Shown: positions 1-64,000 of the stretch, piece after piece
Layout of the letters: each line of letters starts with the position of its first letter
Position numbering within the stretch: position 1 is the first letter of the stretch
NCBI RefSeq assembly: GCF_052102835.1
Contig: NZ_JBQEIL010000004.1
Coordinates: 7,003 to 71,002, forward strand
From: Vagococcus sp.
GTDB lineage: Bacteria; Bacillota; Bacilli; Lactobacillales; Vagococcaceae
Direction of reading: 5' to 3'
Length of the DNA: 64,000 nucleotides
Program-made: the position numbers and the translations under genes
Notes under the pieces: model-generated
Database searches by the model: none
What the model was told of the DNA's origin: nothing
What the model saw: the letters and a program-made list of their open reading frames with translations, nothing else

Positions 1-1
1 A

Positions 2-262
2 TTTGTTGAAGAAGTCATTGATAATATTGCTTCTGAAATACCGATTGATGAAACACAAATTCGTCAAGTTTTAAAAGGTTTTGATAAAAAAGGAAACAAC
101 TTAGTTTTTTCAGTTGATGTTAGTAAAATCTCTAAACAAGCGGTTGGTAGTTTGGTGCAAGGAGTTGCTAGTCGTTTTACGAAGCTTAACATTACTAAAA
201 TATCTAATAATTTAATTAATGTAACTTTCCAAGGTCAAAAAATTGATTTAATTAAAAAATAA
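2..262 (+). CDS. 3' end of a hypothetical protein (partial, starts before the window)
   Basis: Open frame from position 2 (FVEEVIDNIASEIP...QKIDLIKK) to TAA at 260-262; no family recognised. Confidence 0.6.
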   Translation, partial: FVEEVIDNIASEIPIDETQIRQVLKGFDKKGNNLVFSVDVSKISKQAVGSLVQGVASRFTKLNITKISNNLINVTFQGQKIDLIKK

Positions 263-357
263 GCGGATTAAATACGAGACTTATTCAATTTTTGCGTGCT
301 AAAGCTAACTTTTAGAGGGAAATGTTATTCATTTCACTAAATTTCATTAAAAAGTTG

Positions 358-386
358 TTGTTTATTTTTTGTGAATCCGTTATAAT
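358..386 (+). promoter_or_regulatory. SigA-type promoter
   Basis: TTGTTT (358-363), 17-nt spacer, TATAAT (381-386). Confidence 0.5.
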
Positions 387-566
387 AAAGGTGCTTGCAA
401 AAGTAAAAGAAGATTATTTTATTGAACAGTTAAGTTGTCATTGTAAATCGCATGTCATATTTTATCTTAAACTAACTTTAAGAAGAAATAGGTTGATTTT
501 CAAGGCTGACTTGATTTTGGTCATAAAATGCTCTTCAAAAATTGTAACATACTCTCTTATACGCTA

Positions 567-601
567 GGTCATGTCTTGAAAATAGATGTGGTCTTTTTTT
601 T
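567..601 (+). terminator. Intrinsic terminator candidate
   Basis: GGTCATGTCT-loop-AGATGTGGTC stem (with G-U pairs) followed by a T8 run. Confidence 0.5.
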
Positions 602-632
602 GTTCAATCTTTATTTGATTAAAATAAGAGAT

Positions 633-696
633 AAAATAAACCTTATCTATATGAGAAGTTTAACTATACTTCTCATTAGATAAGGTTTATTTTTTT
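633..696. terminator. Long inverted repeat / bidirectional terminator
   Basis: AAATAAACCTTATCTA(T)ATGAGAAGT...ACTTCTCAT-TAGATAAGGTTTATTT, ~25-bp arms with A/T runs on the flanks. Confidence 0.65.
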
Positions 697-860
697 ATTC
701 AGCGATAATTAGAGTTGCCTTTTCAAAAACGACAATACTTGTCAAAGTTGCCAAAACTAGGGTGAAAAAGAAAGAGTAGTGAACTTGTTTGTTATATATG
801 TTGAGTTATTATATACTATTGCTAAGTTTATTTTACTTATAGTAAAGAAATAGGGGATAT

Positions 861-3800
861 ATGGTGAATTATGCTAAGTATTTAATGAAATCATTATTAA
901 TGACAACTATTTTTTTGTTTTTAAATGGTAGCGTTTTTTTTGCTGCTCAAGAATTTAAATCAATTTTAACATTACCAGGGATAAATAAAGTCGAATCACG
1001 AGGGACCGTTCCTTTGCCGGTAGACAATAGTTATACACCTAAATTTAGTCAAGCGGACTCAACAGCAACGGCACAAACAGATGATCAAGAGGTTAAATTA
1101 TCTATTATTGAAGCAGAAGATAATAATGATGATTCTTTTAAGGGAAAGATAGCCATTTTTGAGAAGAAGGAAGCAAGTAAGACAAATAAAAGTACAGGTT
1201 CTGTTCTTTACAAAAATATGGGACGTTATAAAGGTAAAAATGTAAACGTTCGTTTAAAGTTTAGTACAAATTCTAAAAAATTAGTTTTAGGTTTAAGTAA
1301 TACAAATGCACTTGGTATTTATAATGGATTGTATTCTGACGGAGGAATCTTTATAGATGTAAGTTATGAATTTTTGGATGACCAGCTAGCACCGATGACA
1401 ATCAGTGGACATTGGACCTATTATGCATTAAATATATTGAAAGATATAAAGTTTTCCAAAAATCAATTTGATAAATATTATGCGATGACTTCAGCTGACT
1501 ACCAATATGCAATGGATGATTCTGATGAAAAAATAACATTGGGTAAAAGGGATAGTACGACTCATGATAATCGTGATAATTCTTATTTAACTGTAACATT
1601 TAATAATAAATCAAAGCTAAACTATCAAATTGAATGTTTAAAACCCAATAATACATTTGGGGTACTTTATGCGTCTAACTCTATTTGTAAAATTGTGAAT
1701 CATGAGATATTTGCAGGAGGTAAAACGATTCGAGGACAATATCGTAACGAACATCGCCAGATTTACCAACTAGAGCCACGAGTCCCTCATGTCGATAAAA
1801 ATGCATACTATAAAAATTATCAAATTCTAGCACCATTAGCAGCACCTTTAGAAGTTGAGGCCTCAAAGATAAAAATTACCGATGAAAATGAGGTTGATCG
1901 AACGAATTTGTTTGATGTTTCAATATCGGGAACGAATGAATTGAGTATCAAAGCTAAAAAAGAGGGTGAAACGATTAGTAATTCTGAATTTTATGACCAT
2001 CGATATACCATTAAAATCTTTGGTAAAACGAAAGACAGCGAAAAGAAGAAAGACTTAAAATTACCGTTACAAGCTGTTTTAACCGTTGACGGAACGCCAT
2101 ATTCATCGAATAAAGCTGAAACACAGTTTGATGCAACTACAGAAAATGATTTAAATGTGAAGGTCAAGCGAACAGGACAGATATTGACTTTTACGGATGT
2201 TCAGTTGGAGGATAGTACCATTTTAAAAAGAGATTATCAAATGATAGAGTTTAAATTACCTGAGAAGATAGAACCAGAAAAATTAGAATTACCTGATAAG
2301 TGGTTTCAATTGAAAAAATCAGATGATGATCAAGATAATATTATTACACTTTCGATGAAAGGAAATAATAGTGCCAAGCAGATTAAAACATTTTTAGAAA
2401 AAAATATTAGTTTTCTGGATAAAAATGCGAAAGGCGTATTAAATAAGCAAAAAATAGAAGTTATTATGTTCTCTGAAGTGATTACTTCTTTACAAGATGA
2501 GGAAGGGATTCGTCATTATTATCAGTTTGTTTCAGTAGATAAACCGGCAGCGGTCAATGATTATACTTGGTTACACGCGTATAATGATGCTAAGAAAATG
2601 AATTTACGTGGCTTACGTGGTTATTTAGCAACGTTGACAAGCTTTGAGGAACATAGTTTTGTTTATGATAATATTGCGAAATACTCTGGTTACTTTGGAG
2701 GTACTCGTTTATTGAGAGGAAGTACAAAACAATATATCAACGATCCAGTGTCATTAAGCACGGATATTGGTGACTACTCGTATAATGATCCTGCATCAGA
2801 TAAATGGTATTGGGCAAATGGTCCTGAGGCGGGAAAAATTTTTTATGACTTTCGAACATATAGTGATTTTAAAGCAGATTCGCGTCCAGTGAATGAAAAA
2901 GAGATTGCTTATAATGGATTTAGGAATAAAGAAAATAAAAAATTGATGCTACCTACAGATGATCCCAACGAAATAATGGAAAATTCGGCAGAACCAAACG
3001 ATAGTGGGAAGAGAGAATTCGTGACCCAGTTTGCTGTAAGTGGTAAGTGGTGGAATGATGTCCCACATAATACAATGGCCACGTCTAATATTTTAGGTTA
3101 CTATGTTGAATTCTCTGAATATGGTGATCAAGTAGAAACTGAAACAGATGAAAATGAAATTCAAGCAATCGCAACAGCAAAAATACCAGCACCTATTCGT
3201 CAATCCTTTAAAAGTGCAACGAATAATCAAGAGCTTTATTCGTTAAAAGATTATGATGATGGAATTAAAATCGGTGACCGGTTGACACTTGAGACTAAAA
3301 CGAAAGAACATTATCTGATTGAAAAACCAGCGACTCGTGAAGTGACCATTACAGACACAACTCAAGAAATCATAGATAAATACCAACCTAAAAAATATAC
3401 AATAACGTATGATTTACTTGGCGGTACAAGTGAAAAAGAACTAACGCAAACCTTTACGATAGAAGATAAACAAGTCACTCTTTTATCTAGTGATGGAATT
3501 ATAAAAAAAGGTCATGAATTAATCAAATGGGAAGCAAAAGAAGTTGGAAAGGACTATACACTTGGGCAAGTCGTTACTAGCAAAGAACTTGGCGGCTCAC
3601 TCAAATTGTCTGCAAATTGGGAAATAAAAGAAGTCATGATGACAGTTTATTATAAGCTAGAGAATAAAAATGGGAATTTAGAAGACTTAAAGGATTTAGA
3701 GCAAGAATTAGAAGTAAAAAAATTCAAACATGTTGAAGTCCAAGTCGATGATCCTATATTGACTCATTTAAATCCACTAATCAATCAAAAAGTGAAAGGC

Positions 3801-4331
3801 TACCTTTATCAGAGAAGTACGCTAAAAACATTAGATAATGAGTTAGGTGCATTGATGGAAAAAATACCTCAGCATGATTTTGAGGTTAACATGATTTATA
3901 CAGGAACGTTAGATTTAGAAGTTCCACTCAGTCTAACGTTTAAACCGCAAAAACTATTAGCAACAAAGCAAACCAGGATTCCTTTAACAAGACTATCAAC
4001 GATAGAAATAATCAATACTCAGGGAGAAGGAAGCCAGTGGAAATTAGGTGTGACGTTGGCCAAAAAAATGAAATTAAAAAAAGGACTAAGTGGCGATCAA
4101 AAGTTACTAGGTCAAATTTATTATCAAGAAAATGCGTTAGGAGAACCTAAATTAATTAGCTCAGGGTCAGTGACTGACCTGAAAAAAGAAGAAAATCCAA
4201 CCATTATAAATGACTTACTATTATTTACAGAAGACCAGTCAAAAGGTCTTTATCTTGATACTTTTACAGGTAATTTGGCAGGTAAATATGAAGATGGCGA
4301 AATAGATTGGGAATTAGCGAATGTGAAATAA
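861..4331 (+). CDS. Large secreted WxL-domain cell-surface protein with C-type lectin-like domain and one InlB B-repeat-like module
   Basis: N-terminal signal-like segment; residues ~552-760 show TWLHAY...GYLATLTSFEE...WYWANGPE...EPND...WND; YTITYDLLGG...LSANWE repeat; C-terminus ends IDWELANVK (WxL signature); no LPxTG. Confidence 0.75.
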   Translation: MVNYAKYLMKSLLMTTIFLFLNGSVFFAAQEFKSILTLPGINKVESRGTVPLPVDNSYTPKFSQADSTATAQTDDQEVKLSIIEAEDNNDDSFKGKIAIFEKKEASKTNKSTGSVLYKNMGRYKGKNVNVRLKFSTNSKKLVLGLSNTNALGIYNGLYSDGGIFIDVSYEFLDDQLAPMTISGHWTYYALNILKDIKFSKNQFDKYYAMTSADYQYAMDDSDEKITLGKRDSTTHDNRDNSYLTVTFNNKSKLNYQIECLKPNNTFGVLYASNSICKIVNHEIFAGGKTIRGQYRNEHRQIYQLEPRVPHVDKNAYYKNYQILAPLAAPLEVEASKIKITDENEVDRTNLFDVSISGTNELSIKAKKEGETISNSEFYDHRYTIKIFGKTKDSEKKKDLKLPLQAVLTVDGTPYSSNKAETQFDATTENDLNVKVKRTGQILTFTDVQLEDSTILKRDYQMIEFKLPEKIEPEKLELPDKWFQLKKSDDDQDNIITLSMKGNNSAKQIKTFLEKNISFLDKNAKGVLNKQKIEVIMFSEVITSLQDEEGIRHYYQFVSVDKPAAVNDYTWLHAYNDAKKMNLRGLRGYLATLTSFEEHSFVYDNIAKYSGYFGGTRLLRGSTKQYINDPVSLSTDIGDYSYNDPASDKWYWANGPEAGKIFYDFRTYSDFKADSRPVNEKEIAYNGFRNKENKKLMLPTDDPNEIMENSAEPNDSGKREFVTQFAVSGKWWNDVPHNTMATSNILGYYVEFSEYGDQVETETDENEIQAIATAKIPAPIRQSFKSATNNQELYSLKDYDDGIKIGDRLTLETKTKEHYLIEKPATREVTITDTTQEIIDKYQPKKYTITYDLLGGTSEKELTQTFTIEDKQVTLLSSDGIIKKGHELIKWEAKEVGKDYTLGQVVTSKELGGSLKLSANWEIKEVMMTVYYKLENKNGNLEDLKDLEQELEVKKFKHVEVQVDDPILTHLNPLINQKVKGYLYQRSTLKTLDNELGALMEKIPQHDFEVNMIYTGTLDLEVPLSLTFKPQKLLATKQTRIPLTRLSTIEIINTQGEGSQWKLGVTLAKKMKLKKGLSGDQKLLGQIYYQENALGEPKLISSGSVTDLKKEENPTIINDLLLFTEDQSKGLYLDTFTGNLAGKYEDGEIDWELANVK

Positions 4332-4354
4332 AAAAATGAAGATTTTAAAAAAAC

Positions 4355-4395
4355 TTGTTCAGTAATACACAAATAACGTTAAATGATGGTATAAT
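4355..4395 (+). promoter_or_regulatory. fucO promoter with possible Rex operator
   Basis: Extended -10 TGGTATAAT (4387-4395); TTGTTCAGTAATACACAA (4355-4372) matches the Rex consensus TTGTGAA-N4-TTCACAA with 3 mismatches. Confidence 0.4.
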
Positions 4396-4437
4396 AATAG
4401 ATAAGCTATTCAAAAAATAACAAAAGGATGATGTATT

Positions 4438-5592
4438 GTGTCAGTTAACCGTATGATTTTAAATGAAACGTCTTATTTTGGAAAAGGTGCCATTCAAGAA
4501 ATTGTACCAGAAATTAAAAAAAGAGGATTTAAAAAAGTATTGCTTGTAACCGATAAGCAATTGGCGACATCAGATGTTGTAGGTTCGATTAAAGAATTAT
4601 TAACGACAGCGACGATTAATTTTGAAGTTTATAGTGGAATTGTACCGAATCCATCAATTGAAGATGTTCAAAATGGAGTAGAGTTTGCTAAGAAAATGCA
4701 AGCAGATTGTATTTTAGCCGTTGGAGGTGGGTCACCAATTGATACTGCTAAAGCAATTGGGATCATTGTTACTAATCCCGAATTTGCAGACGTACGAAGT
4801 TTAGAGGGTGTTGCAGATACTAAGAAACCATGTTTACCAATCTTAGCAGTTCCAACAACAGCCGGAACAGCAGCAGAAGTAACGATTAATTATGTGATTA
4901 CAGATAAAGAAAAAAACAGAAAATTTGTTTGTGCCGACCCACATGATATTCCCGTTGTTTCTTTTGTCGATAGTGATTTAATGATGGGAATGCCTAAAGC
5001 ATTGTGTGCAGCTACTGGTATGGATGCACTGACTCATGCGGTTGAGGGATTGATTACTCAAGGCGCTTGGGAAATGACGGATATGCTGCATTTGAAAGCA
5101 ATTGAAATTATCACGCGTTCTTTAAAAGACTCAGTAGAAGGCAATCAAACAGCTAGAGAAGAAATGGCATTAGGCCAATATATCGCAGGCATGGGTTTTT
5201 CAAATGTTGGTTTAGGACTTGTTCACGGGATGGCACATCCATTGAGTGCTTGGTATGATATCCCCCACGGTGTTGCGTGTGCCTCTTTATTACCAACGGT
5301 TCTAGACTTTAATAAAGATTTTACGGGTGAGAAATATCGTGAGATGGCAAAAGTGATGGGAATTGAAAATGCTGAGACCTTATCATTAAGCGACGTTCGT
5401 GAGAAGGTTGTTACGGCAATTGATACTTTGGGTCAAGCTGTAGGTATCCCAAGAACTATTTCTGAATTAGGTGTGAAACAAGAAGATTTAGAAGAAATTG
5501 CTAAGGATGCAATTAATGATGTTTGTTCACCAGGAAATCCACGAGAAGCAAGTTTAGAACAAGTCATTGCACTATATGAAAGTTTAATGTAA
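4438..5592 (+). CDS. fucO: Lactaldehyde reductase / iron-containing alcohol dehydrogenase
   Basis: NRMILNETSYFG N-terminus, AVGGGSPID, PTTAGTAAEVT, GMDALTHAVE, GLVHGMAHPL and HGVA metal-binding motifs. Confidence 0.85.
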   Translation: MSVNRMILNETSYFGKGAIQEIVPEIKKRGFKKVLLVTDKQLATSDVVGSIKELLTTATINFEVYSGIVPNPSIEDVQNGVEFAKKMQADCILAVGGGSPIDTAKAIGIIVTNPEFADVRSLEGVADTKKPCLPILAVPTTAGTAAEVTINYVITDKEKNRKFVCADPHDIPVVSFVDSDLMMGMPKALCAATGMDALTHAVEGLITQGAWEMTDMLHLKAIEIITRSLKDSVEGNQTAREEMALGQYIAGMGFSNVGLGLVHGMAHPLSAWYDIPHGVACASLLPTVLDFNKDFTGEKYREMAKVMGIENAETLSLSDVREKVVTAIDTLGQAVGIPRTISELGVKQEDLEEIAKDAINDVCSPGNPREASLEQVIALYESLM

Positions 5593-5597
5593 TAAAA

Positions 5598-5645
5598 TAA
5601 ACTTATCAACGAACAGTTTATAATCTGTCGTTGATAAGTTTTTTT
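5598..5645. terminator. Bidirectional terminator between convergent fucO and ndk
   Basis: AAACTTATCAACG...CGTTGATAAGTTT followed by T run. Confidence 0.8.
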
Positions 5646-5655
5646 ATTTTAATAT

Positions 5656-6057
5656 TTAACCAAAGAAACGCTTAATTTCAATTTCTGCAGCAGTGGTTGA
5701 ATCAGAAGCATGAATAATATTCGCACCTGATTCAAAAGCATATTTAGCTCGAATAGTTCCAGGTAGAGCTTCTAAAGGATTAGTCGCTCCCACCATTTGA
5801 CGGATAGCAGCAATTCCAGAAGGGCCTTCTAAAATCAAACAAACAACAGGACCTGATGTCATGTAATCAATGACATCTTGGAAGAATGATTTTCCCTCTA
5901 AATGAGCATAATGTTCTTTAACAATGTTCTTTTCTAATAACTCCATTTTCATTTCTTTGATCGCAAATCCTCTTTGTTCAAAACTTTGAATAATTTCACC
6001 AATGATTTGTTTTTTGACACCATCAGGTTTGATGATAACAAGTGATTGTTCTAACAA
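5656..6057 (-). CDS. ndk: Nucleoside-diphosphate kinase
   Basis: IIKPDG, YMTSGPV, GATNP...PGTIR, NIIHASD motifs; TTG start with AGGAGG RBS. Confidence 0.95.
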   Translation of the reverse strand: MLEQSLVIIKPDGVKKQIIGEIIQSFEQRGFAIKEMKMELLEKNIVKEHYAHLEGKSFFQDVIDYMTSGPVVCLILEGPSGIAAIRQMVGATNPLEALPGTIRAKYAFESGANIIHASDSTTAAEIEIKRFFG

Positions 6058-6257
6058 TTAAATTCCTCCTAAAAAGTGATAACGCTTTCATTATACTGAA
6101 AGTTCTGAAAAAAGCAACCCTGTTTTTAACTGTTGATTTTATCGTTATAACACTAAGAAAATAAATGAATTGTAAAAAGGTGTTAATTATTTATCTTTTA
6201 AAGAATAAAGAAACATGTTATAATAAAGTATGTATATATAAAGGAGGAGTTTTTAGT

Positions 6258-6893
6258 ATGAAACGATTTTTAAGTTTTCTATTAATGGTAGGTTTAATCA
6301 TGCTTTTTCCAGTGATTACACATGCTGAAGGAGCAATCACTGCTGACGAACAACGTATTTTAGATGCGTTAAATCAAGGGGTTACAGCAAATGGTCAAAC
6401 ATTTTACTTTTCGTCAACTGATATTCAACAAGCAGAAAACGATTTAAAAACATATGATTATGAAGCATCAACAGTTAATCAAATTGTTGGCAATATAAAC
6501 TCTGCTCGTCAATTAGTTATTGACAATTCAGCAGGAATGACAGCATCAAGCTTAACTGATTTATTAAAACAATTACCTAGAGATGTTCAAAAGCAAGTAG
6601 GGTATTATGTAGCCGCTTCGGCTAAAGCATTAGATGTTAAAGTGGATCAAAATGGTTCAGTTGTGACTAATAATTACTATACTAATGGCGAAACTGAAAA
6701 AGGTTCAAAAGGTGGAGCAGCAAGTGGAGACGCTGGTCGTAAAGTTTTTGTACCAACGAATGCTAAAAATCCAGTTGTTAAAACAACAGGTGGTAATTAT
6801 GTGATGCCCTTTGCTGTTTTAGGTTCATTAGCAATTGCAACTTTTGGATTAGCGATTGCATCAAGTAACAAATGGAGTACCATCAATGCGTAA
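6258..6893 (+). CDS. Secreted protein, probable sortase substrate (C-terminal VVKTTG plus hydrophobic segment)
   Basis: Start moved to ATG 6258 behind AAGGAGG; signal peptide ending HA-EG; C-terminal NPVVKTTGG followed by a hydrophobic stretch; overlaps the sortase gene. Confidence 0.7.
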   Translation: MKRFLSFLLMVGLIMLFPVITHAEGAITADEQRILDALNQGVTANGQTFYFSSTDIQQAENDLKTYDYEASTVNQIVGNINSARQLVIDNSAGMTASSLTDLLKQLPRDVQKQVGYYVAASAKALDVKVDQNGSVVTNNYYTNGETEKGSKGGAASGDAGRKVFVPTNAKNPVVKTTGGNYVMPFAVLGSLAIATFGLAIASSNKWSTINA

Positions 6894-7575
6894 GAATAAA
6901 TTATTGGCGTATCTCTATATGCCCATAATTTTTTCTTTTTTTAGTGTCCTTTTGTTAGCCCTATTGTTATCTCCTTTTATGAAAACAACAAAAGTTGTTT
7001 TGGGAGCAGTAACGGTTAACAACCCGACTGAGATAATGAAAAAAGAAAATAAATCTATTTTTAAGCCAAATGAAGAGATTAAGAAAATTAAACCCGTCAA
7101 TAATAATAAGCAACTTCCATCGAGCAAAATCGAGTATCCAACTTTAGGTACTGAATATGGACGTGTAATTGTTGATAAGTTTAATGTACAAGCAAAATTG
7201 ATTTATGGTGACTCGCCAGAGGATTTAAGAATAGGTGTTGGGCATTTTAATGGGAGTGTTTTCCCTGGAGAAAAGGGAGCAACTTTAATTGGCGGTCATA
7301 ATACAAATGAATTGGCTGCTTTAGATAATGTTATTTCAGGTGATACAATTACAGTTAAAACAAACTATGAAACGTATCAATATCGAGTTTCAGATAAAAA
7401 AGTATTAAGATTTGATGATTCAGAGGCCATTAAATCGCTGTATGATAAAACGATTGAAACAAATAAACTCATTCTTTATACTTGCTATCCAATTGATATG
7501 ATTGGTCTAACGGATGACCGTTTATTTGTCTATGCTGATTTAGTATCTGGTAAGATGCTTGATGATGCTCAGTAG
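6886..7575 (+). CDS. Class D sortase
   Basis: N-terminal membrane anchor; LIGGHN (His), LILYTCYP (Cys) and downstream DDRLF (Arg); YG...GVGH motif typical of class D; start at ATG 6886 with GGAG RBS. Confidence 0.85.
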   Translation: MRKNKLLAYLYMPIIFSFFSVLLLALLLSPFMKTTKVVLGAVTVNNPTEIMKKENKSIFKPNEEIKKIKPVNNNKQLPSSKIEYPTLGTEYGRVIVDKFNVQAKLIYGDSPEDLRIGVGHFNGSVFPGEKGATLIGGHNTNELAALDNVISGDTITVKTNYETYQYRVSDKKVLRFDDSEAIKSLYDKTIETNKLILYTCYPIDMIGLTDDRLFVYADLVSGKMLDDAQ

Positions 7576-7586
7576 GAGGAAAAGTC

Positions 7587-8495
7587 GTGCAAAAAAAACT
7601 AGTTTCACTTTATCAAGGATTAATCACCATCATGATGATTATGGTTTTATTTTTATTATCCGCTTTAATTCTGACACGACAAACGTATGTGTCAAGTGAG
7701 TATCTGATTAAGACAGCTGAAGAAATAAATTACTATGAAGAAACAGCTCAAAATATAAATCAATCGTTTCAAGATATAGGGATGGCAAGTGGAATTTCAA
7801 AAGATGGTTTGGAGCAAGTAATCTCAAAAGATCAAGTAAAAAAAGATTTTGATGGTTTCATTAACGCTTCTTTTAAAGGAAAAGCCTATGAAGTCAATCG
7901 TAAAGAAATCGAAAATGAAGTCAATCAAGCGGTTCAAAGTTATGCGAAAAAAACAAACAAGAAGATCACCCAAGAGAACGAACAGGCGATTTCTTTTTTT
8001 CTAGAAAAAACATCGGAAAGTTATGATCAAGCATTACGTTTGCCGTTAGTTCCGACGATTGGTTTACGAGTTGCTCAATTTAAAAATCAAATAGTCAAAT
8101 TAATCATTGGATTGTTATTGGTTTTAACGTTACTTATGGGGTTACAATATTTTGCTTCAAAACGTCGGTTGCATATCATGTTACGTTTTGTTGCATATGC
8201 AAATTTAAGTACAGGGTTATTGTATTTTCTATCAGCGATTGTATTGAAATATTTTAATCCAGTTCATCGGTTATCATTGACTGATAAAAATTTATTTGAT
8301 TTGGTAACAACGTATGTCACAGGAACCTTTTCTTGGTTACTTGTTCTTGGTTTAATCTTTATTGTTATTGGCTCAATCTTTGCAATTCTATCCAACTCAA
8401 TTCGAACTCGCTTGATAAAAAAATCAAGACGTAGAGAATTAGAAAAGAAAAAAGGTTATGACATGTTTTACCATCAAAAAAATGTGTCCAGATAA
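7587..8495 (+). CDS. Membrane protein of unknown function
   Basis: N-terminal TM helix, extracellular helical region, three C-terminal TM helices, basic tail; GGAGG RBS and GTG start. Confidence 0.75.
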   Translation: MQKKLVSLYQGLITIMMIMVLFLLSALILTRQTYVSSEYLIKTAEEINYYEETAQNINQSFQDIGMASGISKDGLEQVISKDQVKKDFDGFINASFKGKAYEVNRKEIENEVNQAVQSYAKKTNKKITQENEQAISFFLEKTSESYDQALRLPLVPTIGLRVAQFKNQIVKLIIGLLLVLTLLMGLQYFASKRRLHIMLRFVAYANLSTGLLYFLSAIVLKYFNPVHRLSLTDKNLFDLVTTYVTGTFSWLLVLGLIFIVIGSIFAILSNSIRTRLIKKSRRRELEKKKGYDMFYHQKNVSR

Positions 8496-8502
8496 AGAAC
8501 AG

Positions 8503-8537
8503 AAGAGTTGGACATAATTATGACCAATTCTTTTTTT
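8503..8537 (+). terminator. Intrinsic terminator
   Basis: AAGAGTTGG...CCAATTCTT followed by T run. Confidence 0.65.
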
Positions 8538-8602
8538 GTTATATTCTTTTTAGCTAAAAATTCATATTTTGTAGTTAAAATGGAAATAATTAATAAAGTT
8601 AG

Positions 8603-9319
8603 GTGGAACGAAAAAATATGGAATTTGCCCCACAAAAATTACTTAAAATGATTGATGAAAATAAAAAGAATACCAATATGTATTTAAAAATTTTAGAGAG
8701 TTATGTTAACATGAGTATTTATTATCAGTCAGCGATAGATGAGATTGAAACTAAATTAAAAATTATTGATCGTGAATTAAGCTATCATGAAACGATTGGT
8801 CGAGCCAATATGCTTCATCAAGTTCAGTCGCGAGTGAAATCATTTGAGAGTATTTTAAAAAAGCTTGAACGAAAAAATTTGATGTATTCACCTGAAATTG
8901 TTGAAAAAGAACTTTTAGATATTGCTGGTATTCGAATTATTTGTTCTTATATTGATGATATTTACCTTATTTTAAATTCGTTAAGTCAACAATCTGACAT
9001 TACCATTTTAGAAGTCGAAGATTATATCAAAGAGCCTAAAGAAAGTGGTTATCGAAGTTTACATGCGATTCTTGAAATTCCAGTTTTTTTCTTTAAAGAA
9101 ACGAGAAAGTTAAAGGTCGAAATTCAGTTTCGGACGATTGCGATGGATTTTTGGGCGAGTTTGGAACATGGGTTACGCTATAAAATGACAACGACAGAAC
9201 CAGAGTTGGCAAAACGCTTAATAAGTAGTGCTTTGACAATAGCGACAATGGAAGAAGAAATGTTAGCTATACGAAATGAAATCGAACAACAAAAATTAAA
9301 TGCATCTAACAATCGCTAA
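8603..9319 (+). CDS. Small alarmone ((p)ppGpp) synthetase, RelP/RelQ family
   Basis: SRVKSFESILKK, DIAGIRIIC, GYRSLH, EIQFRTIAMDFWASLEH motifs; 238 aa with no hydrolase domain. Confidence 0.9.
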   Translation: MERKNMEFAPQKLLKMIDENKKNTNMYLKILESYVNMSIYYQSAIDEIETKLKIIDRELSYHETIGRANMLHQVQSRVKSFESILKKLERKNLMYSPEIVEKELLDIAGIRIICSYIDDIYLILNSLSQQSDITILEVEDYIKEPKESGYRSLHAILEIPVFFFKETRKLKVEIQFRTIAMDFWASLEHGLRYKMTTTEPELAKRLISSALTIATMEEEMLAIRNEIEQQKLNASNNR

Positions 9320-9344
9320 GTTTTAGATTGTTAGATGTTTTTTT
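9302..9344 (+). terminator. Intrinsic terminator overlapping the stop codon
   Basis: GCATCTAACAATC...GATTGTTAGATGT followed by T run. Confidence 0.75.
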
Positions 9345-9447
9345 GTTTACTCTACAAAAGTGTAAATAGACTCTTCAAAGTTATATTGGATTAATTATAA
9401 GAGAGGGTATACTTAATCTATCAAAATAAACAGGTGGTGAGCATCGA

Positions 9448-10242
9448 GTGTTGAAAGAAAAAGTCTGTATTGTTACAGGGGCAGGTAAGGGGATAGGTGC
9501 TGGTATCGCTAAAGAGATAGCCAAAGCTGATGGAATAGTGATTGTAGCAACTTTGATAGCAGAAGAAGGGCAAGCAGTAGTCGAAGAAATTACTTCCCGA
9601 AATGGAAACGCTTATTTTGTTCAGTTAGATGTTTCAAATGAAGAGAACATAAAAGCAATGGTAAACGAAGTAATCGACAAATATGAAAGAATAGATTGCT
9701 TGATTAACAATGCAGGCATTACAGAATTTAAACCAATGGAAGATGTGACAGAAGAAGATTGGTACCGGGTGATGGATATTGATTTAAAAGGTGTTTTTCA
9801 ATGTACGAAATATGTGAGTCATTGGATGAAACAACAACAATCAGGGTCGATTATTAATATCGCAACCAATCATATTTTTTCAACGTTACATCATGCTGAA
9901 GTTTATAATGCAGCCAAAGGTGGTGTTAGTGCCATGACACGTAGTATGGCATTGAGTTTAGGTAAAGATAATATTCGAGTAAATACCATTTGTCCAGGTT
10001 TTACAGACACTCCTCATCATCAAGAGTGGGTTAATCATCGTGTTGGAACGCCAAAAGAAGTAAAACAGGAAATTCAAGATTTACATGCGATTAATAAAAT
10101 CTGTAAACCAGAAGATGTCGGCCATTTAGCAGTTTTTTTAGCGAGTCCTTATTCAGAGTGTATTACAGGTTCGGATATTGTGATTGATGGTGGTTTATCA
10201 ATATCATTATTTAAATCAAAATTATTGGAGGCGAAGAAATGA
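9448..10242 (+). CDS. SDR family oxidoreductase (probable sugar dehydrogenase)
   Basis: TGAGKGIG, NNAG, YNAAK, IRVNTICPG motifs. Confidence 0.9.
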   Translation: MLKEKVCIVTGAGKGIGAGIAKEIAKADGIVIVATLIAEEGQAVVEEITSRNGNAYFVQLDVSNEENIKAMVNEVIDKYERIDCLINNAGITEFKPMEDVTEEDWYRVMDIDLKGVFQCTKYVSHWMKQQQSGSIINIATNHIFSTLHHAEVYNAAKGGVSAMTRSMALSLGKDNIRVNTICPGFTDTPHHQEWVNHRVGTPKEVKQEIQDLHAINKICKPEDVGHLAVFLASPYSECITGSDIVIDGGLSISLFKSKLLEAKK

Positions 10243-11144
10243 TAAAGGGAATAGCACCAATTTTAGCAGCGACATTTGATGAGACTGGCGCTGTCGACTA
10301 TGCAAGTTTTAAAGCGTTACTGACTTATTATTCATCATTAGAAGTTGAAACGTTATGTTTATTTGGAATAGCGACTGAATTTTATAAGTTTTCAGGGGAT
10401 GAACGAGAAAAGGTAGTGGATTTATTCTTAACTAAACAATTAAATAAAAAGGGTGAAAAAATAAAAAAAGTGGTTTCAGTGACGGATCATAGTGCTGAGG
10501 TTGCTGTTAAGAGAGCACAAGAGTTGGAGGAGAAGGGGGCCGATTGGCTGATGATTTTTCCACCTTATTTTTTAGGACCTAGTGAAACGGCAATTGTTTC
10601 ACATATTGGAAAAATAGCTGATGCGGTTGAATTACCTATCATTATTCAGTATGCACCGAGCCAAACAGGGGTGAAAATGTCACCTGAACCTTTAGCTGGA
10701 CTGACTAAAAAATACCCAAATATTAAAATCATTAAAGTCGAAACACAACCACCGGGAAAATATTTAACGGCATTACTACAAATTGATTCGACGATATCAG
10801 GTTTAGTTGGCTATGCTGGAACACAAATGCCAGATTTCATTCATCGTGGGGGAGCAGGTGTACAACCGGGCTGTTCGTTCCCAGAAATTTACTTGAAATT
10901 ATGGTCGTTTTTAGAGGAGAATAATCCGGTCGCTTTTAATAAATTGTTTCAACGTTTATTACCTTATACGGCTTATTGGATGCAACATGTTGAGCTCATC
11001 ATTAGTGTTGAAAAAGAAATTCTTTACCGACGTGGGATTATCCAGTCAGCTTATTGTCGAACACCAGCATATCAGCTGGATAAGGTGGAGCAAGAAATGA
11101 TTAGTGAATTTTTACTTGAATTTAAAGATGAATTGGGGAGATAA
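10239..11144 (+). CDS. DHDPS/NAL-family aldolase (2-keto-3-deoxy sugar acid aldolase-like)
   Basis: GIATEFY loop, IQYAP Tyr and IKVE Schiff-base Lys of the DapA-like family. Confidence 0.8.
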   Translation: MIKGIAPILAATFDETGAVDYASFKALLTYYSSLEVETLCLFGIATEFYKFSGDEREKVVDLFLTKQLNKKGEKIKKVVSVTDHSAEVAVKRAQELEEKGADWLMIFPPYFLGPSETAIVSHIGKIADAVELPIIIQYAPSQTGVKMSPEPLAGLTKKYPNIKIIKVETQPPGKYLTALLQIDSTISGLVGYAGTQMPDFIHRGGAGVQPGCSFPEIYLKLWSFLEENNPVAFNKLFQRLLPYTAYWMQHVELIISVEKEILYRRGIIQSAYCRTPAYQLDKVEQEMISEFLLEFKDELGR

Positions 11145-11146
11145 AG

Positions 11147-12301
11147 ATGAAAATAACAGATGTTAAAACGTATATAGCAGGTAACGAATGGAAAAACTGG
11201 GTTTTTGTTGAAGTTGAAACGGATATTGGTGTGACTGGTGTTGGAGAAGCAACGCTTAATGGTTTTGCAAAAACAGTTGAAGCAGCCATTCACGAAATTA
11301 AAAAATTTGTCATTGGAAAAGATCCGTTTGATGTTGAAAAAAATGTTTTGCGTCTTTTTAGAGACAACTATTCGGATGGTGGTCAGATTCATGGTTCAGC
11401 GATTTCAGGAATTGAGTATGCTTGTATGGACATTATGGGGAAATATTTAGAGCAGCCAGTTTATAATCTTTTAGGCGGACGGTTCAATCAAAAACTACGT
11501 GTTTATGCGAACGGTTGGTATCGCAGTGGCACAACGTCTGAAGAATTAGCCAAACAAGCTCGTGAAACAGTGGCAAAAGGATATACCGCCTTAAAATTTG
11601 ATCCATTTGGTGCGGCTTGGAAGTCAATGACTATGGAAGAAATTAATATTGCGATGGACAACGTTCGTGTCGTTCGTGAAGCGGTCGGTCCTGATATTGA
11701 TATTATGATTGAAGGGCATAATCGTCTAAGCACACATACCGCGAAGTTAATTGCTAATCGTTTAGCGCCTTACCAACCAACATGGTTTGAAGCTCCAGTA
11801 ATGCCACAACGTATTTCAAACGTATCAGAAGTCGCTCGTTATAGTCCAGTTCCAATCGCTTGTGGAGAAGACTTCCATACGAAAGATCAATTTGCAGAAT
11901 TATTAATGCAAGATAGTGTTCATATCATTCAATTAGAACCACAATATCTAGGTTTAACTGCAGCGAAGCAAGTGTGTGCAATGGCACAAGCTTTTAATGC
12001 AGTCACAGCACCTCATAGTGCGCAGGGACCATTGTGTTCAATCGCAGCCGCTCATTTAAATACAGCATCGCCTAGTTTCTTTGTTCATGAAATCTTTGAA
12101 GATTTTAACCAAGAAGATTGGACGCAAAATGTTTTAACGAATCAGCTTAAGATTGTTGATGGTCATATTGAAGTGAGTGATGCTCCTGGTTGGGGAACAG
12201 AATTAAATAAAGAAATCATCGCAGAACATCCTTACCAAAGTAATCGTTACTTACCACTTTTTAAAAAAGGCTGGGAATCAAGAAAACCAGTATCTGAATA
12301 A
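11147..12301 (+). CDS. Mandelate racemase-subgroup sugar-acid dehydratase (DgoD-like)
   Basis: VETDIGVTGVGE, PVYNLLGG, KFD, WFEAP, ACGE, PH motifs of the enolase superfamily. Confidence 0.85.
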   Translation: MKITDVKTYIAGNEWKNWVFVEVETDIGVTGVGEATLNGFAKTVEAAIHEIKKFVIGKDPFDVEKNVLRLFRDNYSDGGQIHGSAISGIEYACMDIMGKYLEQPVYNLLGGRFNQKLRVYANGWYRSGTTSEELAKQARETVAKGYTALKFDPFGAAWKSMTMEEINIAMDNVRVVREAVGPDIDIMIEGHNRLSTHTAKLIANRLAPYQPTWFEAPVMPQRISNVSEVARYSPVPIACGEDFHTKDQFAELLMQDSVHIIQLEPQYLGLTAAKQVCAMAQAFNAVTAPHSAQGPLCSIAAAHLNTASPSFFVHEIFEDFNQEDWTQNVLTNQLKIVDGHIEVSDAPGWGTELNKEIIAEHPYQSNRYLPLFKKGWESRKPVSE

Positions 12302-12315
12302 GAAAGAGGATTAAA

Positions 12316-12954
12316 ATGAAAAAAGACGTTGTAACATGGATCAAAGAGGAAAAAATCTTACCTATTTTAAGAAATGTTCCTTTAGATGTTTTACCTGATT
12401 TGCTGGCTCTCTTTGAGAAAAATGAAATTAATATTTTAGAAGTTACTGCAAATAGTCAAAGTTTCATTGAAACCATTCAGTTTATCAAAGAAAAGTATCC
12501 TCATTTTATGATTGGAGCGGGGACTGTGACTAGTCTTGAACGAGTAAAATTAGTCGCTGAGTTAGGCGTTTCTTTTATTGTGACGCCCAATGTTAATCTA
12601 GAGGTGATTGCCTATGCTCAAAACCATCAATTAGGTACGATTATTGGAGCACTTACTCCAAGTGAAATTGAGATAGCGTATGAGGCAGGAGCCGATATCG
12701 TAAAAATATTCCCAATAGGTGTTTTAGGAACAGAGTATTACCGAGCAGTAATAGGCCCATTAGATACTATTCCCTTCCTACCCACAGGTGGCGTTTCCCT
12801 AAAAAATATTGCCGAATACCGTGAGCTAGGAGCTACCGGTTTTGGTATTGGTAGCGATATTGTTAATATTAATTTATTAAAAGAAAAGAAAATTACTGAA
12901 TTGGATACAATCATTAAAGAATTTGTCACCTTAGCTAGGACTGAAAAAATATGA
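12316..12954 (+). CDS. eda: KDPG/KHG aldolase
   Basis: ILEVT, IGAGTV, FIVTPN, GALTPSE, VKIFP, LPTGGV motifs. Confidence 0.9.
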   Translation: MKKDVVTWIKEEKILPILRNVPLDVLPDLLALFEKNEINILEVTANSQSFIETIQFIKEKYPHFMIGAGTVTSLERVKLVAELGVSFIVTPNVNLEVIAYAQNHQLGTIIGALTPSEIEIAYEAGADIVKIFPIGVLGTEYYRAVIGPLDTIPFLPTGGVSLKNIAEYRELGATGFGIGSDIVNINLLKEKKITELDTIIKEFVTLARTEKI

Positions 12955-13904
12955 AGGTTTTAACAATTGGCGAAACACTCGCTTCTTTTCAACCGAATGA
13001 TCATTTGTCATTAAAAATGAGTCAAACATTATCAGCTAGTATCGCAGGGGCAGAGAGTAATGTGGCAATCGGTTTGTCTCGTTTAGGTGTTGAAACGTCA
13101 TGGTTGAGTTGTGTTGGTCAAGATGAGTTTGGCGAACGGATTCTTGCGACTTTACGTTCTGAACAAGTCAAAACGCACTTAGTCAAAAAACTGACTTCAC
13201 ATTCAACAGGCGTTTTCTTTAAACATTTTAAAGGTTATGGAGAAACCAATGTTTTATATTATCGGAGCCACTCAGCGGCCACTCAGCTTTCACAGCATTT
13301 CCAAGAATTCTCTTGGTTAGAGGGGGTAGATCTCGTTCATTTGACTGGAATTACTTTGGCAATCAGTGCTGAAAACGCTAAATTTATCATTGAATTGGCT
13401 AAAGAATTAAAGAAAAGACAGATTATTTTAAGTTTTGATCCTAATTTAAGAATGAAGCTGTGGACCTTAGACCAAGCTAAATTTTGGATTGAACAACTTT
13501 TACCATATTGCGATTGGTATTTTCCAAGTGAGGTAGAGTTTATAAAACTTCATGGTGATAAAAGTCCAAAAGAAGTGGTTAAGGAATATGAATTAACTTG
13601 TTTAACGCTTAAAGAAGGGCTAGGGGCAACTGCCTACACCGATTCTGAAGTGATTACTTACCAGGGCGCGCCAGCTGCTCATATTTTAGATACTGTAGGA
13701 GCAGGTGATGCTTTTGTTGCAGGGATGCTATATTCAATTCTTAATCATGACTTTTCGACAGAAGGCGTCTTAATAAAAAAAGCTCTACAAATAGGGCATG
13801 AAATGGGAAAAATTGCAGTTCAAACGCAAGGCGATTGGGAGAATTTACCCACGGAGTACGAATTAACGACTCTAATGGCAGAGGGACATCAAGACCTAAG
13901 ATAA
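12951..13904 (+). CDS. PfkB family sugar kinase (2-keto-3-deoxygluconate kinase-like)
   Basis: IGETL, AGAESNVAIGLSRLG, FDPNLR, DTVGAGDAF motifs. Confidence 0.85.
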   Translation: MKVLTIGETLASFQPNDHLSLKMSQTLSASIAGAESNVAIGLSRLGVETSWLSCVGQDEFGERILATLRSEQVKTHLVKKLTSHSTGVFFKHFKGYGETNVLYYRSHSAATQLSQHFQEFSWLEGVDLVHLTGITLAISAENAKFIIELAKELKKRQIILSFDPNLRMKLWTLDQAKFWIEQLLPYCDWYFPSEVEFIKLHGDKSPKEVVKEYELTCLTLKEGLGATAYTDSEVITYQGAPAAHILDTVGAGDAFVAGMLYSILNHDFSTEGVLIKKALQIGHEMGKIAVQTQGDWENLPTEYELTTLMAEGHQDLR

Positions 13905-13909
13905 TCAAA

Positions 13910-14767
13910 TCAAAAGGAAAAATTTCGTTTTCGAAAAGCACTGGGTGTTATCTGTGTTTGTTTTTTAAAAAAGGTTGAGAAGTGACTAGCAGATGAAAAA
14001 TCTAAACGTTCAGAAATATCATCCATTGTTAAATCAGTGGTTAATAATAACTCCTTAGCCTTCTCTAAACGAACACTTAAAATATAATCTCTGGGCGACA
14101 TTCCGTAAACTTTGGTAAATACATTAGTAATATATGTTCGATGTAAATGAAGTCTGTCAGCAATCGTCTGTACTTTTAAATCACTTTTAGTGGTTGTATT
14201 AATAATTTCTACAATTTCTGACGCTAAATAAATTTCATTTTGATTTAATCGTTGGTTTTGATTTTGTTCTTGTTCTTGGTTAAATTTAGCCACATTTGCT
14301 AATAATAAAGTGATATAAGCATTCAGCTCTAATTCAAAAATAGACACATCGAATTCATTATCAAGTTCAAGATGTTTTCGATTGAGTTGAAATTGTTGAA
14401 TGATGCTAACAATGATCTTTGAAATATTAGGATAGTCTTTTTCTCGGATAAGGATATTATGCGAACTATGAATGGCTCGATTGACTTCATGGTTCTCAAT
14501 ATCGAAATGAAAACCTAGAAATTCACTATCCGCAATAATCTCAGTTTCGTGAAAGAAACCGCCTTGAATAATTAAGGTATCACCAGGAAAAAGATGATAA
14601 GTATGAGACCCGACTTTTTGAAGTATTTCTCCAGAAGAACAAAATAAAAGTTCATAGTAGGGGTGACGATGCTTTTCGTAAGTCCAACCTAAATCAGCAT
14701 AAGTATATTGGAAATCTGATAATGAAATAGAACTGTAAAGACGGTTCGAATGGAAGATATAATTCAT
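13910..14767 (-). CDS. AraC family regulator
   Basis: N-terminal cupin (HRHPYYE) and C-terminal double HTH (ISERLDFSSASHFSTFFKK). Confidence 0.9.
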   Translation of the reverse strand: MNYIFHSNRLYSSISLSDFQYTYADLGWTYEKHRHPYYELLFCSSGEILQKVGSHTYHLFPGDTLIIQGGFFHETEIIADSEFLGFHFDIENHEVNRAIHSSHNILIREKDYPNISKIIVSIIQQFQLNRKHLELDNEFDVSIFELELNAYITLLLANVAKFNQEQEQNQNQRLNQNEIYLASEIVEIINTTTKSDLKVQTIADRLHLHRTYITNVFTKVYGMSPRDYILSVRLEKAKELLLTTDLTMDDISERLDFSSASHFSTFFKKQTQITPSAFRKRNFSF

Positions 14768-14815
14768 GAGTCTCTCCTTTCAATAGGTGAGTTAATTATA
14801 TCATAATAAAAAGTG

Positions 14816-14897
14816 ACTTATAATATTAAGTTTATCTAAAAAATAATTGTAAACGTTTTAGACTTATGATATTATTAAGGAACTTAATATATTAAGA
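14816..14897. promoter_or_regulatory. PTS copy-1 promoter: two ACTTAATATATTAAGT-like palindromes (probable GntR operators) and a cre-like site
   Basis: ACTTATAATATTAAGT (14816-14831), TGTAAACGTTTTAG (14848-14861), ACTTAATATATTAAGA (14882-14897). Confidence 0.6.
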
Positions 14898-14950
14898 TGT
14901 TATCTTGACATAACATCTGGCATTAACTATTTCATAAGGAGGAATTATTA

Positions 14951-15427
14951 ATGATTACAGGAGTAAGAATTGATGGTCGTTTAATCCACGGTCAAGTCGC
15001 AAATTTATGGGTTCCTAAATTAGGAATTACAAGAGTCATGGTTGTTGACAGTGATGTCGTGACTAGTGATATCGAAAAAAACAGTTTAAAACTAGCAACA
15101 CCATCCGGTATTAAACTTAGTGTGTTAACACCTGAAAAAGCCGCAACTAATCTTTTAGCAGGACGCTATGATTCGCAAAAAGTGCTCATTGTTGTGAAAA
15201 GACCAAGCTATTTGGTTAAATTAGTCGAACTTGGTATGCCGTTAGAGGTGGTTAATGTCGGAAACATGTCACGTGTGGATGGTTCAAAAACAATTACTAA
15301 ATCAGTCAATGTTTTAGATCAAGACGTTCAAGATTTTGAATTGCTTCATGCCAAAGGTGTTAAATTAATTCATCAAATGGTTCCATCAGACAATGAAAGT
15401 AGTTTTATGGAATTATTAAAAAAATAA
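14951..15427 (+). CDS. PTS mannose/fructose/sorbose family IIB
   Basis: RIDGRLIHGQV phosphorylation motif; VNVGNM. Confidence 0.95.
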   Translation: MITGVRIDGRLIHGQVANLWVPKLGITRVMVVDSDVVTSDIEKNSLKLATPSGIKLSVLTPEKAATNLLAGRYDSQKVLIVVKRPSYLVKLVELGMPLEVVNVGNMSRVDGSKTITKSVNVLDQDVQDFELLHAKGVKLIHQMVPSDNESSFMELLKK

Positions 15428-15450
15428 AATAATCTAAGGGAGTGTAACAA

Positions 15451-16344
15451 ATGGAAATAGTATGGTGGCAAATTTTATTAATCACATTATACGCAGGGTA
15501 TCAAATTTTAGATGAATTGACGATTTACTCTGGTGCAGGCTCGCCTGTTTTTGCTGGTTTGTTTACCGGAATTGTCATGGGGGATATGACCGCCGGTCTA
15601 ATCATCGGAGGAAGTATGCAGTTAACCATCCTTGGTGTTGGGGCATTTGGGGGAGCGTCAAGAATTGATGCCAACTCAGGAACGATTTTAGCAACGGTCT
15701 TCTCGGTTGGTTTAGGGATGAACCCAGAACAAGCTATCGCAGCGATTGCAGTACCTGTCGCAAGTTTAATGATCCAAATGGATATTTTAGGTCGTTTTGC
15801 GAATACTTATTTCGCTCACCAAATTGATAAACAAGTTGAAAATATGGATTACAAAAAAATTGAACGCAATTATTTAATGGGTGCACTATCTTGGAGTTTA
15901 TCTCGTGCCCTTCCTGTTTTCTTAGCCATCGCATTTGGTGGCGAAGCTGTCAATACAGTTGTACATTATTTAAATACAGATTTGAAATGGTTAGGTGATG
16001 GTCTATCAACTGCAGGAGCTATCTTACCAGCTGTCGGTTTTGCGATTTTACTTCGTTACTTACCAGTTAAAAAACACATTGCTTACTTAATCTTAGGCTT
16101 TGTAATTACGGCTCTCTTAACAACTGTCTTTGGAAACATTCAAGCTGTTGGTGGGGTAGTGGGTACATTATCAAAAGATTTCACACAAATCTTAAATGGT
16201 TTACCAATGTTAGGTATCGCATTGATTGGTTTTGCTTTAGCCTATCTCCAGTACAAACGTGCAATTGAAACACCGGTCGCAACATCAAATGGATTGACTA
16301 TCTCTGATTCAATGGAAGGGGAAATCGAAGATGACGAACTCTAA
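15451..16344 (+). CDS. PTS mannose family IIC
   Basis: Polytopic; GLIIGGSMQL..LG, GAILPAVGFAILL motifs. Confidence 0.95.
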   Translation: MEIVWWQILLITLYAGYQILDELTIYSGAGSPVFAGLFTGIVMGDMTAGLIIGGSMQLTILGVGAFGGASRIDANSGTILATVFSVGLGMNPEQAIAAIAVPVASLMIQMDILGRFANTYFAHQIDKQVENMDYKKIERNYLMGALSWSLSRALPVFLAIAFGGEAVNTVVHYLNTDLKWLGDGLSTAGAILPAVGFAILLRYLPVKKHIAYLILGFVITALLTTVFGNIQAVGGVVGTLSKDFTQILNGLPMLGIALIGFALAYLQYKRAIETPVATSNGLTISDSMEGEIEDDEL

Positions 16345-17140
16345 ATATAAGTTAACTAAAAAAGATTTTAACCAAATTAACCGTAGAAGTTTAATGGGTT
16401 TTCAGTTGGGTTGGAACTATGAAAGAATGCAAGGATCAGGTTATCTTTATACAATTTTGCCACAATTACGTAAAATTTATGGCGATGATACGCCTGAGTT
16501 AAAAGCAATGATGAAAACACATACGCAATTCTTCAACACAAGTAACTTCTTGAATACTTTGGTGACAGGGATTGACTTAGCAATTGAAGAAGAAGAAGGA
16601 GTGGACGCGAAAGAAACCGTTGCCGGTTTAAAAACAGGTTTAATGGGACCTTTCGCAGCTATTGGGGACTCAATCTTTGGCGCATTATGGCCAACAATTT
16701 TTGGAGCAGTCGCAGCCAACATGGCAGTGAACGGTAATCCCGTCGGGATGTTAATTTGGGTGCTAGCGAACGTTTTAGTAATGTACTTCAGATGGCGTCA
16801 ATTAGAATTTGCTTATAAAGAAGGGGTTTCACTAGTAACAACGATGCAAAGTAAGTTGACTGCAATCACAGATGCAGCTACTGTTTTAGGGGTTTTCATG
16901 GTTGGCGCTTTAATCGCAACAATGATCAATGTTCATATCTCATGGGCTCCAAAAATCGGAGAATTATCGATTGATATCCAAAACAGTTTAGATATGATCT
17001 TACCTCGTTTGGTTCCACTAGCGATTGTCGGAATGGTTTATAGTTTATTAGGACGTAAGAGAATGACTTCAACAAAAGTGATCTTTATCGTTTTAATTGT
17101 ATCAGTAGCATTATCAGCATTAGGTGTGATTAGCAAATAA
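16331..17140 (+). CDS. PTS mannose family IID
   Basis: WNYERMQG, FFNT, KTGLMGPFAAIGDS motifs. Confidence 0.95.
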   Translation: MTNSKYKLTKKDFNQINRRSLMGFQLGWNYERMQGSGYLYTILPQLRKIYGDDTPELKAMMKTHTQFFNTSNFLNTLVTGIDLAIEEEEGVDAKETVAGLKTGLMGPFAAIGDSIFGALWPTIFGAVAANMAVNGNPVGMLIWVLANVLVMYFRWRQLEFAYKEGVSLVTTMQSKLTAITDAATVLGVFMVGALIATMINVHISWAPKIGELSIDIQNSLDMILPRLVPLAIVGMVYSLLGRKRMTSTKVIFIVLIVSVALSALGVISK

Positions 17141-17168
17141 ATTTAAAACACAAAGGTAGGGAAAAGAC

Positions 17169-17558
17169 ATGAAAACAATGATTTTAGTCAGTCATGGCTC
17201 ATTTTGTGAAGGCTTGAAAGAAAGTGTGGAAATGATTTTAGGACCACAAGAACAATTGAAAACAGTTTCGTTATTGCCAGATGAAGAAGGCAGTGATTTT
17301 GCAGCGAAATTTGATGCGGTTGTATCAGGAACCGACGGTGACTATGTGGTTTTTGCGGACCTTTTAGGGGGAACGCCGGCTAATGTTCTAACGAATAAAA
17401 TCATGTCTGGGGAACCGATTGAAGCATATGCAGGAATGAGTATGCCGATGATTATCGCTTATTTGAATAGTGAAATGTTGGGGGAAGCTTTTGACTTAGA
17501 AAAAGCAAAAGAAAACAGCGTGGACTTAGCAGCGTACATCAAAGAAAAATTAGGATAA
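17169..17558 (+). CDS. PTS mannose family IIA
   Basis: LVSHG, ADLLGGTP, GMSMPM motifs. Confidence 0.95.
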   Translation: MKTMILVSHGSFCEGLKESVEMILGPQEQLKTVSLLPDEEGSDFAAKFDAVVSGTDGDYVVFADLLGGTPANVLTNKIMSGEPIEAYAGMSMPMIIAYLNSEMLGEAFDLEKAKENSVDLAAYIKEKLG

Positions 17559-17564
17559 AAAAAT

Positions 17565-17603
17565 AAAGGTTGGCTTATCGAATGACAAGATAAGCCAACC
17601 TTT
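17565..17603. terminator. Bidirectional terminator
   Basis: AAAGGTTGGCTTATC...GATAAGCCAACCTTT perfect 15-bp stem. Confidence 0.85.
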
Positions 17604-17616
17604 AATCTATAAAAAT

Positions 17617-18327
17617 TTAAATGGTTTCAATTTTAGTTTCATAATAGTCCCAACGTTTAAAACTTTCAATGTATTCAACGACTTGAATGTCATTAAGAAA
17701 AGTCGTTCTTTTAGCAAAGCTTGTCGGACAATCTTCACTAATTTGTAAAAGTTGAGCCGTTCTTTTAGGTGTTGGAAATTGAATTGCATAGTATTCAACT
17801 GAAGGTGAAGTAGTCAAATGAAAATTATAATCACGCCTCATCTTATCGTAAATCGAAATAAAGTTAGAGGGATCTTTAAGATCTTCTTCTTTGACGTAAT
17901 CAGAAGAAAGGTAAGTGTATTGTAAAAAGAAAGGAATACCGTTACTTTTTCGTAGTCTTTCAAAACAGTAGATTTTTTTATTGGTATCAATTTTAAGTTT
18001 TTTACGAATGGTATCATCGTTAATTTCAGTGATGCTGATGACATGGGTAGTGACATCGGCATCTTCATTGGGGAATTTATCCACATCAGTAAATCGAACA
18101 GGTTGACCTAATTTTCCTCTCGAAACAAAACGACCTTTCCCTTGAACACTATATAAGTATCCTTCACTCACTAATTCTTTTAAAGCACGAATGACGGTAA
18201 TTGAGCTAACTTGGAAGAGTTCAATTAATTCAGATTCGCTATAAAATTTATCACCAGGTTCAAATTCACCGCTCACAATTTTTTGAAGTAGCGCGTTTTT
18301 GACTTGTTGATATTTAGGGATTGCCAT
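17617..18327 (-). CDS. GntR family (HutC/UTRA) regulator
   Basis: PKYQQV...SESEL...VSSITVIRAL...QGKGRFV winged HTH plus UTRA-type C-terminus. Confidence 0.9.
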   Translation of the reverse strand: MAIPKYQQVKNALLQKIVSGEFEPGDKFYSESELIELFQVSSITVIRALKELVSEGYLYSVQGKGRFVSRGKLGQPVRFTDVDKFPNEDADVTTHVISITEINDDTIRKKLKIDTNKKIYCFERLRKSNGIPFFLQYTYLSSDYVKEEDLKDPSNFISIYDKMRRDYNFHLTTSPSVEYYAIQFPTPKRTAQLLQISEDCPTSFAKRTTFLNDIQVVEYIESFKRWDYYETKIETI

Positions 18328-18367
18328 ACTTAAACTCCTTTTTAGTCTTATTTACTTATATAGTACC

Positions 18368-18452
18368 ACTTAGTATATGAAGTGTCACCTACAAAAATGT
18401 TTGTAGTCGATTATTTTCTATGGTATATTAAGTTTAACTTAATATATTAACA
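18368..18452. promoter_or_regulatory. gntR/beta-galactosidase divergent promoter with probable GntR operators
   Basis: ACTTAGTATATGAAGT (18368-18383), half-site TATATTAAGT (18424-18433), ACTTAATATATTAACA (18437-18452). Confidence 0.6.
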
Positions 18453-18474
18453 TATTGTTTAGGAGAGGGTAATT

Positions 18475-20244
18475 ATGAATACGATAAAAATAACAGAGGA
18501 TTTTATGATCAATGGTCAACCAGTAAAATTAGTTTCAGGAGCAGTTCATTATTTTAGAATTGTTGAAGATTATTGGTACGATTCATTAGAAAAATTGAAA
18601 GAAATGGGTTGTAATGCCGTTGAAACCTATGTTCCTTGGAATTTCCATGAGAAAGAGGAAGACGTGTTTGATTTTACGTCATATCAACATAATTTAGTGA
18701 AATTTGTAAAGTTGGCCGAAGAACTTGGTTTATATGTGATTGTGCGTCCATCTCCTTATATTTGTTCAGAATGGGAGTTTGGTGGGTTACCTTATTGGTT
18801 GTTAACCAAAGACTGTCGTATTCGTTCAAGTGATCCTAAATTTATGGCTTATGTCGAGCGTTATTTCGAGCAACTTTTACCATTACTGACTCCTTTACAA
18901 TGGACGAAAAAGGGACCCATTATATTATTCCAGTTAGAAAATGAATATGGGTCATACGGTAATGACAAAGAATATTTGGAAGCCCACTATGACTTGATGA
19001 GAAAATTAGGGGTTGAAGTTCCTATTTTTACTTCAGATGGTGCTTGGGAAGAGGCACTAGAAGCAGGATATTTACCAGGGAAAGATGTTTTCCCAACAGG
19101 TAATTTTGGCTCACGAGCAAAAGAAAATATCGCTAACTTGACTCAATTTATGGAGGATAAAGGAATTGTTGCTCCAAAGATGTGCATGGAGTTTTGGGAT
19201 GGCTGGTTTAATCGTTGGAACGAACCAGTGATTAAACGAAATCCATTAGAATTACGTGATGCTGTGAAAGAAATGTATGATTTAGGAAGTTTAAATCTTT
19301 ATATGTTCCAAGGAGGAACGAATTTTGGTTTTATGAATGGATGTTCAGCTCGCGGGACGTTAGATTTACATCAAGTAACCTCTTATGATTATGATGCTCC
19401 TTTGACTGAGTGGGGAGATGTGACTGAAAAATATAGTTTACTTAAAGAAGTTTTTACAGGATCAAATGAGATCACTGTTAAGAATCACCCTAAAAAAGCG
19501 TACGATACAGCTAAACATGTGGCGTCAGTTTCTTTATTTAATACTTTAGAGTCATTATCTAAGCCTATTTATAATAAGTGGCCTTTACCAATGGAAAAAC
19601 TAAATCAAGGGTATGGTTACATTCTCTATCGTGCGAATATCGGCAAAGCTCGTCAAGTTGATAAAGTACGTGTGATTGAAGCGAGTGATCGGGTGAAGAT
19701 TTATTTAAATGAAGAAGAAAAAATAACACAATTTAAAAAAGAAATTGGTACAGAGTTTACGTTGGATTTAGAAAAACCTCAAGACAACCAATTGGATATT
19801 TTAGTTGAAAATATGGGACGTGTGAACTATGGTTCTAAATTAATCGCACCGACTCAAAGCAAAGGGATTCGTAATGGGGTGATGCTTGATTTGCATTTCC
19901 ATTCAGATTGGGAGCATTTTAATTTGGACTTGGAAGATATTTCAGCTGTCGACTTTTCAAAAGAATATACGGCAGGACCCGGTTTCCATAAATTTGAACT
20001 TGAAGTTCTTGAAAAAGCAGATACGTTTATTGATTGTCGGGGCTTTGGTAAAGGTGTTATGTTTATTAATGGTTTTAATCTAGGTCGTTACTGGGAAGTG
20101 GGGCCAATCCATTCTTTATATGTACCAGCACCTCTATTAAAAGAAGGTACGAATGAAATTATTATTTTTGAAACAGAAGGAATTTCTCAAGAAGAATTAC
20201 ATTTTACGGAGTTGCCAATTATTACCAAAATAGAAGAAAGTTAA
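18475..20244 (+). CDS. GH35 beta-galactosidase (cytoplasmic; BgaC/GnbG-like)
   Basis: SGAVHYFR, ETYVPWN, PYICSEW, QLENEYG, MEFWDGWF, YMFQGGTNFG, TSYDYDAP; no signal peptide. Confidence 0.95.
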   Translation: MNTIKITEDFMINGQPVKLVSGAVHYFRIVEDYWYDSLEKLKEMGCNAVETYVPWNFHEKEEDVFDFTSYQHNLVKFVKLAEELGLYVIVRPSPYICSEWEFGGLPYWLLTKDCRIRSSDPKFMAYVERYFEQLLPLLTPLQWTKKGPIILFQLENEYGSYGNDKEYLEAHYDLMRKLGVEVPIFTSDGAWEEALEAGYLPGKDVFPTGNFGSRAKENIANLTQFMEDKGIVAPKMCMEFWDGWFNRWNEPVIKRNPLELRDAVKEMYDLGSLNLYMFQGGTNFGFMNGCSARGTLDLHQVTSYDYDAPLTEWGDVTEKYSLLKEVFTGSNEITVKNHPKKAYDTAKHVASVSLFNTLESLSKPIYNKWPLPMEKLNQGYGYILYRANIGKARQVDKVRVIEASDRVKIYLNEEEKITQFKKEIGTEFTLDLEKPQDNQLDILVENMGRVNYGSKLIAPTQSKGIRNGVMLDLHFHSDWEHFNLDLEDISAVDFSKEYTAGPGFHKFELEVLEKADTFIDCRGFGKGVMFINGFNLGRYWEVGPIHSLYVPAPLLKEGTNEIIIFETEGISQEELHFTELPIITKIEES

Positions 20245-20258
20245 AGGAGTTTTTAATA

Positions 20259-22259
20259 ATGAGTTATATGTATTCGCTGCGATATGCGCTAGCCTTAGGT
20301 CGAGATAATACCAAACGTTTAGCTGATTTGGCTTACTTTTGTGAACGGGCTAAGATTGATGATATTAACTTTTTTATCAATCATGAGGAAATTGGTCGTG
20401 GCCATCTTACTTTTGATGAAACACGAGAATGGTTAGAATTATCTGCTGAATTAAAAGAATTTTTAGCAGCAAGAGATATCACTTTTTCAATGAATCCAGG
20501 GATTACTTTAATGCATGGGGATCGCGGTCGTGTTTTAAATGGAACACTCGGTTTTGAAACGATGGTCGATGCAACGGGCTTAAAAGCAACAGCAGTGGCT
20601 TGTCCTTTTGATCCGAATTTTCAAGCTTACTTAGCAAAGACTTATGCAATGTATGCTGAAGTTGAACCTGATTATCTTTGGTTAGAAGATGATTTACGTC
20701 ATTTTAATCATAAACCAGTTCAATGGGGATGTTTCTGTGAAAAACATATGGCTGAATATCGTCAACGCTTAGGTAATGACAGTATTACTCGTGAAGAACT
20801 AGTTCGTGCGATTTTAAAACCAGGAAAACCAACAATTGAGCGTCTAGCCTATTTAGAGATTGCCAAACAAACCATGATTGATTTAGTGAGTAAGATTGAG
20901 CAGGCGGTTCATGGCGTTTCACCAAAAACAAAACTATCATTAATGACATCTCAACCAGATCAACACACAACAGAAGGTCGGGATTGGGACCGAATTTTTA
21001 AAGCTCTCTCAGGCAATCAACCATTCGTCGCTCGTCCTCATTTGCCATCTTACAATGAGGTAACACCGAAAGAATATAGCAAAGGTTTTAATAGTATCAG
21101 TCGAGTGACAGCTGATTTATTAAAAGATGAAGCAGAGCTGTTTCCTGAGTTAGAAAATTACATGTACTCACGCTATGCGAAATCAAATCATTTTTCTAAA
21201 TTTCAATTGATGACTTCGTTAATGCTACATCCAAAAGGAACAACGATGAACTTGTTCGATATGATGGGGACAGGGGTTGTTCATGAATATCATTTGCAAG
21301 AGATGTTGGCGGAGGTAAAACCTTATTTAAGCCAAGTTAATGCTCTTGATTTGAAAGTTTCAGAACAAAAAGGGATTCACGTTTTATATGCACCTAAAGC
21401 CTCTTATGTGGTTGAAACCAAAGAGGGATTAAAACGAGAAGAATTGATAGCTCATGATGATTCATGGCTAGAGTTATTAAGTTCATTTGGTTTCAGTGTT
21501 ATCCCAGCACAGTTTGATTTTTCGATAAAAAATCAATTTGTAGCCGTTTCAGGTCAGTATTTGCGTACTCTATCTGATGAGGAAGTGATTCATCTCTATC
21601 AAGAGAATTTTATATTAATGGATGGAGAATCTGCAAGTATTTTAGTTGAAAAAGAGTTAGGGCATCTTGTTGGAATCCAAGGACTTGAATGGAAAGAAGT
21701 CCGTTCAGGCAAACAATCGTATGAACAAGTCACTAATGGAAGAAGCTACTGTGGTGTAGAAGAAGCTCGAATGACCTTGATGCAAAAAACAGGAGACTTT
21801 GCAGATATTACTTATGACGAGCAAGATTTAACAGTCATTTCGCGAGCTTTTAATGAGTACGATAAAGAGGAAGGGATTGTTTGTGCCGGATCTAAAAATA
21901 GTTTTATTTTACCTTTAGCTTGGGATGAAAAAGATGGCTGGAACAGTCAATACATCAGCTTCAAAGAAGAAATGATTAGAGAAGTACTATTGGAGCAAGA
22001 AACAGCACAACGTTTGGTGGTCTCAACGATAGATATGCCATACGTTAATATGTTCCATTATGTTAAAGCGGGTAGGAGTTACTATATCATCGCTAACTTT
22101 TCTTCAGAAAACTATAATCAAATTACTTGTAAGTTAGATGAAACAACAGCGAAATTAAAGGAATATCATCTGACCGGTGAAAAAGAAATTCAGTTCCAGA
22201 ATCAAGTGATTGCCACTCCTTTAGCAGCCTTAGATATCAAAGTATTTGAAGTACTTTAA
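20259..22259 (+). CDS. Uncharacterised glycoside-hydrolase-like TIM-barrel protein (paralog 1)
   Basis: Shares motifs with 27805-29817 (HGDRGR, ACP, DDxRHFNH, GCFCExH, RPHLPSYNE, PELENYMYS); no signal peptide; function inferred from context. Confidence 0.6.
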   Translation: MSYMYSLRYALALGRDNTKRLADLAYFCERAKIDDINFFINHEEIGRGHLTFDETREWLELSAELKEFLAARDITFSMNPGITLMHGDRGRVLNGTLGFETMVDATGLKATAVACPFDPNFQAYLAKTYAMYAEVEPDYLWLEDDLRHFNHKPVQWGCFCEKHMAEYRQRLGNDSITREELVRAILKPGKPTIERLAYLEIAKQTMIDLVSKIEQAVHGVSPKTKLSLMTSQPDQHTTEGRDWDRIFKALSGNQPFVARPHLPSYNEVTPKEYSKGFNSISRVTADLLKDEAELFPELENYMYSRYAKSNHFSKFQLMTSLMLHPKGTTMNLFDMMGTGVVHEYHLQEMLAEVKPYLSQVNALDLKVSEQKGIHVLYAPKASYVVETKEGLKREELIAHDDSWLELLSSFGFSVIPAQFDFSIKNQFVAVSGQYLRTLSDEEVIHLYQENFILMDGESASILVEKELGHLVGIQGLEWKEVRSGKQSYEQVTNGRSYCGVEEARMTLMQKTGDFADITYDEQDLTVISRAFNEYDKEEGIVCAGSKNSFILPLAWDEKDGWNSQYISFKEEMIREVLLEQETAQRLVVSTIDMPYVNMFHYVKAGRSYYIIANFSSENYNQITCKLDETTAKLKEYHLTGEKEIQFQNQVIATPLAALDIKVFEVL

Positions 22260-22264
22260 TAGAT

Positions 22265-22310
22265 AAGAGCGTGAGGAAATGAAGACATTCATTCTCTTAC
22301 GCTCTTTTTT
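22265..22310. terminator. Bidirectional terminator
   Basis: AAGAGCGTGAG...CTCTTACGCTCTT followed by T run. Confidence 0.7.
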
Positions 22311-23193
22311 ATAAACTGGAGCGATATTTTTGACGGTATTCCTTAGGTGAAAGGTGCATATTTTTTTTGAAAGCTCGTGAAAAGTAGTAAGGATCGGTAA
22401 AACCAAGTTGATTACCAATTTCGTAAATTTTAAGATCACTCATTTTAAGATATTTACAAGCTTGTTCGATTTTTATTTCATTAAAGTATTCAATCGGGGA
22501 TTTATGCAAATATTTTTTATAAATGGAACTTAAATAACTTTGCGAGATGTTTAAATGATTCGCCATCTCTTGTAAGGTTAACGTTTTACTCAGATTTTTA
22601 TTGAGAAATTTAATGCTTTTAGCGAGGTAAAGATTTTGTTTATCTTGTTGAAGTTCATCTTTTAAAAAGATAATTTCAACGAGTAAAGTGTTTAAGAGTT
22701 GTACTGCACAGAGAGCTGTTTCAAAGTCATTGCTTTTTTCTGAGATGTCAAAAAGTTTAATAAAATCATCTTGAATCCAATGGTTTTTTTCTGGAGAGGA
22801 AATTTGAGTAAGTAAACGTCGCTCAAGCTGAAAAGTTTCGGGTACTTTAGTATCAAAATGCACCCAAAGAATCGACCAAGGGTTTGTTTCAGAACTATAA
22901 TAATAATGTCCCATGTTTTTGGGGATACAAAAAATATCGCCACGTTTTAATTGATAAGTGCCTGAGCCATTTAAGGATACAACTCCTTCACCATCTAAAC
23001 AAAAAATTAAAATAAAATCTGTTAAGTCATGATATCGTTCACGGTAGTGATACTTCGCTTTTGGATAGTAGCCCATCTCTTTAATGGTTGTTCCCTGTGT
23101 TAAGGGCAGTTGGTTAAGTTGTTCGGAGTAAGTATCTGAAACAATAATATGGCGTTCATCTTTAAAGCCATCTTTCTTTTTAATTGAGAGCAT
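22309..23193 (-). CDS. AraC family regulator (MsmR-like)
   Basis: GYYPKAKYHY, PWSILWVHF, C-terminal GFTDPYYFSRAFKK HTH. Confidence 0.9.
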   Translation of the reverse strand: MLSIKKKDGFKDERHIIVSDTYSEQLNQLPLTQGTTIKEMGYYPKAKYHYRERYHDLTDFILIFCLDGEGVVSLNGSGTYQLKRGDIFCIPKNMGHYYYSSETNPWSILWVHFDTKVPETFQLERRLLTQISSPEKNHWIQDDFIKLFDISEKSNDFETALCAVQLLNTLLVEIIFLKDELQQDKQNLYLAKSIKFLNKNLSKTLTLQEMANHLNISQSYLSSIYKKYLHKSPIEYFNEIKIEQACKYLKMSDLKIYEIGNQLGFTDPYYFSRAFKKNMHLSPKEYRQKYRSSL

Positions 23194-23235
23194 TTTTTCC
23201 CTCCTTTTAGGGTTATTTTAGCATGATAGTGCAAA

Positions 23236-23283
23236 ATAATCCATTAAAAGTGAAGATATCCTATGTTTATGTACCCGCTTTCG
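23236..23283 (+). promoter_or_regulatory. Candidate AraC direct repeats plus cre-like site
   Basis: ATAATCCATT (23236) and ATATCCTATGT (23256), 20-bp period; TGTACCCGCTTTCG at 23270. Confidence 0.45.
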
Positions 23284-23323
23284 TCTTAAGATAAGAGTAA
23301 CAAAACATTAGGGAGATGAGAAA

Positions 23324-26300
23324 ATGACAGGTCATGTTACGACAATTGAAAAAAAGATAACGATGCCAACTTATTTGACTGCTAAACCAGATAAGAATCC
23401 ATTGTTCTTTGAAAAAAGAGTTTATCAAGGAAGCAGTGGTAAAATTTATCCACATGCTATGACAGAGAAGATTTTAGATGAAAAAGTGGATGTGGACTAT
23501 CCTTCTGTAACCTTAGAAAACGATTATTTGAAAGTTGTTATTTTACCAACATTAGGTGGACGTATCCAACGAGCATACGATAAAACTAATGATTATGATT
23601 TTGTTTATTATAATCATGTAATTAAACCAGCTCTAGTCGGTTTGATTGGTCCTTGGATTTCAGGAGGAATTGAATTTAACTGGCCACAACACCACCGTCC
23701 GTCGACTTATATGCCAACAGAATATAAGATTGTTGAAAATGAAGATGGTAGTAAAACAGTTTGGGTAAGTGAAATTGATAAAATGTATGGAACAAAAGGG
23801 ATGGCAGGCTTTACACTTTATCCAGATAAAGCGTATATTGAAATTACTGGAAAAGTTAACAACTTAACCGATACTCCGCAAACTTTCTTATGGTGGGCGA
23901 ACCCGGCAGTACCTGCAAATGATCACACAGCATCAATTTTTCCGCCAGATGTTCATGCGGTAATGGACCATGGAAAACGTGCAGTTTCAGATTTTCCAAT
24001 TGCAACAGGAACGTATTACAAATATGATTATTCGGATGGAATTGATATTTCACGTTATAAAAATATAAAAGTTCCAACATCGTATATGGCTCATCACTCT
24101 GATTATGATTTTATTGGAAATTATGATGAAGAGAAAAAAGCTGGTTTACTTCATGTGGCCAACCACCATGTTTCACCAGGGAAAAAGCAATGGGTTTGGG
24201 GAAATAGCGACTTTGGTTTGGCTTGGGATCGTAATTTAACGGATTCAGATGGCCCTTATGTCGAGTTAATGACGGGAGTCTTTACAGATAATCAACCAGA
24301 CTTCACTTGGTTAAGACCTTTTGAAGAAAAGGAATTCCAACAATACTTCATGCCGTATAAAGGCGTTGGCCGTGTTAAAAATGCGACAATTGATGGCGCA
24401 GTTAATTTAGAAATTGAGGGTGAAGAGTTAGTTTATGCTTGCTATACAACGAGTAAACAAGCCAACTTAAGATTAATCATCACTCACTTGGATGACATTA
24501 TTTTAGAAGAAAAAATTGATTTAGATCCAGCGACTTATTATGAAGGTAAATTAACAAGTCCTCAATCTGAGATGAACTCAGATTTAAAAATTACTTTGGT
24601 TAATACTGATAATGAAATTATTGTTGAATATGTTGGCGTTAAAGAAAAAATTAATGAGTTACCAGATCCAGCTGAAGCTTTGCTAGAACCAGAAAAATTA
24701 AAAACAACAGAAGAGTTATTTTTAGCGGCAACTCATATTGAACAATATCGTCATGCCACCTTGAATGCTGTTGACTATTACTTAGAAGGGTTAAAACGTG
24801 ACCCAGAAGATATTCGCTTAAATAATGGGTATGGTTTACATTTATATAAACGTGGTTTGATTGCTGAAAGTTTAGAATATTTCAATCGTGCTGTGAAAAA
24901 ACAAACGTGGAAATCACCAAATCCATATTATGGCGAGCCTTTATTTAACCAAGGATTAGCGCAGTTACGTTTGGGACAAACAAATTTAGCGATTGACAGC
25001 TTTTTTAAAGCAACATGGAATGAAGATACACAATCATCTGCATTTTATCAATTAGCTACGATTTCAGCGCAACGAAAAAAATGGGATGAAGTTTTGAAAC
25101 AAGTCAAACAAAGTTTAATCCGTAATGCCCATCACTTGAAAGCCTTACAATTACGCTTAGCAACACAACGTCATTTAGAAAAAACCAATGATTTTGCATC
25201 TGTTTTAGACATTGATCCACTATACTTAGGTTTTCACTTTGAGCAGTTCTTACAAGACGAAACGTATGACTGGGAACGTGTGATGCGCGGCGAAATTAAC
25301 AACTATTTAGAACTTGCTTTAGATTATATCGCATGGGGAATGTATGAAGAAGCAGTTATTATTTTAAATCATGCACCACAAAGTAGTCCACTGACTCATT
25401 ATTATGCTGCTTTTGCTAAACGTCATCTAGGAGATGTTGAAGGAGCTAAGAATAGTGTTCGCTTGGGTGAAGCGGGTTCGACAGACTATTGTTTCCCGAA
25501 TAAATTAATGGAAATCCCGATTTTAAATACTGCGATTGATTTATTACCAAATGAATCAGGCTATGCTAAGTATTATTTAGGAAATCTTTTCTACGATAAA
25601 AAACGTTATGAAGAAGCGATTGAACTTTGGGAACAAGCAATAGAAGAGATATCAGAATTCCCAACAGTCTTTAGAAACTTATCAATGGCTTACTATAATC
25701 GCCAGGATGATTTAGCTAAAGCTAAAGAAATGATTAGCCGTGCCTTTGATTTAGATCCAACTGATGGACGTGTTTTATTAGAGAAAGATATTTTGGCACA
25801 AGTTAGTCAAGAATCTATTTCGTCTCGTTTAGTTGAATTAGAAAAACACTTAGAAACGACGAAAGATCGTGATGATTTATTTGTTACGTATCTCTCTTTA
25901 TTAAATAATCAAAAAGAATTTACCAAAGCATACGATTTGATGATGGCAAGACAGTTCCATCCATGGGAAGGTGGAGAAGGAAAAGTTTCTGGCCAATACA
26001 TGTTTAACTTAATCGAATGTGCGAGAGAATTAATGACGACTGAACCAGAAAAAGCAATTGACTTATTGAAACAATCTCAAGTTTATCCTGAAAACTTAGG
26101 TGAAGGAAAATTACCGAACGTTCAAGATAATTTATCAGATTACTATATTGCTAAAATTTACGAAGCACAAGGGAAAGTAGAGCGAGCTAAAGAATATTAT
26201 CAAAAAGCAGCTCTTGGTACGAGTGAGCCAGAAAGTGTTTTATATTATTATGATCAGCCAGCTGATTCAATTCTTTATCGAGGCTTAGCTCAAGAAAAAT

Positions 26301-26599
26301 TAGGAAATCAGAAAGACGCTCGAAAATGGTTCCATCAACTGATCCGTTATGGAGAAATCAATATCTTTGAAGAAGTAAGTTATGATTACTTTGCCGTTTC
26401 GATGCCTGAAACAGTGGTCTTTAAACGTGATTTAACTCAAGAAAATAAAACGTACTGTCGTTATTTGATGGCATTAGGAAATATTGGCTTGAAAAATTAT
26501 GAGAAGGCAACACAAATGTTAACAGACATTGTTAAAGAAGTGCCAGATCATCAGGGAGCACTAAGTCATTTATGGATGTTAGAATCTAAGACTTATTAG
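23324..26599 (+). CDS. yphG: DUF5107/TPR protein, YphG-like
   Basis: RVYQGSSG, LENDY, LGGR, IKPALVGL, GPWISGGIEFNWPQHHRP, DNQPDF motifs recalled from E. coli YphG; C-terminal TPR repeats. Confidence 0.8.
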   Translation: MTGHVTTIEKKITMPTYLTAKPDKNPLFFEKRVYQGSSGKIYPHAMTEKILDEKVDVDYPSVTLENDYLKVVILPTLGGRIQRAYDKTNDYDFVYYNHVIKPALVGLIGPWISGGIEFNWPQHHRPSTYMPTEYKIVENEDGSKTVWVSEIDKMYGTKGMAGFTLYPDKAYIEITGKVNNLTDTPQTFLWWANPAVPANDHTASIFPPDVHAVMDHGKRAVSDFPIATGTYYKYDYSDGIDISRYKNIKVPTSYMAHHSDYDFIGNYDEEKKAGLLHVANHHVSPGKKQWVWGNSDFGLAWDRNLTDSDGPYVELMTGVFTDNQPDFTWLRPFEEKEFQQYFMPYKGVGRVKNATIDGAVNLEIEGEELVYACYTTSKQANLRLIITHLDDIILEEKIDLDPATYYEGKLTSPQSEMNSDLKITLVNTDNEIIVEYVGVKEKINELPDPAEALLEPEKLKTTEELFLAATHIEQYRHATLNAVDYYLEGLKRDPEDIRLNNGYGLHLYKRGLIAESLEYFNRAVKKQTWKSPNPYYGEPLFNQGLAQLRLGQTNLAIDSFFKATWNEDTQSSAFYQLATISAQRKKWDEVLKQVKQSLIRNAHHLKALQLRLATQRHLEKTNDFASVLDIDPLYLGFHFEQFLQDETYDWERVMRGEINNYLELALDYIAWGMYEEAVIILNHAPQSSPLTHYYAAFAKRHLGDVEGAKNSVRLGEAGSTDYCFPNKLMEIPILNTAIDLLPNESGYAKYYLGNLFYDKKRYEEAIELWEQAIEEISEFPTVFRNLSMAYYNRQDDLAKAKEMISRAFDLDPTDGRVLLEKDILAQVSQESISSRLVELEKHLETTKDRDDLFVTYLSLLNNQKEFTKAYDLMMARQFHPWEGGEGKVSGQYMFNLIECARELMTTEPEKAIDLLKQSQVYPENLGEGKLPNVQDNLSDYYIAKIYEAQGKVERAKEYYQKAALGTSEPESVLYYYDQPADSILYRGLAQEKLGNQKDARKWFHQLIRYGEINIFEEVSYDYFAVSMPETVVFKRDLTQENKTYCRYLMALGNIGLKNYEKATQMLTDIVKEVPDHQGALSHLWMLESKTY

Positions 26600-26622
26600 G
26601 TTTTTAATTGATGATTGAAACG

Positions 26623-26658
26623 AGCAGAAAATCGTAACCTTCGATTTTCTGCTTTTTT
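26623..26658 (+). terminator. Intrinsic terminator between yphG-like and galM
   Basis: AGCAGAAAATCG...CGATTTTCTGCT followed by T run. Confidence 0.75.
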
Positions 26659-26680
26659 GTTAGTTAGGAGGGGAAGGTCA

Positions 26681-27676
26681 GTGTTAACAGTTAGTACCAA
26701 GGATGAGGAAATAACATCCGGAGAAAAATTAATTGAATATACAATACAAAACGAAAAATTCAAAGTTCGATTATTAAATTATGGGGCCACATTACGTGCA
26801 ATTGAACTCCCTAATGAAGCTGGTGTATTTGAAAATATTATCTTAGCACATGCTAATAATCAAGATTATCTTAAAGAACGTAGTTTTTTAGGGGCAAGTG
26901 TGGGACGTGTGGCAGGCCGAATAAAAAAAGGGGAATGGGGAACCGTTCAATTAGACCAAAATGAAGGAGTTAATCATCTTCATGGTGGAGATATCGGTTT
27001 TGATAATGTTTATTGGGAAGCAACTATTTCTCGAAAGAAAGAGAGTGTGACCGTTTCTTTTACACATTTCTTTGCCTCTGGGGTCGGAGGATATCCAGGT
27101 AATTTAAAAATGACAATTCATTATGTGATCTATGAAACAAAGGAACTTAAAATTATCTTTGAAGGGGTAACAGATCAAAAAACGTTATTAAACCCGACGA
27201 ATCATGCTTATTTTAATCTGAGTGGAGGAAAAGAACCAACGATTGCTTCACATGAGCTATTTTTGGCTAGTGATTTTTATCTTCCTTTAGAGGCAGATCA
27301 TTTACCAACGGGTGAAGTTTTGAAAAAAATAAAGCTTCTAGAACAAGCGGAGTTATTAGGAAATATTTTGAAATCTTCACATTTAGAAATTTATCAAGAA
27401 GATGGACTAAATCATGCTTTTCTTCTTAAAAAGGGAGTAAAACCTAGTGTTATACTGAGTCATACTCAAAGTAATCGGAAGCTAAAAATAACGACAAGTT
27501 ACCCAAGTGTGGTATGCTATACAGGTAATCATTTTAGTGACGATGATTTCGGTAAACATATTGCTATTGCTCTGGAATTTCAGAAAGTTCCTGATGTAGA
27601 CCATTTTGATTATTTGGGGAGTCATATTTTAAATAAAGAAACAAAGTATAGTGAATTCATTCACTATGTATTTTAG
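26681..27676 (+). CDS. galM: Aldose 1-epimerase (mutarotase)
   Basis: GASVGRVAGRI, NHLHGG, GYPG, NPTNHAYFNL, ALEFQ; start moved to GTG 26681 behind AGGAGG. Confidence 0.85.
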   Translation: MLTVSTKDEEITSGEKLIEYTIQNEKFKVRLLNYGATLRAIELPNEAGVFENIILAHANNQDYLKERSFLGASVGRVAGRIKKGEWGTVQLDQNEGVNHLHGGDIGFDNVYWEATISRKKESVTVSFTHFFASGVGGYPGNLKMTIHYVIYETKELKIIFEGVTDQKTLLNPTNHAYFNLSGGKEPTIASHELFLASDFYLPLEADHLPTGEVLKKIKLLEQAELLGNILKSSHLEIYQEDGLNHAFLLKKGVKPSVILSHTQSNRKLKITTSYPSVVCYTGNHFSDDDFGKHIAIALEFQKVPDVDHFDYLGSHILNKETKYSEFIHYVF

Positions 27677-27689
27677 GAAATAGTATAAG

Positions 27690-27740
27690 ATAATCCATGT
27701 TAGTTAGTAATAATCCATGTCGGAATTGTAAGCGCTGTAT
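27690..27740 (+). promoter_or_regulatory. Candidate AraC direct repeats plus cre-like site
   Basis: ATAATCCATGT exactly repeated at 27690 and 27710; TGTAAGCGCTGTAT at 27727-27740. Confidence 0.55.
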
Positions 27741-27804
27741 TATCCTTTACATATAGAGAGATTTCAATGTAAAGAAATGCTTACGGAATAAAGGAGGAAT
27801 AATA

Positions 27805-29817
27805 ATGTCAAATGATACCTTTTTCTATTCTCTACGTTTAGGGGTCGACCCTAAAAGTTGGGATCAGCAAAAAATGTCAGATTTAAAAAGATTCATTAAA
27901 GAAGCTAAAGTTGCTGATATTAATATTATCATTAATAGTGAGGAATTAAATGTTGGTCATATAACCAAAGAACAATTAGTTCCTTGGCTTGACATAACAG
28001 ATAAATTTAAGAAAGAACTAACACCACTAGGAGTTAGCGTTTCAATGAACCCTTGGACGAGTATCCTACATAGCGACCGTGGGCGCGTCTTAACGGATGA
28101 CTTTAATTTTAAAACGATGGTTGATTATCAAGGTCGAGCAGCAACTGCGGTCGCTTGTCCTGCAGATTTAAACTTTATAACGTATATTGCTGATATTTAT
28201 GGAGAATACGCTAAAAAGAATCCTGAATATTTATGGATGGATGATGATTTCCGTCATTTTAATCATAAACCTTTAGTTTTTGGTTGTTTTTGTGAAGCCC
28301 ATCTTGAGTTATATAATCAAGAATTAGGAACGAGTCATACTCGTGAAACTTTTGTTGAAAAAGTCTTTCAACCAGGTGAGCCGACAGTAGAAAGAAAAGT
28401 GTTTCTTAATCAAGCAAGAGCAGAGATGAAAGTTATTGGAGAAGCTATTGCAAAATCAGTTCATGAAAAATCACCAACAACAACGTTAGGATTGATGACT
28501 TCACAACCAGAGTGGCATGCTCTAGAAGCGCGTGATTGGCAAGGCCTTTTTGAAAAATTGTCAATAGATCAGCTACCAACATCAAGACCGCATTTGCCAA
28601 GCTACAATGAAATACCAGGTTTAAAATATATTCGTGAGTTTAATCGAAATGTTCGTCCTATTGCACAAATGATGGGGAAAAAAGCACAAATGATGCCTGA
28701 GCTTGAAAATTATATGTATTCTCCTTATGCTAAATCGAATAAATTTACACAGCTTCAGTTGGAAACTGTTTTATTAATTGGAGCGAAGGGAATTCTTTTC
28801 AATTTTTATGACATGATGGGAAATGGTGTTGTTTTTGGCTATAAACACCAGCAAGTCTTGGCTGAGAGTAAACCATTACTTGATTACTCTGTGGCAAATC
28901 CTATTGATTTAACAAATTTATCTGGGGTTAAAGTTCTTTTTAGTCAAGATACGGTTTACACACGTCATAGTCAAACAGGTCAATTAGAAGAAATGTTGCC
29001 TCGAGAATACGAGTGGTTATCCTTACTTTCGACATTTGGTATTAGTAGTGCCTTAGTAACGACAACAGATGTAGGAACCTTAACCAATCAAGTAGTGGCT
29101 GTGAGTGATCAAGTTTTACGTAATCTTTCTAACTTAGAAATCAAAACTTTATTTGAAAATAATCAAGTCTTACTAGATGGAACAAGCGTTAGTGTTTTAT
29201 TTGAAAGAGAGTTAGCTTACTTAATCCATGCAACTGAGATGGAATGGTTAGCACCTCACACAGGCTATCATACTTATGAGGAATGGAACGGTCCTGAAAA
29301 GATTGAAGGTGTCGAACATGCCCGAATGACAGTGATGCAACAGACGGGTGATTTAGCAAACGTCACATATCAAGATGACCAAGTAGAAGTACTAACCTCT
29401 CTCTATAATGAAACTAATCAATGGGTCGGCAATGGCATGGCAGTAATTGCTCAAAAACATTTCGTCTTGCCGATTAGTTATCATTTAAAATATGGCTGGG
29501 ATGCGCAATATGTTAGTTATAAAGAAACGATTTTTAAACGCTATTTAAAAGAAACAAAGGTTGATTACTTAGTTGAAATGCCAGTCAGTCAATTAATCAG
29601 AGAAGCGAAACGTCTATATTTAACTAACTTTACATTAGATGATTACGATACAATTCGTATTCATTTACATGATTATAAAAACGAAGCAACAATTGAAGCT
29701 CATTTAATGACACGTTATGGCAATCAAAAAGTCACGTTAAATAACGCTGGAGAGTATTTTGAAGTAGCAGTTCCATTAAATTCATTTGAAACAATAATTA
29801 TTGAATTATTGGGTTAA
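27805..29817 (+). CDS. Uncharacterised glycoside-hydrolase-like TIM-barrel protein (paralog 2)
   Basis: HSDRGR, ACPAD, WMDDDFRHFNH, GCFCEAH, RPHLPSYNE, PELENYMYS; divergent paralog of 20259-22259. Confidence 0.6.
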   Translation: MSNDTFFYSLRLGVDPKSWDQQKMSDLKRFIKEAKVADINIIINSEELNVGHITKEQLVPWLDITDKFKKELTPLGVSVSMNPWTSILHSDRGRVLTDDFNFKTMVDYQGRAATAVACPADLNFITYIADIYGEYAKKNPEYLWMDDDFRHFNHKPLVFGCFCEAHLELYNQELGTSHTRETFVEKVFQPGEPTVERKVFLNQARAEMKVIGEAIAKSVHEKSPTTTLGLMTSQPEWHALEARDWQGLFEKLSIDQLPTSRPHLPSYNEIPGLKYIREFNRNVRPIAQMMGKKAQMMPELENYMYSPYAKSNKFTQLQLETVLLIGAKGILFNFYDMMGNGVVFGYKHQQVLAESKPLLDYSVANPIDLTNLSGVKVLFSQDTVYTRHSQTGQLEEMLPREYEWLSLLSTFGISSALVTTTDVGTLTNQVVAVSDQVLRNLSNLEIKTLFENNQVLLDGTSVSVLFERELAYLIHATEMEWLAPHTGYHTYEEWNGPEKIEGVEHARMTVMQQTGDLANVTYQDDQVEVLTSLYNETNQWVGNGMAVIAQKHFVLPISYHLKYGWDAQYVSYKETIFKRYLKETKVDYLVEMPVSQLIREAKRLYLTNFTLDDYDTIRIHLHDYKNEATIEAHLMTRYGNQKVTLNNAGEYFEVAVPLNSFETIIIELLG

Positions 29818-29837
29818 AAATAAAGGAGGAATTATTA

Positions 29838-30314
29838 ATGATTACAGGGGTAAGAATTGATGGTCGTTTAATCCACGGTCAAGTCGCAAATTTATGGGTT
29901 CCTAAATTAGGAATTACAAGAGTCATGGTTGTTGACAGTGATGTCGTGACTAGTGATATCGAAAAAAACAGTTTAAAACTAGCAACACCATCCGGTATTA
30001 AACTTAGTGTGTTAACACCTGAAAAAGCCGCAACTAATCTTTTAGCAGGACGCTATGATTCGCAAAAAGTGCTCATTGTTGTGAAAAGACCAAGCTATTT
30101 GGTTAAATTAGTCGAACTTGGTATGCCGTTAGAGGTGGTTAATGTCGGAAACATGTCACGTGTGGATGGTTCAAAAACAATTACTAAATCAGTCAATGTT
30201 TTAGATCAAGACGTTCAAGATTTTGAATTGCTTCATGCCAAAGGTGTTAAATTAATTCATCAAATGGTTCCATCAGACAATGAAAGTAGTTTTATGGAAT
30301 TATTAAAAAAATAA
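29838..30314 (+). CDS. PTS mannose family IIB (copy 2)
   Basis: Protein identical to 14951-15427. Confidence 0.95.
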   Translation: MITGVRIDGRLIHGQVANLWVPKLGITRVMVVDSDVVTSDIEKNSLKLATPSGIKLSVLTPEKAATNLLAGRYDSQKVLIVVKRPSYLVKLVELGMPLEVVNVGNMSRVDGSKTITKSVNVLDQDVQDFELLHAKGVKLIHQMVPSDNESSFMELLKK

Positions 30315-30337
30315 AATAATCTAAGGGAGTGTAACAA

Positions 30338-31231
30338 ATGGAAATAGTATGGTGGCAAATTTTATTAATCACATTATACGCAGGGTATCAAATTTTAGAT
30401 GAATTGACGATTTACTCTGGTGCAGGCTCGCCTGTTTTTGCTGGTTTGTTTACCGGAATTGTCATGGGGGATATGACCGCCGGTCTAATCATCGGAGGAA
30501 GTATGCAGTTAACCATCCTTGGTGTTGGGGCATTTGGGGGAGCGTCAAGAATTGATGCCAACTCAGGAACGATTTTAGCAACGGTCTTCTCGGTTGGTTT
30601 AGGGATGAACCCAGAACAAGCTATCGCAGCGATTGCAGTACCTGTCGCAAGTTTAATGATCCAAATGGATATTTTAGGTCGTTTTGCGAATACTTATTTC
30701 GCTCACCAAATTGATAAACAAGTTGAAAATATGGATTACAAAAAAATTGAACGCAATTATTTAATGGGTGCACTATCTTGGAGTTTATCTCGTGCCCTTC
30801 CTGTTTTCTTAGCCATCGCATTTGGTGGCGAAGCTGTCAATACAGTTGTACATTATTTAAATACAGATTTGAAATGGTTAGGTGATGGTCTATCAACTGC
30901 AGGAGCTATCTTACCAGCTGTCGGTTTTGCGATTTTACTTCGTTACTTACCAGTTAAAAAACACATTGCTTACTTAATCTTAGGCTTTGTAATTACGGCT
31001 CTCTTAACAACTGTCTTTGGAAACATTCAAGCTGTTGGTGGGGTAGTGGGTACATTATCAAAAGATTTCACACAAATCTTAAATGGTTTACCAATGTTAG
31101 GTATCGCATTGATTGGTTTTGCTTTAGCCTATCTCCAGTACAAACGTGCAATTGAAACACCGGTCGCAACATCAAATGGATTGACTATCTCTGATTCAAT
31201 GGAAGGGGAAATCGAAGATGACGAACTCTAA
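30338..31231 (+). CDS. PTS mannose family IIC (copy 2)
   Basis: Protein identical to 15451-16344. Confidence 0.95.
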   Translation: MEIVWWQILLITLYAGYQILDELTIYSGAGSPVFAGLFTGIVMGDMTAGLIIGGSMQLTILGVGAFGGASRIDANSGTILATVFSVGLGMNPEQAIAAIAVPVASLMIQMDILGRFANTYFAHQIDKQVENMDYKKIERNYLMGALSWSLSRALPVFLAIAFGGEAVNTVVHYLNTDLKWLGDGLSTAGAILPAVGFAILLRYLPVKKHIAYLILGFVITALLTTVFGNIQAVGGVVGTLSKDFTQILNGLPMLGIALIGFALAYLQYKRAIETPVATSNGLTISDSMEGEIEDDEL

Positions 31232-32027
31232 ATATAAGTTAACTAAAAAAGATTTTAACCAAATTAACCGTAGAAGTTTAATGGGTTTTCAGTTGGGTTG
31301 GAACTATGAAAGAATGCAAGGATCAGGTTATCTTTATACAATTTTGCCACAATTACGTAAAATTTATGGCGATGATACGCCTGAGTTAAAAGCAATGATG
31401 AAAACACATACGCAATTCTTCAACACAAGTAACTTCTTGAATACTTTGGTGACAGGGATTGACTTAGCAATTGAAGAAGAAGAAGGAGTGGACGCGAAAG
31501 AAACCGTTGCCGGTTTAAAAACAGGTTTAATGGGACCTTTCGCAGCTATTGGGGACTCAATCTTTGGCGCATTATGGCCAACAATTTTTGGAGCAGTCGC
31601 AGCCAACATGGCAGTGAACGGTAATCCCGTCGGGATGTTAATTTGGGTGCTAGCGAACGTTTTAGTAATGTACTTCAGATGGCGTCAATTAGAATTTGCT
31701 TATAAAGAAGGGGTTTCACTAGTAACAACGATGCAAAGTAAGTTGACTGCAATCACAGATGCAGCTACTGTTTTAGGGGTTTTCATGGTTGGCGCTTTAA
31801 TCGCAACAATGATCAATGTTCATATCTCATGGGCTCCAAAAATCGGAGAATTATCGATTGATATCCAAAACAGTTTAGATATGATCTTACCTCGTTTGGT
31901 TCCACTAGCGATTGTCGGAATGGTTTATAGTTTATTAGGACGTAAGAGAATGACTTCAACAAAAGTGATCTTTATCGTTTTAATTGTATCAGTAGCATTA
32001 TCAGCATTAGGTGTGATTAGCAAATAA
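31218..32027 (+). CDS. PTS mannose family IID (copy 2)
   Basis: Protein identical to 16331-17140. Confidence 0.95.
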   Translation: MTNSKYKLTKKDFNQINRRSLMGFQLGWNYERMQGSGYLYTILPQLRKIYGDDTPELKAMMKTHTQFFNTSNFLNTLVTGIDLAIEEEEGVDAKETVAGLKTGLMGPFAAIGDSIFGALWPTIFGAVAANMAVNGNPVGMLIWVLANVLVMYFRWRQLEFAYKEGVSLVTTMQSKLTAITDAATVLGVFMVGALIATMINVHISWAPKIGELSIDIQNSLDMILPRLVPLAIVGMVYSLLGRKRMTSTKVIFIVLIVSVALSALGVISK

Positions 32028-32055
32028 ATTTAAAACACAAAGGTAGGGAAAAGAC

Positions 32056-32445
32056 ATGAAAACAATGATTTTAGTCAGTCATGGCTCATTTTGTGAAGGC
32101 TTGAAAGAAAGTGTGGAAATGATTTTAGGACCACAAGAACAATTGAAAACAGTTTCGTTATTGCCAGATGAAGAAGGCAGTGATTTTGCAGCGAAATTTG
32201 ATGCGGTTGTATCAGGAACCGACGGTGACTATGTGGTTTTTGCGGACCTTTTAGGGGGAACGCCGGCTAATGTTCTAACGAATAAAATCATGTCTGGGGA
32301 ACCGATTGAAGCATATGCAGGAATGAGTATGCCGATGATTATCGCTTATTTGAATAGTGAAATGTTGGGGGAAGCTTTTGACTTAGAAAAAGCAAAAGAA
32401 AACAGCGTGGACTTAGCAGCGTACATCAAAGAAAAATTAGGATAA
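32056..32445 (+). CDS. PTS mannose family IIA (copy 2)
   Basis: Protein identical to 17169-17558. Confidence 0.95.
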   Translation: MKTMILVSHGSFCEGLKESVEMILGPQEQLKTVSLLPDEEGSDFAAKFDAVVSGTDGDYVVFADLLGGTPANVLTNKIMSGEPIEAYAGMSMPMIIAYLNSEMLGEAFDLEKAKENSVDLAAYIKEKLG

Positions 32446-32448
32446 ACT

Positions 32449-32484
32449 AAAAAGAGTTGAGAATATTATTCTCAACTCTTTTTT
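32449..32484. terminator. Bidirectional terminator
   Basis: AAAAAGAGTTGAGAAT...ATTCTCAACTCTTTTT. Confidence 0.85.
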
Positions 32485-32686
32485 AATTTATTTTTTCGGA
32501 AAAAATAGTAGTGGCACATTCTAAGCAAAGAATCGGTGCATTTTTATATTCTAAAGTTTTAATGGGTTTATCTTGGAAGGCAGTTACTTTCGGTGGAAAA
32601 GGTTGTTTAATCCAACATTCTTCATCTGTCTTGATTTTTTTTTGACAGTGATTACAATGAAAGCTTTTCGTGGTTGATTGATACAT
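32483..32686 (-). CDS. Small putative zinc-ribbon protein
   Basis: CNHC...CLEC; AAGGAG RBS before the ATG; overlaps the end of the NUDIX gene. Confidence 0.65.
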   Translation of the reverse strand: MYQSTTKSFHCNHCQKKIKTDEECWIKQPFPPKVTAFQDKPIKTLEYKNAPILCLECATTIFSEKIN

Positions 32687-33137
32687 GTTTTTCTCTCTCC
32701 TTATTAATCAGATGTTGAATTTCTTGTTTTGGTTGATAAATAAGTTGTTCTAAAATGAGTGGCTTGAGTGCTCTTATTTCATTTTTTTTAAGCCATTCGG
32801 ACGAAACGGTTTCTTCTTTACAGCAAATATCTTGAATAGAAGTAGTGACGAGTGAAAGTTCATAAACGAAAATAAGCTGTTGGTAAGGAACCTCATCTAA
32901 GATAAAAAAGTTTTCAACAATTGCTACGAGTCGCTCGACTTTAACGTGCAGATTGGTTTCTTCTAAAACTTCTCTTACAACAGCTTGTTCTGTTGTTTCA
33001 CCAATTTTTATAGCTCCACCAGGTAAAGTTTGTGAGCCATCTTCCTCATTTGAGATGAGAACTTTATCTTCTTTTTTTAAAATACCGCAAGAGCGAATAT
33101 CGAATTTAGTTTCATTAAAAAAAGTTCGGATATACAA
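32652..33137 (-). CDS. NUDIX hydrolase
   Basis: LPGGAIKIGETTEQAVVREVLEETNL Nudix box; TTG start 8 nt after AGGAGG. Confidence 0.9.
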   Translation of the reverse strand: MYIRTFFNETKFDIRSCGILKKEDKVLISNEEDGSQTLPGGAIKIGETTEQAVVREVLEETNLHVKVERLVAIVENFFILDEVPYQQLIFVYELSLVTTSIQDICCKEETVSSEWLKKNEIRALKPLILEQLIYQPKQEIQHLINKEREKHVSINHEKLSL

Positions 33138-33163
33138 ATCATTTCCCTCCTTATCTGTAATAG

Positions 33164-33198
33164 AAAAAAGCTGAGAAATATTTAGTCTCAGCTTTTTT
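33164..33198. terminator. Bidirectional terminator
   Basis: AAAAAAGCTGAGA...TCTCAGCTTTTTT. Confidence 0.8.
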
Positions 33199-33204
33199 AT
33201 TGTA

Positions 33205-33456
33205 TCATAATGTGAAATGAACTGGGACCCATTCTCGAACGCTATTGATTAAGAAAATGTCATCCGCTTCGAGTAAATCTGCAGTCGTTAGAATGCTTTC
33301 TGTCAATAATCCTTCAGCTAAGAGCGTTTCACGCATAATCCCAGGTAACAGCCCACAATTACGAGGTGGGGTATAGAAGATTCCTTCTTTTTTTATAACA
33401 AGATTGCCATTAATGAACTCGGTCAGTTCATTTTCAGTATTCCAAAGTATCGTTTC
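33205..33456 (-). pseudogene. pabC: In-frame C-terminal remnant (83 codons) of the ADC-lyase (PabC) domain, cut off by a TAA at 33457-33459
   Basis: After ...HQQPT-TAA the same frame continues ETILWNTENELTEFINGNLV...CGLLPGIMRETLL...NSVREWVPVHFTL-TGA, typical class IV aminotransferase C-terminal motifs. Confidence 0.85.
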
Positions 33457-34923
33457 TTATGTGGGTTGTTGGTGTTTTGTATAAAGATGTCGATAATTTG
33501 TTTTATGATTTAGCAAGACAGTAGTATCCATCGGATGTTGGGCTAAACTAGCTGATAATTCATGACTTTCTTTCTCGATAGCCGTAATTTCGATTTGTCC
33601 TACCCCTCGATGGTTGATTTCAAAACGAAATTTATAGCAGCCTTCTTGATAGTCTGTTATTGCTTGTTGCCATAAAGACTCAGTCTCCTCCCGATTGAAT
33701 GGAATTTCTAAAGCCGTCGTACTTTCTTCTAAACGTCTTAAATGGCGGTCTTTTCTGAGTAATTGTCCCTCTTCAAGACGTAGCGACTCAATCAAACCAA
33801 CGCGGGGGAAGCTGGTGTTTAGAACTTGTGATTTGGCATCGACTTCATAAAATTCATCCTCAGCAATCGAATCCCAGGTAATTCCTCCACCGACACCATA
33901 ACGAGCCTTTTTAATTTTCTTATCGACTTGGATGGTTCGAATAGGGACACTAAAAATCATATCACCATCGGGCTTAATCACCCCAATCGCTCCACAATAG
34001 ACGCCACGAGGGCTATCTTCTAATTCAGTGATTAATTCCATGGTACTCTTCTTCGGGGCGCCTGTAATCGAACCACAAGGGAACAACGCTTTAAATAATT
34101 CATAGATTGTTTCGTCTGGGCTAATTTGAGCAGTAATTGTCGACGTCATTTGCCATACGGTTGGATAAGGTTCAACTGTACAAAGTTTGGTTACTTTAAC
34201 GCTGCCAGCTTCAGCGAGTTGACCTAAATCATTTCTAAGCAAATCAACAATCATGATGTTTTCTGAACGATTTTTTTCATCATTAAAAAGAAATTCTTTA
34301 TTCTTTTGATCAGTTTTTTCGTCACTACTACGCTCGATTGTACCTTTCATTGGACGAGTCTCAACTTCATTATTGGTCATTTTGAAGAATAATTCAGGTG
34401 ATGCAGATAGGATTTGGTAACGAGAAAAGTCAAAATATGACGCATATTTGACGGAGCTATGCTTTAATAAGGCATGGTAAGCTTTTAGACCATCAAAATC
34501 AGTTAAAATTTGACTATTTAATCGAATGGTATAGTTGGTTTGGTAAGTATTGCCTTCTTCGATTTCGGCGTGTATTTTAGCAATTTTATTTTGATAGAGA
34601 GAGAAGTCTGTATCTTTTTCAAAATAAAAGGGACTGATTGCTAATTCATCATTAATTATTGGAGCTATTTTATTTTCAGCGAATACGCCAAAGAGGGCAA
34701 GTGGAAAATCTTTCATTGGTTCATGTGTTTTGAGTTGTGGATTAAAGGTGTTAGCCGCTTCGTAACTGACAAAACCAGCGATGTAATAACCTTTCTTTTG
34801 ATACGCATCGATTTTTTCAAAGACCGGTGCTACCTCTTCTGAAGTATTAGCAATTAAAACATCAATTGGGTCTGTAAAGTAATAGGTTTGGTTTTCAAAA
34901 TCAAGTCTTGCTGTGGTTAACAT
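33457..34923 (-). CDS. pabB: Aminodeoxychorismate synthase component I fused to a truncated ADC-lyase domain
   Basis: SASPELFF, TRPMKG, ENIMIVDLLRNDLG, FPCGSITGAPK, RGVYCGAIG, GVGGGI; then LEEG..LR..RHL.RL and HKT lyase motifs. Confidence 0.9.
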   Translation of the reverse strand: MLTTARLDFENQTYYFTDPIDVLIANTSEEVAPVFEKIDAYQKKGYYIAGFVSYEAANTFNPQLKTHEPMKDFPLALFGVFAENKIAPIINDELAISPFYFEKDTDFSLYQNKIAKIHAEIEEGNTYQTNYTIRLNSQILTDFDGLKAYHALLKHSSVKYASYFDFSRYQILSASPELFFKMTNNEVETRPMKGTIERSSDEKTDQKNKEFLFNDEKNRSENIMIVDLLRNDLGQLAEAGSVKVTKLCTVEPYPTVWQMTSTITAQISPDETIYELFKALFPCGSITGAPKKSTMELITELEDSPRGVYCGAIGVIKPDGDMIFSVPIRTIQVDKKIKKARYGVGGGITWDSIAEDEFYEVDAKSQVLNTSFPRVGLIESLRLEEGQLLRKDRHLRRLEESTTALEIPFNREETESLWQQAITDYQEGCYKFRFEINHRGVGQIEITAIEKESHELSASLAQHPMDTTVLLNHKTNYRHLYTKHQQPT

Positions 34924-35486
34924 GATACCCTCCTAGAATCTAAAAAGTTTTTTAAGATGTGATGCCCGTGTTCTGTTAAGACAGATTCAGGGTGGAATTG
35001 CACACTCATAATAGGAAGTGTTTCGTGTTCTAAAGCCATGATAATCCCATCTTTTGTCCAAGCAACTTCTTTTAAAGGTGTTTTAATATTCGTAACCATT
35101 AGAGAGTGATAGCGTCCAATTTTAAATTCTTTGGGTAAATCTTTAAAAAGAGTGGTTGATTGATGAACAAGTGGACTTTGCTTCCCGTGTTTGACTTCAG
35201 ATGAGTGGCTAACTTTTCCACCAAAAAATTCAGCTAACATTTGGTGACCAAGGCAAACGCCTAAAATTGGTAAGTCTGCTTGATGATTTTTTAAAAAATC
35301 CAAGCTATCAGGGTAATCAGAAGGTTGTCCCGGTCCCGGAGATAAAATAACAGCTGAATAAGCATCAAACGATTGAATAGTATGAAGGTCGTCATAATTA
35401 ATAATGGAAACCTTTTCATTAAGTTCTAGAAAATACTGATAGAGATTGTATGTAAACGAGTCATGATGATCAATCATTAAAAGCAT
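34917..35486 (-). CDS. pabA: Aminodeoxychorismate synthase component II (glutamine amidotransferase)
   Basis: IDHHDSFTYNL, SPGPGQP, GVCLGHQ, RYHSL, QFHPES. Confidence 0.92.
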   Translation of the reverse strand: MLLMIDHHDSFTYNLYQYFLELNEKVSIINYDDLHTIQSFDAYSAVILSPGPGQPSDYPDSLDFLKNHQADLPILGVCLGHQMLAEFFGGKVSHSSEVKHGKQSPLVHQSTTLFKDLPKEFKIGRYHSLMVTNIKTPLKEVAWTKDGIIMALEHETLPIMSVQFHPESVLTEHGHHILKNFLDSRRVSC

Positions 35487-35709
35487 TTTTTTCCTCCTTA
35501 AGTAATAACAATTTTTTATTTCTGAAAGAGTGAGGCCGATTTTAAAGCGGTAACCTCCTTCAAATCAAAATCAGATTAACACAAATTAAGGAAAAGATAA
35601 ATGCTAAATTAGAAACTAAGGAGGATTTTTTGATTAAAAAAAGAAGGACTAAAAAAAATAAATGAGTCGTGTTAAACAACAAAGAAAGCGCATATAAAAG
35701 ACAAAGCTA

Positions 35710-35718
35710 TGCTATAAT
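35710..35718 (+). promoter_or_regulatory. Extended -10 promoter of the fol operon
   Basis: TGCTATAAT, 37 nt upstream of the folB ATG. Confidence 0.55.
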
Positions 35719-35755
35719 TGAACGTATCTAAAAAAATTTTAAGGAGTGAATTGAT

Positions 35756-36118
35756 ATGGGAAAAGTTCGAATTAATAACATGTTAGTTTATACGTATAAT
35801 GGTGTTATGGGAGAAGAAAAAGTCCTAGGCCAAAAGCTAGAACTTGATATCGAATTGACATTACCGATGGAAGAAGCAGGTAAAACTGATAATTTACATA
35901 AAACAATAAGTTATGCAGATGTTTATACCGATGTTAAAGCGTATTTAGAACAAAATTCATTTGATTTGATTGAGGCTGTGACTTATCATGTTCTTGATTT
36001 GTTAGGTGAAAAATATGGTGAATTATTGACGCATGCACTGGTACGTGTTCGTAAATATCATGTTCCAATTCCAGGTTTCTTTGATAATGTCGAAGTTGAG
36101 ATGGAGCGCGATTATTAA
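35756..36118 (+). CDS. folB: Dihydroneopterin aldolase
   Basis: YNGV..EEKVLGQ, TISYADV, LIEAV, RVRK motifs. Confidence 0.92.
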   Translation: MGKVRINNMLVYTYNGVMGEEKVLGQKLELDIELTLPMEEAGKTDNLHKTISYADVYTDVKAYLEQNSFDLIEAVTYHVLDLLGEKYGELLTHALVRVRKYHVPIPGFFDNVEVEMERDY

Positions 36119-36119
36119 G

Positions 36120-36605
36120 ATGAGAGCTTACTTAGCATTAGGTAGTAATTTGGGTGACCGAATGAATTACTTAAGAGAAGCCGTTCGTCGATTAGATGAC
36201 GTTTCAGGAATTAGAGTTTTAGAGAAAGCTAAAATTTATGAAACAGACCCTTATGGTGATGTTCCTCAAGATAATTTTTTAAATAGTGCAATTGCAATTG
36301 AGACGACACTAGAACCTTTAATCTTATTGGAAAAAATTCATGAGGTTGAAGCCTCATTAAATCGAGAACGTTTGATTCATTGGGGACCTCGAACGATTGA
36401 CATTGATATATTATATATGGATGAGATTGAAATGAATGAAGCAGTGTTAACGATCCCTCATAAAGAATTAACAAAACGTTCCTTTGTTTTAATTCCGTTA
36501 GCGGATGTTTTTAAAAAAGATAATTTACTAGGTCAACCAATTAAGCGTTGGATAGAAAAAACTGGCAATGCAAATGAAGTCAGAAATACAAAAGAAAGTT
36601 GGTAA
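36120..36605 (+). CDS. folK: 2-amino-4-hydroxy-6-hydroxymethyldihydropteridine pyrophosphokinase
   Basis: AYLALGSNLG, YETDPYG, FLN, WGPRTIDIDIL, PH; start moved to ATG 36120. Confidence 0.95.
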   Translation: MRAYLALGSNLGDRMNYLREAVRRLDDVSGIRVLEKAKIYETDPYGDVPQDNFLNSAIAIETTLEPLILLEKIHEVEASLNRERLIHWGPRTIDIDILYMDEIEMNEAVLTIPHKELTKRSFVLIPLADVFKKDNLLGQPIKRWIEKTGNANEVRNTKESW

Positions 36606-36611
36606 AATAAG

Positions 36612-37175
36612 ATGAATGAAGAGCAGCACAAAGCAATTGAGGATGCGGTAAAGGTTATTTTAGAAGCAATAGGGGAAGATGTTAATCGTGATGGTTTGAA
36701 AGAAACACCAAAACGTGTTGCGAAAATGTACGCTGAAGTTTTTTCCTCAGTTCGTGAAAAAGAATTTACTAATTATAAAGTATTTCCTAGTATGAATGAA
36801 GATGATATGGTGTTAGTGAAAGATATTGAGTTTTATTCAATGTGCGAGCATCACTTACTGCCATTTTATGGAAAAGCACATGTGGCTTATATTCCAAGTG
36901 ATAACAAAGTATTGGGTTTAAGTAAAGTGGCGCGAATGGTTGATTTTTGTGCGAAACGCCCAAATGTCCAAGAAGATTTAACGATTCAAATTGCCAATCT
37001 TTTAAATGAAAAGGTTCAAACAAAGGGTGTTGCGGTTTCAATTGAAGCAGAGCACATGTGTATGTCAATGCGTGGAGCGAAAGCCCGCGGTAGCTTTACG
37101 AAAACATTCCATTATGAAGGTGTTTTTAAAGAAAACAGAGAAATTAAAGAAGACTTCCTAAGAGCTCTCGACTAA
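36612..37175 (+). CDS. folE: GTP cyclohydrolase I
   Basis: [36 protein letters not shown]. Confidence 0.97.
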
Positions 37176-37176
37176 G

Positions 37177-37761
37177 ATGACGATTTACATAGCGAGTCAT
37201 AATGAAAAAAAAATTAAAGAAATTCAGACGTATGCAAAAGAGCTAACCATTCAGTCTTATCAAACTCTGTCTTCAGAAAAGATAAAGGTTGAAGAGACGG
37301 GAGCTACTTATGCAGCTAATGCAAAACTAAAAGCCGAAACGATTGGATCTAAACTGAAGGTCCCTGTTATTGGAGATGATGGTGGCTTAGAGCTACTAGC
37401 AAAGCCTAATATCTTAGGGGTACATACGTCACGCTTTTTTGAAAAAGGAGCTAGTGATTCTGCGATGAATCAAAAAATATTAGCCCTTTTAGAAAATGAA
37501 AGTGACCGTCGTTTTGTTTTAAAGGCAACTCTTGCTTACTATGTTCCACATCAAGAATTAATCTTGGTGGAGAGAGAGCTCAACGGAACGATTGCAAGAG
37601 AAGAACGAGGAAGTGAAGGCTATGGTTTTGATACACTTTTAATTCCAGAAGGGTACCAAATAACATTAGCTGAATTAAGTGAAAAACAAAGAGCTGAATT
37701 CAGCCCACGAATTCAAGCATTTAAAGAGTTGTTAGGGAGGATATCGAGACATGTTTCATAA
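37177..37761 (+). CDS. Ham1/ITPase-family pyrophosphatase (probable dihydroneopterin triphosphate pyrophosphatase, FolQ/Xtp2-type)
   Basis: ASHNEKK, EETGATYAANAKLKA, GDDGGL, GYGFD; located between folE and folP. Confidence 0.8.
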   Translation: MTIYIASHNEKKIKEIQTYAKELTIQSYQTLSSEKIKVEETGATYAANAKLKAETIGSKLKVPVIGDDGGLELLAKPNILGVHTSRFFEKGASDSAMNQKILALLENESDRRFVLKATLAYYVPHQELILVERELNGTIAREERGSEGYGFDTLLIPEGYQITLAELSEKQRAEFSPRIQAFKELLGRISRHVS

Positions 37762-38533
37762 AAATCAAATTATGGGTATTTTAAATGTAACCCCCGATTC
37801 ATTTTCTGATGGTGGTGACTATAGCCGAGTAGATAAGGCTATGGAGCATGCTAAAGAAATTATGGAGGCAGGCGTTGATATTATCGACATTGGTGGTCAA
37901 TCAACCCGCCCTGGTTACATTGAAATTCCCAAAGAAGAAGAATTAGCACGTGTGCTACCCATTGTTAAAGGCTTACGTCAAATGACCGATTTACCTATTT
38001 CAGTGGATACTTACTTTCCAGAAGTAGCTGAAGCGGTCATCGAGGCTGGAGCAACGATTATTAATGATATTAAAGGATTAGACATGCCTGGTATGGGTGA
38101 GGTAGTTGCTCATTATCAGGTTCCAGTCGTATTAATGCACTCACGTTATCGAGATGAAACGGTTGATGTCGTGACAGATATGCAAAAATTTTATGCTGAA
38201 AAGATAGCACTTTGTCAAAAGTTAGGAATAGCGCCTGAAAAAATTTGTTTTGACCCAGGGGTTGGGTTTCATAAATCCATAGAAGAAAACAAACTAATGA
38301 TTGCTCAGCCGAATAAATTTCGTTTTGAAGATTATCCACTATTATATGGTGTTTCTAGAAAAAGAACGATTGCTCAATTGACAGATGAAATCAATCCTAA
38401 AGAACGTGATTTTGGTTCTGTTGCTGCATCTTTATATGTTTTAAATGAAGGGGTCGAAATTGTTAGAGTTCATCAAGTGAAAGGCATGCGTGATGCTTTG
38501 TCTGTATGGACAAAGCTAGAGGCTTTAAAATAA
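37751..38533 (+). CDS. folP: Dihydropteroate synthase
   Basis: MGILNVTPDSFSDGG, DIGGQSTRPG, SVDT, NDI, DPGVGF, GVSRK, VRVH. Confidence 0.97.
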   Translation: MFHKNQIMGILNVTPDSFSDGGDYSRVDKAMEHAKEIMEAGVDIIDIGGQSTRPGYIEIPKEEELARVLPIVKGLRQMTDLPISVDTYFPEVAEAVIEAGATIINDIKGLDMPGMGEVVAHYQVPVVLMHSRYRDETVDVVTDMQKFYAEKIALCQKLGIAPEKICFDPGVGFHKSIEENKLMIAQPNKFRFEDYPLLYGVSRKRTIAQLTDEINPKERDFGSVAASLYVLNEGVEIVRVHQVKGMRDALSVWTKLEALK

Positions 38534-38539
38534 ATGATT

Positions 38540-38590
38540 AAAAATAGCATTAAATCAAAGGTTTTTAGGACTTGATTTAATGCTATTTTT
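38540..38590. terminator. Bidirectional terminator
   Basis: AAAAATAGCATTAAATCAA...TTGATTTAATGCTATTTTT. Confidence 0.85.
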
Positions 38591-39751
38591 TTATTTTGTT
38601 TTTTTCTGCTTGTCTTCCATTTTTAAAAGATATTGAATGACTATAAAAGCACAAGTAAAAGCAAGCAAGATGAAACAGTGGAAAAAGAACTGATGGAGAG
38701 TTTGCTTCGTGTATTTAAGAGTTTGACCTAGAAGTAAGTTGTTTTGAGTAAACCAATAAGTTGGTGTAAAGCTGGCTAACTTGTTGATAAAATCGGGTAA
38801 AATTTGACTAGGGACAAAGACCCCACCGATAAAACAACTACCAATAACAATTAAATTACTTGCTCCATTAATTGCTTCCGCATTTTTTAAATTCGTAGTT
38901 ACTAAAGAAGCAAGACTAATCATAGTTGTCGTAAAGAAAAGAGCATTGATGATTAGTAGAAAAGTCATTAGGTTGACTTCCGCCTTCGTAAAGATAAGTA
39001 GAAAAACAATAAATAAGAAGGTTAACGCACCTATATAAGCTAAAATAGATAATTGGACTTTGCGATTGAAAACTCTTTTTGATAAGGGTGCTAAGTTATT
39101 ACGTATTTTAAGATTGTCGTGACTAAAGGTTAAATTAATCGTAGTAAAACTAGCAAAAATGATCAAAAATAAACCATAAGCAATCACGTTAAATGTAATA
39201 GAACGCAACATATTATCTTGTTTTTTTTGATAGGTTGGGTCTAAAACAACGTTACCTGTTTTATTAACAACTTGAGTAGTCATTGTGATTAAATCATTCG
39301 TTTCTTTTTCAGGATTGTTTTTTTGGAGTAATTGATAGGTATTAAAATAATGGTCAACTACTCGATCGCCCCAACTAGCTTTATAACTGCCTTCTTTAGT
39401 CTGTGTTTTTAGTTGGTTTTTTTGTGGTTCTTTTAGTTCATTCATCATTGTATGAGGTAACCATACAACATAGTCGACTTCACCAAATTGTAAAGCATCT
39501 GTAATGGTTTTATTTGAAATATTAGGTAAGTTAACGAGACTTTGATTTTTTTTAATATAGTCTTTAAAAGAGTCTGTTAATGCGTTATCCTCTTGAGTAA
39601 CGACTGCGATTTTAAGTGTGCTTTGATCCAAATAGTTAGTTTTTAATTGGCTAGAGATGAAAAAAACTAGAAGTAAAGTTATTCCAATACTAATGATCAA
39701 ATTTTTTTTATTGCGTTTTAAAATTTGTAAAATTGTTTTAAAGATGATCAT
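38591..39751 (-). CDS. ABC-2 type exporter permease
   Basis: N-terminal TM, extracellular domain, five C-terminal TMs, FIGGVFVP...PTYW; start moved to ATG 39751. Confidence 0.85.
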   Translation of the reverse strand: MIIFKTILQILKRNKKNLIISIGITLLLVFFISSQLKTNYLDQSTLKIAVVTQEDNALTDSFKDYIKKNQSLVNLPNISNKTITDALQFGEVDYVVWLPHTMMNELKEPQKNQLKTQTKEGSYKASWGDRVVDHYFNTYQLLQKNNPEKETNDLITMTTQVVNKTGNVVLDPTYQKKQDNMLRSITFNVIAYGLFLIIFASFTTINLTFSHDNLKIRNNLAPLSKRVFNRKVQLSILAYIGALTFLFIVFLLIFTKAEVNLMTFLLIINALFFTTTMISLASLVTTNLKNAEAINGASNLIVIGSCFIGGVFVPSQILPDFINKLASFTPTYWFTQNNLLLGQTLKYTKQTLHQFFFHCFILLAFTCAFIVIQYLLKMEDKQKKTK

Positions 39752-40883
39752 ACTGGACTCTCCTTTCAATAAAAAAGTTAAGTAGGATAGTGATTATTAA
39801 CCAACCCAAAAGATAAATCAAATTCTGATAGAAAAAGATTGGATTGGTCTGCCTTAATAACTGGAGTAAGCTATCACTCATTAAATTAACTAAATTAAGT
39901 TTACCAATGAGAGGAAGGTGAGTATCAATCCAATATTTTAGTTGTTCAGTACCCATCATTCCAGCGGTCATACTCATTAACATAGATAGGCCAATTCCTA
40001 AACCAACTTTTTGATTGAATGACCATTTTGAAAGTAAGTTACCGATAAGTTGACCGAAAGAGATGGCACTCAAAGAACCTAAGGCACTTAAAAGGAGGAT
40101 TTCTCCCCAACGATTGCCAAAATCTATTTGATAAATAAAATGGAAAATACCTAATAATATTAAAAGTTCACCATAAAAAATGGTAAAAGCGGCTAAAAGA
40201 TTAGCACTTGAGATAAGCAATTTATTTCTAGGAGTTAGTGATAAACGTATTCCTTTTTCAGACTGATTAGCTTGTTGATCATGTGCGTTAAGTAAACCAA
40301 ACATATAAGAATACATAATCGTCATTCCAATTAAAGTGAAAAAGTAAAAAGTGACCATTTTAACTTCTTTGCCTTGATTTCTAGTGGCAAGTAAAGAAGG
40401 TTGATTTGTCCATGATTGGATAGTTGCTTGAAAATCCTCAGGGGCCATTTTTTGAAGGAGTTGTTGTCCTTGCTCAAATTGATTGAAGAAGTCCGTTAAA
40501 ATATTTTGTGACGTTCCTTTTTCATTGATCGTGAGTTGGAGTGACTCTGTGTTTTTATTTGTGGTAAAATAACCAGTAATCTTATTATTCATTAAAGCGG
40601 TTTGCGCTTGTTTTTTTGATTTAAAGAAGTTAACTTTGAATAGCTTTTTCTTTTGATAAGTTGTTTCCTTTAAAGTTTGGCTAAAAGCTGAGATGCTCTC
40701 GTTGGGTGAATTATTTTCAATAATTCCTACAGAAATGGCCTCTAAATTTTGTGTTTCTTCTAATTTATTAAAAGCGATAAAAAAGAGACCACTCATGACA
40801 AGAGGGAAAATCAAGGTCCAAAAGAGAATACTTTTATTTTTTAGAATAATACGGATACGATAAGTAAAAATATGAAAAAACAT
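39738..40883 (-). CDS. ABC-2 type exporter permease
   Basis: LFWTLIFP, extracellular domain, C-terminal TM bundle. Confidence 0.85.
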   Translation of the reverse strand: MFFHIFTYRIRIILKNKSILFWTLIFPLVMSGLFFIAFNKLEETQNLEAISVGIIENNSPNESISAFSQTLKETTYQKKKLFKVNFFKSKKQAQTALMNNKITGYFTTNKNTESLQLTINEKGTSQNILTDFFNQFEQGQQLLQKMAPEDFQATIQSWTNQPSLLATRNQGKEVKMVTFYFFTLIGMTIMYSYMFGLLNAHDQQANQSEKGIRLSLTPRNKLLISSANLLAAFTIFYGELLILLGIFHFIYQIDFGNRWGEILLLSALGSLSAISFGQLIGNLLSKWSFNQKVGLGIGLSMLMSMTAGMMGTEQLKYWIDTHLPLIGKLNLVNLMSDSLLQLLRQTNPIFFYQNLIYLLGWLIITILLNFFIERRVQYDHL

Positions 40884-40899
40884 GGTTAAGTCCCCCTTT

Positions 40900-41832
40900 T
40901 TATTTATCTCTAAGCTCTTTGCCAGTGATTTCTAAGAAAACATCATTTAATGTGATTTCTTGGGTGTGTAGATTACCGAAAGCGATATTTTTAAGTTTCA
41001 AGAAATTTAGTAACTCCAATAAATGCTGACTAAGTTGGGTCATTTGGATACTGAGTAGATGTTCTTCATAATGAACGGCAACGATTCCTGATAATTCAGT
41101 TAAAAGTTTTAAGTCTTCTTGTTGAATAAAAGGGACTTCGAGAATAATTTTTTCATTTGTTCGGATCATATTTTTAAGTTCTTCTTTGTTACCTTGAGCA
41201 ATCACTTGTCCTTTATCCATTATGACAATTTTATTGCATAGTGCTTCGACTTCCTCCATATAATGGCTTGTATAAAGAATAGTTGCTCCTTCTTGATTGA
41301 GCCATTTGATGCTTTCTAAAATTTTATTCCGACTCTGAGGATCAACAGCGACAGTGGGTTCATCAAGGATAATTAATTCTGGTTGGTGAGCAATCCCACA
41401 GGCAATATTCAGTCGACGTTTTAAGCCTCCGCTAAGTTGTTTAGGGTAAAAATTTTGAAAGTCTTTTAAACTAACTAATTCAATGGCTTTATTAACTAAG
41501 TCTGTTCTTTTTTTTCGATTGGTAACATACAGGCCACAAAAATAATTGATGTTTTGTTGGACCGTTAACTCATCAAAATAGGCTAACTCTTGAGGAACAA
41601 GCCCTATTTTTTGTTTTAGTGCATAGCTATGGCTCGTCATTTCTTCGCCAAATAGTTTAATCATGCCACGATCATATTTAAGTAAAGCAAGCATACAAAA
41701 AATAGCGGTTGATTTTCCACTGCCATTCGGACCTAAGAGGCCTAAAATATCACCTTGCTTAACAGTTAAGTCAAAATGATTAAGTGCAAGTAAAGAATCA
41801 TAACGTTTGACGATATTTGTCATTTCAATCAT
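40900..41832 (-). CDS. ABC exporter ATP-binding protein
   Basis: GPNGSGKS, LSGGLKRRL, LDEPT, TSHYM. Confidence 0.95.
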   Translation of the reverse strand: MIEMTNIVKRYDSLLALNHFDLTVKQGDILGLLGPNGSGKSTAIFCMLALLKYDRGMIKLFGEEMTSHSYALKQKIGLVPQELAYFDELTVQQNINYFCGLYVTNRKKRTDLVNKAIELVSLKDFQNFYPKQLSGGLKRRLNIACGIAHQPELIILDEPTVAVDPQSRNKILESIKWLNQEGATILYTSHYMEEVEALCNKIVIMDKGQVIAQGNKEELKNMIRTNEKIILEVPFIQQEDLKLLTELSGIVAVHYEEHLLSIQMTQLSQHLLELLNFLKLKNIAFGNLHTQEITLNDVFLEITGKELRDK

Positions 41833-41919
41833 GGTTGAAGCACCACCTTTAAATTTTTTATATCCTTAGTATAAGGGATATCTGATTCATGATATAGTGA
41901 TAAAGAGCTAATACTAGAG

Positions 41920-41933
41920 ATGACAATTGTCAT
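41920..41933. promoter_or_regulatory. Perfect palindrome, candidate NarL/LuxR response-regulator site
   Basis: ATGACAATTGTCAT in the divergent ABC/TCS intergenic region. Confidence 0.5.
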
Positions 41934-41944
41934 GAAAAGGGAGT

Positions 41945-43057
41945 TTGATTATGAAAAAACGGCATCTACTCTTGATTGAGTATTTCTTATTTTTAATTTT
42001 AGGTTGCTTATTATTAAATCAACTAAAATTTCTTGAAATAAATATTATTTATCTTTTAATAAGTATTCTTTTTTTTATTCCTTTTTTATTAAAAATAAAG
42101 CAACCTTATTTACCTATTCTATTTCACAGTTTATTGAGTTTGAATTCCCCCTCGTTTACTTTCTTTATTCCAGCAACTTTTTATCTTTGCTTGACTTTGA
42201 TAGTGAGTTCGCCAGCTACTAAGTCAGTTGTTTTTTTCTTAAGTGGCGTAATCATTTTAGTATCCCCTCTTGAAATAATAACTAAGGTCATCTTAGTTTT
42301 GTATTTAGGTATTGGAACGATCTTAACTCAGCTTCATCAAGAAAACGATAATTTAAAGAAGGAAAAAATTGCTTTAGTTGATGATAGTTGGGAAAGAGAA
42401 GAAAAATTAGCAACGAGTCAACATAATTTACGTTTAGATCAAGAACATTTGATTGAACTGAAAATAATGGCAGAACGAAATCGAATTGCTCGAGATATTC
42501 ATGACCAGGTCGGACATTTACTCTCAAGCTCATTGCTTCAGCTAGGGGCACTTGAAACACTTAATCAAGATGCAACCTTGGAACCTTTACTTGTTCAATT
42601 AAAAAAGACAACAAATCAAGGAATGGATAATATACGTTGGAGTGTACACAATCTTTATGACCATTCATTGACTTTGACAGAGGGAGTTCGCATCTTATTA
42701 ACTACTTTCGAGCAGTTACCAATCGAGGTAAAAGGAGTCCCTTTTGAAAGGTTATCAGAGAAAGAAACGAGGGAGTTACTGATGGTTCTAAAAGAAAGTT
42801 TAACAAATATTAAAAAGCATAGTAATGCAACGCTCATTACAATTTCTTTTACTGAATTACCAGGTTTTTATCAAGTAAAAATCAAAGATAATGGGACCGA
42901 TAATAGTCTAGAGTTAACGGGAATTGGGTTGATAACGATGCGTCAAAGAGTGGAAACAATCGGTGGTCAGCTGTATGTTCAAGCAGAAAAAACAGGTTTT
43001 ACTGTTCAAATCGTGTTGTCAAAAGGGGGAGAAAAAAATGAAACTAGTCATAATTGA
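41945..43057 (+). CDS. Membrane sensor histidine kinase (HisKA_3/NarQ-like)
   Basis: Several N-terminal TMs; ERNRIARDIHDQVGH; LKESLTNIKKHS, IKDNG, GIGL..M..R. Confidence 0.92.
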   Translation: MIMKKRHLLLIEYFLFLILGCLLLNQLKFLEINIIYLLISILFFIPFLLKIKQPYLPILFHSLLSLNSPSFTFFIPATFYLCLTLIVSSPATKSVVFFLSGVIILVSPLEIITKVILVLYLGIGTILTQLHQENDNLKKEKIALVDDSWEREEKLATSQHNLRLDQEHLIELKIMAERNRIARDIHDQVGHLLSSSLLQLGALETLNQDATLEPLLVQLKKTTNQGMDNIRWSVHNLYDHSLTLTEGVRILLTTFEQLPIEVKGVPFERLSEKETRELLMVLKESLTNIKKHSNATLITISFTELPGFYQVKIKDNGTDNSLELTGIGLITMRQRVETIGGQLYVQAEKTGFTVQIVLSKGGEKNETSHN

Positions 43058-43670
43058 TGATGACCCATTAGTAACCACTTCGCTAAAAACAATCTTAGAA
43101 ATGGAAAAAGATTTTGAAGTGGCTGCGGTTGGACACTCAGGTGAGGAAGCTTGCCAATTATATCAGAAGTGGGAACCTGATATTTTATTAATGGATATTC
43201 GGATGGGTGAGATGACAGGAATAATGGCTGCTAAAGTCATTTTAAAAGCTCAACCAACAGCAAAAATTTTACTTTTAACAACCTTTTCAGATGATGAGTA
43301 TATTCATGAAGCATTGAATTTAGGGGTGAAAGGCTATTTAGTGAAACAGGATTTTCCAAGTTTAATCCCTGCCATTAAAGCAATTCAAAGTGGTCAATCT
43401 GTTTTTGGAACAGAGATCACAGATAAACTGATACATTTAGTTAATCACCCTAAAAAAGAAATGTCCCCCGTATTTTTTGATAAGTTAACGCAACGAGAAC
43501 AAGAGGTTTTATTAAAAATAGCAGAAGGAAAGAATAACAAAGAGATTGCTAAAGAATTATTTTTAAGTGAGGGAACAGTTCGCAATTATATTAGTTTATT
43601 ACTAGAAAAGCTTAGTTTACGCGACCGTACACAGTTGGCGATTTATTATTATCAAGAGAAAAATGAGTGA
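43038..43670 (+). CDS. NarL/LuxR family response regulator
   Basis: IDDD, LMDIRM, LTQREQEVL, GKNNKEIA..LFLSEGTV; start moved to ATG 43038. Confidence 0.95.
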   Translation: MKLVIIDDDPLVTTSLKTILEMEKDFEVAAVGHSGEEACQLYQKWEPDILLMDIRMGEMTGIMAAKVILKAQPTAKILLLTTFSDDEYIHEALNLGVKGYLVKQDFPSLIPAIKAIQSGQSVFGTEITDKLIHLVNHPKKEMSPVFFDKLTQREQEVLLKIAEGKNNKEIAKELFLSEGTVRNYISLLLEKLSLRDRTQLAIYYYQEKNE

Positions 43671-43701
43671 AAAGATTAAGTGAATTATTAAATAATAATA
43701 A

Positions 43702-43739
43702 AACAAGATGTTTATATTTAAATATAAAAACATCTTGTT
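43702..43739. terminator. Bidirectional terminator
   Basis: AACAAGATGTTT...AAACATCTTGTT between convergent genes. Confidence 0.75.
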
Positions 43740-43744
43740 ATTTT

Positions 43745-45397
43745 TTAATCATTTATCTGACTAAGATTAACTTGATAAAGTCGAATAGCTAAAAACATGT
43801 TCATCAAATGATCACTTTTGTTTAGATTAATACTTAATAATTTCTCTATTTTTTTAAATCGAGCTCGTAAAGTATTTTTATGAATAAAAAGACATTCGCT
43901 AGTATTAGTATGCGAAAAATTATTTTCGATATATGTTTCAAGAGTGTTTAAAAGTTCGCTTTTATATTGTTTATCGTGATTTATTATAGGAATAATATAT
44001 TGATTTAAAATTTGTTCAATGAATAATTCGTTAATATTACCAGCTTCATTAGTGAATAACTTTAAAATTCCTAAATCATTGTAATTTTGGAATTTTTCGT
44101 TAGATCTTCTTTTTTCAAGATAATGCAAAGAATGTTCGGCTTCTTTCCAAGAAGAACTTAAGTGATAGTAAGGAGAAGAGCCCCCAATTCCAACATAGAA
44201 AGAGTCATGTTGGAAAAAGTTAGTTAAGAATTGAACAAGAGAATTAATAAAAATATTAATATTTTTCTGTGAATCTCCAACAAGTAAGACCCAGTATTCT
44301 TGTCTTGAAAAAATCAAGATATTTTGATTTGTAAAATACGTTTTATAAAACTCATTGTAAAATTCGGAAAAACTAGTTGCTTTATGGATAAGATCATATG
44401 TTGTATTCCATTTATAATTTTTGACAAGAATAACTTGATAACTTAGTTCTAATCGAGTCCCTAGTATTAAACTATAATGATTTCGATTTTTATTAGAAGC
44501 TTTTTTAAGATTAAGCAACTCTTCAAAAGCTAAGTCTCGATAAACTAAATTTGTTTTTAGGACCTCTTGATAAAAGGTCTTTTTTAATTGATAAATAGAT
44601 TCTATGGTTTCTAATTTCGCTAATGTTTCTGGTGTGAGTATGTTAATTTCAATAGGAATTTTGATTAAAAGATAAAAAACATCATTTTTATTATCTTTGT
44701 TTTTTATAAAAATGATTTGTGAATTAGTATCTATTAATTTGTTTTTATAGCGATAACCTTGAATAATACGATTATTCATATTGTAACCAATCATTTCTTT
44801 GTGTATTAAATCTTTTGTAGTAATATTCTCAATCACTTTTTTCCATTTGTAGTCAAATGAAGCATCTAACAAGTTGAAACGACTGTCTGTAATTGCAATA
44901 GACAGATTTGTTACGTTGTAAATAGATGAGCATAAATCATTTAAGCCGTGATTATCACGAAGGTAATTTAGAATAGTTTTATGAAATTTTTCGGTATCTT
45001 TAATTATATTTAATTGTTTTTGAAATTGTAGCTCTTGTACAGTTGTAGTTACTTCGCTCCATGCATAATCATCGTCAATTAAGATAATAGGGATATTGAA
45101 ATGTAGCGCTGCATCTATCTCGCTCTGAGAGATAAATTGTTTGAATTTTTTTTTAGTGATAATACCAGAAATATTTCTTTGAGAGAGTTGTTTAATAAAA
45201 TTGACATCAAAGTTATATTCCATAAAACGTCCAATGATGATGAGTTCATTTTCTTTTACCCAATTTACAATATCTGGAATATCCATGATTGTGACTGTTT
45301 CAATAGTATTAGTAAAACTTTTTTTTGTACATATTAAATCTGATGTGTTGAATAGTTCTTTTTTTAACATTTCTTTAACGCTTATCCTATTTACCAT
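43745..45397 (-). CDS. PucR/CdaR family transcriptional regulator
   Basis: N-terminal purine-catabolism-regulator domain (VTIMDIPD...WVKENEL), C-terminal LFIHKNTLRAR HTH; start moved to ATG 45397 behind GGAGG. Confidence 0.9.
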   Translation of the reverse strand: MVNRISVKEMLKKELFNTSDLICTKKSFTNTIETVTIMDIPDIVNWVKENELIIIGRFMEYNFDVNFIKQLSQRNISGIITKKKFKQFISQSEIDAALHFNIPIILIDDDYAWSEVTTTVQELQFQKQLNIIKDTEKFHKTILNYLRDNHGLNDLCSSIYNVTNLSIAITDSRFNLLDASFDYKWKKVIENITTKDLIHKEMIGYNMNNRIIQGYRYKNKLIDTNSQIIFIKNKDNKNDVFYLLIKIPIEINILTPETLAKLETIESIYQLKKTFYQEVLKTNLVYRDLAFEELLNLKKASNKNRNHYSLILGTRLELSYQVILVKNYKWNTTYDLIHKATSFSEFYNEFYKTYFTNQNILIFSRQEYWVLLVGDSQKNINIFINSLVQFLTNFFQHDSFYVGIGGSSPYYHLSSSWKEAEHSLHYLEKRRSNEKFQNYNDLGILKLFTNEAGNINELFIEQILNQYIIPIINHDKQYKSELLNTLETYIENNFSHTNTSECLFIHKNTLRARFKKIEKLLSINLNKSDHLMNMFLAIRLYQVNLSQIND

Positions 45398-45417
45398 CTT
45401 ATACCTCCATTGTTCTA

Positions 45418-45447
45418 ACACACAAAGAAAGCGCTTTCTTTGTGTGT
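45418..45447. promoter_or_regulatory. Perfect 30-bp palindrome with cre-like core
   Basis: ACACACAAAGAAAGC|GCTTTCTTTGTGTGT between the divergent pucR-like and transcarbamylase genes. Confidence 0.7.
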
Positions 45448-45518
45448 CTTTATACAATATATTCTACTCTATTTTTCAATTATTATAAAGGCATCAAGTT
45501 AAAGGAGAGAAACATATT

Positions 45519-46457
45519 ATGAGAAATCGTTTTAAAGGAAAAAATTATCTAGCATTTAAGGACATGACAAAAGAAGAAATTGAGTTTATTACAGACTTAT
45601 CACTGGATTTTAAAAAGAAATGGACTGTTGGTGAACCACATGAATATTTAAAAGGTCAGGTATGGGCAGCTCTATTCGAAAAAAATAGTACTCGTACTAG
45701 AAATGCATTTGAAAGAGCAGCGGCAGATTTAGGTGTTAAAGTTGTTTATTTAAGACCAGATGAAATGCAGATGTCTCGTGGCGAACCTCTTAAAGATACC
45801 GCACGTATTTTAGATCGTTATTTTGATGGATTATTCATTCGTACATTTGGTCATGAAATTGTTGAAGAGTGTGCTGAGTGGATGCAAAACCCAATTATTA
45901 ATGGTCTGACTGCGTTAGAGCATCCAACACAAGGTATCGCTGACTTAATGACAATTAAAGAAAAATTTGGAAAATATGAAGGTTTAAAAATGTGTTATGC
46001 GGGTAATCTTTATAACGTTGCCTATACGACAATGATTTTCTGTGCAACTTTAGGTATTGATCTTTACTTAGCTTGTCCAGCTGAATTGAAACCAGATCCT
46101 GAAATCATGGAAGAAACAATGAAACGAGCAAGACTTTCAGGTGCGAAGATTGTCTTTACAGAAGATTTTAATGAAGCACTTAAAGATGCAGATATCGTTT
46201 ATGGTATGTCTCAATACAGTATGGGACAACCAGAAGAAGAAATTGAACATCTTAAAAAAATATTTGCACCTTATCAAATTACAATGGATGCAATGAAAAA
46301 AGCTAAAGAAAATGCCATTTTCATGCATTGCTTACCAGCTCATCGTGGTGAAGAAGTTACAGATGAAGTAATGGAATGTGATCAATCTGTTATTTTTGAT
46401 GAGGGTGAAAACCGTATGCATTCAATTAAAGCAATTTTAGCTGCAGTAGCTGACTAG
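45519..46457 (+). CDS. OTCase-fold carbamoyltransferase with an atypical amine-substrate site
   Basis: STRTR, HPTQ, HCLP and SMG present; the usual GDxxNN reads GNLYN and TDVWxSMG reads GMSQYSMG. Confidence 0.85.
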   Translation: MRNRFKGKNYLAFKDMTKEEIEFITDLSLDFKKKWTVGEPHEYLKGQVWAALFEKNSTRTRNAFERAAADLGVKVVYLRPDEMQMSRGEPLKDTARILDRYFDGLFIRTFGHEIVEECAEWMQNPIINGLTALEHPTQGIADLMTIKEKFGKYEGLKMCYAGNLYNVAYTTMIFCATLGIDLYLACPAELKPDPEIMEETMKRARLSGAKIVFTEDFNEALKDADIVYGMSQYSMGQPEEEIEHLKKIFAPYQITMDAMKKAKENAIFMHCLPAHRGEEVTDEVMECDQSVIFDEGENRMHSIKAILAAVAD

Positions 46458-46468
46458 GAGGAAAGTAA

Positions 46469-47413
46469 ATGTCAAAACTAGTAATTGCTTTAGGAGGCAA
46501 TGCTTTAGGAAAAACTGTATCGGAGCAAAAACAAGCAACAAATCTTGTTGCTCCGATTCTTGTTGATTTGATTGAACAAGGACATGAAATAATAATAACA
46601 CATGGAAATGGTCCACAAGTAGGCTTAATTAATCATGCATTTACAGATTTTATTGAAGAAACAGGAATAATTGATGAGATGCCATTTTCAGAATGTAACG
46701 CTATGAGTGAAGGTTACATAGGATATCATATTCAAAACTCAATAAAAAATGAATTAGAAAAGAGAAAGTTGTCAAAAACTGTGTGTACTTGTGTAACTCA
46801 AATTTTAGTAGATAAAGATGACCCAGCATTTTCTAAACCAACAAAACCAATCGGAGTTTTTTATGATAAAAAACGAGCAATGGAATTAAAAGAAACAAAA
46901 GGGTACCAAATGAAAGAGGATTCAGGACGTGGATATCGCCGAGTTGTTGCATCACCAATACCTATTGATATTTTAGAGAAAGAAGCAATATTAGCTTTAT
47001 TCTCTGCAGGTCAAATAGTTATTGCTTGCGGTGGCGGTGGTATTCCAGTTGTGAAAGAAGAAAATACTTACTACGGTGTTGATGCTGTTATAGATAAGGA
47101 TTATTCTAGTGAGAAATTAGCAGAATTAGTTTCTGCAGATATTTTTATTATCTTAACAGCAGTGGATCAAGTTTTTATCAATTATGGAACAGAAGAAGAA
47201 AAAGGGTTGGATAAAATAACGAAAAATGAAGTAGAAAGATTAATAGCTGAAGAACAGTTTGGTGAAGGTTCGATGTTACCTAAGATTCAAGCAAGTCTTG
47301 ATTTTGTAACACATGCTTCAAATAAAAAAGCGATTATCACTTCTATAGAACAAATAAACAATGCATTATCTGGCCGTGGAGGTACCGTGATTATTGGAAA
47401 TGAGGTAGGCTAA
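46469..47413 (+). CDS. arcC: Carbamate kinase
   Basis: ALGGNAL, THGNGPQVG, KPIG, GYRRVVASP, GGGGIPV, AVIDKD, GSMLPK. Confidence 0.95.
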   Translation: MSKLVIALGGNALGKTVSEQKQATNLVAPILVDLIEQGHEIIITHGNGPQVGLINHAFTDFIEETGIIDEMPFSECNAMSEGYIGYHIQNSIKNELEKRKLSKTVCTCVTQILVDKDDPAFSKPTKPIGVFYDKKRAMELKETKGYQMKEDSGRGYRRVVASPIPIDILEKEAILALFSAGQIVIACGGGGIPVVKEENTYYGVDAVIDKDYSSEKLAELVSADIFIILTAVDQVFINYGTEEEKGLDKITKNEVERLIAEEQFGEGSMLPKIQASLDFVTHASNKKAIITSIEQINNALSGRGGTVIIGNEVG

Positions 47414-48921
47414 TGGAAAATGTAAAAGAAAAAAAGAAGTTTAAATCCCCCAATACGTATGTCATCATATTTATTGTTCTCTTAATTGTTGCTATTTTAA
47501 CCTGGTTTATACCAGGTGGTAAATATGAGTTGGATGCTTCCGGACGAGCAATTGCTAATACATATACAAGAATTGCTTCAAATAGACAAGGTTTATGGGA
47601 TGTTATTATGGCACCAATCATTGGAATGGTTGGTAATGAACAAGTTTCGGGAGCGATAACTATTTCATTAAACGTCATGTTGTTTGGTAGCTTTTTAGAA
47701 ATGATGGATACAACTGGTGCTATCAATATAGCTTTAAAGGGTGTTGCACGTAAATATCAAAAAAATTATTATGTTTTGATAACAGTATTAACATTTATTA
47801 TGGGTATTTTCGGAACGGTTCAAGGAGCGTATGAGGAAGGATTTGTTTACTTACTGATGTTCTTACCGATTATACTGGCACTTGGTTTAGATACTATTGT
47901 AGCTTTGATGATTGTTATTTTTGGTACTCAGGCTGGTTGTGCAGCCTCAATTGTCAATCCGTTTTCAACAGGAATTGCATCAGGGATTGCAGGTATTAGT
48001 CCCGGAGATGGAATTGTTTATCGTACGATTATCTTTGTTGTATTAATGTCATTGTGCTCTTTTATGATTTGTCGTTACGCAAATCATATTCAAAAAAATC
48101 CTGAAAAATCTGTTCAATACTTCAGACATGAAAAAGATTTATTAGAATTTGCTGGTGGTACTGACGATGTGGAGAGTCTAAATAAAAAACAAAGAAAAGT
48201 ATTTAGCGTTTTTATTCTAACTTTTGTTATTATGATCACTTCACTTATTCCGTGGACATCATTAAATCCTAATTGGACATTCTTTGAGAACGTTACAAAA
48301 TGGCTGATGAATGCTCCAATCATCGGTACGATTTTGGGTAAAGATTTAGTTCCATTTGGTGAATGGTACTTTAATGAAATTAACGGTTTACTAATTATTA
48401 TGACAATTGTTGTAGGAATGATTATGGGATATACCATTGATAAAACCATAAATATCCTAATTAAAGGAGCGGCAGCGTTGGTCTCAACTGCATTTATAGT
48501 TCCTTTAGCTAGAGGGATCCAAGTAATTATGACTGATGGAAATATCACAGCGACCGTTTTAAATGCAACTGAAAAAACATTAGGTAGTTTACACCCGGTT
48601 GTATTTATTATTGTTTGTTTCTTAGTTTATATCTTATTAGCAATGTTTATCCCAAGTTCAACAGGCTTAGCAGCAGCAACAATGTCGATTATGGCACCAT
48701 TAGCTGTTTTTGCTGGTGTATCTGAATCTGCAATGGTTGTTGTTTATAACCTAGCGTTAGGCTTTGTTAAAATTTTTGCACCAACATCAATTATTGTAAT
48801 GACTTGTACACAGGCGGTGCACGTCGATTATGGATCATGGCTTAAAGCAACAGGAAAATATATCGCAGTATTCTTTGTAGCTTGTTGCTTAATTTTATTA
48901 GTTAATGTATTAGTATTCTAA
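47413..48921 (+). CDS. YfcC-family transporter (probable substrate/product antiporter)
   Basis: PNTYVIIF, IPGGKY, NPFSTGIA, PSSTG, APTS motifs; many TM segments. Confidence 0.88.
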   Translation: MENVKEKKKFKSPNTYVIIFIVLLIVAILTWFIPGGKYELDASGRAIANTYTRIASNRQGLWDVIMAPIIGMVGNEQVSGAITISLNVMLFGSFLEMMDTTGAINIALKGVARKYQKNYYVLITVLTFIMGIFGTVQGAYEEGFVYLLMFLPIILALGLDTIVALMIVIFGTQAGCAASIVNPFSTGIASGIAGISPGDGIVYRTIIFVVLMSLCSFMICRYANHIQKNPEKSVQYFRHEKDLLEFAGGTDDVESLNKKQRKVFSVFILTFVIMITSLIPWTSLNPNWTFFENVTKWLMNAPIIGTILGKDLVPFGEWYFNEINGLLIIMTIVVGMIMGYTIDKTINILIKGAAALVSTAFIVPLARGIQVIMTDGNITATVLNATEKTLGSLHPVVFIIVCFLVYILLAMFIPSSTGLAAATMSIMAPLAVFAGVSESAMVVVYNLALGFVKIFAPTSIIVMTCTQAVHVDYGSWLKATGKYIAVFFVACCLILLVNVLVF

Positions 48922-48948
48922 ATTAAATAAGAAATGGAGCGTAATGAA

Positions 48949-49803
48949 ATGACTGAAAAATTTTATGTGAAAAATGGAACAAATGTATTGAAAAAAGTGC
49001 TGGTGTGCTCACCACGATTTTATAAATTTAATGGAATTAATGATATTACTAAGAGTTGGATGGAAAAAGGAGAAACAGAGAAAAATGAATTAATGGTTAA
49101 AGAATGGGACACATTAATTCAAGCTTATAAAGATAATGGAGTGGAAGTAGTAGAAGTGGCTTCATATGAAGAGTTGGAAGTTCAAACATTTGCACGTGAT
49201 TTTGGTGCAATGGTTAAAGAGGGGGCAATTATTGGTAAGTTTCGACACCCAGCACGTCAAAAAGAAACAGAAGTTTATGAACAAAAATTAAAAGAAATGG
49301 GAGTTCCAATCATAGCACGTTGTAATGCAGGGTGTTTTGAAGGTGGCGATTTCTGGATGATTGATGATCATACAATTGCATTTGGATTAGTCGATCGTAC
49401 AGATAAAGCAGGCGTTGATAATTTACGAGAACAATTAGAAAAATTCGGTTATACCGTAGTAGGTGTTGAATCACGTCCTACTAACTTGCACTTAGATATG
49501 ATTTTTAATATTGTAGCACCTAAGGTTTGTATTGCTGCAACAGATGAATTACCATATCAATTTTTAGAGATGCTAAAACGTCGTAACTTCAAAATTATTC
49601 ATGTTCCAAGTGAATTAGTATTTAAACATGGTTGTAACGTTCAAGCATTAGGAAATGGTAAAGTTTTAGGTATTGAGAACAATAAATCGGTTAACGAAGC
49701 AATGGAAGCTGAAGGGTTAGAAGTAATCAAATTACCATTGGAACAAATTTTAAAAGCAGGCGGTGGACCACACTGTATGAAATTCCCTGTTTCAAGAGAT
49801 TAG
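48949..49803 (+). CDS. Short pentein (amidinotransferase/DDAH-like guanidino hydrolase)
   Basis: FARD, FEGGD, LHLD, GGPHCM catalytic motifs; ~284 aa, much shorter than canonical ArcA (~410 aa); probable start ATG 48949. Confidence 0.85.
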   Translation: MTEKFYVKNGTNVLKKVLVCSPRFYKFNGINDITKSWMEKGETEKNELMVKEWDTLIQAYKDNGVEVVEVASYEELEVQTFARDFGAMVKEGAIIGKFRHPARQKETEVYEQKLKEMGVPIIARCNAGCFEGGDFWMIDDHTIAFGLVDRTDKAGVDNLREQLEKFGYTVVGVESRPTNLHLDMIFNIVAPKVCIAATDELPYQFLEMLKRRNFKIIHVPSELVFKHGCNVQALGNGKVLGIENNKSVNEAMEAEGLEVIKLPLEQILKAGGGPHCMKFPVSRD

Positions 49804-49818
49804 AAAAGAGGCAAATAA

Positions 49819-50805
49819 ATGAAAATAGTAATTACTGATTATCCTGATTCAATGATGCCTACTCATGATTATGAAAGAGAAATCTTAATAGATGGTTTGG
49901 GTGAATGTGAAATTGTCGTTTATGAGTATGCGGATGAAAAGCGTGAAGAGTTTTTTGAGGTAATTAAAGATGCTGATGCTATTTTGACTGCTTTTACTAA
50001 GATTGATGCAGAAGCAATGGATCATGCCAAAAATTTGAAATTAGTTTCTCTAAATGCAACTGGGTATGATAACGTCGATCTAGTTGAAGCAAACCGAAGA
50101 GGAGTTGGTGTTTGTCCAGTAGGGGAATATTCAACTATAGATGTAGCTGAATTTACAATTACATTAATGTTGACATTGATAAAAAATTTAAAAGCCTATA
50201 TTCAAGATATCGATATCAATCATAAATGGCGTTATGACGTAAAGCCACCAAATGCACGCGTCGAGGATATGACACTAGGTGTTTTTGGATTTGGAAAAAT
50301 AGGTAAAGCTGTAGCAACTAGAGGCAAGGCTTTAGGTATGACTGTCATTACTTGCGATCCTTATGTTGACCAGAAACTAGGTGATGAGTACGGTGTTATA
50401 TTTGTAAGTAAGGAAGAACTTTTAGCAACATCTGATGTAATTACAAATAATATGAATCTAAATGAGAGTAATCAATCATTCTTTAATTTATCAGTTTTTA
50501 AAGAGATGAAAAAAGCACCATTTTTTATTAATATGGGGCGTGGTGCGAGTGTAAATGAATCGGACTTAAAAATAGCTCTAGATAATGGTTTAATAAAAGG
50601 AGCTGGTCTTGATTTACTTGCTGATGAGACACCAGATTTAGAAAACCATCCCTTAGTTGGATTAGATACTGTGATCATAACACCTCATGCAGCTTTTTAT
50701 TCATCAACTTCAATAAAAGAATTGCAGAGATTATCTACTGAGAATATAGTATATTACTTAACGAATCAAAAAGATAAAGTTTTTAAACTTGTTAGCGATA
50801 ATTAA
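49819..50805 (+). CDS. D-isomer-specific 2-hydroxyacid dehydrogenase (CtBP-like)
   Basis: ATGYDNVD, GFGKIG, INMGRG, LDLLADE, TPHAAFYS. Confidence 0.9.
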   Translation: MKIVITDYPDSMMPTHDYEREILIDGLGECEIVVYEYADEKREEFFEVIKDADAILTAFTKIDAEAMDHAKNLKLVSLNATGYDNVDLVEANRRGVGVCPVGEYSTIDVAEFTITLMLTLIKNLKAYIQDIDINHKWRYDVKPPNARVEDMTLGVFGFGKIGKAVATRGKALGMTVITCDPYVDQKLGDEYGVIFVSKEELLATSDVITNNMNLNESNQSFFNLSVFKEMKKAPFFINMGRGASVNESDLKIALDNGLIKGAGLDLLADETPDLENHPLVGLDTVIITPHAAFYSSTSIKELQRLSTENIVYYLTNQKDKVFKLVSDN

Positions 50806-50843
50806 AAAAAGACCGCTCTTCTGTGTGGGAGGAGCGGTCTTTT
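50806..50843. terminator. Bidirectional terminator
   Basis: AAAAGACCGCTC...GAGCGGTCTTTT. Confidence 0.85.
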
Positions 50844-50849
50844 GTGTTT

Positions 50850-51878
50850 TTATAAATAAGCGTTTAATGGATAAGTCGTGAATTCTGTTGTTTCCAGTTT
50901 TTCACAGGTAACAAATCCGTTAGGAGCTTTAAGTAATGATGGAATACGATTGACAACAGTTGCACAAGTATGAGCGACTGTATCTGGTTTTTCTAATGAG
51001 AAAATCATGTCAGGTTCTCCAGTGATTTTCCAATCACACATATCACCATCTGTTGGGCGGTAAACTTTACCAATACACTCTACTTCGAGTTCAGGACCTT
51101 GGTAGGTTTGAATACTGGTGACAGCAGACATTCCCGTAGCATCGCCAGCAGGAATAGTCCGACCAAGCGTTTCAGAGTAGATATCTTCATCTAAAGTTAT
51201 AGCCACATTTTTTTGTGAAATCGACTTGATTGTCCAATTCATTTTAGAACAAATTGCTTCAGCAGCATTCCACATATAAGAAGGTAAGCTTTCTGCTTGT
51301 GCGATGTCACTTTCAAACTTAGCCATTGGATAACCAGCACCGTGAGCTTCAGCTAAGGCTAAGCCATAGTCTTCAACATTATAACTTACTGCACCTTTTA
51401 CTTTAGTTACACCATTCATCCCGGCCATCATAAGTGTTGGCATATTGATCCAATAAATATCTTGCATTCCGCTACCTGTAATCGTGACATTATGTTTTTT
51501 TGCTAGTTTATCTAAATAATTAGTTTCAGCAGGTGATGTATTCCATGGATAGATGGCTTCTTCACAAGTTGTGATAATATTCACATTATTTTTGATGCAA
51601 AGTTCAAAGAAAGGCATCATTTCAGGCATGTAACTAAAGATAGTAACAACAGCAACATCAGCATCTGTTTCATTTAAAACTTTTTCAGCATCATCAGAGA
51701 TAAGTACGCCCATTTTCCGGCCGAGATTAGCGAAATCACCAATATCCGTACCTACTAACGCTGGATTATTATCGATTGCTCCGACAATTTCAGCACCATG
51801 ATCAACTAAATATTTAATCATTACCTCAGCCATTTTTCCACAACCAAATTGAATTACTTTAACTTTGTCTAACTTCAT
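50850..51878 (-). CDS. 2,4-diaminopentanoate dehydrogenase family / native amine dehydrogenase-like oxidoreductase
   Basis: FGCGKM Rossmann motif, CEEAIYPW, TGSGMQDIYW, YNVEDYG, TCATVVNRIP; resembles recalled CfusAmDH/MsmeAmDH sequences. Confidence 0.75.
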   Translation of the reverse strand: MKLDKVKVIQFGCGKMAEVMIKYLVDHGAEIVGAIDNNPALVGTDIGDFANLGRKMGVLISDDAEKVLNETDADVAVVTIFSYMPEMMPFFELCIKNNVNIITTCEEAIYPWNTSPAETNYLDKLAKKHNVTITGSGMQDIYWINMPTLMMAGMNGVTKVKGAVSYNVEDYGLALAEAHGAGYPMAKFESDIAQAESLPSYMWNAAEAICSKMNWTIKSISQKNVAITLDEDIYSETLGRTIPAGDATGMSAVTSIQTYQGPELEVECIGKVYRPTDGDMCDWKITGEPDMIFSLEKPDTVAHTCATVVNRIPSLLKAPNGFVTCEKLETTEFTTYPLNAYL

Positions 51879-51921
51879 AAAAATAACCTCCCAAATTATT
51901 TGATAATCATTTCACAATCAT

Positions 51922-51952
51922 AGTATAATCTCTATAGTAACTATAGAGTCAA
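51922..51952 (-). promoter_or_regulatory. MerR-type promoter of the dehydrogenase gene
   Basis: Minus strand TTGACT, 19-nt spacer, TATACT; dyad CTCTATAGT-A-ACTATAGAG (51930-51948) across the spacer. Confidence 0.85.
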
Positions 51953-51963
51953 GGAGAGTTATC

Positions 51964-52800
51964 ATGAATGAAAAACTAAAAATTGGTGATTTTGCTAAAA
52001 TGAATGATGTATCTGTTCAAACACTGCGTTATTATGAAAAAATCGGTTTATTAAAGCCTTATTTTATTGATTTAGAAACAAATTATCGATATTATCATCT
52101 GCTCCAATCACCAATTATTGATAGTATTCAGTATTTAAAGGAATGTAATTTATCACTGACTGAAATTAAAAGCTTTCTGTCTGAAGAAAAATCATCGCTT
52201 GTTTTACATCAAAAAATGGAAAAAGAACTTCAAACTTTGATTGACGAGCAAGAAAAAATAAGTCAACGAATGCAACGAATTAAAAGTTTTATGGTGAATA
52301 ACCAAACGTACCAGCAAAACTTAAAGAAGACCGCTTTTGAAATAATCAACTTGCCAGAGCGTTATCTTTATCAGTTCGAAATCCCTAAAAATATTTATGA
52401 CTTGAATCCGAATGACTATGAACATTATTTACGTGATTTTAAAGCTCATCTTAATCAAGAAAAGTTACATGTGATTCACTTTAGTCAAGTGGGATCAGTT
52501 ATTCCTCAAGCTCTATTTGAACGAAATGAAATGATTTCAAAACAAATGTTTGTTTTTTGCTCAAGTAAATTGAAACAACTGAATCAAGTTAAAACCTTAC
52601 CAGCTCATTTATACGCAGTAGATTACTGTCATTCATTTGGAGATGAGATGGGAAAAATCAAAGAATTAAAGAAAAAAATTAAAGCCAATGGTTATCATGT
52701 AGCTGGAGATTATTTGTGTGAGGTACTCAGAGAATTACCACAAATTGATCGTTTAGAACGTAATATGTTTATTCGTTTACAAATCCCAATTGAATCTTAG
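51964..52800 (+). CDS. MerR family regulator with BmrR/GyrI-like ligand-binding domain
   Basis: KIGDFAK..VSVQTLRYYEKIGLLKP...NYRYY; 278 aa with C-terminal effector domain. Confidence 0.92.
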   Translation: MNEKLKIGDFAKMNDVSVQTLRYYEKIGLLKPYFIDLETNYRYYHLLQSPIIDSIQYLKECNLSLTEIKSFLSEEKSSLVLHQKMEKELQTLIDEQEKISQRMQRIKSFMVNNQTYQQNLKKTAFEIINLPERYLYQFEIPKNIYDLNPNDYEHYLRDFKAHLNQEKLHVIHFSQVGSVIPQALFERNEMISKQMFVFCSSKLKQLNQVKTLPAHLYAVDYCHSFGDEMGKIKELKKKIKANGYHVAGDYLCEVLRELPQIDRLERNMFIRLQIPIES

Positions 52801-53062
52801 TACCATTTGGTTATTGATTTGATTTCAATCTGTTGAATGGCGTGGTATGCAATTTTTTCTTGTCCTTTTGAATGAATTGCGTATGAAAAGTGTAGTCAAA
52901 AAGGGACAGATTATTCCTTCTTCCGTTTATTTATGGCTCAATTACATGAACGTTTATTCTATTTGTAAAGATAATTCATAAAAATATAATTATCAGTGTC
53001 AAGTTGTCGATGGGTATGCTACTCTTTTATTAAGCACAAGTTGATGATAGGAGAGGATTGCG

Positions 53063-54106
53063 ATGAGGAATAAAAAAGTACCATTGCTTTTATTTGGAGT
53101 ATTTCTTTGTTTTTTGTTTTTTTTCATCTTTATCTCAAAAGAATCCATACCATTTAATGCTGAAAAAGAGCATAAAATTGATGATATGTTGGAAAAACAT
53201 CATTTTAAAGGAACTGTTTTAATGGTTCAAAATGGGCAAGTCGTTTTTGAAAAAGCTTATGGTCAAGCAGACCATGAAAGAAAGACAGCGAACACATTAG
53301 AAACCATTTTTCCAATTGCTTCACTTCAAAAAAGAATGACTGCAGTTATTATCGCTCAGTTGATTGCAGAAGGTAAGCTGAGTTATGAGACGAAGTTAGC
53401 TGATTATTGTCCAGAGGTCAGAGGAGCTCAAAAGATAACGATTCGTCAATTGTTAGATCATACATCGGGGTATGTGATGCCGGAAATTGCTCCAGTTAAT
53501 GTTTTGAAAACAGAAGAAGCTCAATATGATTATGCACTACAACTAACGACTGTTTATGAGCCAGGGACGTACCAGTACTCAAATGGCAATTATACTTTTT
53601 TGGCACGGGTGATTCATTTGATTGAAAAAAAGACGTATGCGGATGTTTTAAAAGAAAGAATCATTCAACCACTTGGTTTAAAAAATACTTTTTTATGGGA
53701 TGAAATCCCGAAAAATAAACAAGTACCGGAAGAATATATGTATCTTAATGGTGATTATACTACTCAGAAACGCGTGGCTTCTCCTGCCTTATTTAGTAGT
53801 CTATTAGGAGCTGGAAATGTCTTCTCAAGTGTGAATGATTTGTTGCTTTTTGAAAAGAGTTTGTCAGATAATCAGTTGTTAACACATCAAGAAATGGAAA
53901 TTGTTTTCGACTGGTCTTTTGAACAACCTAAAAAAAAGAAGATGATTCGTGGTAATATTTCAGAAGCGGGTCAATTAGGAGGGTATGATAGTGCTGTTTA
54001 TGGAACACTGGACAATCAAAACTTAGTTTTTTGGTTATCTAATCAAGCACCAGTTGACCAAGAAGGCCAACTGCTTAATATACTTTACGAAATAATGATG
54101 TATTAA
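53063..54106 (+). CDS. Serine hydrolase, beta-lactamase/PBP class C family, membrane-anchored
   Basis: N-terminal hydrophobic anchor; IASLQK (SxxK), LLDHTSG, YQYSN (YxN). Confidence 0.85.
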   Translation: MRNKKVPLLLFGVFLCFLFFFIFISKESIPFNAEKEHKIDDMLEKHHFKGTVLMVQNGQVVFEKAYGQADHERKTANTLETIFPIASLQKRMTAVIIAQLIAEGKLSYETKLADYCPEVRGAQKITIRQLLDHTSGYVMPEIAPVNVLKTEEAQYDYALQLTTVYEPGTYQYSNGNYTFLARVIHLIEKKTYADVLKERIIQPLGLKNTFLWDEIPKNKQVPEEYMYLNGDYTTQKRVASPALFSSLLGAGNVFSSVNDLLLFEKSLSDNQLLTHQEMEIVFDWSFEQPKKKKMIRGNISEAGQLGGYDSAVYGTLDNQNLVFWLSNQAPVDQEGQLLNILYEIMMY

Positions 54107-54123
54107 AAAAGAGGAGAATTGTA

Positions 54124-55029
54124 GTGGGTGCAACGGTTTTTAGTGTGACAAGCGTTTTAATTTTGTTTATGTTAGTGGGTGTTTTTTTACAGTTAAGAGG
54201 GAAGTATACGCCCCAAGTTAATTATTTTTTAGGCTATTTTTTAACCAATATTGCTTTGCCACCTGCCATTATTAATAGTTTTCAGTTACCAAGGACGCTA
54301 GAAACGATAGAGTTAATTAAAACAACAGCATTCTATTCTTTGATAATGATGTTTATAACGTTAGGAATTGGTGTTCTTGTGGCTAAAATATTTAATAAAA
54401 AAGAGAATTTAAAAAGATTATGGATAACGGGAATTACTTTTTCCAATATTCTTTTCATAGGTATTCCGATTGTGGAACAATTATATGGAGAAAAGGGATT
54501 AGTCGTACTCGTTGTTTATAATACGATATCTAGTATTTTCTTATTTACAATTGGTGTGATGATTTTTTCGGAACAACGTCATTTTGATTGGCGAAGAATG
54601 TTGCTTGCGCCAGCTATTTTAGCTGCGTTGATTGGTTTTGGTTTGTTTATGCTTAATATTCAGTTACCACAACCCATTGAATCTTTTAATATCGCTTTAG
54701 GCTCGATGACTGCTCCAATTTCGATGATTATTAATGGAGGACTCTTTGCAAAAAGTTCATTAAAATCGATATTTAAAGATAAAGATAATCTCCAATTTGC
54801 ATTTGCGCGTATGGTAATCATACCTGTCATCTTTGTGAGTGTTTTATCTAAATTCATTACTGAACCGATTATTTTAGGAGTGTTAGTGATGGTTTCAGCA
54901 ATGCCATCTGGAGCAATTAATGCGATTTTTGCAGAACAATACATAGGTGAAGGAGTAAAAGCTTCACAGTATATTACGCTAACAACACTAATCAGTATGG
55001 TGAGTTTACCGTTAATAATGTCCTTTTAA
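54124..55029 (+). CDS. AEC (auxin efflux carrier) family transporter
   Basis: IALPPAI, FSNILFIGIP, SAMPSG motifs; ~10 TMs. Confidence 0.85.
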   Translation: MGATVFSVTSVLILFMLVGVFLQLRGKYTPQVNYFLGYFLTNIALPPAIINSFQLPRTLETIELIKTTAFYSLIMMFITLGIGVLVAKIFNKKENLKRLWITGITFSNILFIGIPIVEQLYGEKGLVVLVVYNTISSIFLFTIGVMIFSEQRHFDWRRMLLAPAILAALIGFGLFMLNIQLPQPIESFNIALGSMTAPISMIINGGLFAKSSLKSIFKDKDNLQFAFARMVIIPVIFVSVLSKFITEPIILGVLVMVSAMPSGAINAIFAEQYIGEGVKASQYITLTTLISMVSLPLIMSF

Positions 55030-55035
55030 GTTAAC

Positions 55036-55078
55036 AAAAAAAAGCTAAATAATTAAATAAAAATTTAGCTTTTTTTTT
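55036..55078. terminator. Intrinsic terminator
   Basis: AAAAAAAAGCTAAAT...ATTTAGCTTTTTTTT. Confidence 0.75.
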
Positions 55079-55114
55079 GTTTTTATAGTATAATCACGAT
55101 AATGGAGGGATTAT

Positions 55115-56143
55115 GTGAAGATATTAATTTCTGATATTGCTAAAAAAGCAAAAGTATCAAGCGGAACGGTTTCAAATGCATTGAATAATCGTAAGGGGAT
55201 TAGCGAAGAAAAAAAACAGATGATCATAAAAATAGCTGAAGAAATGGGTTATTTCAAACAAAAAGATGATAAAGAGATGTCAAAAATTCGTTTTGTTGTC
55301 TTAAGTAAAAAAGGAAATATTGTTGGCGACACACCATTTTTTTCAGAGTTAATTAGAGGAATTGAGTTAGAGAGTCGAGAATTAGGCTATGAACTAATGA
55401 TTAGCCATTTAACAATTGATAAAAATATAAAGAAAAATGCAAACGATCTTTTTGGTAATGGCCAGGAGAGTGGGACGTTATTATTGTGTACAGAATTAGA
55501 AAAGGAAGATTTGTTTTTTTTAGATCAAATAAAAAAACCGTTTGTATTAATTGATACTATCTTTAGAACGCAGATTTATGATTTTGTAGCGATTAATAAT
55601 GTCGATGCTTCTTATGAAATAGTAAGGCATATGATTAGTAATCATCATAAAAAAATAGGGATTATTAATTCTAAGTTTCAAATGAATAATTTTAGAGAAC
55701 GAAAAAAAGGATACCTTCAAGTGCTGACCAATCATAACTTGGAAATTAATCGTGACTTTGAAGTTTTGGTGGAGCCGACATTAGAAGGTGCTTATCGAGA
55801 TATGAAAGCATACTTAACAAGTCGTTTGGAAACTCATCAACCACTGCCACAAGCTTTCTTTTCCGTGAATGATATTATTGCAGTTGGTGCGATGAGAGCT
55901 TTGAAAGAGTTTAATTTATTAGAGCAAACGTCAGTGACAGGCTTTGATGATATTCCTTTAGCTGAGTTTTCAACGCCTAGTTTAACAACAGTCAGAGTGG
56001 ATAAACAAAGTTTGGGTAGACAATCTGTGAGACGATTAAATGAAAAAATTAAAGATGAAAATTTGTTACCAGTTAAAGTTTTATTATCAACAAAATTAAT
56101 TGAGCGAGAAAGTGTAAAAAAAGTGAATAAGGTAGAAAATTAA
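55115..56143 (+). CDS. LacI family regulator
   Basis: ISDIAKKAKVSSGTVSNALN HTH; NDIIAVGA, SVTGFDDIP, PSLTTV. Confidence 0.95.
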   Translation: MKILISDIAKKAKVSSGTVSNALNNRKGISEEKKQMIIKIAEEMGYFKQKDDKEMSKIRFVVLSKKGNIVGDTPFFSELIRGIELESRELGYELMISHLTIDKNIKKNANDLFGNGQESGTLLLCTELEKEDLFFLDQIKKPFVLIDTIFRTQIYDFVAINNVDASYEIVRHMISNHHKKIGIINSKFQMNNFRERKKGYLQVLTNHNLEINRDFEVLVEPTLEGAYRDMKAYLTSRLETHQPLPQAFFSVNDIIAVGAMRALKEFNLLEQTSVTGFDDIPLAEFSTPSLTTVRVDKQSLGRQSVRRLNEKIKDENLLPVKVLLSTKLIERESVKKVNKVEN

Positions 56144-56186
56144 GCAATGATGATGTAACTGACAGTTATATCATCATTGTTTTTTT
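56144..56186 (+). terminator. Intrinsic terminator
   Basis: GCAATGATGATGTAACT...AGTTATATCATCATTGT followed by T run. Confidence 0.75.
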
Positions 56187-56294
56187 AGTGTTATTTTAGT
56201 AATAAATACTTTTAATGTAGTTTGTTATATGCGTTTTCAAAAGCCTTTCAAATCAAGGTTACTAAAATAAAGCTAAAAATAAACTAAAAATATG

Positions 56295-56341
56295 TTGAAA
56301 AAATATACTAATGTGTTATCATTTACTTGTAAACGATTACA
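56295..56341 (+). promoter_or_regulatory. SigA promoter with downstream cre/LacI operator
   Basis: TTGAAA (56295), extended -10 TGTTATCAT (56314-56322), TGTAAACGATTACA (56328-56341). Confidence 0.65.
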
Positions 56342-56361
56342 ACTATTGAGGAGGAAACAGC

Positions 56362-57780
56362 ATGGATTTTAGTAAAGTAAAGTTGGGATTTGCGCCAACG
56401 AGACGGAACCTATTTAGTGCAGATGCAGCAATTGAGTATTCTAATTTAACTCGAGAAAAAATGAATGAATTAGGGATTAACTATGTTGATATTTTAGATG
56501 TGAATGAAGAAGGTCTTCTTTACAACGATGAAGGCATGGAAAAAATTGCAGCTAAATTTAACGGAGAAGAGATTGATGGGCTTTTCTTAATGAATGCTAA
56601 TTTTGGAACAGAATATGAATGTGCTCGTTTAGCAAAAAAACTAAATGTTCCCGTTTTGTTATGGGGTCCTAAAGATGAAACGCCAGCTGAAGATGGTTCT
56701 CGTTTAAGAGATACACAATGTGGATTATTCGCAATTGGTAAAGTCTTAAGACGTTTTAATGTGCCATTTACTTATATAAAAAACTCTGATGTTGACTCAC
56801 CAGAATTTGAGCGTGGCTTGAAAGATTTCATTAAAGTTTGTAATGTCGTTAAAACATTTAAAGAAACAAGAATTTTACAAGTTGGCCCAAGACCTTTTGA
56901 TTTTTGGTCAGTGATGTGCAATGAAGGTGAATTATTAGAACGTTTTAACATCTCATTATCGCCTGTTCCTTTACAAGAACTGTATCAAGAAATGGATAAA
57001 GTTAGAATAAATAAAAAAGATAAAATTCAAAAAGCACTTGATTATTTTAATAATGAAACGATCGTCGAAATTAGTGATGAAGACTTAGAAAAAATTGCAG
57101 TGTTAAAAGTAGCTTTAGAAAGTTTATGTGAGTTTTACGGTTGTAACTCAGGAGTTATCCAATGTTGGACAGCGCTACAGGACGAAATCGGTATTTTACC
57201 TTATGCTTCATTATCATTACTTCAAGAAGAAGGTATTCCGTTTGTTTGTGAGACAGATGTTCATGGTGTCATTACGGAGTTACTGATTGAAGCAGCTAGT
57301 CTTGGTAAAGAAAAAGCAATTTTTGCCGATGTGAATTGTCGCCATCCAGAGGTCGAAAATGGTGAACTACTTCAACATTTAGGGGTTTTCGCTTATTCAA
57401 CAGCAGCTGAAAAACCAGCTTTACCACAACGTCACTTTGTTTTTGATTATCCTGGTTCAGTTCGCTTTAAAGCTAAAGATGGCGAGTATACCTTATGTCG
57501 TTTTGATGGTGATCATGGCGAATACTCATTATTGATGGGAAATGCTAAAACGATGGAAGGTCCTTTCAATCAAGGAACTTATCTTTATTTAGAATTTGAA
57601 AACTTAAATCGTTTAGAAAGTAAGTTAGTTTATGGCCCTTATATTCATCATGTGGCGGCCGTGAATACTGATGTTGTTCCAGTTTTATATGAAGCATGTA
57701 AATATTTAGGTGTAACACCAGATTTCTATGATCCAATTGAAGAAGAAGTAAAATCTTATTTAAGAGGGGATATAAAATGA
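56362..57780 (+). CDS. L-fucose/L-arabinose isomerase family protein
   Basis: NFGTE, GSRLRDTQCG, QCW, CETD, DVN, YIHH motifs of the FucI/AraA-like family. Confidence 0.8.
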   Translation: MDFSKVKLGFAPTRRNLFSADAAIEYSNLTREKMNELGINYVDILDVNEEGLLYNDEGMEKIAAKFNGEEIDGLFLMNANFGTEYECARLAKKLNVPVLLWGPKDETPAEDGSRLRDTQCGLFAIGKVLRRFNVPFTYIKNSDVDSPEFERGLKDFIKVCNVVKTFKETRILQVGPRPFDFWSVMCNEGELLERFNISLSPVPLQELYQEMDKVRINKKDKIQKALDYFNNETIVEISDEDLEKIAVLKVALESLCEFYGCNSGVIQCWTALQDEIGILPYASLSLLQEEGIPFVCETDVHGVITELLIEAASLGKEKAIFADVNCRHPEVENGELLQHLGVFAYSTAAEKPALPQRHFVFDYPGSVRFKAKDGEYTLCRFDGDHGEYSLLMGNAKTMEGPFNQGTYLYLEFENLNRLESKLVYGPYIHHVAAVNTDVVPVLYEACKYLGVTPDFYDPIEEEVKSYLRGDIK

Positions 57781-58604
57781 CAGTAGATACCAAACAACTA
57801 GAAAAGAAAGCCATTGAATTAAGAAAGCGTTTGTTTACCCTGATTCATGACACACGAACAGGTCATACAGGAGGTTCTTTATCAAGTGCCGATATTTTAA
57901 CTGCACTTTATTATCATGTGATGACTGTTGATGTGGAAAATCCAGAGAATGATGCTCGCGATCGCTATGTTCAAAGTAAAGGTCACGCGGTTGAAATTTT
58001 ATGGACAGTTCTAGCAGATAAAGGTTTTATTACAGATGAAGAACTCAATACTTTTTCACAATATAAATCACGTTTAATCGGGCATCCAAATAATGAAGTG
58101 CCAGGAATTGAGATGAATACGGGGTCATTAGGTCATGGCTTATCGATCGCTTCAGGAATGGCTCTAGCTGCTAAAATGGATAACAAAGAATATCAAACCT
58201 ATACATTAATGGGAGATGGCGAGCTAGGTGAAGGTTCATTATGGGAAGCGGCGATGTTTGCTCCACATAAAAAACTAGATAATTTAACCGCAATTATTGA
58301 TAATAATGGTTTACAAATTACAGGCAAAACAAGTGATGTTTTAAATACAGAACCGTTGAAAGAAAAATGGGAAGCATTTGGCTGGTTTGTTATTGAAGTC
58401 GATGGTCACAATATGGAAGAATTACTTGCTGCATTTGATCAAAAAGATGAGCAACAACGACCAAAAATGATTATTGCACATACTGTTAAAGGTAAAGGCG
58501 TATCTTTTGCTGAAAATCAAGCAGGTTGGCATCACCGAGTTCCAACTGAGGCTGAGTATGAACAAGCCATTGAGGAATTTGATAAGAAATTGGAGGTTCT
58601 ATAA
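57777..58604 (+). CDS. Split transketolase, N-terminal (ThDP-binding) subunit
   Basis: GHTGGSLS, SKGH, GHP, TGSLGHG, GDGELGEG..WEA. Confidence 0.92.
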   Translation: MTVDTKQLEKKAIELRKRLFTLIHDTRTGHTGGSLSSADILTALYYHVMTVDVENPENDARDRYVQSKGHAVEILWTVLADKGFITDEELNTFSQYKSRLIGHPNNEVPGIEMNTGSLGHGLSIASGMALAAKMDNKEYQTYTLMGDGELGEGSLWEAAMFAPHKKLDNLTAIIDNNGLQITGKTSDVLNTEPLKEKWEAFGWFVIEVDGHNMEELLAAFDQKDEQQRPKMIIAHTVKGKGVSFAENQAGWHHRVPTEAEYEQAIEEFDKKLEVL

Positions 58605-58605
58605 A

Positions 58606-59541
58606 ATGAATAAAATCCCAAATCGTCAAGCAATGTGTGAAGTATTAATTGAAGAAGGAAAACAAAATCGTGAGATTGTTGTTTTAACAAGTGATTCACG
58701 TGGTTCAGCATCCTTAGCTGCGTTTGCAGATACTTTACCAGATCAAATGGTTGAAGTTGGTATTGCAGAGCAAAATATTGTTGGTGTTGCTGCTGGATTA
58801 GCTCATTCGGGTAAACGTCCATTCGTAGCATCACCAGCAGCATTCTTAAGCATGCGCAGTATCGAACAAGTCAAAGTAGATGTGGCTTATTCAAATACAA
58901 ATGTTAAATTAGTTGGGATTAGTGGTGGTGTAAGTTATGGTGCATTAGGAATGAGTCATCATTCTTTACAAGATTTTGCAGTGACTCGCGCTATTCCAAA
59001 TCTACAAGTTTTAGCGCCGTCAGATCGTTTTGAAACCATGGCAATGTTTAAAGCGTTAGCTAAATCAGATAAACCTGCCTATATCCGTTTGGGTAGAAAT
59101 GCAGTTCCAGATAATTATGATAATGAACCTACTGATTTTGAGATTGGCAAAGCAGTCGTGATGAAAGAAGGAACGGCACTTACAATTATTGGGATTGGTG
59201 AAACAGTTGCGCCAGCGTTAGAAGCGGCGAAAGCGTTAGAAGAAGAAGGAATTAAAGTAGAAGTGATCAATGTTCATACCTTAAAACCTTTAGATACTAC
59301 AACGATTTTAAAATCAGCTAAGAAGACAAACTTAATAATTACTGTAGAAGAACACAGCCTTCATGGTGGTTTAGGAAGTGCAGTTGCAGAAACATTAGCA
59401 ATGGAAACCGACATTAAACATAAAATCATTGGTCTACCAGACGACAAATTAATTACTGGAAGTGGTAAAGAAGTATTTGAACATTATGGACTTTCAAAAG
59501 AGAATTTAATGAAAGAAGCCAAAGCTTTACTGGTGGATTAG
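58606..59541 (+). CDS. Split transketolase, C-terminal subunit
   Basis: VGIAEQN, GMSHHS, YIRLGR, TLKPLD, VEEH; start moved to ATG 58606 behind GGAGG. Confidence 0.92.
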   Translation: MNKIPNRQAMCEVLIEEGKQNREIVVLTSDSRGSASLAAFADTLPDQMVEVGIAEQNIVGVAAGLAHSGKRPFVASPAAFLSMRSIEQVKVDVAYSNTNVKLVGISGGVSYGALGMSHHSLQDFAVTRAIPNLQVLAPSDRFETMAMFKALAKSDKPAYIRLGRNAVPDNYDNEPTDFEIGKAVVMKEGTALTIIGIGETVAPALEAAKALEEEGIKVEVINVHTLKPLDTTTILKSAKKTNLIITVEEHSLHGGLGSAVAETLAMETDIKHKIIGLPDDKLITGSGKEVFEHYGLSKENLMKEAKALLVD

Positions 59542-59542
59542 G

Positions 59543-60982
59543 ATGACAGAAAAACGATTAGTCATTGATCAAAGTACGACTGGTACAAAAATGATTTTGG
59601 TAGACACAACAGAAAAAATTAAAATATTGGATCGGATAGATTTGCCACATGAGCAAATCTATCCCCAAAAAGGTTGGGTGGAACATAACCCCATTGAAAT
59701 CTATAAAAATGTCGTTGTTTTATTTGAGAGAATATTAAAGAAAAATCGATTAGTAGCGAAAGATATTAAAAGTATTTCAATAACAAATCAAAGAGAGTCG
59801 ATTGTGATTTGGGATAAAAAAACTGGTAAGTTGCATTCAAACGTGATGGTTTGGCAATGTAATCGAGGGATTGAGATTTGTTCAGAACTTGAAGAACGAG
59901 GGTTAAAACCTTTGATTTATAAAAAAACCGGTTTACTTTTGGATACCTATTTTTCAGCATCAAAATTGAAACACTTTTTTGATCATCAGCAACTAACCGC
60001 AGAGCAAAAAGAAAATTTGGCAATTGGTACAATGGACGCGTGGTTAATTTGGAATCTAACGGATAGGCAACATTTGATGACAGATGTGAGTAATGCTTGT
60101 CGGACTTTATTATTTAATATTTATGATAAATGTTGGGATAAAGAATTAACTACTATTTTTAACGTTCCGATTGAAGCGCTTCCAAAAGTGCAACATTCAA
60201 ATTCAAATTTTGGTACCTATCAAGAAATTCCGATTGTTTCTGTTTTGGCGGACTCACAGTCAGCATTATTAACCCATTCTTGTTTTAATTTAGGCGATAC
60301 TAAGGCAACCCTAGGGACTGGTTCATCGTTATTAATGAATATTGGTTCTGGTGTTAAGCTGAAAAAAGAAGAAGCAGTTGTTACCATTGCGTGGGAAGAA
60401 GACGAAAAGACAGTCTATGCTTTAGAAGGAATAATCCGTTCATTCGGCGATATTTTGAATTGGTTAAAAGATAATTTAAACTTATTTAAAACGTTTGAGG
60501 AAGCCTCAGAATTAGCTTTTTCATTGAAGAATAATGATGGCGTTTATTTTATACCCGCATTAGAAGGATTGGCAACTCCGTACTGGAGCCCTCATTTAGA
60601 AGCTACGTTTGAAGGGATGACAAGAAATACACAACGAGCTCATTTAATTCGAGCTGGTTTTGAAGCGATGGCATTTCAATTGCGTTTGGTTTTAGATGAA
60701 TTTGAAGAAAGTACTGAAATTAAAGTGACTTCTTTACATGTCGATGGTGGCCCAACTAAAAATGAGAAGTTCATGCAGTTGGTAGCAGATATTACGAATA
60801 AGCAGATTATTGTCGGACAAGTAGAAGAAGCATCTGCAATTGGAACACTGATACTTTTGGGAGAAACACTAGAAAATTCAAAAGAGCAGACAGCAACTTA
60901 TGAAGCAGAAAAGAGCTATGAAAAAGAGTACCAGCAATGGAAAAAAATGATAGAAAAAAATTTAGGAGGAAATGAATCATGA
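59543..60982 (+). CDS. FGGY family carbohydrate kinase (glycerol-kinase-like)
   Basis: IDQSTTGTK, GWVEH, ITNQRE, WQC.R, TDVSNACRT, KATLGTG, VDGG. Confidence 0.88.
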   Translation: MTEKRLVIDQSTTGTKMILVDTTEKIKILDRIDLPHEQIYPQKGWVEHNPIEIYKNVVVLFERILKKNRLVAKDIKSISITNQRESIVIWDKKTGKLHSNVMVWQCNRGIEICSELEERGLKPLIYKKTGLLLDTYFSASKLKHFFDHQQLTAEQKENLAIGTMDAWLIWNLTDRQHLMTDVSNACRTLLFNIYDKCWDKELTTIFNVPIEALPKVQHSNSNFGTYQEIPIVSVLADSQSALLTHSCFNLGDTKATLGTGSSLLMNIGSGVKLKKEEAVVTIAWEEDEKTVYALEGIIRSFGDILNWLKDNLNLFKTFEEASELAFSLKNNDGVYFIPALEGLATPYWSPHLEATFEGMTRNTQRAHLIRAGFEAMAFQLRLVLDEFEESTEIKVTSLHVDGGPTKNEKFMQLVADITNKQIIVGQVEEASAIGTLILLGETLENSKEQTATYEAEKSYEKEYQQWKKMIEKNLGGNES

Positions 60983-61911
60983 AAAAATTTAAAAAAGTTT
61001 TAGTTAGTTTGTTAGGTGTAGCAGCGGTTGGTTTATTGCTAACAGGATGTTCAACAGAAGGAGATAAAAAAGAAGAAGCGAAAAATAAAGAACCGAAAGA
61101 TTTGAAAATTGGTTTTTCAATTTCAACATTAAATAACCCTGCTTTCGTTTATTTAAAAGATCAAATTGAAGAAAATGCTAAAAAAGAAGGCAGTAAGATT
61201 ATTGTAGCTGATGCTCAAAATGACTCAGCGAAACAATCAGATAATATGGATGATTTTATTCAACAAAAAGTAGATGCGATTATCGTTAACCCAGTTGACT
61301 CTTCTGCAATTGCACCATCTGTTGAAGCTGCAAATGATGCTAACATTCCAGTTGTCGCAGTTGACCGTAGTTCTGATGGTGGTGAAATTCTATCACTTAT
61401 TGTTTCAGATAACGTTAAAGGTGGAGAAATGGCTGCTAAATATTTAATAGATACTTTAGGAGAAAATGCTAAAGTAGCAATGATTGAAGGAATTCCAGGA
61501 GCATCAGCAACGAACGAACGTGGCGAAGGCTTTAAAAAAGGCGCTAAAGGTAAATTAGATATTGTTGCTTCTCAAAATGGTGACTTTGACCGTGCGAAAT
61601 CATTGACTGTTACTGAAAATATTTTACAAGCAAATCCAGAAATTAAAGGAATTTTTGCTCAAAATGATGAAGAAGCACTAGGTGCATTAGAAGCAGTTAA
61701 AGCAGCTAAAAGAGATGATATCGTAATTATTGGTTTTGATGGGGCAGAAGATGCACTTAAATCAATTGAAGAAAAAGAATTAAATGCAACCATAGGTCAA
61801 CGTTTTGACGAAATGGCTAAACTGTCATTAGATTCAATTTACAAACACTATAAAGGTGAAAAAGTTGATAAAGAAATATTTGCTCCAGTTGAGTTAATTA
61901 CTCAAAAATAA
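60979..61911 (+). CDS. Sugar ABC transporter substrate-binding lipoprotein (RbsB-like)
   Basis: Lipobox LTGC; STLNNP, NPVDS, VDR, SDN..GG, FAQNDE, GFDG. Confidence 0.9.
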   Translation: MKKFKKVLVSLLGVAAVGLLLTGCSTEGDKKEEAKNKEPKDLKIGFSISTLNNPAFVYLKDQIEENAKKEGSKIIVADAQNDSAKQSDNMDDFIQQKVDAIIVNPVDSSAIAPSVEAANDANIPVVAVDRSSDGGEILSLIVSDNVKGGEMAAKYLIDTLGENAKVAMIEGIPGASATNERGEGFKKGAKGKLDIVASQNGDFDRAKSLTVTENILQANPEIKGIFAQNDEEALGALEAVKAAKRDDIVIIGFDGAEDALKSIEEKELNATIGQRFDEMAKLSLDSIYKHYKGEKVDKEIFAPVELITQK

Positions 61912-61928
61912 TTAAATAAAAACATCAA

Positions 61929-61967
61929 TTTTTAGGAGGATAACGGTTGAAGTTGTTCTCCTAAAAA
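61929..61967 (+). other. Intercistronic hairpin between the binding-protein and ATPase genes
   Basis: TTTTTAGGAGGATAAC...GTTGTTCTCCTAAAAA immediately before the ATPase RBS; probable mRNA stabiliser or attenuator. Confidence 0.55.
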
Positions 61968-61978
61968 GGAGGTTTAAG

Positions 61979-63466
61979 ATGGAAATCCAAATGAGTAATA
62001 TCGAAAAAAGTTTTGGAAAGAATAAAGTTTTACGAGATGTTGATTTGGTAATTAAGCCTGGCGTTATTCATGCTTTAATGGGAGAAAACGGTGCAGGTAA
62101 GTCAACATTAATGAATATTTTAACAGGTTTACATAAGTTAGATTCAGGAAAAGTTTTGATTGATGGACAAGAAAAATATTTTTTTGATCCACATGAAGCT
62201 GAACAATTTGGAATTAGTTTTATTCATCAAGAGATGAATAACTGGGCAGAGATGACGGTCTTAGAGAATATGTTTCTTAATCGAGAAATTAAAACCTCTT
62301 TGGGCTTTTTAGATACACGTAAAATGAGGAAGATAGCCACTCAATATTTTGAAGAATTAGCCATTAGTATTGATTTAAACCAACCGATTAACTACCTTTC
62401 AGTTGGTGAACAGCAAATGGTTGAAATTGCGAAATCATTGATGACCGATTGTCAGGTTTTAATTATGGATGAACCAACGGCTGCATTATCAGATAAAGAA
62501 ATTCGAAATTTATTTGAAATTATTCGCTCGTTAAGAGAAAAAAATGTAGCAATTGTTTATATTTCACATCGAATGGAAGAAATTTTTGAACTATGTGATG
62601 AAATTACTGTTATGCGAGATGGCTTGTCAATTGATACTGTTTTAATTGAAGACACCTCGATGAATGAAGTTGTCCGAAAAATGGTCGGTCGTGAAATTAC
62701 GGATTATTACCCTGAAAAAACGGCAGCCATTGGCAAAAAAGTTTTTGAGGTGAAAGAGTTAACTTCAGCTGAAGGAACATTTGAAGAAGTAAATTTTGAT
62801 GTTTCATCTGGCGAAGTGATTGGTTTTTCTGGACTAATGGGCTCAGGAAGAACAGAAATTATGCGTGGTATTTTTGGATTAGATAAGTTGAAATCTGGAA
62901 AAATATTACTTGAAGGACAAGAAGTAACCCTTCAATCACCACATCAAGCGATTGTTAAGGGAATTGGCTTTGTGACAGAAGATCGAAAAACGGAAGGCTT
63001 AGTTTTAGATTTTACCATTAGAGATAATATAGCATTGCCTTCTATTGATGGTTTTAAGAAGAATGGTTTGATTGATGATAAAGCAGTCAATGATTTTGTT
63101 GATTTACTAGTCAAGCGATTACATGTGAAAGTTCAATCAAGTGAAGACATCGCTGGTGAGTTATCGGGTGGAAATCAACAAAAAGTAGTCTTGGCAAAAT
63201 GGATTGGTGCTGGTTTGAAAGTGTTGATTTTAGATGAACCTACTCGTGGTGTTGATATTGGTGCAAAACGTGAAATTTATCAATTGATTAATGAACTTGC
63301 CGATCGTGGTGTAGCAATTATTGTTGTTTCAAGTGATTTGCCAGAAGTATTAGGAATAAGTGATAGAGTTATCGTAGTGCACGAGGGAAGAATTAAGGGG
63401 CAATTAAATCGAGAAGATGCTAATCAGGAAAAAGTAATGACCTTAGCAACAGGAGGTAGTCTTTGA
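61979..63466 (+). CDS. Sugar ABC transporter ATP-binding protein (RbsA-like, two NBDs)
   Basis: GENGAGKST, MDEPT, SHRMEE, EDRK..GL, LSGGNQQK, DEPTRGVD. Confidence 0.95.
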   Translation: MEIQMSNIEKSFGKNKVLRDVDLVIKPGVIHALMGENGAGKSTLMNILTGLHKLDSGKVLIDGQEKYFFDPHEAEQFGISFIHQEMNNWAEMTVLENMFLNREIKTSLGFLDTRKMRKIATQYFEELAISIDLNQPINYLSVGEQQMVEIAKSLMTDCQVLIMDEPTAALSDKEIRNLFEIIRSLREKNVAIVYISHRMEEIFELCDEITVMRDGLSIDTVLIEDTSMNEVVRKMVGREITDYYPEKTAAIGKKVFEVKELTSAEGTFEEVNFDVSSGEVIGFSGLMGSGRTEIMRGIFGLDKLKSGKILLEGQEVTLQSPHQAIVKGIGFVTEDRKTEGLVLDFTIRDNIALPSIDGFKKNGLIDDKAVNDFVDLLVKRLHVKVQSSEDIAGELSGGNQQKVVLAKWIGAGLKVLILDEPTRGVDIGAKREIYQLINELADRGVAIIVVSSDLPEVLGISDRVIVVHEGRIKGQLNREDANQEKVMTLATGGSL

Positions 63467-63999
63467 TGAATAAGACCGTAGAAAATAGTGAAGTGGTAGA
63501 TAAAAAAGAAAAATTTAGTAATATAATCAGTCGACTAGGTTCAGTGATTGCCTTGGTAATCTTAATGGTAATCATCACAATCTTAAATCCTGATTTTGTT
63601 TCAATTAACAATCTTTTAAATTTATTACGTCAAGTATCAATTAATGGCTTTATTGCTTATGGTATGACTTTTGTTATTTTAACAGGAGGAATAGATTTAT
63701 CGGTAGGTTCGATTTTGGCTTTATCTGGTGCTTTTACAGGAGGGTTATTGGCAGATGGAATCTCACCAATTATTGCGATTATCGCTGGAATGTTAACTGG
63801 AGCGGCTTTGGGAGCTATTAATGGTTTGCTTGTAACTAAAGGAAATATGGCCCCTTTTATTGCAACTTTAGCTTCCATGACAATCTATCGTGGAGCAACG
63901 TTAGTTTATACTGATGGTAATCCAATTACAGGAATAGGAAACTCTGCTTTCTTCAAGTTTTTAGGTAGAGGTTACATTTTAGGTATTCCATTTCCTGTT
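63466..63999 (+). CDS. Sugar ABC transporter permease (RbsC-like), partial at the window end
   Basis: ATG overlapping the ATPase TGA; GMTFVILTGGIDLSVGS and PFIATL motifs; frame open to the end of the window. Confidence 0.9.
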   Translation, partial: MNKTVENSEVVDKKEKFSNIISRLGSVIALVILMVIITILNPDFVSINNLLNLLRQVSINGFIAYGMTFVILTGGIDLSVGSILALSGAFTGGLLADGISPIIAIIAGMLTGAALGAINGLLVTKGNMAPFIATLASMTIYRGATLVYTDGNPITGIGNSAFFKFLGRGYILGIPFPV

Positions 64000-64000
64000 A

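Follow-up and report, generated by a model that had tools for sequence, protein, structure and literature searches.

A species-wide duplication of a mannose-family PTS operon in Vagococcus sp., with interior identity that is probably assembly-made

A four-gene operon for a mannose-family phosphotransferase system (PTS) is present twice, in direct orientation, in the 64,000-nucleotide stretch of Vagococcus sp. DNA analysed here (the window). The segmental duplication of this operon is real and species-wide. Our reading as a whole, to which we assign a probability of about 0.6, is that this duplication left copy 2 as the ancestral copy and that the near-perfect identity of the interior of the two copies was mostly made by the assembler. 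The boundaries of the repeat and the difference at 14962 are independently supported, whereas the way in which the assembly was built probably accounts for the identity in the interior (14963-17559). Below, R denotes the 2.6-kb repeat and B the unique module between its copies, and the order of the locus is A-R-B-R-C (Table 1).

Base-by-base comparison showed that the copies match over 2,624 bp at an offset of 14,887 with a single mismatch, A at 14962 versus G at 29849, which is synonymous (GGA/GGG, Gly4 of IIB). In both copies identity sets in 15 nt 5' of the IIB start codon (ATG), at the AAGGAGG of the ribosome-binding site, and its last position lies 1 nt beyond the TAA of IIA; outside these limits the sequences at either end are unrelated. 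A match of this length is not due to chance. A repeat search and a whole-genome self-BLAST identified it as the sole long repeat of the assembly, the latter with no other repeat above 770 bp, and the repeat search of the window found no inverted repeats of at least 40 nt. The 666-aa and 670-aa proteins encoded in B share 39% identity. Copy 2 is probably co-transcribed with the DUF5107, epimerase and 670-aa genes. A close homolog of AraC1 was not found in the genus search, and the best match outside it (52%) is from a Bacillus sp. In the roughly 37 kb surrounding the locus no transposase, integrase or relaxase domain was detected, nor was a perfect cre site near either PTS copy. The first-pass annotation, which had described a 2,624-bp duplication with one synonymous difference, ends at the ribosome-binding site and 1 nt after the IIA stop, promoters and terminators that differ between copies, strongly diverged glycosidase-like paralogs and a lack of insertion sequences and integrases nearby, is borne out on all these points.

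Table 1. Coordinates of the duplicated PTS operon and its surroundings (positions in the window).
Feature	Position	Strand	Remarks
AraC1, AraC-family regulator	13910..14767	-	Pfam HTH_18/AraC_binding; divergent from PTS copy 1
Candidate promoter, TTGTAA-17-TATTAT with TG	14847..14875	+	Consensus scan only; in unique 168-bp region 5' of copy 1
Repeat copy 1	14936..17559	+	Derived position
Copy 1 genes	IIB 14951-15427, IIC 15451-16344, IID 16331-17140, IIA 17169-17558	+	Domain search
A/G difference	14962	+	Only phased copy difference; 27 nt inside repeat; kept in all datasets
Hairpin, 16-bp stem, -24.4 kcal/mol	17569..17601	.	Between convergent IIA (copy 1) and GntR; first element of B
GntR/UTRA regulator	17617..18327	-	Domain search; divergent from GH35 operon
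GH35 beta-galactosidase	18475-20244	+	Domain search; GH35 and 666-aa genes span 18475..22259
Unclassified 666-aa protein	20259-22259	+	Follows GH35 gene
AraC2, second AraC-family regulator	22309..23193	-	26% identical to AraC1; divergent from DUF5107 operon
DUF5107/TPR protein	23324-26599	+	Domain search; first gene of 23324..29817 block
Aldose 1-epimerase	26615-27676	+	Domain search
Unclassified 670-aa protein, paralog of 666-aa protein	27805-29817	+	Stop codon 5 nt 5' of copy 2
Repeat copy 2	29823..32446	+	Ancestral, syntenic position; order and upstream junction homologous in relative G010
Predicted bidirectional terminator hairpin	32449..32483	.	16 pairs, -18.4 kcal/mol, T-run; 3' of copy 2

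The four open reading frames match the Pfam families PTSIIB_sorb, EII-Sor, EIID-AGA and EIIA-man, and the families of a mannose-type PTS (TC 4.A.6; PF03610, PF03830, PF03609 and PF03613) are all matched above gathering thresholds; the NCBIfam subfamily matches of the proteins lie below equivalog cut-offs. IID is 63-80% identical to the proteins of loci in 75 Lactobacillales genomes (71-73% for the L. casei group), most of which show a GntR gene divergent from GH35-IIBCDA. [quoted passage not shown] Like the Lacticaseibacillus casei gnb genes (PTS-Gnb with the GH35 enzyme GnbG) and the Streptococcus bgaC-type cluster, the locus described here combines mannose-family IIB, IIC, IID and IIA with GH35 and GntR, the last two being located in the 12.3-kb module. 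It differs from these clusters in that a block with AraC2, DUF5107, mutarotase and the 666- and 670-aa proteins is inserted between GH35 and PTS, in that the PTS is present twice, and in that the module is devoid of GalN-6P deaminase/isomerase and GalNAc-6P deacetylase genes; gnbE/gnbF-type genes (SIS/AgaS-type and amidohydrolase domains) were not found among the genes at 9448-35486. Judged by its sequence, the duplicated operon would encode a gnb/bgaC-type mannose-family PTS (IIB-IIC-IID-IIA) with a putative GNB/LNB-type substrate.

The structure recurs in independent data. The R-B-R arrangement is also present in a second NCBI assembly, GCA_052086145.1, again at an offset of 14,887 and with the A/G difference at the corresponding site. 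Logan contigs (k=31) of the runs ERR12057305, ERR12057356 and SRR28523237 have their ends precisely at 29879, which is the SNP at 29849 plus 30, and at 17530 and 32417, which are the repeat ends minus 29. One Logan contig of 12,350 bp comprises all of B plus both overhangs, and the R contigs of five runs stop at 17559. The sequence of the upstream junction of copy 1 was also found in Logan contig L044 of SRR27278169. Since a strain that is ca. 0.45% diverged (6 of 1,344 flank positions differ) has the AraC1/copy-1 junction too, the duplication is not brand new. Exact-protein look-ups gave no match for IIC or for a guessed 5'-truncated IIB, exact 40-mers of the repeat end had no match in JGI metagenomes or species genomes, and a literature search with the run and assembly accessions returned nothing.

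In G010, the nearest relative, the series GntR|GH35-666|AraC2|DUF5107-epimerase-670-IIBCDA is found once, with a homologous 670/IIB junction, and because of this single GntR-to-PTS unit we regard copy 2 as ancestral and copy 1 as added. The relative carries the unit at another chromosomal site, which is empty in the present genome, so the unit has moved. Copy 2 occupies the position that the operon has in G010, at the tail of the DUF5107-mutarotase-670-aa operon near AraC2, and copy 1 is an addition at the far side of the 12.3-kb glycan module, right behind the divergent promoter region of AraC1 and beside sugar-acid catabolism genes. An origin of copy 1 by deletion of the genes between AraC2 and the PTS is excluded, as AraC1 is only 26% identical to AraC2. 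As to why copy 1 starts right at the ribosome-binding site, we can only guess that a working promoter fusion was selected for, or that AAGGAGG provided microhomology. The duplication would be somewhat older than the divergence of the sampled strains, with at most occasional gene conversion since then, and the two gene contexts suggest that one transporter may be expressed under two regulatory inputs.

Collapsed-repeat and loop-resolution artefacts are well known from de Bruijn graph assemblers. The assembly studied here is a short-read, MAG-like one with 100-N gaps and no 16S motif, and a k-mer-graph assembler would be expected to walk the A-R-B-R-C loop and write one collapsed R sequence twice. 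The case resembles such artefacts in that the repeat exceeds the library span and sits in a two-edge cycle of which one edge is written twice, that the only differences to be retained lie no further than k from the boundary, and that independent assemblies disagree inside the repeat; it differs from them in that the repeat and its boundaries are real and only the degree of identity is doubtful. Between the window and GCA_052086145.1, nine sites in R differ, identically in both copies (15576, 15582, 15643, 16248, 16618, 16957, 16993, 17074 and 17134); the 32,247 bp of unique sequence contain a single difference (binomial p = 7e-10). Run ERR12057356 has the flank allele of GCA type (27561 G), but at these biallelic sites its Logan R contig combines the alleles in yet a third mosaic; this run may be a metagenome with both strain types. 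Sites in R up to 30 nt apart are always linked, and all four gametes occur for 54 of 70 pairs that are more than 300 nt apart. Near-clonal assemblies and the Logan assembly hence disagree almost only inside R, as a mosaic that changes with the assembler, and the earlier caveat of a consensus collapse is the best-supported point of the first-pass annotation. Most likely, to judge from these sequence comparisons, the true copies differ at some 10-20, mostly synonymous, sites (ca. 99.3-99.7% identity) and were then collapsed. At least three haplotypes occur across samples in two micro-regions of R (15576-15735 and 16221-16248), and because two copies in one clone cannot give three or more haplotypes, some of the variation in R is allelic or stems from mixed strains. 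Polarising the nine sites with G010 covered too few independent bubbles. An 85%-identical lineage is not the source of the SNP clusters in R, as sequence comparison showed, and G010 is not clearly their source either.

The nine differing sites could also be true strain differences carried by both copies. RecA-dependent gene conversion is an established cause of concerted evolution among duplicated genes in bacteria, for instance tufA/tufB and the rrn operons, and the locus resembles these in having two dispersed direct copies that are unexpectedly alike and show identical changes in both between strains. Accordingly, the copies might truly be ca. 99.96% identical in each genome, homogenised by ongoing gene conversion, with the nine differences being allelic and copied to both; we consider this possible but doubtful. 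It would fit the polymorphism of R between samples (0.2-1.4%, mosaic, with 53 of 58 sites synonymous), which is far above that of the flanks, and the lasting A/G difference at a distance from the homology edge that conversion tracts seldom reach. In the 85%-identical lineage a contig also stops 2 nt past the IIA stop, which may point to an old boundary and perhaps to an old duplication. In both assemblies paralogs appear closer to each other than orthologs, yet, unlike in the tuf and rrn cases, this relation rests on copies that are unphased in every dataset, and identity within one short-read graph assembly carries no weight since the interior is made identical by construction. Concerted evolution would moreover demand at least two rare events (import and whole-operon conversion) between lineages that are one SNP per 32 kb apart, and the run with the GCA-type flank mixes both supposed strain alleles in its R contig. 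With a difference of ca. 0.4-0.7% between the copies, there would be no need to invoke gene conversion.

The remaining explanations are all less probable. The first-pass annotation had offered a very recent, precise duplication as one alternative. Confined to this strain, with no time for the copies to diverge, such an event would fit the one difference in 2,624 bp, and no other species of the genus was found to carry a second copy in the genus search; nevertheless it is highly unlikely, as the junctions and the A/G difference recur in the second assembly and in runs of several studies, including the 0.45%-diverged strain, and R variants are abundant in those samples. Only slightly more credible, and still very improbable, is a structural artefact or mixed population in which a chromosome A-R-C accompanies a separate R-B circle or episome, or a wrong scaffold join, the loop having been linearised by the assembler. 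A k-mer graph cannot separate A-R-B-R-C from A-R-C plus circular R-B, and the 14.9-kb unit occupies another chromosomal site in the nearest relative that is empty here. The unit has, however, no replication, integrase or transposase genes, the four junctions all recur in independent runs, B is a single unbroken contig, and the B|R junction has its ortholog in the chromosomal arrangement of the relative. It is also conceivable, though improbable, that R-B-R was left by a 14.9-kb glycan-utilisation island without an integrase, which relocates and amplifies when its own PTS repeats recombine to give a circular or head-to-tail intermediate, with the copies kept near-identical by ongoing gene conversion. 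If so, the copy-1/GntR junction would be exactly where the end of the island meets its start, and the PTS operon would be a hotspot of recombination in which synonymous diversity is unusually high.

With a real, species-wide duplication and mostly assembler-made identity as the preferred reading, a kilobase repeat that is '99.96% identical' in a short-read or MAG contig is by itself no evidence of recent duplication or gene conversion; here the hidden variation came to light when two near-clonal assemblies were compared with each other and with k=31 contigs. If phased data gave true homogenisation, the locus would offer a clear example from nature of concerted evolution at the scale of an operon. 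For the organism, the 2.6-kb direct repeats on either side of the 14.9-kb unit mean that it could be lost or amplified, which should be possible by RecA-dependent recombination, as the first-pass annotation had soundly reasoned, and the locus shows how duplication can put a host-glycan (GNB/LNB-type) PTS to use under a second regulator.

The repeated PTS operon is a real, ordinary segmental duplication that is older than it appears, and the near-perfect identity of the copies is probably inflated by assembly. Direct comparison showed that copy 1 recurs 14,887 bp further on as copy 2 over 2,624 bp, with a sole, synonymous mismatch (A at 14962, G at 29849; GGA/GGG, codon 4 of IIB). The identical stretch opens with the ribosome-binding site AAGGAGG and runs to the first base past the IIA stop codon; outside it the sequences are unrelated on both sides. 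The first-pass annotation had read both repeat and boundaries in this way. It also described differing terminators, the lack of a nearby IS or integrase, and strongly diverged glycosidase-like paralogs. These hold: downstream of copy 2 lies a strong bidirectional terminator, and downstream of copy 1 another hairpin, which the convergent GntR gene shares; the annotation of ca. 37 kb around the locus contains neither transposase nor integrase; and the 670-aa and 666-aa proteins are 39% identical. The 670-aa paralog gave no Pfam, NCBIfam or PDB match, and its stop codon lies 5 nt before copy 2. No other long repeat occurs in the window, nor elsewhere in the genome (2.37 Mb, 21 scaffolds).

Features of the duplicated PTS locus and its surroundings (window positions)
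Feature	Position	Content
Sugar-acid catabolism genes	left of copy 1	SDR, DHDPS-like, MR/MLE dehydratase, KDPG aldolase, PfkB kinase
AraC1 regulator	left of copy 1	divergent
Promoter-like site	14847-14875	AraC1 promoter region, behind which copy 1 lies
Copy 1	14936-17559	four ORFs: IIB, IIC, IID, IIA of a mannose-family PTS
Module B	between copies (12,263 bp)	GntR(-), GH35 beta-galactosidase, unclassified 666-aa protein, AraC2(-), DUF5107/TPR protein, aldose 1-epimerase, 670-aa paralog
Copy 2	29823-32446	as copy 1
Sites differing from GCA_052086145.1 in the repeat	15576, 15582, 15643, 16248, 16618, 16957, 16993, 17074, 17134	8/9 synonymous
Dense SNP patches among samples (L055, L049, L050)	15645-15735, 16098-16137, 16594-16705	up to 10 SNPs in 40 nt, almost purely synonymous
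PabB-like gene	33205-34923 (-)	488 aa, partial Aminotran_4 domain, then separate 81-aa Aminotran_4 ORF

The second NCBI assembly, GCA_052086145.1, has the same order of repeat, module B and repeat, with the same offset and A/G site. The PabB-like gene is split likewise in the annotation of both assemblies, so an isolated sequencing error does not account for it. In public sequencing runs, the k=31 Logan contigs break as a de Bruijn graph must for a repeat in two contexts. The contig from the module B side enters copy 2 only up to 29879, k-1 positions past the A/G site (ERR12057305, ERR12057356, SRR28523237), contigs of module B and of the right flank of copy 2 extend 30 nt back into the repeat (17530, 32417), a single 12,350-bp contig consists of exactly module B and those overhangs, and the repeat contigs of five runs end at 17559. 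The AraC1/copy-1 junction was also found in SRR27278169, in a strain whose sequence differs at 6 positions over 1,344 bp. Since junctions and A/G site recur in a second assembly and several runs, the duplication is shared within the species and not brand new, which speaks against the very recent event that the first-pass annotation gave as one of two options.

The identity of the copies is another matter. The genome has fixed gaps of 100 N, no other repeat >770 bp and no 16S rRNA signature motif in all 21 scaffolds, and is therefore a short-read assembly, with the appearance of a MAG or of one stripped of rRNA. Graph assemblers resolve a loop of left flank, repeat, module B, repeat and right flank by writing a single repeat edge twice, and a difference survives only if it lies less than k from a boundary; position 14962 is an example. 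Comparison with GCA_052086145.1 (window 4951-42445) gave nine differing sites in the repeat, all the same in both copies, vs one (27561) in 32,247 bases of unique sequence (p = 7e-10). ERR12057356 carries the GCA allele at 27561, yet its repeat contig is window-type at 16248, 16618 and 17134 and GCA-type at 16957, 16993 and 17074. Among nine sequences, repeat sites ≤30 nt apart never recombined, and 54 of 70 pairs >300 nt apart showed all four gametes, the pattern expected if an assembler at k=31 popped the bubbles of two haplotypes independently. The consensus collapse that the first-pass annotation named as an alternative thus gains weight: the complete interior identity is probably not real, and on the simplest reading the copies differ at ca. 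10-20 synonymous sites (0.4-0.7%), close to the 0.45% flank divergence of a strain that already carries the duplication.

The main rival to collapse is true concerted evolution of the copies, which we consider rather unlikely. In its favor, a contig of an 85%-identical lineage (L144, Logan SRR22022280; 85% nt identity in IID-IIA, aligned to window 16427-17560) stops 2 nt past the IIA stop, ≤1 nt from the repeat boundary, which could mean an older duplication with copies held alike by conversion; a sister species may share the boundary or the duplication itself. Diversity of the repeat across samples (58 sites, 53 synonymous) is in part allelic, since three haplotypes occur in some micro-regions and several of the runs are evidently metagenomic. 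The dense SNP patches match neither G010, the nearest genome within the genus, nor the 85%-identical lineage, and look like short recombination tracts from other alleles.

Returning to the duplication, G010 (77% nt identity in the repeat) carries one unit, GntR / GH35-666 / AraC2 / DUF5107-epimerase-670-IIBCDA, in which the 670-aa/IIB junction is homologous to the one at copy 2, and has no counterpart of the region left of copy 1. From this arrangement, copy 2 is the ancestral copy and copy 1 the derived one. Where copy 1 meets GntR, the end of the unit is joined to its start, as it would be in a circle or a head-to-tail dimer, a resemblance we regard as a lead only. The 14.87-kb G010 unit (G010:C1:125000-164999, L026/L027) lies between two genes whose orthologs adjoin here, ca. 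140 bp apart (C6:68992-69135), so the two species carry this GntR-to-PTS island at different places in the chromosome, and no mobility gene accompanies it. The genus contains no homolog of AraC1. The only reasonably close one elsewhere (52% identity; L045, Bacillus sp. SD088, GCA_017355205.1) is divergent from a GH2-MR/MLE-SDR operon, which suggests that this AraC subfamily controls the breakdown of sugar acids or galactosides and not a PTS.

Loci in 75 Lactobacillales genomes match IID at 63-80% identity; their order is usually GntR<- ->GH35-IIB-IIC-IID-IIA, and within 20 kb none has another copy of a PTS of this type. In L. casei, the gnb operon has the same layout; galacto-N-biose, lacto-N-biose and GalNAc are taken up by its mannose-class PTS for a GH35 phospho-beta-galactosidase (PMC6109692). 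In departure from this layout, the present lineage acquired a block of AraC2, DUF5107, mutarotase and the 666- and 670-aa genes between GH35 and PTS. Homologs of the latter family (36-40% identity) lie directly 3' of IIB-IIC-IID, in the usual place of IIA, in ca. 15 Companilactobacillus genomes (L102, L103, L106, L107, L109-L114, L116, L117, L119, L122, L128), which links the family functionally to this PTS type; its members may be intracellular (phospho)glycosidases. After this insertion, the PTS was copied in this species to a position behind the AraC1 promoter region, which would expose the same transporter to two regulatory inputs. The interest of the duplication is modest and lies in this regulatory rewiring and in a possible RecA-driven loss or amplification of the 14.9-kb glycan module.

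Follow-up and report, generated by a model that had tools for sequence, protein, structure and literature searches.

In the ADI pathway (ArcA, ArcB, ArcC, and ArcD or ArcE), a pentein deiminase is followed by phosphorolysis by an OTC-family enzyme and ATP formation by carbamate kinase, and a dedicated exchanger completes the set. In the agmatine deiminase pathway (AguA, AguB, AguC, and AguD), the same three-step, ATP-yielding logic serves a guanidino substrate other than arginine; its putrescine transcarbamylase AguB was long misannotated as OTC (PMC514541). DDAHs are single-domain proteins of the pentein fold with 250–290 residues, whereas ArgZ/AgrE carries a fused ornithine cyclodeaminase-like domain and yields ornithine directly, with no free ureido intermediate. 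To our knowledge, the only bacterial route via 2-oxoarginine is the ATA pathway of Pseudomonas (AruH, AruI, KauB, and GbuA), in which the guanidino group is removed as urea by a metallo-ureohydrolase and no ATP is gained.

The locus studied here lies in a 64,000-nucleotide stretch of a Vagococcus sp. genome (GCF_052102835.1 NZ_JBQEIL010000004.1:7003–71002; "the window"). It comprises a gene for a PucR-type regulator that diverges from a tightly packed operon for a transcarbamylase, a carbamate kinase, a YfcC-type carrier, a pentein, and a 2-hydroxyacid dehydrogenase (HADH) (Table 1). An earlier note on this DNA had claimed this set of six genes; all of them are present where it placed them, and profile searches confirmed their families. 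Two gene starts were revised. The regulator most likely begins at the ATG at 45397, preceded by a ribosome-binding site (GGAGGT), rather than at the TTG at 45457, and the start of the pentein was set to 48949, giving the length of 284 residues common to all homologues. The operon is as compact as had been proposed, with 11 nt between transcarbamylase and carbamate kinase, a 1-nt overlap of carbamate kinase and carrier, 27 nt between carrier and the probable start of the pentein, and 15 nt between pentein and HADH. It also ends in a single terminator, a strong intrinsic hairpin after the HADH stop codon. We found no paper that describes this cluster.

Table 1. Features of the locus, in coordinates of the window
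Feature	Coordinates	Strand	Evidence and remarks
PucR-family transcriptional regulator, about 550 aa	43745..45397	-	PF07905 59 bits, PF13556 (HTH_30) 62 bits
Perfect 30-bp palindrome, halves ACACACAAAGAAAGC and GCTTTCTTTGTGTGT	45418..45447	.	Divergent promoter region; candidate operator
OTC-like catabolic transcarbamylase, type A, 312 aa	45519..46457	+	OTCace_N and OTCace; altered second-substrate site
Carbamate kinase, 314 aa	46469..47413	+	TIGR00746 367.7 bits (cut-off 358.25), as for ArcC
YfcC/DcuC-family membrane carrier, 502 aa; presumed precursor/product exchanger	47413..48921	+	PF03606 283 bits
Pentein, 284 aa; presumed guanidino-acid deiminase	48949..49803	+	DDAH_eukar and ADI Pfam matches; pentein fold in AF2 model
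D-isomer-specific 2-hydroxyacid dehydrogenase (HADH), 328 aa	49819..50805	+	PF02826 155 bits, PF00389 83 bits, both over cut-off
Intrinsic terminator	50807..50843	+	16-bp stem, 7 G-C pairs, T-rich tail; common to convergent gene

The gene arrangement is a real module and not a chance association. Among 67 species-level loci with enough flanking sequence, 66 carry transcarbamylase, YfcC-type carrier, and HADH on the strand of the pentein and within 6 kb. These loci are found in Lactobacillales, Clostridia, Paenibacillus, Klebsiella, Actinomycetaceae, and Coriobacteriia (Bacillota, Actinomycetota, and Pseudomonadota), and their penteins are 65–94% identical. The carrier adjoins the pentein in all 67 loci. 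The HADH is missing from a single cluster, that of Isobaculum melis, whose genome encodes an HADH with 69% identity at another site. Carbamate kinase is part of the cluster in only 18 loci; the other genomes possess one to three copies elsewhere. The gene-neighborhood comparison thus bears out co-conservation of pentein, transcarbamylase, carrier, and HADH, and the smaller share of clusters with carbamate kinase qualifies the earlier note. PucR-type regulators, long or short, lie beside the module in most related loci.

The pentein possesses the hallmarks of its superfamily: a five-fold β-β-α-β propeller, the catalytic Cys/His/Glu, and two guanidino-clamping aspartates. Its AF2 model (pLDDT 96.5) was matched by Foldseek to NnhA, AGAT, ADI, DDAH, and ArgZ with a probability of 1.00. 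The closest solved structure is the N-terminal domain of ArgZ (TM 0.84–0.87, rmsd 2.1–2.5 Å, about 275 aligned columns, 19–21% identity). The best Pfam match is DDAH_eukar, and databases call the protein a DDAH family member. The models for specific functions score below their cut-offs: ArcA (TIGR01078/PRK01388) 76 bits versus 489, the NCBIfam DDAH models NF045658, NF045659, and NF045660 80, 74, and 46 bits versus 300, 340, and 450, and arginine dihydrolase (NF052232) 52.5 bits versus 450. In ADI (about 410 residues), modules 1 and 2 are separated by a helical domain of roughly 85 residues, which the small pentein does not have; the alignment to ADI skips about 87 residues here, between query positions 76 and 125 (PMC3474736).

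Within this compact fold, the contacts of ADI are largely preserved. Cys276, His181, Glu131, Asp84, Asp183, Arg103, and Arg150 are invariant in 83 relatives, and so are all catalytic and guanidino-binding residues of ADI. The pentein features the ADI-like motif HLD instead of the HLK of DDAH, which makes room for methyl groups (PMC11659421). Together with the invariant ADI residues, this suggests a deiminase of an unsubstituted guanidine. Also retained are both carboxylate-binding arginines (ADI Arg180 and Arg232) and the Phe packed against the aliphatic chain, as mapped from the ADI structural contacts (PMC3474736), indicating an arginine-shaped substrate. The exception is the position of Asn155 (M. 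arginini ADI numbering), equivalent to Asp73 of human DDAH1, which provides the sole side chain on the α-amino group of the substrate (PMC3474736, PMC10958460). This residue is Val78 in the window's pentein, and the Asn of ArcA is absent from the whole family (80 of the 83 relatives have Val, the other 3 Ile). A further position, −6, differs between sister clades (Tyr, Trp, Asn, or Ala), which marks it as a specificity position; on its own it does not identify the substrate. The window's copy also carries T278K beside the catalytic Cys, an exchange that could impair the enzyme.

The transcarbamylase shows a comparable pattern. Its carbamoyl-phosphate site is intact and conserved, with FEKNSTRTR (STRTR), HPTQ, and HCLPAHRG (HCLP). 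Compared with P. furiosus OTC, however, GDGNNV is changed to GNLYNV and TDVWASMG to GMSQYSMG. Asp231 of the DxxxSMG motif binds the α-amino group of ornithine in OTC (PMC4581275); the window enzyme reads MSQYSMG at this site, and the Asp is replaced in all 76 cluster transcarbamylases, where type A enzymes have Met or Asn and type B enzymes have Asn. Both types have a neutralized Asp in the GD(G)NN motif as well. The origin of type A lies in the short OTC subfamily (best models TIGR00658 and PRK00779), that of type B in the long subfamily PRK04284, so that the change is convergent. Type B differs from catabolic OTC in little beyond Asp-to-Asn and Ser-to-Ala. The window enzyme still scores above OTC cut-offs (TIGR00658, 347 versus 281 bits; NF001986, 335 versus 306 bits), and its gene is therefore annotated automatically as OTC; with the putrescine carbamoyltransferase model TIGR04384 it reaches 269 bits, below the cut-off of 500.

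According to the earlier note, every component that determines specificity differs from the known pathways. This is too strong, as the carbamate kinase is canonical and the carrier goes by the NCBIfam name of the YfcC-type basic amino acid antiporters, putatively the family of the arginine/ornithine/citrulline exchanger ArcE (TC 2.A.118). The carrier itself scores 189 bits with the model of that name, NF008611 ("putative basic amino acid antiporter YfcC"), below the cut-off of 500. Transporters of the ArcE family accept arginine, citrulline, and ornithine (PMC5300872). The HADH, which is integral to the module and has no counterpart in the ADI pathway, belongs to the D-2-hydroxyacid dehydrogenase family by its conserved GRG and TPH catalytic motifs. 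It additionally displays a conserved clade-specific signature (CPVGEYCT.DV.E) and reached no cut-off of the equivalog models for PGDH, GhrA/B, LdhD, VanH, and PdxB. GhrA of E. coli, from the same family, efficiently reduces 2-ketoarginine (bioRxiv 10.1101/2022.04.02.486822).

Regulation also sets the locus apart from the ADI pathway, as the regulator is of the PucR type and not ArgR, ArcR, or Crp-Fnr. It combines the PucR N-terminal domain with a C-terminal HTH_30 domain and reached no cut-off of the NCBIfam equivalog models. The palindrome in the divergent promoter region is a possible operator, although the regions upstream of the transcarbamylase at related loci do not share it.

Related penteins provide further clues to the substrate. 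In one locus, that of Vagococcus elongatus, the cluster contains an extra DDAH with the sequence FPSSVFIED, in which Ser occupies the position of the α-amino binder. The Asp is kept in P. aeruginosa DDAH (FPDSVFVED) and in the stand-alone DDAH of the window's host (FPDACFVED). The closest sister clade of the pentein (61% identical) has Ala at the position equivalent to Asn155/Asp73 and is accompanied, on one contig, by a homologue of TPP-dependent 2-oxoacid enzymes, an aldehyde dehydrogenase, a carbamoylase, and an organic-acid MFS carrier. The TPP enzyme and the aldehyde dehydrogenase recall AruI and KauB of the ATA pathway, although the former is not an AruI orthologue (189 bits versus a cut-off of 500), and the window cluster itself has no transaminase or decarboxylase. 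Sister pentein clades without a transcarbamylase possess a separate carbamoylase instead, implying that the pentein there releases a ureido product.

Residues were mapped by sequence alignment to the structures of ADI, DDAH, and OTC. By this mapping, the α-amino-binding side chain is lost in three enzymes, namely the pentein, the transcarbamylase in both lineages, and the embedded DDAH, suggesting that the α-amino group of the substrate is not recognized. The carboxylate-binding residues are retained, so that the substrate probably keeps its carboxylate, unlike agmatine, which has none and whose deiminase AguA belongs to another pentein family. The co-conserved HADH, the enzymes encoded beside the sister pentein clade, and the precedent of GhrA point to a 2-oxo or 2-hydroxy acid. 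We consider it moderately probable that the module encodes a third kind of ATP-yielding deiminase pathway, for a carboxylate-bearing, arginine-shaped guanidino acid without a protonated α-amino group, most likely 2-oxoarginine (5-guanidino-2-oxopentanoate) and/or (R)-argininic acid. This pair was the first candidate listed in the earlier note and appears to fit best, given the co-conserved HADH and the sister clade with its TPP 2-oxoacid-type enzyme and aldehyde dehydrogenase.

The same logic could serve another guanidino acid that lacks the α-amino group or has it blocked, such as 5-guanidinovalerate, 4-guanidinobutyrate, N-α-acetylarginine, or D-arginine, with the HADH in a side reaction (redox balancing or product metabolism). 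All of these are compatible with the lost α-amino binders, the HADH is separable from the module in Isobaculum, and the sister pentein clades clearly handle varied substrates. Nevertheless, we regard this as rather unlikely, since the HADH belongs to 66 of 67 clusters and is kept in the genome of the exception, while these candidates offer no 2-hydroxy or 2-oxo function; for the shorter acids, the retained OTC-type SMG/AMG loop and ADI-type Arg pair favor a C5 skeleton. A compact variant of the ordinary ADI pathway, with a mini-ADI acting on L-arginine, an OTC-like enzyme on L-citrulline, and a YfcC/ArcE-type carrier swapping arginine or citrulline for ornithine, seems improbable. It would agree with the curated OTC cut-off passed by the transcarbamylase, the canonical carbamate kinase, the known substrates of ArcE-family carriers (PMC5300872), and the lack of another ADI pathway in the host genome. 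It conflicts with the DxxxSMG Asp lost in 76 of 76 transcarbamylases from two independent lineages and with Val or Ile at the Asn155 equivalent in 83 of 83 penteins, and it leaves the conserved HADH without a role. Moreover, descriptions of the module carriers Enterococcus cecorum and E. phoeniculicola give them as negative for arginine dihydrolase, which we also count against an ordinary ADI pathway.

The DDAH_eukar match, the database name, and the extra DDAH in one cluster could suggest that the pentein is a DDAH converting ADMA or MMA to citrulline, with ATP formed downstream. We judge this very improbable in view of the three NCBIfam DDAH cut-offs that are not reached, the HLD motif in place of the methyl-accommodating HLK (PMC11659421), the transcarbamylase without its binder for the citrulline/ornithine α-amino group, and the separate canonical DDAH in the host genome. 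An allantoin/ureidoglycolate branch, with the HADH as ureidoglycolate dehydrogenase, the transcarbamylase as oxamate transcarbamylase, and carbamate kinase yielding ATP, is extremely improbable. We know of no other transcarbamylase/carbamate kinase route with a 2-hydroxyacid dehydrogenase step, purine catabolism is often controlled by PucR regulators, and the bulky Met/Tyr/Leu replacements in type A could shrink the transcarbamylase pocket. However, the pocket of type B is not shrunk, the invariant pentein would have no role despite keeping every arginine-type contact to guanidino group, chain, and carboxylate, and no allantoinase, allantoate, or ureidoglycine genes were found at any locus examined. 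Equally little credence can be given to a dihydrolase like ArgZ or AstB that releases the amine directly, with transcarbamylase and carbamate kinase serving another purpose. Although the ArgZ N-terminal domain is the best fold match of the model (TM 0.84–0.87, rmsd 2.1 Å), its identity is only 21%, the arginine dihydrolase model gives 52 bits versus 450, and the carbamoylase of the transcarbamylase-less sister clades implies a ureido product. The pentein of the module is always accompanied by a transcarbamylase, which a dihydrolase would make pointless despite its strict co-conservation. The OTC cut-off, the ArgZ fold match, and T278K in the window's pentein were counted against the 2-oxoarginine/argininic acid pathway.

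In the pathway that we favor, for 2-oxoarginine and/or (R)-argininic acid, the enzyme classes are assigned from sequence, and substrates and order of steps are proposed. The YfcC-type carrier would take up the guanidino acid from outside in exchange for the amine formed at the end of the route. The HADH would interconvert 2-oxo and 2-hydroxy forms, most likely by NADH-dependent reduction of 2-oxoarginine at entry and less likely by oxidation of the amino-hydroxy acid at exit. The pentein (Cys276/His181/Glu131) would hydrolyze the unsubstituted guanidino group, giving a ureido group and ammonia, and the OTC-like transcarbamylase would phosphorolyze the ureido acid to an ω-amino acid and carbamoyl phosphate, from which carbamate kinase would form ATP, CO2, and NH3 with ADP (substrate-level phosphorylation). 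The divergent PucR-type regulator would activate the operon when the substrate or an intermediate is present. In the host genome, we found no ArcA, no other OTC, and no argG or argH, and the carbamate kinase of the window is the only one, indicating that the module does not serve a classical arginine function there. The absence of classical ADI, OTC, and arginine biosynthesis, the co-conservation of the module, the lost α-amino binders, and the kept carboxylate binders support the proposal of the earlier note that deiminase, transcarbamylase, carbamate kinase, and exchanger may act together on a guanidino substrate other than arginine or agmatine.

The six genes that the earlier note had tentatively assigned to an ATP-yielding deiminase pathway for a guanidino compound other than arginine or agmatine are present at 43745–50805 of the window, and ORF listing and HMM scans place each of them in the family claimed. 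The plus-strand genes are compactly spaced (in gene order 11 nt, a 1-nt overlap, 12–27 nt, and 15 nt), and the single terminator predicted to close the operon was found directly after the D-2-hydroxyacid dehydrogenase (HADH) gene. The pentein gene starts at 48949 and not at the listed position, because this start gives a protein of 284 amino acids, the length of every homologue. A GGAGGT ribosome-binding site points to ATG 45397, rather than the listed TTG 45457, as the probable start of the PucR gene. The palindrome in the divergent promoter region was rejected as a conserved PucR operator, as related loci do not conserve it.

Coordinates of the operon and its associated sequence features in the window
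Feature	Position	Strand	Basis or remark
PucR-type regulator	43745–45457 (as listed)	minus	ORF listing and HMM scan
Perfect 30-bp palindrome	45418–45447		Divergent promoter region, ∼86 bp upstream of the transcarbamylase start
Aspartate/ornithine-type transcarbamylase	45519–46457	plus	ORF listing and HMM scan
Carbamate kinase	46469–47413	plus	ORF listing and HMM scan
DcuC/YfcC-family carrier	47413–48921	plus	ORF listing and HMM scan
Pentein	48934–49803 (as listed)	plus	ORF listing and HMM scan
D-isomer-specific 2-hydroxyacid dehydrogenase (HADH)	49819–50805	plus	ORF listing and HMM scan
Terminator	50807–50843		16-bp stem

The region abutting the operon (50850–52800) carries a 2,4-diaminopentanoate-dehydrogenase-like (Ord-like) gene and a divergent MerR regulator. 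The Ord-like protein comprises DapB_N and DAP_DH_C; its score of 142 bits is below the cut-off (400). Both genes were rejected as members of the module, as they were found in 0 of 83 related loci; a gene of the same family beside a distant pentein (locus L093) is only 28% identical to that of the window.

The pentein family spans >100 species at 65–94% identity. Eighty loci were fetched at species level, from Lactobacillales, Clostridia (Schaedlerella, Oscillospiraceae), Paenibacillus, Klebsiella indica, K. spallanzanii, Actinomycetaceae, and many Coriobacteriia (Collinsella, Eggerthella, Gordonibacter, Adlercreutzia), and 67 of them have enough flank for a neighborhood count. Genes were mapped with tblastn; plain ORF calling gave spurious antisense ORFs at high GC. 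Transcarbamylase, carrier, and HADH lie within 6 kb of the pentein gene and on the same strand in 66 of the 67 loci, which supports the gene set as a real unit. The sole exception is Isobaculum melis, where the HADH (69% identical) is a lone gene elsewhere in the genome. Carbamate kinase is found inside the cluster at only 18 of the 67 loci; in the four genomes tested whose cluster lacks it, one to three bona fide copies are encoded elsewhere. Most clusters are flanked by a PucR-type regulator of long or short form, and an additional carrier is common (a Gate-domain protein, a sodium:solute symporter, or a second YfcC). A search of the S. suis genome for a paralogue of ArcE (E ≤ 1e-10) matched solely the carrier copy of the cluster. 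The module is patchily distributed: within the window's genus, 3 of 20 genomes carry it, and within its family 7 of 36. In Enterococcus cecorum it is flanked by IS3-, IS66-, and IS4-type transposase genes (loci L001, 495–1915, and L002, 11693–15752). Together, these features point to a mobile accessory unit, consistent with horizontal transfer.

The pentein is a “mini-ADI” whose AlphaFold model, based on a 54-sequence alignment, assumes a single domain (pLDDT 96.5). Foldseek matched it to NnhA, amidinotransferases, arginine deiminase (ADI), DDAH, and ArgZ/AgrE, the nearest match by size and rmsd (2.1 Å) being the N-terminal domain of ArgZ. For ArcA, DDAH, and arginine dihydrolase alike, the protein scores below the curated HMM cut-off. 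In contrast to ADI, it lacks ∼87 residues at the site of the ADI helical domain (PMC3474736). Residues were mapped by HMMER alignment to M. arginini ADI with its published contacts (PMC3474736), a sequence-based and ligand-free comparison. The catalytic residues Cys276, His181, and Glu131 and the guanidino-clamping Asp84 and Asp183 are invariant in 83 relatives, as are Arg103 and Arg150, which correspond to the carboxylate-binding Arg180 and Arg232 of ADI, and a Phe that packs against the aliphatic chain. As in ADI, the catalytic His is followed by HLD, whereas DDAHs feature an HLK motif that gives space for methyl groups (PMC11659421).

The exception is the position of ADI Asn155, the equivalent of Asp73 in human DDAH1 and the sole side chain touching the substrate α-amino group (PMC10958460). 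At this position, six residues before the guanidino Asp, the relatives carry Val (80 of 83) or Ile (3 of 83). Sister clades feature Ala (the closest, 61% identical), Asn (a clade beside an amino-acid ABC transporter), and Tyr or Trp (others). Given this variety, the position behaves as a specificity determinant. The mini-ADI family as a whole seems to be a toolbox for varied guanidino compounds. The window's own pentein carries Lys at residue 278 (codon AAA, 49780–49782), two positions after Cys276 (C-M-K), where 81 of the 83 relatives and the otherwise identical protein of a sister strain (P0001) have Thr. This replacement may be neutral, may impair the enzyme, or may stem from a sequencing error.

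The transcarbamylase of the window retains the carbamoyl-phosphate motifs STRTR, HPTQ, and HCLP. In ornithine transcarbamylases (OTCs), Asp231 of the signature DxxxSMG holds the α-amino group of ornithine (PMC4581275). The window's enzyme has MSQYSMG in place of this signature and GNLYNV in place of GDGNNV. Among the clusters, two transcarbamylase lineages occur that are ∼40% identical to each other. Type A, the short OTC form (best models TIGR00658 and PRK00779), is found in Lactobacillales, Klebsiella, Paenibacillus, some Clostridia, and some Actinomycetaceae. Type B belongs to the long PRK04284 subfamily, including that form's insertion after HCLP, and is found in Coriobacteriia, other Actinomycetaceae, and some Clostridia; its motifs are Y(T/A)NVWAAM(G/H)E and G(Q/T)G(R/D)NNV. 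The same two Asp residues are neutralized in both lineages (76 of 76 sequences), and the remaining scaffold of the ornithine site is kept. This argues for an amine product that would be ornithine-shaped and devoid of a cationic α-amino group, and the convergence of types A and B is the strongest single argument. With the same Asp residues lost independently in two OTC lineages, transcarbamylase specificity can be studied here as a clean natural experiment. Both types score above the TIGR00658 cut-off and are therefore annotated as OTC.

The genome of the window (2.37 Mb, Vagococcus-like; nearest relative V. silagei) possesses no classical ADI, no second OTC-type gene (the other transcarbamylase is one weak ATCase-like match), and neither argG nor argH, and the carbamate kinase of the operon is its one copy. 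Therefore, the operon's transcarbamylase is not an anabolic enzyme and does not belong to a standard arc operon.

The HADH retains its catalytic motifs, features a conserved clade-specific loop (CPVGEYCT.DV.E), and matches no HMM of a characterized equivalog. We infer the identity of the substrate and the order of the steps from sequence and context. The contacts retained in pentein and transcarbamylase argue for a guanidino carboxylic acid of arginine length as the probable substrate, and the contacts lost argue that its C2 substituent would be neutral. Because HADH is obligatory in the module, this group is argued to be a hydroxyl or an oxo group. HADH probably acts at the entry or exit of the pathway and not between deiminase and transcarbamylase, as it is unlinked in Isobaculum. 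Entry, where HADH would reduce 2-oxoarginine, is favored because enzymes of this family generally work in the hydroxy-acid direction and fermenters profit from the re-oxidation of NADH. GhrA of E. coli, which belongs to this dehydrogenase family, is an efficient reductase of 2-ketoarginine (bioRxiv 10.1101/2022.04.02.486822). In Lactococcus lactis, ArcT is a proposed arginine:pyruvate transaminase (PMC5300872) and would as such yield 2-ketoarginine in lactic-acid-bacterial communities.

In the closest sister clade of the pentein (metagenome contig L094, 6001–12858), an HTH_30 regulator and an organic-acid MFS carrier adjoin the gene, together with a hydantoinase/carbamoylase-family amidase, an enzyme of the TPP-dependent acetolactate-synthase/2-oxoacid-decarboxylase superfamily, and an aldehyde dehydrogenase. 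The TPP-dependent enzyme is not an orthologue of AruI. Taken together, these genes would fit a guanidino 2-oxo acid as the substrate and look like a putative non-ATP-yielding route for a related compound of this type. More distant mini-ADI clades lie beside an ABC transporter and an M20 hydrolase (L084), an NCS1 permease and a cyclase (L085), an amino-acid ABC transporter, with Asn kept at the specificity position (L086), a GntR regulator and an unknown membrane protein (L092), or an SSF carrier, an Ord-like dehydrogenase, CoA-transferases, and HpaB (L093).

The operon of Vagococcus elongatus contains, between carbamate kinase and carrier, an inserted gene for a true DDAH homologue (L014, 4582–5364). 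The homologue shares 57% identity with the stand-alone DDAH encoded in the window's genome. At the α-amino Asp motif, it reads FPSSVFIED, as compared with FPDSVFVED in P. aeruginosa DDAH and FPDACFVED in the stand-alone paralogue, so that the cluster-embedded DDAH is also without the Asp that binds the α-amino group. This single case suggests that a methylated form of the same α-amino-less substrate may be used. In animals, the product formed from ADMA by AGXT2 is the corresponding 2-oxo acid, dimethylguanidino-valerate. AGXT2 provides an alternative route to DDAH in ADMA metabolism (PMC9174227). A separate DDAH cluster with a divergent GntR regulator is located elsewhere in the window's genome (L088, G000:C2:146500–157500, at 2555–6733). 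It comprises a canonical DDAH with the α-amino Asp kept, a PLP enzyme of the alanine-racemase fold, and an ArcD-like APC antiporter, and may be a module for methylarginine uptake and conversion.

The ADI and agmatine deiminase pathways follow the same logic as the module, which differs from them in its specificity determinants, its integral dehydrogenase, and its regulator. A plain arginine pathway is contradicted by the contacts lost in three enzymes and leaves HADH without explanation. Deimination of methylarginines has a low probability, as the pentein carries HLD and its DDAH scores stay below threshold. Other guanidino acids that lack the α-amino group are possible substrates, but HADH would then be without a role. 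The ureidoglycolate/oxalurate branch of allantoin fermentation is improbable; it would leave the pentein without a role, and allantoin genes are absent from the loci. If the pentein were a dihydrolase, the transcarbamylase would be pointless; sister clades without a transcarbamylase have a carbamoylase in its place.

A full-text literature search found no description of this cluster. Homologues of the pentein are publicly named “nitrate reductase,” “amidinotransferase,” “DDAH family,” or “arginine deiminase family,” and those of HADH “C-terminal binding protein,” “phosphoglycerate dehydrogenase,” or “4-phosphoerythronate dehydrogenase”; all of these names are probably wrong. In Actinobaculum massiliense, an “amidinotransferase” that may belong to the mini-ADI family and is encoded beside arcA, arcB, and arcC was >8-fold up in urinary catheter biofilm versus in vitro (PMC6314084). 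The systematic misannotation, of the transcarbamylase as OTC and of the pentein under mixed names, would be corrected by the assignment to a keto or hydroxy arginine analogue. We put forward tentatively, as a possibility somewhat short of even, the joint reading in full: a widespread and mobile third deiminase/transcarbamylase/carbamate-kinase pathway for such analogues (2-oxoarginine, argininate), in which two OTC lineages were convergently re-tooled by neutralizing the same two Asp residues and a remodeled DDAH in some species would add methylated analogues, e.g. the host metabolite dimethylguanidino-valerate.

To our knowledge, only two energy pathways of this type are established, those for arginine and agmatine; a third would add a new class of fermentable substrates and supply these bacteria with ammonia and ATP from a new source. 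The >100 species with the module include Collinsella, Eggerthellaceae, enterococci, streptococci, vaginal lactobacilli, and Klebsiella. If the joint reading is true, gut, urogenital, and food bacteria would gain ATP, and possibly re-oxidize NADH, from products of arginine transamination or oxidation that come from the host or from neighboring microbes. With 2-oxoarginine, argininate, or their methylated forms as the substrate, the module would link microbial energy metabolism to host guanidino metabolites.

Follow-up and report, generated by a model that had tools for sequence, protein, structure and literature searches.

An ornithine carbamoyltransferase-like protein without the ornithine-binding aspartate, encoded in a deiminase-type operon of Vagococcus

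The operon and its genes

The window analysed here is a stretch of 64,000 nucleotides from a Vagococcus sp. genome (assembly GCF_052102835.1, contig NZ_JBQEIL010000004.1, positions 7,003 to 71,002). An ornithine carbamoyltransferase (OTC)-like transcarbamylase gene was found in it at the head of an operon, next to a divergent regulator gene. The features of the locus are as follows.

43,745 to 45,457, minus strand: divergent PucR-family regulator (Pfam PucR 59 bits, HTH_30 62 bits)
45,418 to 45,447, no strand: perfect 30-bp palindrome (15+15) in the divergent promoter region, a candidate operator, read from the sequence
45,519 to 46,457, plus strand: OTC-like transcarbamylase of 312 aa, Asp-less type A (M230 at the Asp231 position; G-N-L-Y-N)
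46,469 to 47,413, plus strand: carbamate kinase (TIGR00746 arcC 367.7 bits, above the cut-off of 358.25)
47,413 to 48,921, plus strand: DcuC/YfcC-family carrier (Pfam DcuC 283 bits; NCBIfam YfcC 189 bits, below its cut-off)
48,934 to 49,803, plus strand: pentein of 289 aa, a "mini-ADI" (arginine deiminase, ADI, motifs by profile alignment)
49,819 to 50,805, plus strand: D-isomer-specific 2-hydroxyacid dehydrogenase of unassigned subfamily (below all NCBIfam cut-offs)
50,807 to 50,843, plus strand: intrinsic terminator (16-bp stem and T tract) closing the operon, read from the sequence

The transcarbamylase gene is preceded by a ribosome-binding site (AAAGGAG, 8 nt upstream). The gap to the carbamate kinase gene is 11 nt, carbamate kinase and carrier overlap by 1 nt, and the carrier-pentein and pentein-dehydrogenase gaps are 12 and 15 nt. 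The true start of the PucR gene is probably an ATG about 60 nt inside the open reading frame, at MVNRISV. The 30-bp palindrome was not conserved in the five relatives examined. A 2,4-diaminopentanoate-dehydrogenase-like gene and a MerR regulator gene (50,850 to 52,800) were not conserved with the operon in related loci and were excluded.

The carrier, presumed to exchange substrate for product, belongs to the same DcuC family as the arginine/ornithine exchanger ArcE, which serves ADI operons (PMC5300872). The pentein is presumed to be a guanidino-acid deiminase. The operon combines a guanidino hydrolase, a transcarbamylase, a carbamate kinase and an exchanger, as an ADI-pathway system does. 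Full-text searching of the literature revealed no description of the gene cluster or of the transcarbamylase subfamily.

Active-site residues of the transcarbamylase

Both OTCace Pfam domains were present in the transcarbamylase, and its carbamoyl-phosphate site was complete, with S57-T-R-T-R61, H135-P-T-Q138, H270-C-L-P273 and R299 as the distal Arg. The second-substrate loops were compared with those of the P. furiosus OTC 1pvv using HMMER (E 8e-79), and neither loop contained an indel. The 1pvv segment DADVIYTDVWASMGQ was aligned to DADIVYGMSQYSMGQ of the transcarbamylase, and YVGDGNNVAHS of 1pvv to YAGNLYNVAYT. The 240s loop reads Y228-G-M230-S-Q-Y-S234-M235-G236, with Met in the place of the Asp of the OTC motif DxxxSMG, and the GDxxNN (GDGNN) loop reads G162-N163-L164-Y165-N166.

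Residues were mapped in a MAFFT L-INS-i alignment with E. coli ArgI from NC_000913 as the ruler, numbered as in the literature without the initiator Met. Kept were K53 (K55 in the transcarbamylase), R57 (R59), R106 (R108), H133 and Q136 (H135 and Q138), N167 (N166), S235 and M236 (S234 and M235), C273 and L274 (C271 and L272) and R319 (R299). Changed were D231 (M230), D163 (N163), N166 (Y165) and W233 (Q232), and T230, beside the lost Asp, is replaced by Gly. In OTC the ornithine ligands are D231, S235, M236, N167 and K53 (PMC4581275), corresponding in the human enzyme to D263, S267, M268 and N199 (PMC8517447); both sources list the Asp of DxxxSMG (E. coli D231, human D263) as an ornithine ligand. 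The carboxylate clamp for ornithine was accordingly retained in the transcarbamylase (K55, N166 and S234-M235-G236). In the family alignment no compensating conserved acidic residue was found in the 240s loop, in the GDxxNN loop or beside HPxQ. The alignment indicates that the pocket has lost two acidic residues (D231 and D163) and conservedly gained none.

An AlphaFold2 model of the transcarbamylase (pLDDT 92.3, pTM 0.92) was compared with OTC crystal structures, giving TM values of 0.94-0.97 and an rmsd of 1.5-1.7 A, and this close superposition supports the residue equivalences with OTC. The earlier note, written from the letters of the window, had described intact carbamoyl-phosphate motifs, a Met at the Asp position, the G-N-L-Y-N reading and a pocket that keeps the carboxylate clamp and loses the alpha-amino-binding Asp, and each of these descriptions was borne out by the alignments.

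Family-wide loss of the aspartate

Among the 120 closest database relatives (54-100% identity), Asp was found at the D231 column in none; the residue was Met in 89, Asn in 28, Val in two and Ala in one. K53, M236, G237, C273 and R319 were invariant or nearly so in these relatives. Met was not the sole replacement, as orthologues in the same operon carry Asn (YGNAQYSMG). At 70-94% identity the motif was fixed in Lactobacillales, Clostridia, Paenibacillus, an actinomycete MAG and a Klebsiella-like genome, and this fixation across phyla at 70% identity or more argues that the replacement of Asp is under selection and does not reflect drift. Every canonical OTC row displayed (three from relatives, E. 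coli ArgI and P. furiosus) reads YTDVW-SMG. Both putrescine transcarbamylase (PTC)-like rows displayed read YTDVWYGLY, together with FEQSSTRTR, bearing out the earlier statement, also made in PMC4581275, that in PTCase the Asp stays and SMG is altered. Of the 95 sequences that a motif scan matched among the 150 best library representatives (50% identity), 91 carried Asp at the D231 position, and the further Asp-less variants were only a few top matches.

In an ML tree of 87 sequences (quick search, with SH-aLRT as the sole support measure), the 48 Asp-less sequences made up exactly one side of a branch with an SH-aLRT of 99 and a length of 0.31, and the other side held 39 canonical OTC and PTC-like sequences. 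The loss of Asp was a single change of state on this tree. The clade was tested on the unrooted tree, as rooting with the ATCase of the window's genome put an artefactual root on the query, with a branch of 9.5 units. On the evidence of the alignment and the tree, the loss of Asp231 is a family trait and not a chance substitution.

The transcarbamylase scored above the cut-offs of the OTC equivalog TIGR00658 (347.2 bits, cut-off 280.85) and of NF001986 (334.9 bits, cut-off 306). Canonical OTCs of relatives scored 390-450 bits and the present family 334-360 bits. Wherever a public name existed among the 120 closest relatives, it was "ornithine carbamoyltransferase". Since the family scores above the curated OTC cut-offs, it is systematically mislabelled as OTC (argF or arcB). 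Judged from its sequence, the transcarbamylase is thus in a separate, uncharacterised branch that pipelines name OTC, as the earlier note had anticipated.

The mini-ADI pentein

The pentein could be aligned with arginine deiminases through FxRD, EGGD, HLD and GGGxHC. The catalytic and guanidinium-binding residues of the M. arginini ADI have counterparts in C281 (C398 in ADI), H186 (H269), E136 (E213), D89 (D161) and D188 (D271), and F86 (F158), R108 (R180) and R155 (R232) could also be mapped. All eight residues were invariant in 21 orthologues. C281, H186, E136, D89 and D188 are the candidate catalytic residues of the pentein, and R108 and R155 its presumed carboxylate binders, by analogy with the residue roles in the M. 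arginini ADI, in which R180 and R232 bind the carboxylate (PMC3474736). The protein has the Cys-His-Glu/Asp set and the guanidinium-binding Asp residues of a guanidino-group modifying hydrolase.

It is not an ArcA by the TIGR01078 model (76 bits, cut-off 489), and the helical domain inserted in ADI is absent. In size it is structurally nearest to the ArgZ N-domain and DDAH (TM about 0.8, about 20% identity), and it is about 20% identical to any solved pentein. The pentein is unlikely to be a true DDAH giving citrulline, given its ADI-type motifs and only about 20% identity to DDAH; a separate, genuine PaDDAH-like gene was found elsewhere in the window's genome.

In a profile alignment the column of ADI N155 coincided with that of D60 in the P. 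aeruginosa DDAH (PaDDAH), and it is occupied by V83 here, by Tyr in type D and by Leu in type C (see below). We take N155 and D60 to contact the alpha-amino group specifically. PMC3474736 gives N155 as a contact residue of the amino and carboxylate groups, without saying to which of the two it belongs. Going by these alignments, the transcarbamylase and the pentein both keep their carboxylate-binding elements and swap a polar residue at the alpha end for a hydrophobic one.

Conservation of the operon and related operon types

The set of PucR, transcarbamylase, carbamate kinase, DcuC carrier, pentein and D-2-hydroxyacid dehydrogenase genes was found in more than 20 genomes of several phyla. It was present in 20 of the 25 genome loci found with the transcarbamylase protein, which came from Vagococcus, Enterococcus, Streptococcus, Lactobacillus jensenii, Atopobacter, Isobaculum, Ignavigranum, Paenibacillus and an actinomycete MAG, and also in a Klebsiella-like contig, an Oscillospiraceae MAG and Enterocloster. 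One Enterocloster variant of the operon by itself was represented by 182 blocks indexed in the assembly collection. The PucR gene adjoins the transcarbamylase gene in 24 related loci. Within the 20 type A loci the dehydrogenase was found in 17, at the end of the operon, and the DcuC carrier in 19. The carbamate kinase gene shifts position or is missing at some related loci, and the Isobaculum locus is without the dehydrogenase. A Gate-domain membrane protein is sometimes encoded 3' of the dehydrogenase.

Type B has Asn for Met and otherwise the same operon as type A. The other Asp-less types have the following motifs and neighbours.

Type C, YGMT(H/Q)YAMG: carbamate kinase, PucR, transcarbamylase, Gate protein, APC permease, pentein
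Type D1, YGNTWHSMG with GD(V/I)YN: transcarbamylase, APC permease, pentein, carbamate kinase, PucR or LysR
Type D2, Y(S/A/G)NVWTSMG: adjoins a class III aminotransferase and TRAP DctM
Type E, Y(T/P/A)(A/V)T(H/Q)YSMG: one locus with TRAP DctQMP, aminotransferase, M20 peptidase and pentein; another type C-like

Types C, D and E have no 2-hydroxyacid dehydrogenase; this enzyme and the DcuC carrier occur only in types A and B. As the other types do without the dehydrogenase, the core consists of pentein, transcarbamylase and carbamate kinase, with the dehydrogenase as an add-on. The TRAP or APC carriers and class III aminotransferases of the sister types fit omega-amino-acid products that bear a carboxylate.

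A canonical OTC (at least 389 bits) was found besides the operon in 13 of 14 genomes carrying type A; among the carriers it was missing only from V. lutrae and from the window's own genome. In the latter, which is 99.8% complete, no other OTC and no canonical ArcA were found, and the sole other OTC-fold gene, on another contig, is ATCase-like and a probable PyrB.

Proposed pathway and alternative explanations

Based on residue analogies and gene context, we favour with moderate confidence the view that the gene encodes a phosphorolytic transcarbamylase of an ADI-like, ATP-yielding catabolic operon, whose substrate would be neither arginine nor citrulline but most likely an omega-guanidino acid with the arginine skeleton and a distal carboxylate but without a charged L-alpha-amino group. 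The gene content is observed, and the chemistry is inferred from it. The DcuC/ArcE-type carrier would swap an external guanidino acid for the internal amino-acid product, and the 289-aa pentein would hydrolyse the guanidino group to a ureido group and ammonia. The transcarbamylase would then cleave the ureido compound with phosphate to carbamoyl phosphate and an omega-amino acid, and carbamate kinase would form ATP. The D-2-hydroxyacid dehydrogenase, specific to this operon type, suggests an oxygen at C2 of the substrate. Our best single guess would be the conversion of 2-oxo- or (R)-2-hydroxy-5-guanidinovalerate to 2-hydroxy-5-ureidovalerate and on to 5-amino-2-hydroxyvalerate. The dehydrogenase might feed the 2-oxo form into the pathway and regenerate NAD+, or it might oxidise the product, whose 2-oxo form would cyclise and so pull the unfavourable phosphorolysis.

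The link with the dehydrogenase had been part of the earlier reasoning for an acceptor without an alpha-amino group. It held in so far as the gene is conserved in type A (17 of 20 loci) and in the Klebsiella-like, Oscillospiraceae and Enterocloster operons, but the dehydrogenase does not define the clade, as it is absent in other types. Given its absence from types C, D and E and from Isobaculum, it may be peripheral. 2-oxoarginine and argininic acid are minor metabolites for which no rich source is known in the habitats of these bacteria. Also against the favoured reading, the transcarbamylase passes curated OTC equivalog thresholds, and the operon could be the sole arginine/citrulline route in the window's genome, since that genome has no other OTC and no canonical ArcA. 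The carrier family is, moreover, known for arginine/ornithine exchange (PMC5300872).

These points lead to the least probable of the alternatives, and an unlikely one, namely an ordinary catabolic OTC in a compact ADI pathway (short ADI, OTC, carbamate kinase and ArcE-type exchanger) with tolerated drift in the pocket. Such an enzyme would account for the scores above the TIGR00658 and NF001986 cut-offs, for a pentein with all ADI catalytic motifs and both carboxylate-binding Arg, for a genome with no other OTC-fold gene save the ATCase-like one and no ArcA, and for a carrier of the ArcE type that serves ADI operons (PMC5300872). However, Asp231, a direct ornithine ligand (PMC4581275, PMC8517447), was seen in every canonical OTC and PTC-like row displayed and in 0 of the 120 closest family members. 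The fixed replacement across phyla at 70% identity or more points to selection and not to drift, a canonical OTC is also present in 13 of the 14 carrier genomes, and the conserved D-2-hydroxyacid dehydrogenase would be useless to an ADI pathway. We also consider it improbable, only marginally less so, that the alpha-nitrogen is present but neutral, substituted or inverted, as in N-alpha-acetyl- or N-alpha-methyl-arginine, an opine such as octopine, or D-arginine, the product then being the matching ornithine derivative. The loss of Asp with the adjacent T230 to Gly change would suit a neutral or bulkier alpha-substituent, and the N-acetyl- and N-succinyl-ornithine transcarbamylases provide a precedent (PMC4581275). 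Against this, the operon has no conserved deacylase, opine oxidase or racemase, the conserved 2-hydroxyacid dehydrogenase would have no obvious role on such compounds, and the AOTCase score was far below the cut-off (149 against 288 bits).

The alternative that we would turn to before these two, although it too is rather unlikely, is a guanidino acid of another chain length without an oxygen at C2, with the dehydrogenase acting on something else. Examples would be 4-guanidinobutyrate (giving GABA), 5-guanidinovalerate (giving 5-aminovalerate), guanidinoacetate or creatine (giving glycine or sarcosine) and homoarginine. Creatine and guanidinoacetate are abundant in animal habitats, which we counted in favour of this possibility. 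If the carboxylate of a shorter substrate came near position 231, the two acidic losses would ease repulsion, and the sister clusters encode class III (omega-) aminotransferases and TRAP carriers, as is typical of genes for omega-amino or organic acids. On the other hand, the 240s loop is neither longer nor shorter than that of OTC, the pentein has F86, R108 and R155 at the ADI positions that hold the five-carbon arginine chain, and the near-universal presence of the dehydrogenase in type A operons of different phyla speaks for its taking part in the pathway.

The combination of PucR, 2-hydroxyacid dehydrogenase, transcarbamylase and carbamate kinase had also suggested an oxamate transcarbamylase with a ureidoglycolate dehydrogenase. 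This was rejected, as the E. coli OXTCase is AllFGH (PMC11326118), the pentein would be without a role, the carrier is ArcE-like and the geometry of SMG and N167 is that for a distal carboxylate. A YgeW-like reductive urate degradation (PMC12507026) was rejected as well, YgeW being of a different, knotted family and in a different context.

Extending the favoured reading, an arginine-skeleton guanidino acid without the charged alpha-amino group, to the whole clade is more speculative. We tentatively suggest, while regarding it as doubtful, that the Asp-less clade is an unrecognised set of ATP-yielding "guanidino-acid deiminase" pathways in at least five operon types, of which type A would break down 2-oxo- or 2-hydroxy-arginine (guanidino acids of uraemic or host origin) with a deiminase and a ureido-acid phosphorylase, both new, and with a D-2-hydroxyacid dehydrogenase dedicated to the route. 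If true, this would mean three new enzyme activities and a new energy route for gut and mucosal bacteria.

Implications

Thousands of database entries of the Asp-less clade are named ornithine carbamoyltransferase although a defining OTC ligand is missing. Relabelling the clade would keep metabolic reconstructions of lactic acid bacteria and gut Clostridia free of false calls of arginine biosynthesis or the ADI pathway. Should the substrate prove to be a guanidino acid other than arginine, the operon would represent a third type of deiminase/carbamate-kinase energy pathway, after those for arginine and agmatine, and the transcarbamylase a natural example of OTC specificity re-tuned through a small number of residues in the pocket. 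Animal-associated bacteria commonly carry the operon, which could matter for the turnover of host guanidino compounds.

Comparison with known systems

The transcarbamylase has the same fold as OTC (EC 2.1.3.3; P. furiosus 1pvv/1a1s, E. coli ArgI, ArcB; TM 0.94-0.97) with 37-44% identity, the same length and no indels in the substrate loops, and it retains STRTR, HPxQ, HCLP, R319, K53, N167 and SMG. It differs in having Met (in some orthologues Asn) for Asp231 of DxxxSMG, GN(L/I/F)YN for GDGNN in the Asp-less type, and Gln or His for W233. It has its own branch (SH-aLRT 99), 13 of 14 genomes encode a canonical OTC beside it, and its operon has a 2-hydroxyacid dehydrogenase and a mini-pentein in place of ArcA.

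PTC (EC 2.1.3.6) likewise falls within the OTC branch of the unknotted transcarbamylases and works in catabolism together with carbamate kinase. In PTCase the Asp is retained, a (Y/W)(G/W)(V/L/I) loop stands in place of SMG, FxQxSTRT has a Gln, and there is a C-terminal extension (PMC4581275). The present protein is the opposite in all four respects, with no Asp, SMG kept, FEKNSTRTR, and 312 aa without the C-terminal extension of about 20 aa, and it scored 269 bits with TIGR04384 (PTC) against a cut-off of 500. In DPTCase and DBTCase, too, Thr or Ser takes the place of the OTC Asp (PMC4581275), but these are biosynthetic enzymes with (T/S)RWQ(T/S)(T/M)G and HDLP, whereas the transcarbamylase has GMSQYSMG and HCLP. 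YgeW, now assigned to 2,3-diureidopropionate (PMC12507026), is another catabolic transcarbamylase paired with carbamate kinase, but it is knotted and distant (79 bits, cut-off 453). The AOTCase model gave 148.7 bits, far below its cut-off of 288; the best structural matches were unknotted OTCs, which places the protein outside the knotted families (AOTCase, SOTCase and YgeW).

The operon follows the same logic as the arginine deiminase pathway (arcA-arcB-arcC with ArcD/ArcE) and the agmatine deiminase pathway (aguA-aguB-aguC-aguD), namely a guanidino hydrolase, a transcarbamylase, a carbamate kinase and a carrier in one regulated operon. ArcA has about 410 aa with a five-helix insertion, whereas the hydrolase here is a stand-alone pentein of about 285-289 aa without the 85-residue ADI helical domain. 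Compared with both pathways, the operon has a PucR-type regulator and an extra D-2-hydroxyacid dehydrogenase, and the second-substrate loop of its transcarbamylase is neither of the OTC type nor of the PTC type.

Gene content of the related clusters

The 2-hydroxyacid dehydrogenase is dispensable in at least one lineage, since Isobaculum melis carries a type A operon (the type found in the window; locus L008, 13415-19000) with the regulator, transcarbamylase, carbamate kinase, DcuC carrier and pentein, and no 2-hydroxyacid dehydrogenase was found downstream of the pentein. A membrane protein of about 450 amino acids with a Gate (nucleoside-recognition) domain recurred across type A clusters and those of the sister types C and E, placed after the dehydrogenase in six loci (L005, L009, L013, L020, L078, L079) and after the transcarbamylase/carbamate kinase in two (L025, L074). 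One possible role for it is that of an additional transporter in the pathway.

In a type E relative, the metagenome contig L073 (1-16945), the transcarbamylase was grouped with a TRAP DctQMP transporter, a pentein, a UbiD-family decarboxylase, an M20 peptidase and a polysaccharide-deacetylase-fold protein, with a class III aminotransferase close by, along with a molybdoenzyme of the xanthine-dehydrogenase family. This gene set may represent one more guanidino or ureido catabolic route.

Flanks of the operon in the window

Upstream of the transcarbamylase we found:

45418-45447, perfect 30-bp palindrome (ACACACAAAGAAAGC/GCTTTCTTTGTGTGT) between the PucR and transcarbamylase genes

Since the longest open reading frame for PucR has the palindrome within its first 20 codons, translation of PucR probably begins instead at the ATG of MVNRISV. 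The palindrome is not conserved in five related loci. Downstream of the operon lie:

50850-52800, 2,4-diaminopentanoate-dehydrogenase-like gene and divergent MerR-family regulator

The dehydrogenase-like gene scored 142 bits, under the cut-off of 400, and has a bidirectional terminator in common with the operon; in other genomes it was not kept adjacent to the operon.

A second pentein in the same genome

Another pentein is encoded elsewhere in the assembly:

contig C2, L030:1285-2103, minus strand, second pentein (272 aa) similar to Pseudomonas aeruginosa DDAH

Its neighbours are a PLP protein with the alanine-racemase fold and a GntR regulator. Canonical OTC is absent from this genome, so that none is available to consume the citrulline that a DDAH would produce. 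In comparison with the P. aeruginosa DDAH, similarity was high over the full length, and the Asp of FPDACFVED is retained.

Follow-up and report, generated by a model that had tools for sequence, protein, structure and literature searches.

A gene for a native amine dehydrogenase (nat-AmDH; hereafter, AmDH) and a divergent gene for a BmrR-type MerR regulator lie side by side in the window (the whole 64-kb stretch of Vagococcus DNA that was analysed), and together they constitute a conserved two-gene cassette that is new here. The evidence leans towards a self-contained unit in which the regulator would be a switch that responds to an aldehyde and the AmDH would consume that aldehyde at the expense of NADH. 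Coordinates are given in Table 1.

Table 1. Features of the merR-AmDH cassette and its flank, in positions of the window.
Feature	Coordinates	Strand	Details and basis
Stem-loop terminator	50807..50843		16-pair stem followed by a T-run
Native amine dehydrogenase gene	50850..51878	-	342 aa; G4 group by its marker residues; predicted NADH preference; PDB and Pfam matches
Ribosome-binding site of the AmDH gene	51887..51892	-	GGGAGG, 8 nt 5' of the ATG; read from the sequence
merR promoter	51900..51929	+	TTGATA (at 51900), 18 nt, TATAAT (at 51929); consensus scan
MerR-type AmDH promoter	51922..51952	-	-35 TTGACT (51952-51947), 19-nt spacer, -10 TATACT (51927-51922)
Operator	51930..51948		Perfect 9-bp dyad CTCTATAGT-A-ACTATAGAG, arms at 51930-51938 and 51940-51948; inverted-repeat detection
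BmrR-type MerR regulator gene	51964..52800	+	278 aa; Pfam, profile alignment, AlphaFold2 and Foldseek
GyrI-like sensor domain of the regulator	52324..52797	+	Assigned at the level of the fold

The likeness of the enzyme to CfusAmDH and MsmeAmDH, which the original prediction had proposed, is confirmed by searches against the PDB. CfusAmDH (PDB code: 6IAU) was matched across residues 6–330 with an E-value of 3.2e-87, MsmeAmDH (6IAQ) with 1.7e-74 and MATOUAmDH2 (7R09) with 2.5e-45, and the Pfam domains are DapB_N (PF01113) and DAP_DH_C (PF19328). Two of the motifs named there are present (CEEAIYPW and YNVEDYG), whereas the third reads GSGMQDIYW, with two residues rather than one between the aspartate and the tryptophan. 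The gene occurs in one copy in the genome, and its product shares approximately 72% identity with the S. gordonii homologue (locus L037) of SgorAmDH (UniProt A8AV93), an enzyme that has been purified and assayed (PMC11669115) and that stands on the list of enzymes validated for NADH preference (PMC11164908 supplement).

With SgorAmDH, CfusAmDH and MsmeAmDH, all of ASMC group G4, the AmDH shares fold and length, and its P3 Glu, P8 Trp, P10 Tyr and P5 Met fit the G4 consensus. Glu106 occupies the P3 position of the catalytic glutamate, aligned with E108 of CfusAmDH, and is invariant in 137 relatives, as are W143 (P8), Y166 (P10), H179 and W203. The P10 residue is therefore tyrosine in 137 of 137, where tryptophan would mark group G3; P5, at which histidine would likewise indicate G3, is M138 here, with methionine in 122 and tyrosine in 15 of the relatives. 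By sequence the enzyme thus carries the G4 markers P10 Tyr and P5 Met/Tyr, the mapping of P14, P16 and P17 being uncertain. The cofactor position R1 is Asp36, as in the NADH-preferring set. NAD(P)H-dependent reductive amination is the predicted activity, demonstrated in vitro only for relatives, SgorAmDH and CfusAmDH among them; the known substrates of the enzyme are small carbonyl compounds of fewer than six carbons.

Two other identities were considered and rejected. When compared with AmDHs and, by profile HMM, with Ord (2,4-diaminopentanoate dehydrogenase; AmDH4, PDB code: 6G1H), a check proposed with the original prediction, the protein matched native AmDH and missed the Ord cut-off (NCBIfam NF040740, 142 bits versus 400). 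Ord has the superfamily (DapB_N plus DAP_DH_C) and the catalytic glutamate in common with the AmDH, but the carboxylate-binding arginine at P9 that would be expected of Ord and group G2 is replaced by Val164, and no ornithine-fermentation genes lie nearby. The relatives carry Val, Ser, Ala, Ile or Thr at P9, and none of them has Arg there. DapB is likewise excluded: the TIGR00036 score is 30.8 bits where 122 are required, and the alignment is confined to the N-terminal Rossmann part.

The statement in the original prediction that nat-AmDHs lack settled natural substrates agrees with the survey of Elisee et al. 2024 (PMC11164908), in which groups other than G2 have no consensual genomic context. 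G4 is the largest nat-AmDH group, with 5652 modelled members and no assigned physiological role (PMC11164908), and published work has treated nat-AmDHs as biocatalysts, with no physiological role reported (PMC11164908). The survey required a synteny score of at least 3 (PMC11164908), and a two-gene cassette would fall below this score. Nothing relevant that ties MerR to nat-AmDH or to aldehyde:ferredoxin oxidoreductase (AOR) was found in the searchable literature, that on SgorAmDH, CfusAmDH and MsmeAmDH included; the matches to 'MerR' were author names, or one row of a table of Pfam counts.

A 19-bp spacer containing a dyad is the signature of MerR activation. Sequence reading and a pattern search both bore out the predicted minus-strand promoter, with its 19-nt spacer and 9-bp dyad, and the exact pattern has its sole match in the 64-kb window at this site; with one mismatch permitted there are three matches, versus 0.5 by chance. 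The architecture is far beyond chance. It recurs 5' of the AmDH gene in 58 of the 61 loci with an adjacent MerR and in none of the 19 without. The two arms of the dyad are separated by a single nucleotide, and the dyad reaches into the -35 element, overlapping its last 2 nt. Spacer and dyad are conserved over 136 homologous sites, of which 99 are distinct. Across the distinct sites the arms remain complementary, and the outer arm position co-varies, being C:G in 51 and T:A in 48. No second copy of the operator was found across the 2.37-Mb genome with three mismatches tolerated, which rules out further members of a regulon in this genome.

Of the 12 positions of the sigma-70 consensus, the merR promoter matches 11. 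Its -10 box overlaps that of the AmDH promoter, so that the two promoters stand back-to-back, and the geometry places the predicted start of merR transcription inside the operator.

The BmrR-type regulator named in the original prediction was recovered both by a full-length profile alignment and by fold. The N-terminus matches Pfam MerR (PF00376) and MerR_1 (PF13411), and the chain is laid out as a winged helix-turn-helix (residues ~1–72), a long coiled-coil helix (78–119) and a GyrI-like sensor domain (~121–278). The profile spans residues 6–276 of BmrR (E 1e-21) and places E253 of the query on E253 of BmrR. An AlphaFold2 model (pLDDT 90.5) was used to search with Foldseek, which returned BmrR first (~1e-14), followed by SbmC, CTR107, SAV2435 and Rob; matches to the sensor domain include the BmrR C-domain (PDB code: 1BOW) and SbmC (1JYH). 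The C-terminal GyrI-like effector domain is accordingly modelled at the level of the fold only: the Pfam GyrI-like HMM did not match the regulator, and matched 2 of 24 aligned regulators. The sensor domain is a divergent GyrI-like domain that keeps the buried Glu253 of BmrR.

In comparison to B. subtilis BmrR (1EXI, 3Q1M, 7CKQ), the regulator has the same three-part architecture, the same length and a 19-bp-spacer promoter with a dyad, at ~17–20% identity. It differs in a sensor domain that has diverged, in this clade, beyond the reach of the Pfam GyrI-like model, in invariant pocket positions that are mostly polar, and in its target, which is a single cytoplasmic redox enzyme where BmrR drives an efflux pump. 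R133, Y145, E153, S192, E228, Y250, C252, E253 and Q273 are invariant in 88 orthologs, comprising both AmDH-linked and AOR-linked regulators, and R157 (86 of the 88) and R266 (87 of the 88) come close to invariance. Paralogs whose targets are MATE efflux pumps or surface proteins differ at most of these signature residues.

Pairing of the two genes extends well beyond the window. A full-length MerR ortholog adjoins the AmDH gene in 61 of 80 AmDH loci, oriented divergently in Lactobacillales and co-directionally in Clostridia. Among sampled genomes, a MerR neighbour was present in all 12 whose AmDH has an identity of 54% or more, and was absent from the six with more distant AmDHs. The gene pairing, the conserved 19-bp spacer and the co-varying operator strongly support the MerR control of AmDH that the original prediction had proposed from sequence. 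The remaining 19 of the 80 close AmDH loci have no regulator and are found in other contexts, so AmDH is not always under MerR control. Clustering of all open reading frames of the 80 AmDH loci revealed no third conserved gene, whether transporter or pathway partner.

Viewed from the regulator, the cassette has an alternative target. In 80 loci of MerR orthologs the promoter is followed by an AmDH gene in 59 and an AOR gene in 17, with three loci cut by a contig end and one orphan; the 19-bp-spacer architecture is present in 78 of the 80. The AOR target comprises AFOR_N and AFOR_C (E 1e-131), and its best PDB matches are the broad-range AORs 9MQX, 1AOR and 8C0Z, which outscore FOR, WOR5 and BamB. 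In the regulator tree, AOR-linked regulators lie at no fewer than three well-supported, and up to five, separate places among the AmDH-linked ones, and parsimony gives four switches; the target appears to have been switched at least three to four times. A search seeded with a single AOR-linked MerR returned four close loci only.

These observations suggest how the cassette may work. A MerR dimer would occupy the 9-bp dyad within the 19-bp spacer, which is presumed to set the -35 and -10 elements too far apart for RNA polymerase. A small molecule held in the GyrI-like domain would then twist the dimer and shorten the spacer, as with BmrR, and the single downstream AmDH gene would be turned on; ligand-dependent activation by DNA distortion is what we infer from this architecture. 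In other anaerobes, a tungsten-type AOR takes the place of AmDH under orthologs of this sensor that share its conserved pocket residues and its operator, and for this reason the inducer is most likely an aldehyde that is short-chain or reactive in some other way, or else a compound that equilibrates with one. Aldehyde is the substrate common to AmDH and AOR, hence the proposal of an aldehyde-responsive switch, which is drawn only from the chemistry that the two alternative targets share. The original prediction had offered an amine or an aldehyde as the substrate; of these two, the aldehyde is favoured by the finding that the regulator has AOR as its alternative target.

In the cell, the AmDH would remove the aldehyde either by aminating it reductively, which gives the primary amine, or by reducing it directly to the alcohol, which is a known side activity of nat-AmDHs. 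In vitro, nat-AmDHs require very high concentrations of ammonia, and reductive amination at cellular ammonium levels is therefore questionable.

The conserved, buried Glu253 counts against a neutral aldehyde as the ligand and would better fit a protonated amine or an iminium; BmrR uses this residue to bind cations. It could instead belong to an amine-sensing catabolic switch, with a protonated primary amine bound through Glu253 and the AmDH working oxidatively (amine + NAD+ to aldehyde or ketone + NH3) for nitrogen harvest or the removal of toxic amines. The alignment of E253 with that of BmrR, its invariance in the 88 orthologs, the existence of structures in which BmrR binds a small cationic amine (acetylcholine in 3Q5S, for instance) and the reversibility in principle of the AmDH reaction are all consistent with such a switch. 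We nevertheless regard it as unlikely, given that 17 loci place AOR under the same sensor and that no AmDH was found at E 1e-60 in three AOR genomes searched (G144, G155 and G361), an amine signal being ill-suited to an enzyme whose substrates are aldehydes and acids. Moreover, no amine transporter or aldehyde-consuming partner is conserved beside AmDH, so amine oxidation would yield a toxic aldehyde without a sink, in streptococci for instance. Chemistry at the neighbouring Cys252 is a further candidate: the cysteine of the 'CE' motif might react with electrophiles such as aldehydes, quinones or oxidants, making the regulator a general electrophile or redox sensor that uses a Cys as AdhR and NmlR do, and AmDH and AOR members of a broad carbonyl/electrophile stress response instead of enzymes that answer to a single aldehyde. 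Cysteine-dependent sensing of aldehydes is established for MerR-family regulators (B. subtilis AdhR and streptococcal NmlR), C252-E253 is invariant in the 88 orthologs, and both targets consume carbonyl compounds. Against this, Cys252 is also present in three of four paralogs with unrelated targets, about ten invariant polar residues in the pocket suggest a specific non-covalent ligand, and domains of this fold are reversible binders of small molecules; such a sensor seems improbable. A two-cysteine switch between C222 and C252 was also considered and is weakened by the orthologs, 15 of the 88 having Phe and one Leu at position 222; with C222 replaced in these 16, a disulfide switch is unsupported.

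A classical multidrug response of the BmrR kind, in which the sensor would promiscuously accept lipophilic cationic xenobiotics and the AmDH would modify a ketone or amine of xenobiotic origin, is very unlikely, even though the regulator shares the BmrR architecture, length and buried glutamate. Of the 77 loci with a determinable target, 76 have AmDH or AOR, and within the ortholog group the target is never an efflux pump; pumps were found solely beside paralogs in which the signature residues are missing. Invariant Arg, Glu, Asn and Gln abound in the pocket, whereas that of BmrR is largely aromatic, and the small carbonyl substrates known for the enzyme also argue against such a role. The original prediction had left open a link to the neighbouring deiminase operon, which could be served by an AmDH that aminates a keto-acid intermediate or uses released ammonia, for example. 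The AmDH gene does lie ~45 bp from the end of this operon in the window, and two Wohlfahrtiimonas loci (L055 and L058) have a carbamate kinase gene directly upstream of AmDH. However, the 2-hydroxyacid dehydrogenase gene of the operon (ending at 50805) and the AmDH gene (ending at 50850) are convergent, with the terminator between them, and the other 78 of the 80 AmDH loci have no hydroxyacid dehydrogenase, deiminase, YfcC transporter or carbamate kinase within 5 kb. Val164 at P9, in place of a carboxylate-binding Arg, also speaks against such a role. The two units are therefore taken as not linked, and a role of AmDH in the deiminase/carbamate-kinase/2-hydroxyacid dehydrogenase operon is extremely unlikely.

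The aldehyde-responsive reading may be extended, more tentatively, to the regulators as a group. They could represent an unrecognised BmrR-like MerR clade of dedicated aldehyde sensors, defined by an invariant GDYxCE motif together with R133, E153, R157, E228 and R266, whose single target has been exchanged repeatedly between AOR and G4 AmDH. The tungsten-type AOR would then serve strict anaerobes, and G4 AmDH would serve, among others, aerotolerant Lactobacillales without pterin cofactors. The nearest functional precedent is found in AdhR (B. subtilis) and NmlR (streptococci, Haemophilus), MerR-family activators of aldehyde-detoxifying dehydrogenases. Both are proteins of ~120–140 aa without a GyrI-like domain and carry the sensing cysteine in the coiled-coil region. 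The regulator described here matches NmlR weakly at the N-terminus (E 1.2e-6), and differs from both in having a separate ligand-binding domain and in its targets, which are AmDH or AOR in place of AdhA or AdhC.

Because nat-AmDHs are prized biocatalysts, the cassette and the exchange of AmDH for AOR provide a concrete and cheaply testable hypothesis, which names both a kind of inducer (an aldehyde) and a kind of role (a carbonyl sink). If it is true, the native function of G4 nat-AmDHs would be inducible detoxification of aldehydes by reductive amination, by which Firmicutes of the mouth and gut would convert toxic aldehydes to primary amines. Streptococci, enterococci and gut Clostridia would possess a new detoxification route that yields amines of the biogenic type. 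A ready-made aldehyde-responsive genetic switch would be available, and enzyme engineers would have an indication of the natural substrate and hence of the selective pressures behind the active site.

The divergent layout has a further predicted consequence. Since the expected merR start site lies within the operator, the bound dimer would cover it and merR would limit its own transcription; such autoregulation is predicted by analogy with the mer operator-promoter of Tn21/Tn501. There, PmerR and PmerT form the same back-to-back, overlapping divergent promoters, with one dyad in a 19-bp spacer. The Tn21/Tn501 MerR is a metal sensor, whereas the regulator here would be a small-molecule sensor with a GyrI-like domain, and the present cassette, unlike mer, takes a co-directional form in Clostridia. 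The promoter geometry of Tn21/Tn501 is also seen in other Lactobacillales loci.

The amine dehydrogenase gene (AmDH; one copy in this genome) and merR form a divergent pair with 85 bp between them, and the features of the region are collected in the table below. The minus-strand promoter noted in the original prediction, with a 9-bp dyad in its spacer, is present; TTGACT-19 nt-TATACT has no other exact match within the 64-kb window, and the 2.37-Mb genome has no second copy of the operator even at three mismatches. The -10 boxes of the AmDH and merR promoters overlap back to back, and the expected merR start site falls within the operator dyad, a classical geometry shared with the mer operator-promoter of Tn21/Tn501. 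The 2-hydroxyacid dehydrogenase gene convergent with AmDH is the last gene of the neighbouring deiminase/carbamate-kinase operon. On the other side, 3' of merR and co-oriented with it, positions 53063-55029 encode two proteins, one of the beta-lactamase/PBP family (PF00144) that carries a signal or anchor sequence, the other a transporter of the auxin-efflux-carrier family (PF03547); the adjacency of these two genes to the cassette is not conserved in other genomes.

Features of the merR-AmDH region, in window numbering
Feature	Position	Strand	Basis or remark
AmDH ORF, 342 aa	50850-51878	-	ORF reading
Ribosome-binding site GGGAGG of AmDH	51892-51887	-	Sequence read
AmDH promoter: TTGACT (51952-51947), 19-nt spacer, TATACT (51927-51922)	51952-51922	-	Pattern search
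Operator, perfect 9-bp inverted repeat CTCTATAGT-A-ACTATAGAG	51930-51948		Inside spacer; repeat search
merR promoter TTGATA-18 nt-TATAAT	51900-51929	+	Near-consensus sigma-70, 11/12 matches
MerR gene, 278 aa	51964-52800	+	3' of near-consensus sigma-70 promoter
Strong stem-loop	50807-50843		Between AmDH 3' end and convergent 2-hydroxyacid dehydrogenase gene

The regulator is a BmrR-like member of the known MerR family, as had been proposed. A domain search identified a MerR HTH at its N-terminus, its closest solved relatives by sequence are BmrR chains, and a profile built from 25 orthologs covers BmrR residues 6-276 (E 1e-21). In this alignment the invariant Glu253 of the orthologs coincides exactly with Glu253 of BmrR, the carboxylate buried in that protein's drug pocket. 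In the AlphaFold2 model (pLDDT 90.5) the HTH is accompanied by a helix of 42 residues and an alpha/beta domain; a Foldseek search placed BmrR structures at the top (E about 1e-14), followed by isolated GyrI-like domains (BmrR C-domain, SbmC, CTR107, SAV2435 and Rob). The sensor is a divergent GyrI-like domain, since the Pfam GyrI-like model does not match the window regulator and matches just 2 of 24 aligned regulators.

The resemblance of the target to CfusAmDH and MsmeAmDH was likewise borne out. When compared with native amine dehydrogenases (nat-AmDHs) and 2,4-diaminopentanoate dehydrogenase (Ord), the window protein matched nat-AmDH structures best: CfusAmDH (PDB code: 6IAU; E 3.2e-87 over residues 6-330), MsmeAmDH (6IAQ; E 1.7e-74) and MATOUAmDH2 (7R09; E 2.5e-45), then the Ord-type AmDH4 (6G1H; E 2.6e-22) and several true DapB structures (E about 1e-3). 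Identity as Ord (NCBIfam model 142 bits, cut-off 400) or DapB (31 bits, cut-off 122) was ruled out. Pocket positions were mapped by alignment onto the published P1-P21 scheme (PMC11164908), giving the catalytic Glu106 at P3, Met138 at P5 (Phe140 in CfusAmDH), Trp143 at P8, Val164 at P9 and Tyr166 at P10. The Ord and G1 groups instead carry a carboxylate-binding Arg at P9, and pocket group G4 is marked by Tyr at P10 with Met or Tyr at P5 (PMC11164908). The 137 relatives collected all have E106, W143, Y166, H179 and W203, with Met (122) or Tyr (15) at P5. Cofactor position R1, which defines an NADH-preferring cluster including SgorAmDH, ChatAmDH and IGCAmDH1 (supplement of PMC11164908), is Asp36. 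The Streptococcus gordonii homologue (locus L037) is 72% identical, and nat-AmDH assays on purified SgorAmDH (UniProt A8AV93) have been published (PMC11669115). By sequence, the window protein thus joins the known group G4 as a new member, about 72% identical to an assayed homologue. In the Pfam-domain count table of supplementary file 1 of PMC11164908, a MerR HTH domain (PF13411) is assigned to one reference AmDH, perhaps because merR and AmDH are fused there or because gene calling merged a co-directional cassette.

The distribution of AmDH is patchy (9 of 36 family genomes and 11 of 401 sampled phylum genomes). Within the closest 80 AmDH loci of a species-representative genome collection (58-82% AmDH identity), a full-length MerR ortholog (33-49% identity) lies directly upstream of AmDH in 61, divergent from it in Lactobacillales and Erysipelothrix and co-directional in Clostridia and Paenibacillus. 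Whole-genome searches returned an adjacent MerR ortholog in 12 of 12 genomes with an AmDH at least 54% identical and in 0 of 6 with identity of 45% or lower. Upstream of AmDH, 58 of the 61 MerR-bearing loci have the strict promoter pattern (TTGACN-19 nt-TAnnnT), whereas all 19 MerR-less loci lack it. In a comparison of 99 distinct sites, the two arms of the dyad stay complementary (82-96% at four inner positions) and their outer position shows covariation, with C:G in 51 and T:A in 48, as expected of a dimer-bound operator. These sequence patterns make it very probable that MerR controls the AmDH promoter.

Clustering of all ORFs of the 80 AmDH loci found no third conserved gene. The suggested link of AmDH to the deiminase operon did not hold: the operon is convergent, the stem-loop lies between, and none of its genes recurs near AmDH in the 80 loci save carbamate kinase in two Wohlfahrtiimonas loci. 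The NetSyn survey, with its minimum synteny score of 3, found no consensual genomic context outside group G2 (PMC11164908); we infer that a two-gene cassette scores under this threshold, which would explain the missing context. Another genome of the genus has, beside an intact AmDH, a MerR ortholog (G012:C1:2122512-2123336) with one in-frame TAA; this regulator may be pseudogenised, and the strain would then be a natural 'merR-minus' one.

The regulator profile was also searched through the 401 genomes of the phylum. Three have high-scoring orthologs (E 1e-91 to 1e-96) and no AmDH; in them the same promoter and operator (e.g. TTGACT CTATGGTTACCATAGACTT TATACT) come after merR, and behind these lie a 4Fe-4S ferredoxin and an aldehyde:ferredoxin oxidoreductase (AOR; AFOR_N plus AFOR_C, E 1e-131). 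The best structural relatives of this AOR are the broad-range enzymes 9MQX, 1AOR, 9G7J and 8C0Z, with FOR, WOR5 and BamB scoring well below. A wider search gave 80 regulator loci (Clostridia, Tissierellales, Spirochaetes, Petrotoga, Sporomusa and Paenibacillus), 78 with the strict promoter pattern 3' of merR. The gene behind the promoter is AmDH in 59 and AOR in 17; three loci meet the contig end before it can be determined, and one regulator is an orphan. In a maximum-likelihood tree of 100 regulators, those linked to AOR are dispersed among the AmDH-linked ones, at a minimum of three well-supported and a maximum of five separate places, and parsimony gives four target switches. The operator flavours CTATnnTTACnATAG and TTATAG...TATAAC are each found with both targets. 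Residues R133, Y145, E153, S192, E228, Y250, C252, E253 and Q273 are invariant in both regulator sets and R157 (86/88) and R266 (87/88) nearly so; most are replaced in paralogs preceding MATE pumps or giant surface proteins. Judged from these common residues, sensor specificity appears to have stayed constant while the output enzyme was repeatedly exchanged. Both this exchange and the dedicated regulator clade appear undescribed in the searchable literature.

More distant paralogs that have lost the CE/Glu signature still have promoters with a 19-bp spacer. In one genus, g88 (loci L085, L086, L087 and L090), the gene that follows encodes a giant (800-1450 aa) surface or autotransporter-like protein; at L088 and L089 it encodes a MATE efflux pump. 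A Tissierellales MAG (OY781471.1) holds two separate MerR-AOR cassettes with differing operators (L113 and L115). At three loci (L083 2407-2694, L092 4604-4891 and L093 8036-8323) the MerR-controlled AOR is followed by a ThiS/MoaD-like small protein, reminiscent of the maturation genes in the aor operon of Aromatoleum; the FAD subunit (AorC) is absent at these loci.

AOR interconverts aldehyde and acid, and AmDH interconverts aldehyde or ketone and amine. Aldehyde is the sole metabolite common to both, and each enzyme on its own is useful only as a consumer of it; we therefore propose an aldehyde-responsive switch. The BmrR-type activator would respond to aldehyde and AmDH would act as an inducible, NADH-dependent sink, with AOR a non-homologous alternative in strict anaerobes making tungsten or molybdenum pterin cofactor. 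This fits a stand-alone, one-enzyme unit of accessory distribution, and also the direct reduction of carbonyls to alcohols without ammonia that nat-AmDHs reportedly perform (Fossey-Jouenne et al. in 2023, cited as reference 48 in PMC11164908). As nat-AmDHs need much ammonia in vitro, the reaction in the cell may be either amination or plain carbonyl reduction. In BmrR/MerR structures (e.g. PDB codes: 1EXI, 7CKQ) a dimer sits on the dyad of a spacer that is too long, and it untwists and shortens the DNA once ligand is bound; the cassette would be activated in an analogous way.

On sequence grounds, we consider it evenly balanced whether aldehyde is both signal and substrate. An amine or iminium ligand is a real alternative, as the conserved Glu253 is a cation-binding residue in BmrR. 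Covalent thiohemiacetal sensing through Cys252, which is invariant and adjoins Glu253, is a further idea; however, most paralogs share this cysteine, and the regulator's second cysteine is not invariant. Together, the regulator clade and target swap bear on the native role of G4 nat-AmDHs, with the aldehyde switch as the preferred reading.

Among the 19 regulator-less AmDH loci, six (L019, L020, L023, L024, L025 and L033; Granulicatella, Carnobacteriaceae and Streptococcus MAG loci) carry AmDH directly 3' of a ykoF-ykoE-ykoD-ykoC-like ECF transporter operon (YkoF Pfam match, E 4e-41), a type linked to thiamine/HMP salvage. The 19-bp-spacer promoter is absent in these six, which could have other regulatory wiring or another substrate. 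In the fly-associated Gammaproteobacteria Wohlfahrtiimonas and Ignatzschineria (L055, L057 and L058), AmDH is 66-67% identical to that of the window, which suggests horizontal acquisition from Firmicutes. Two of these three loci (L055 and L058) lack the regulator and have AmDH after an MFS transporter and a carbamate kinase, the latter 41% identical to the window carbamate kinase.
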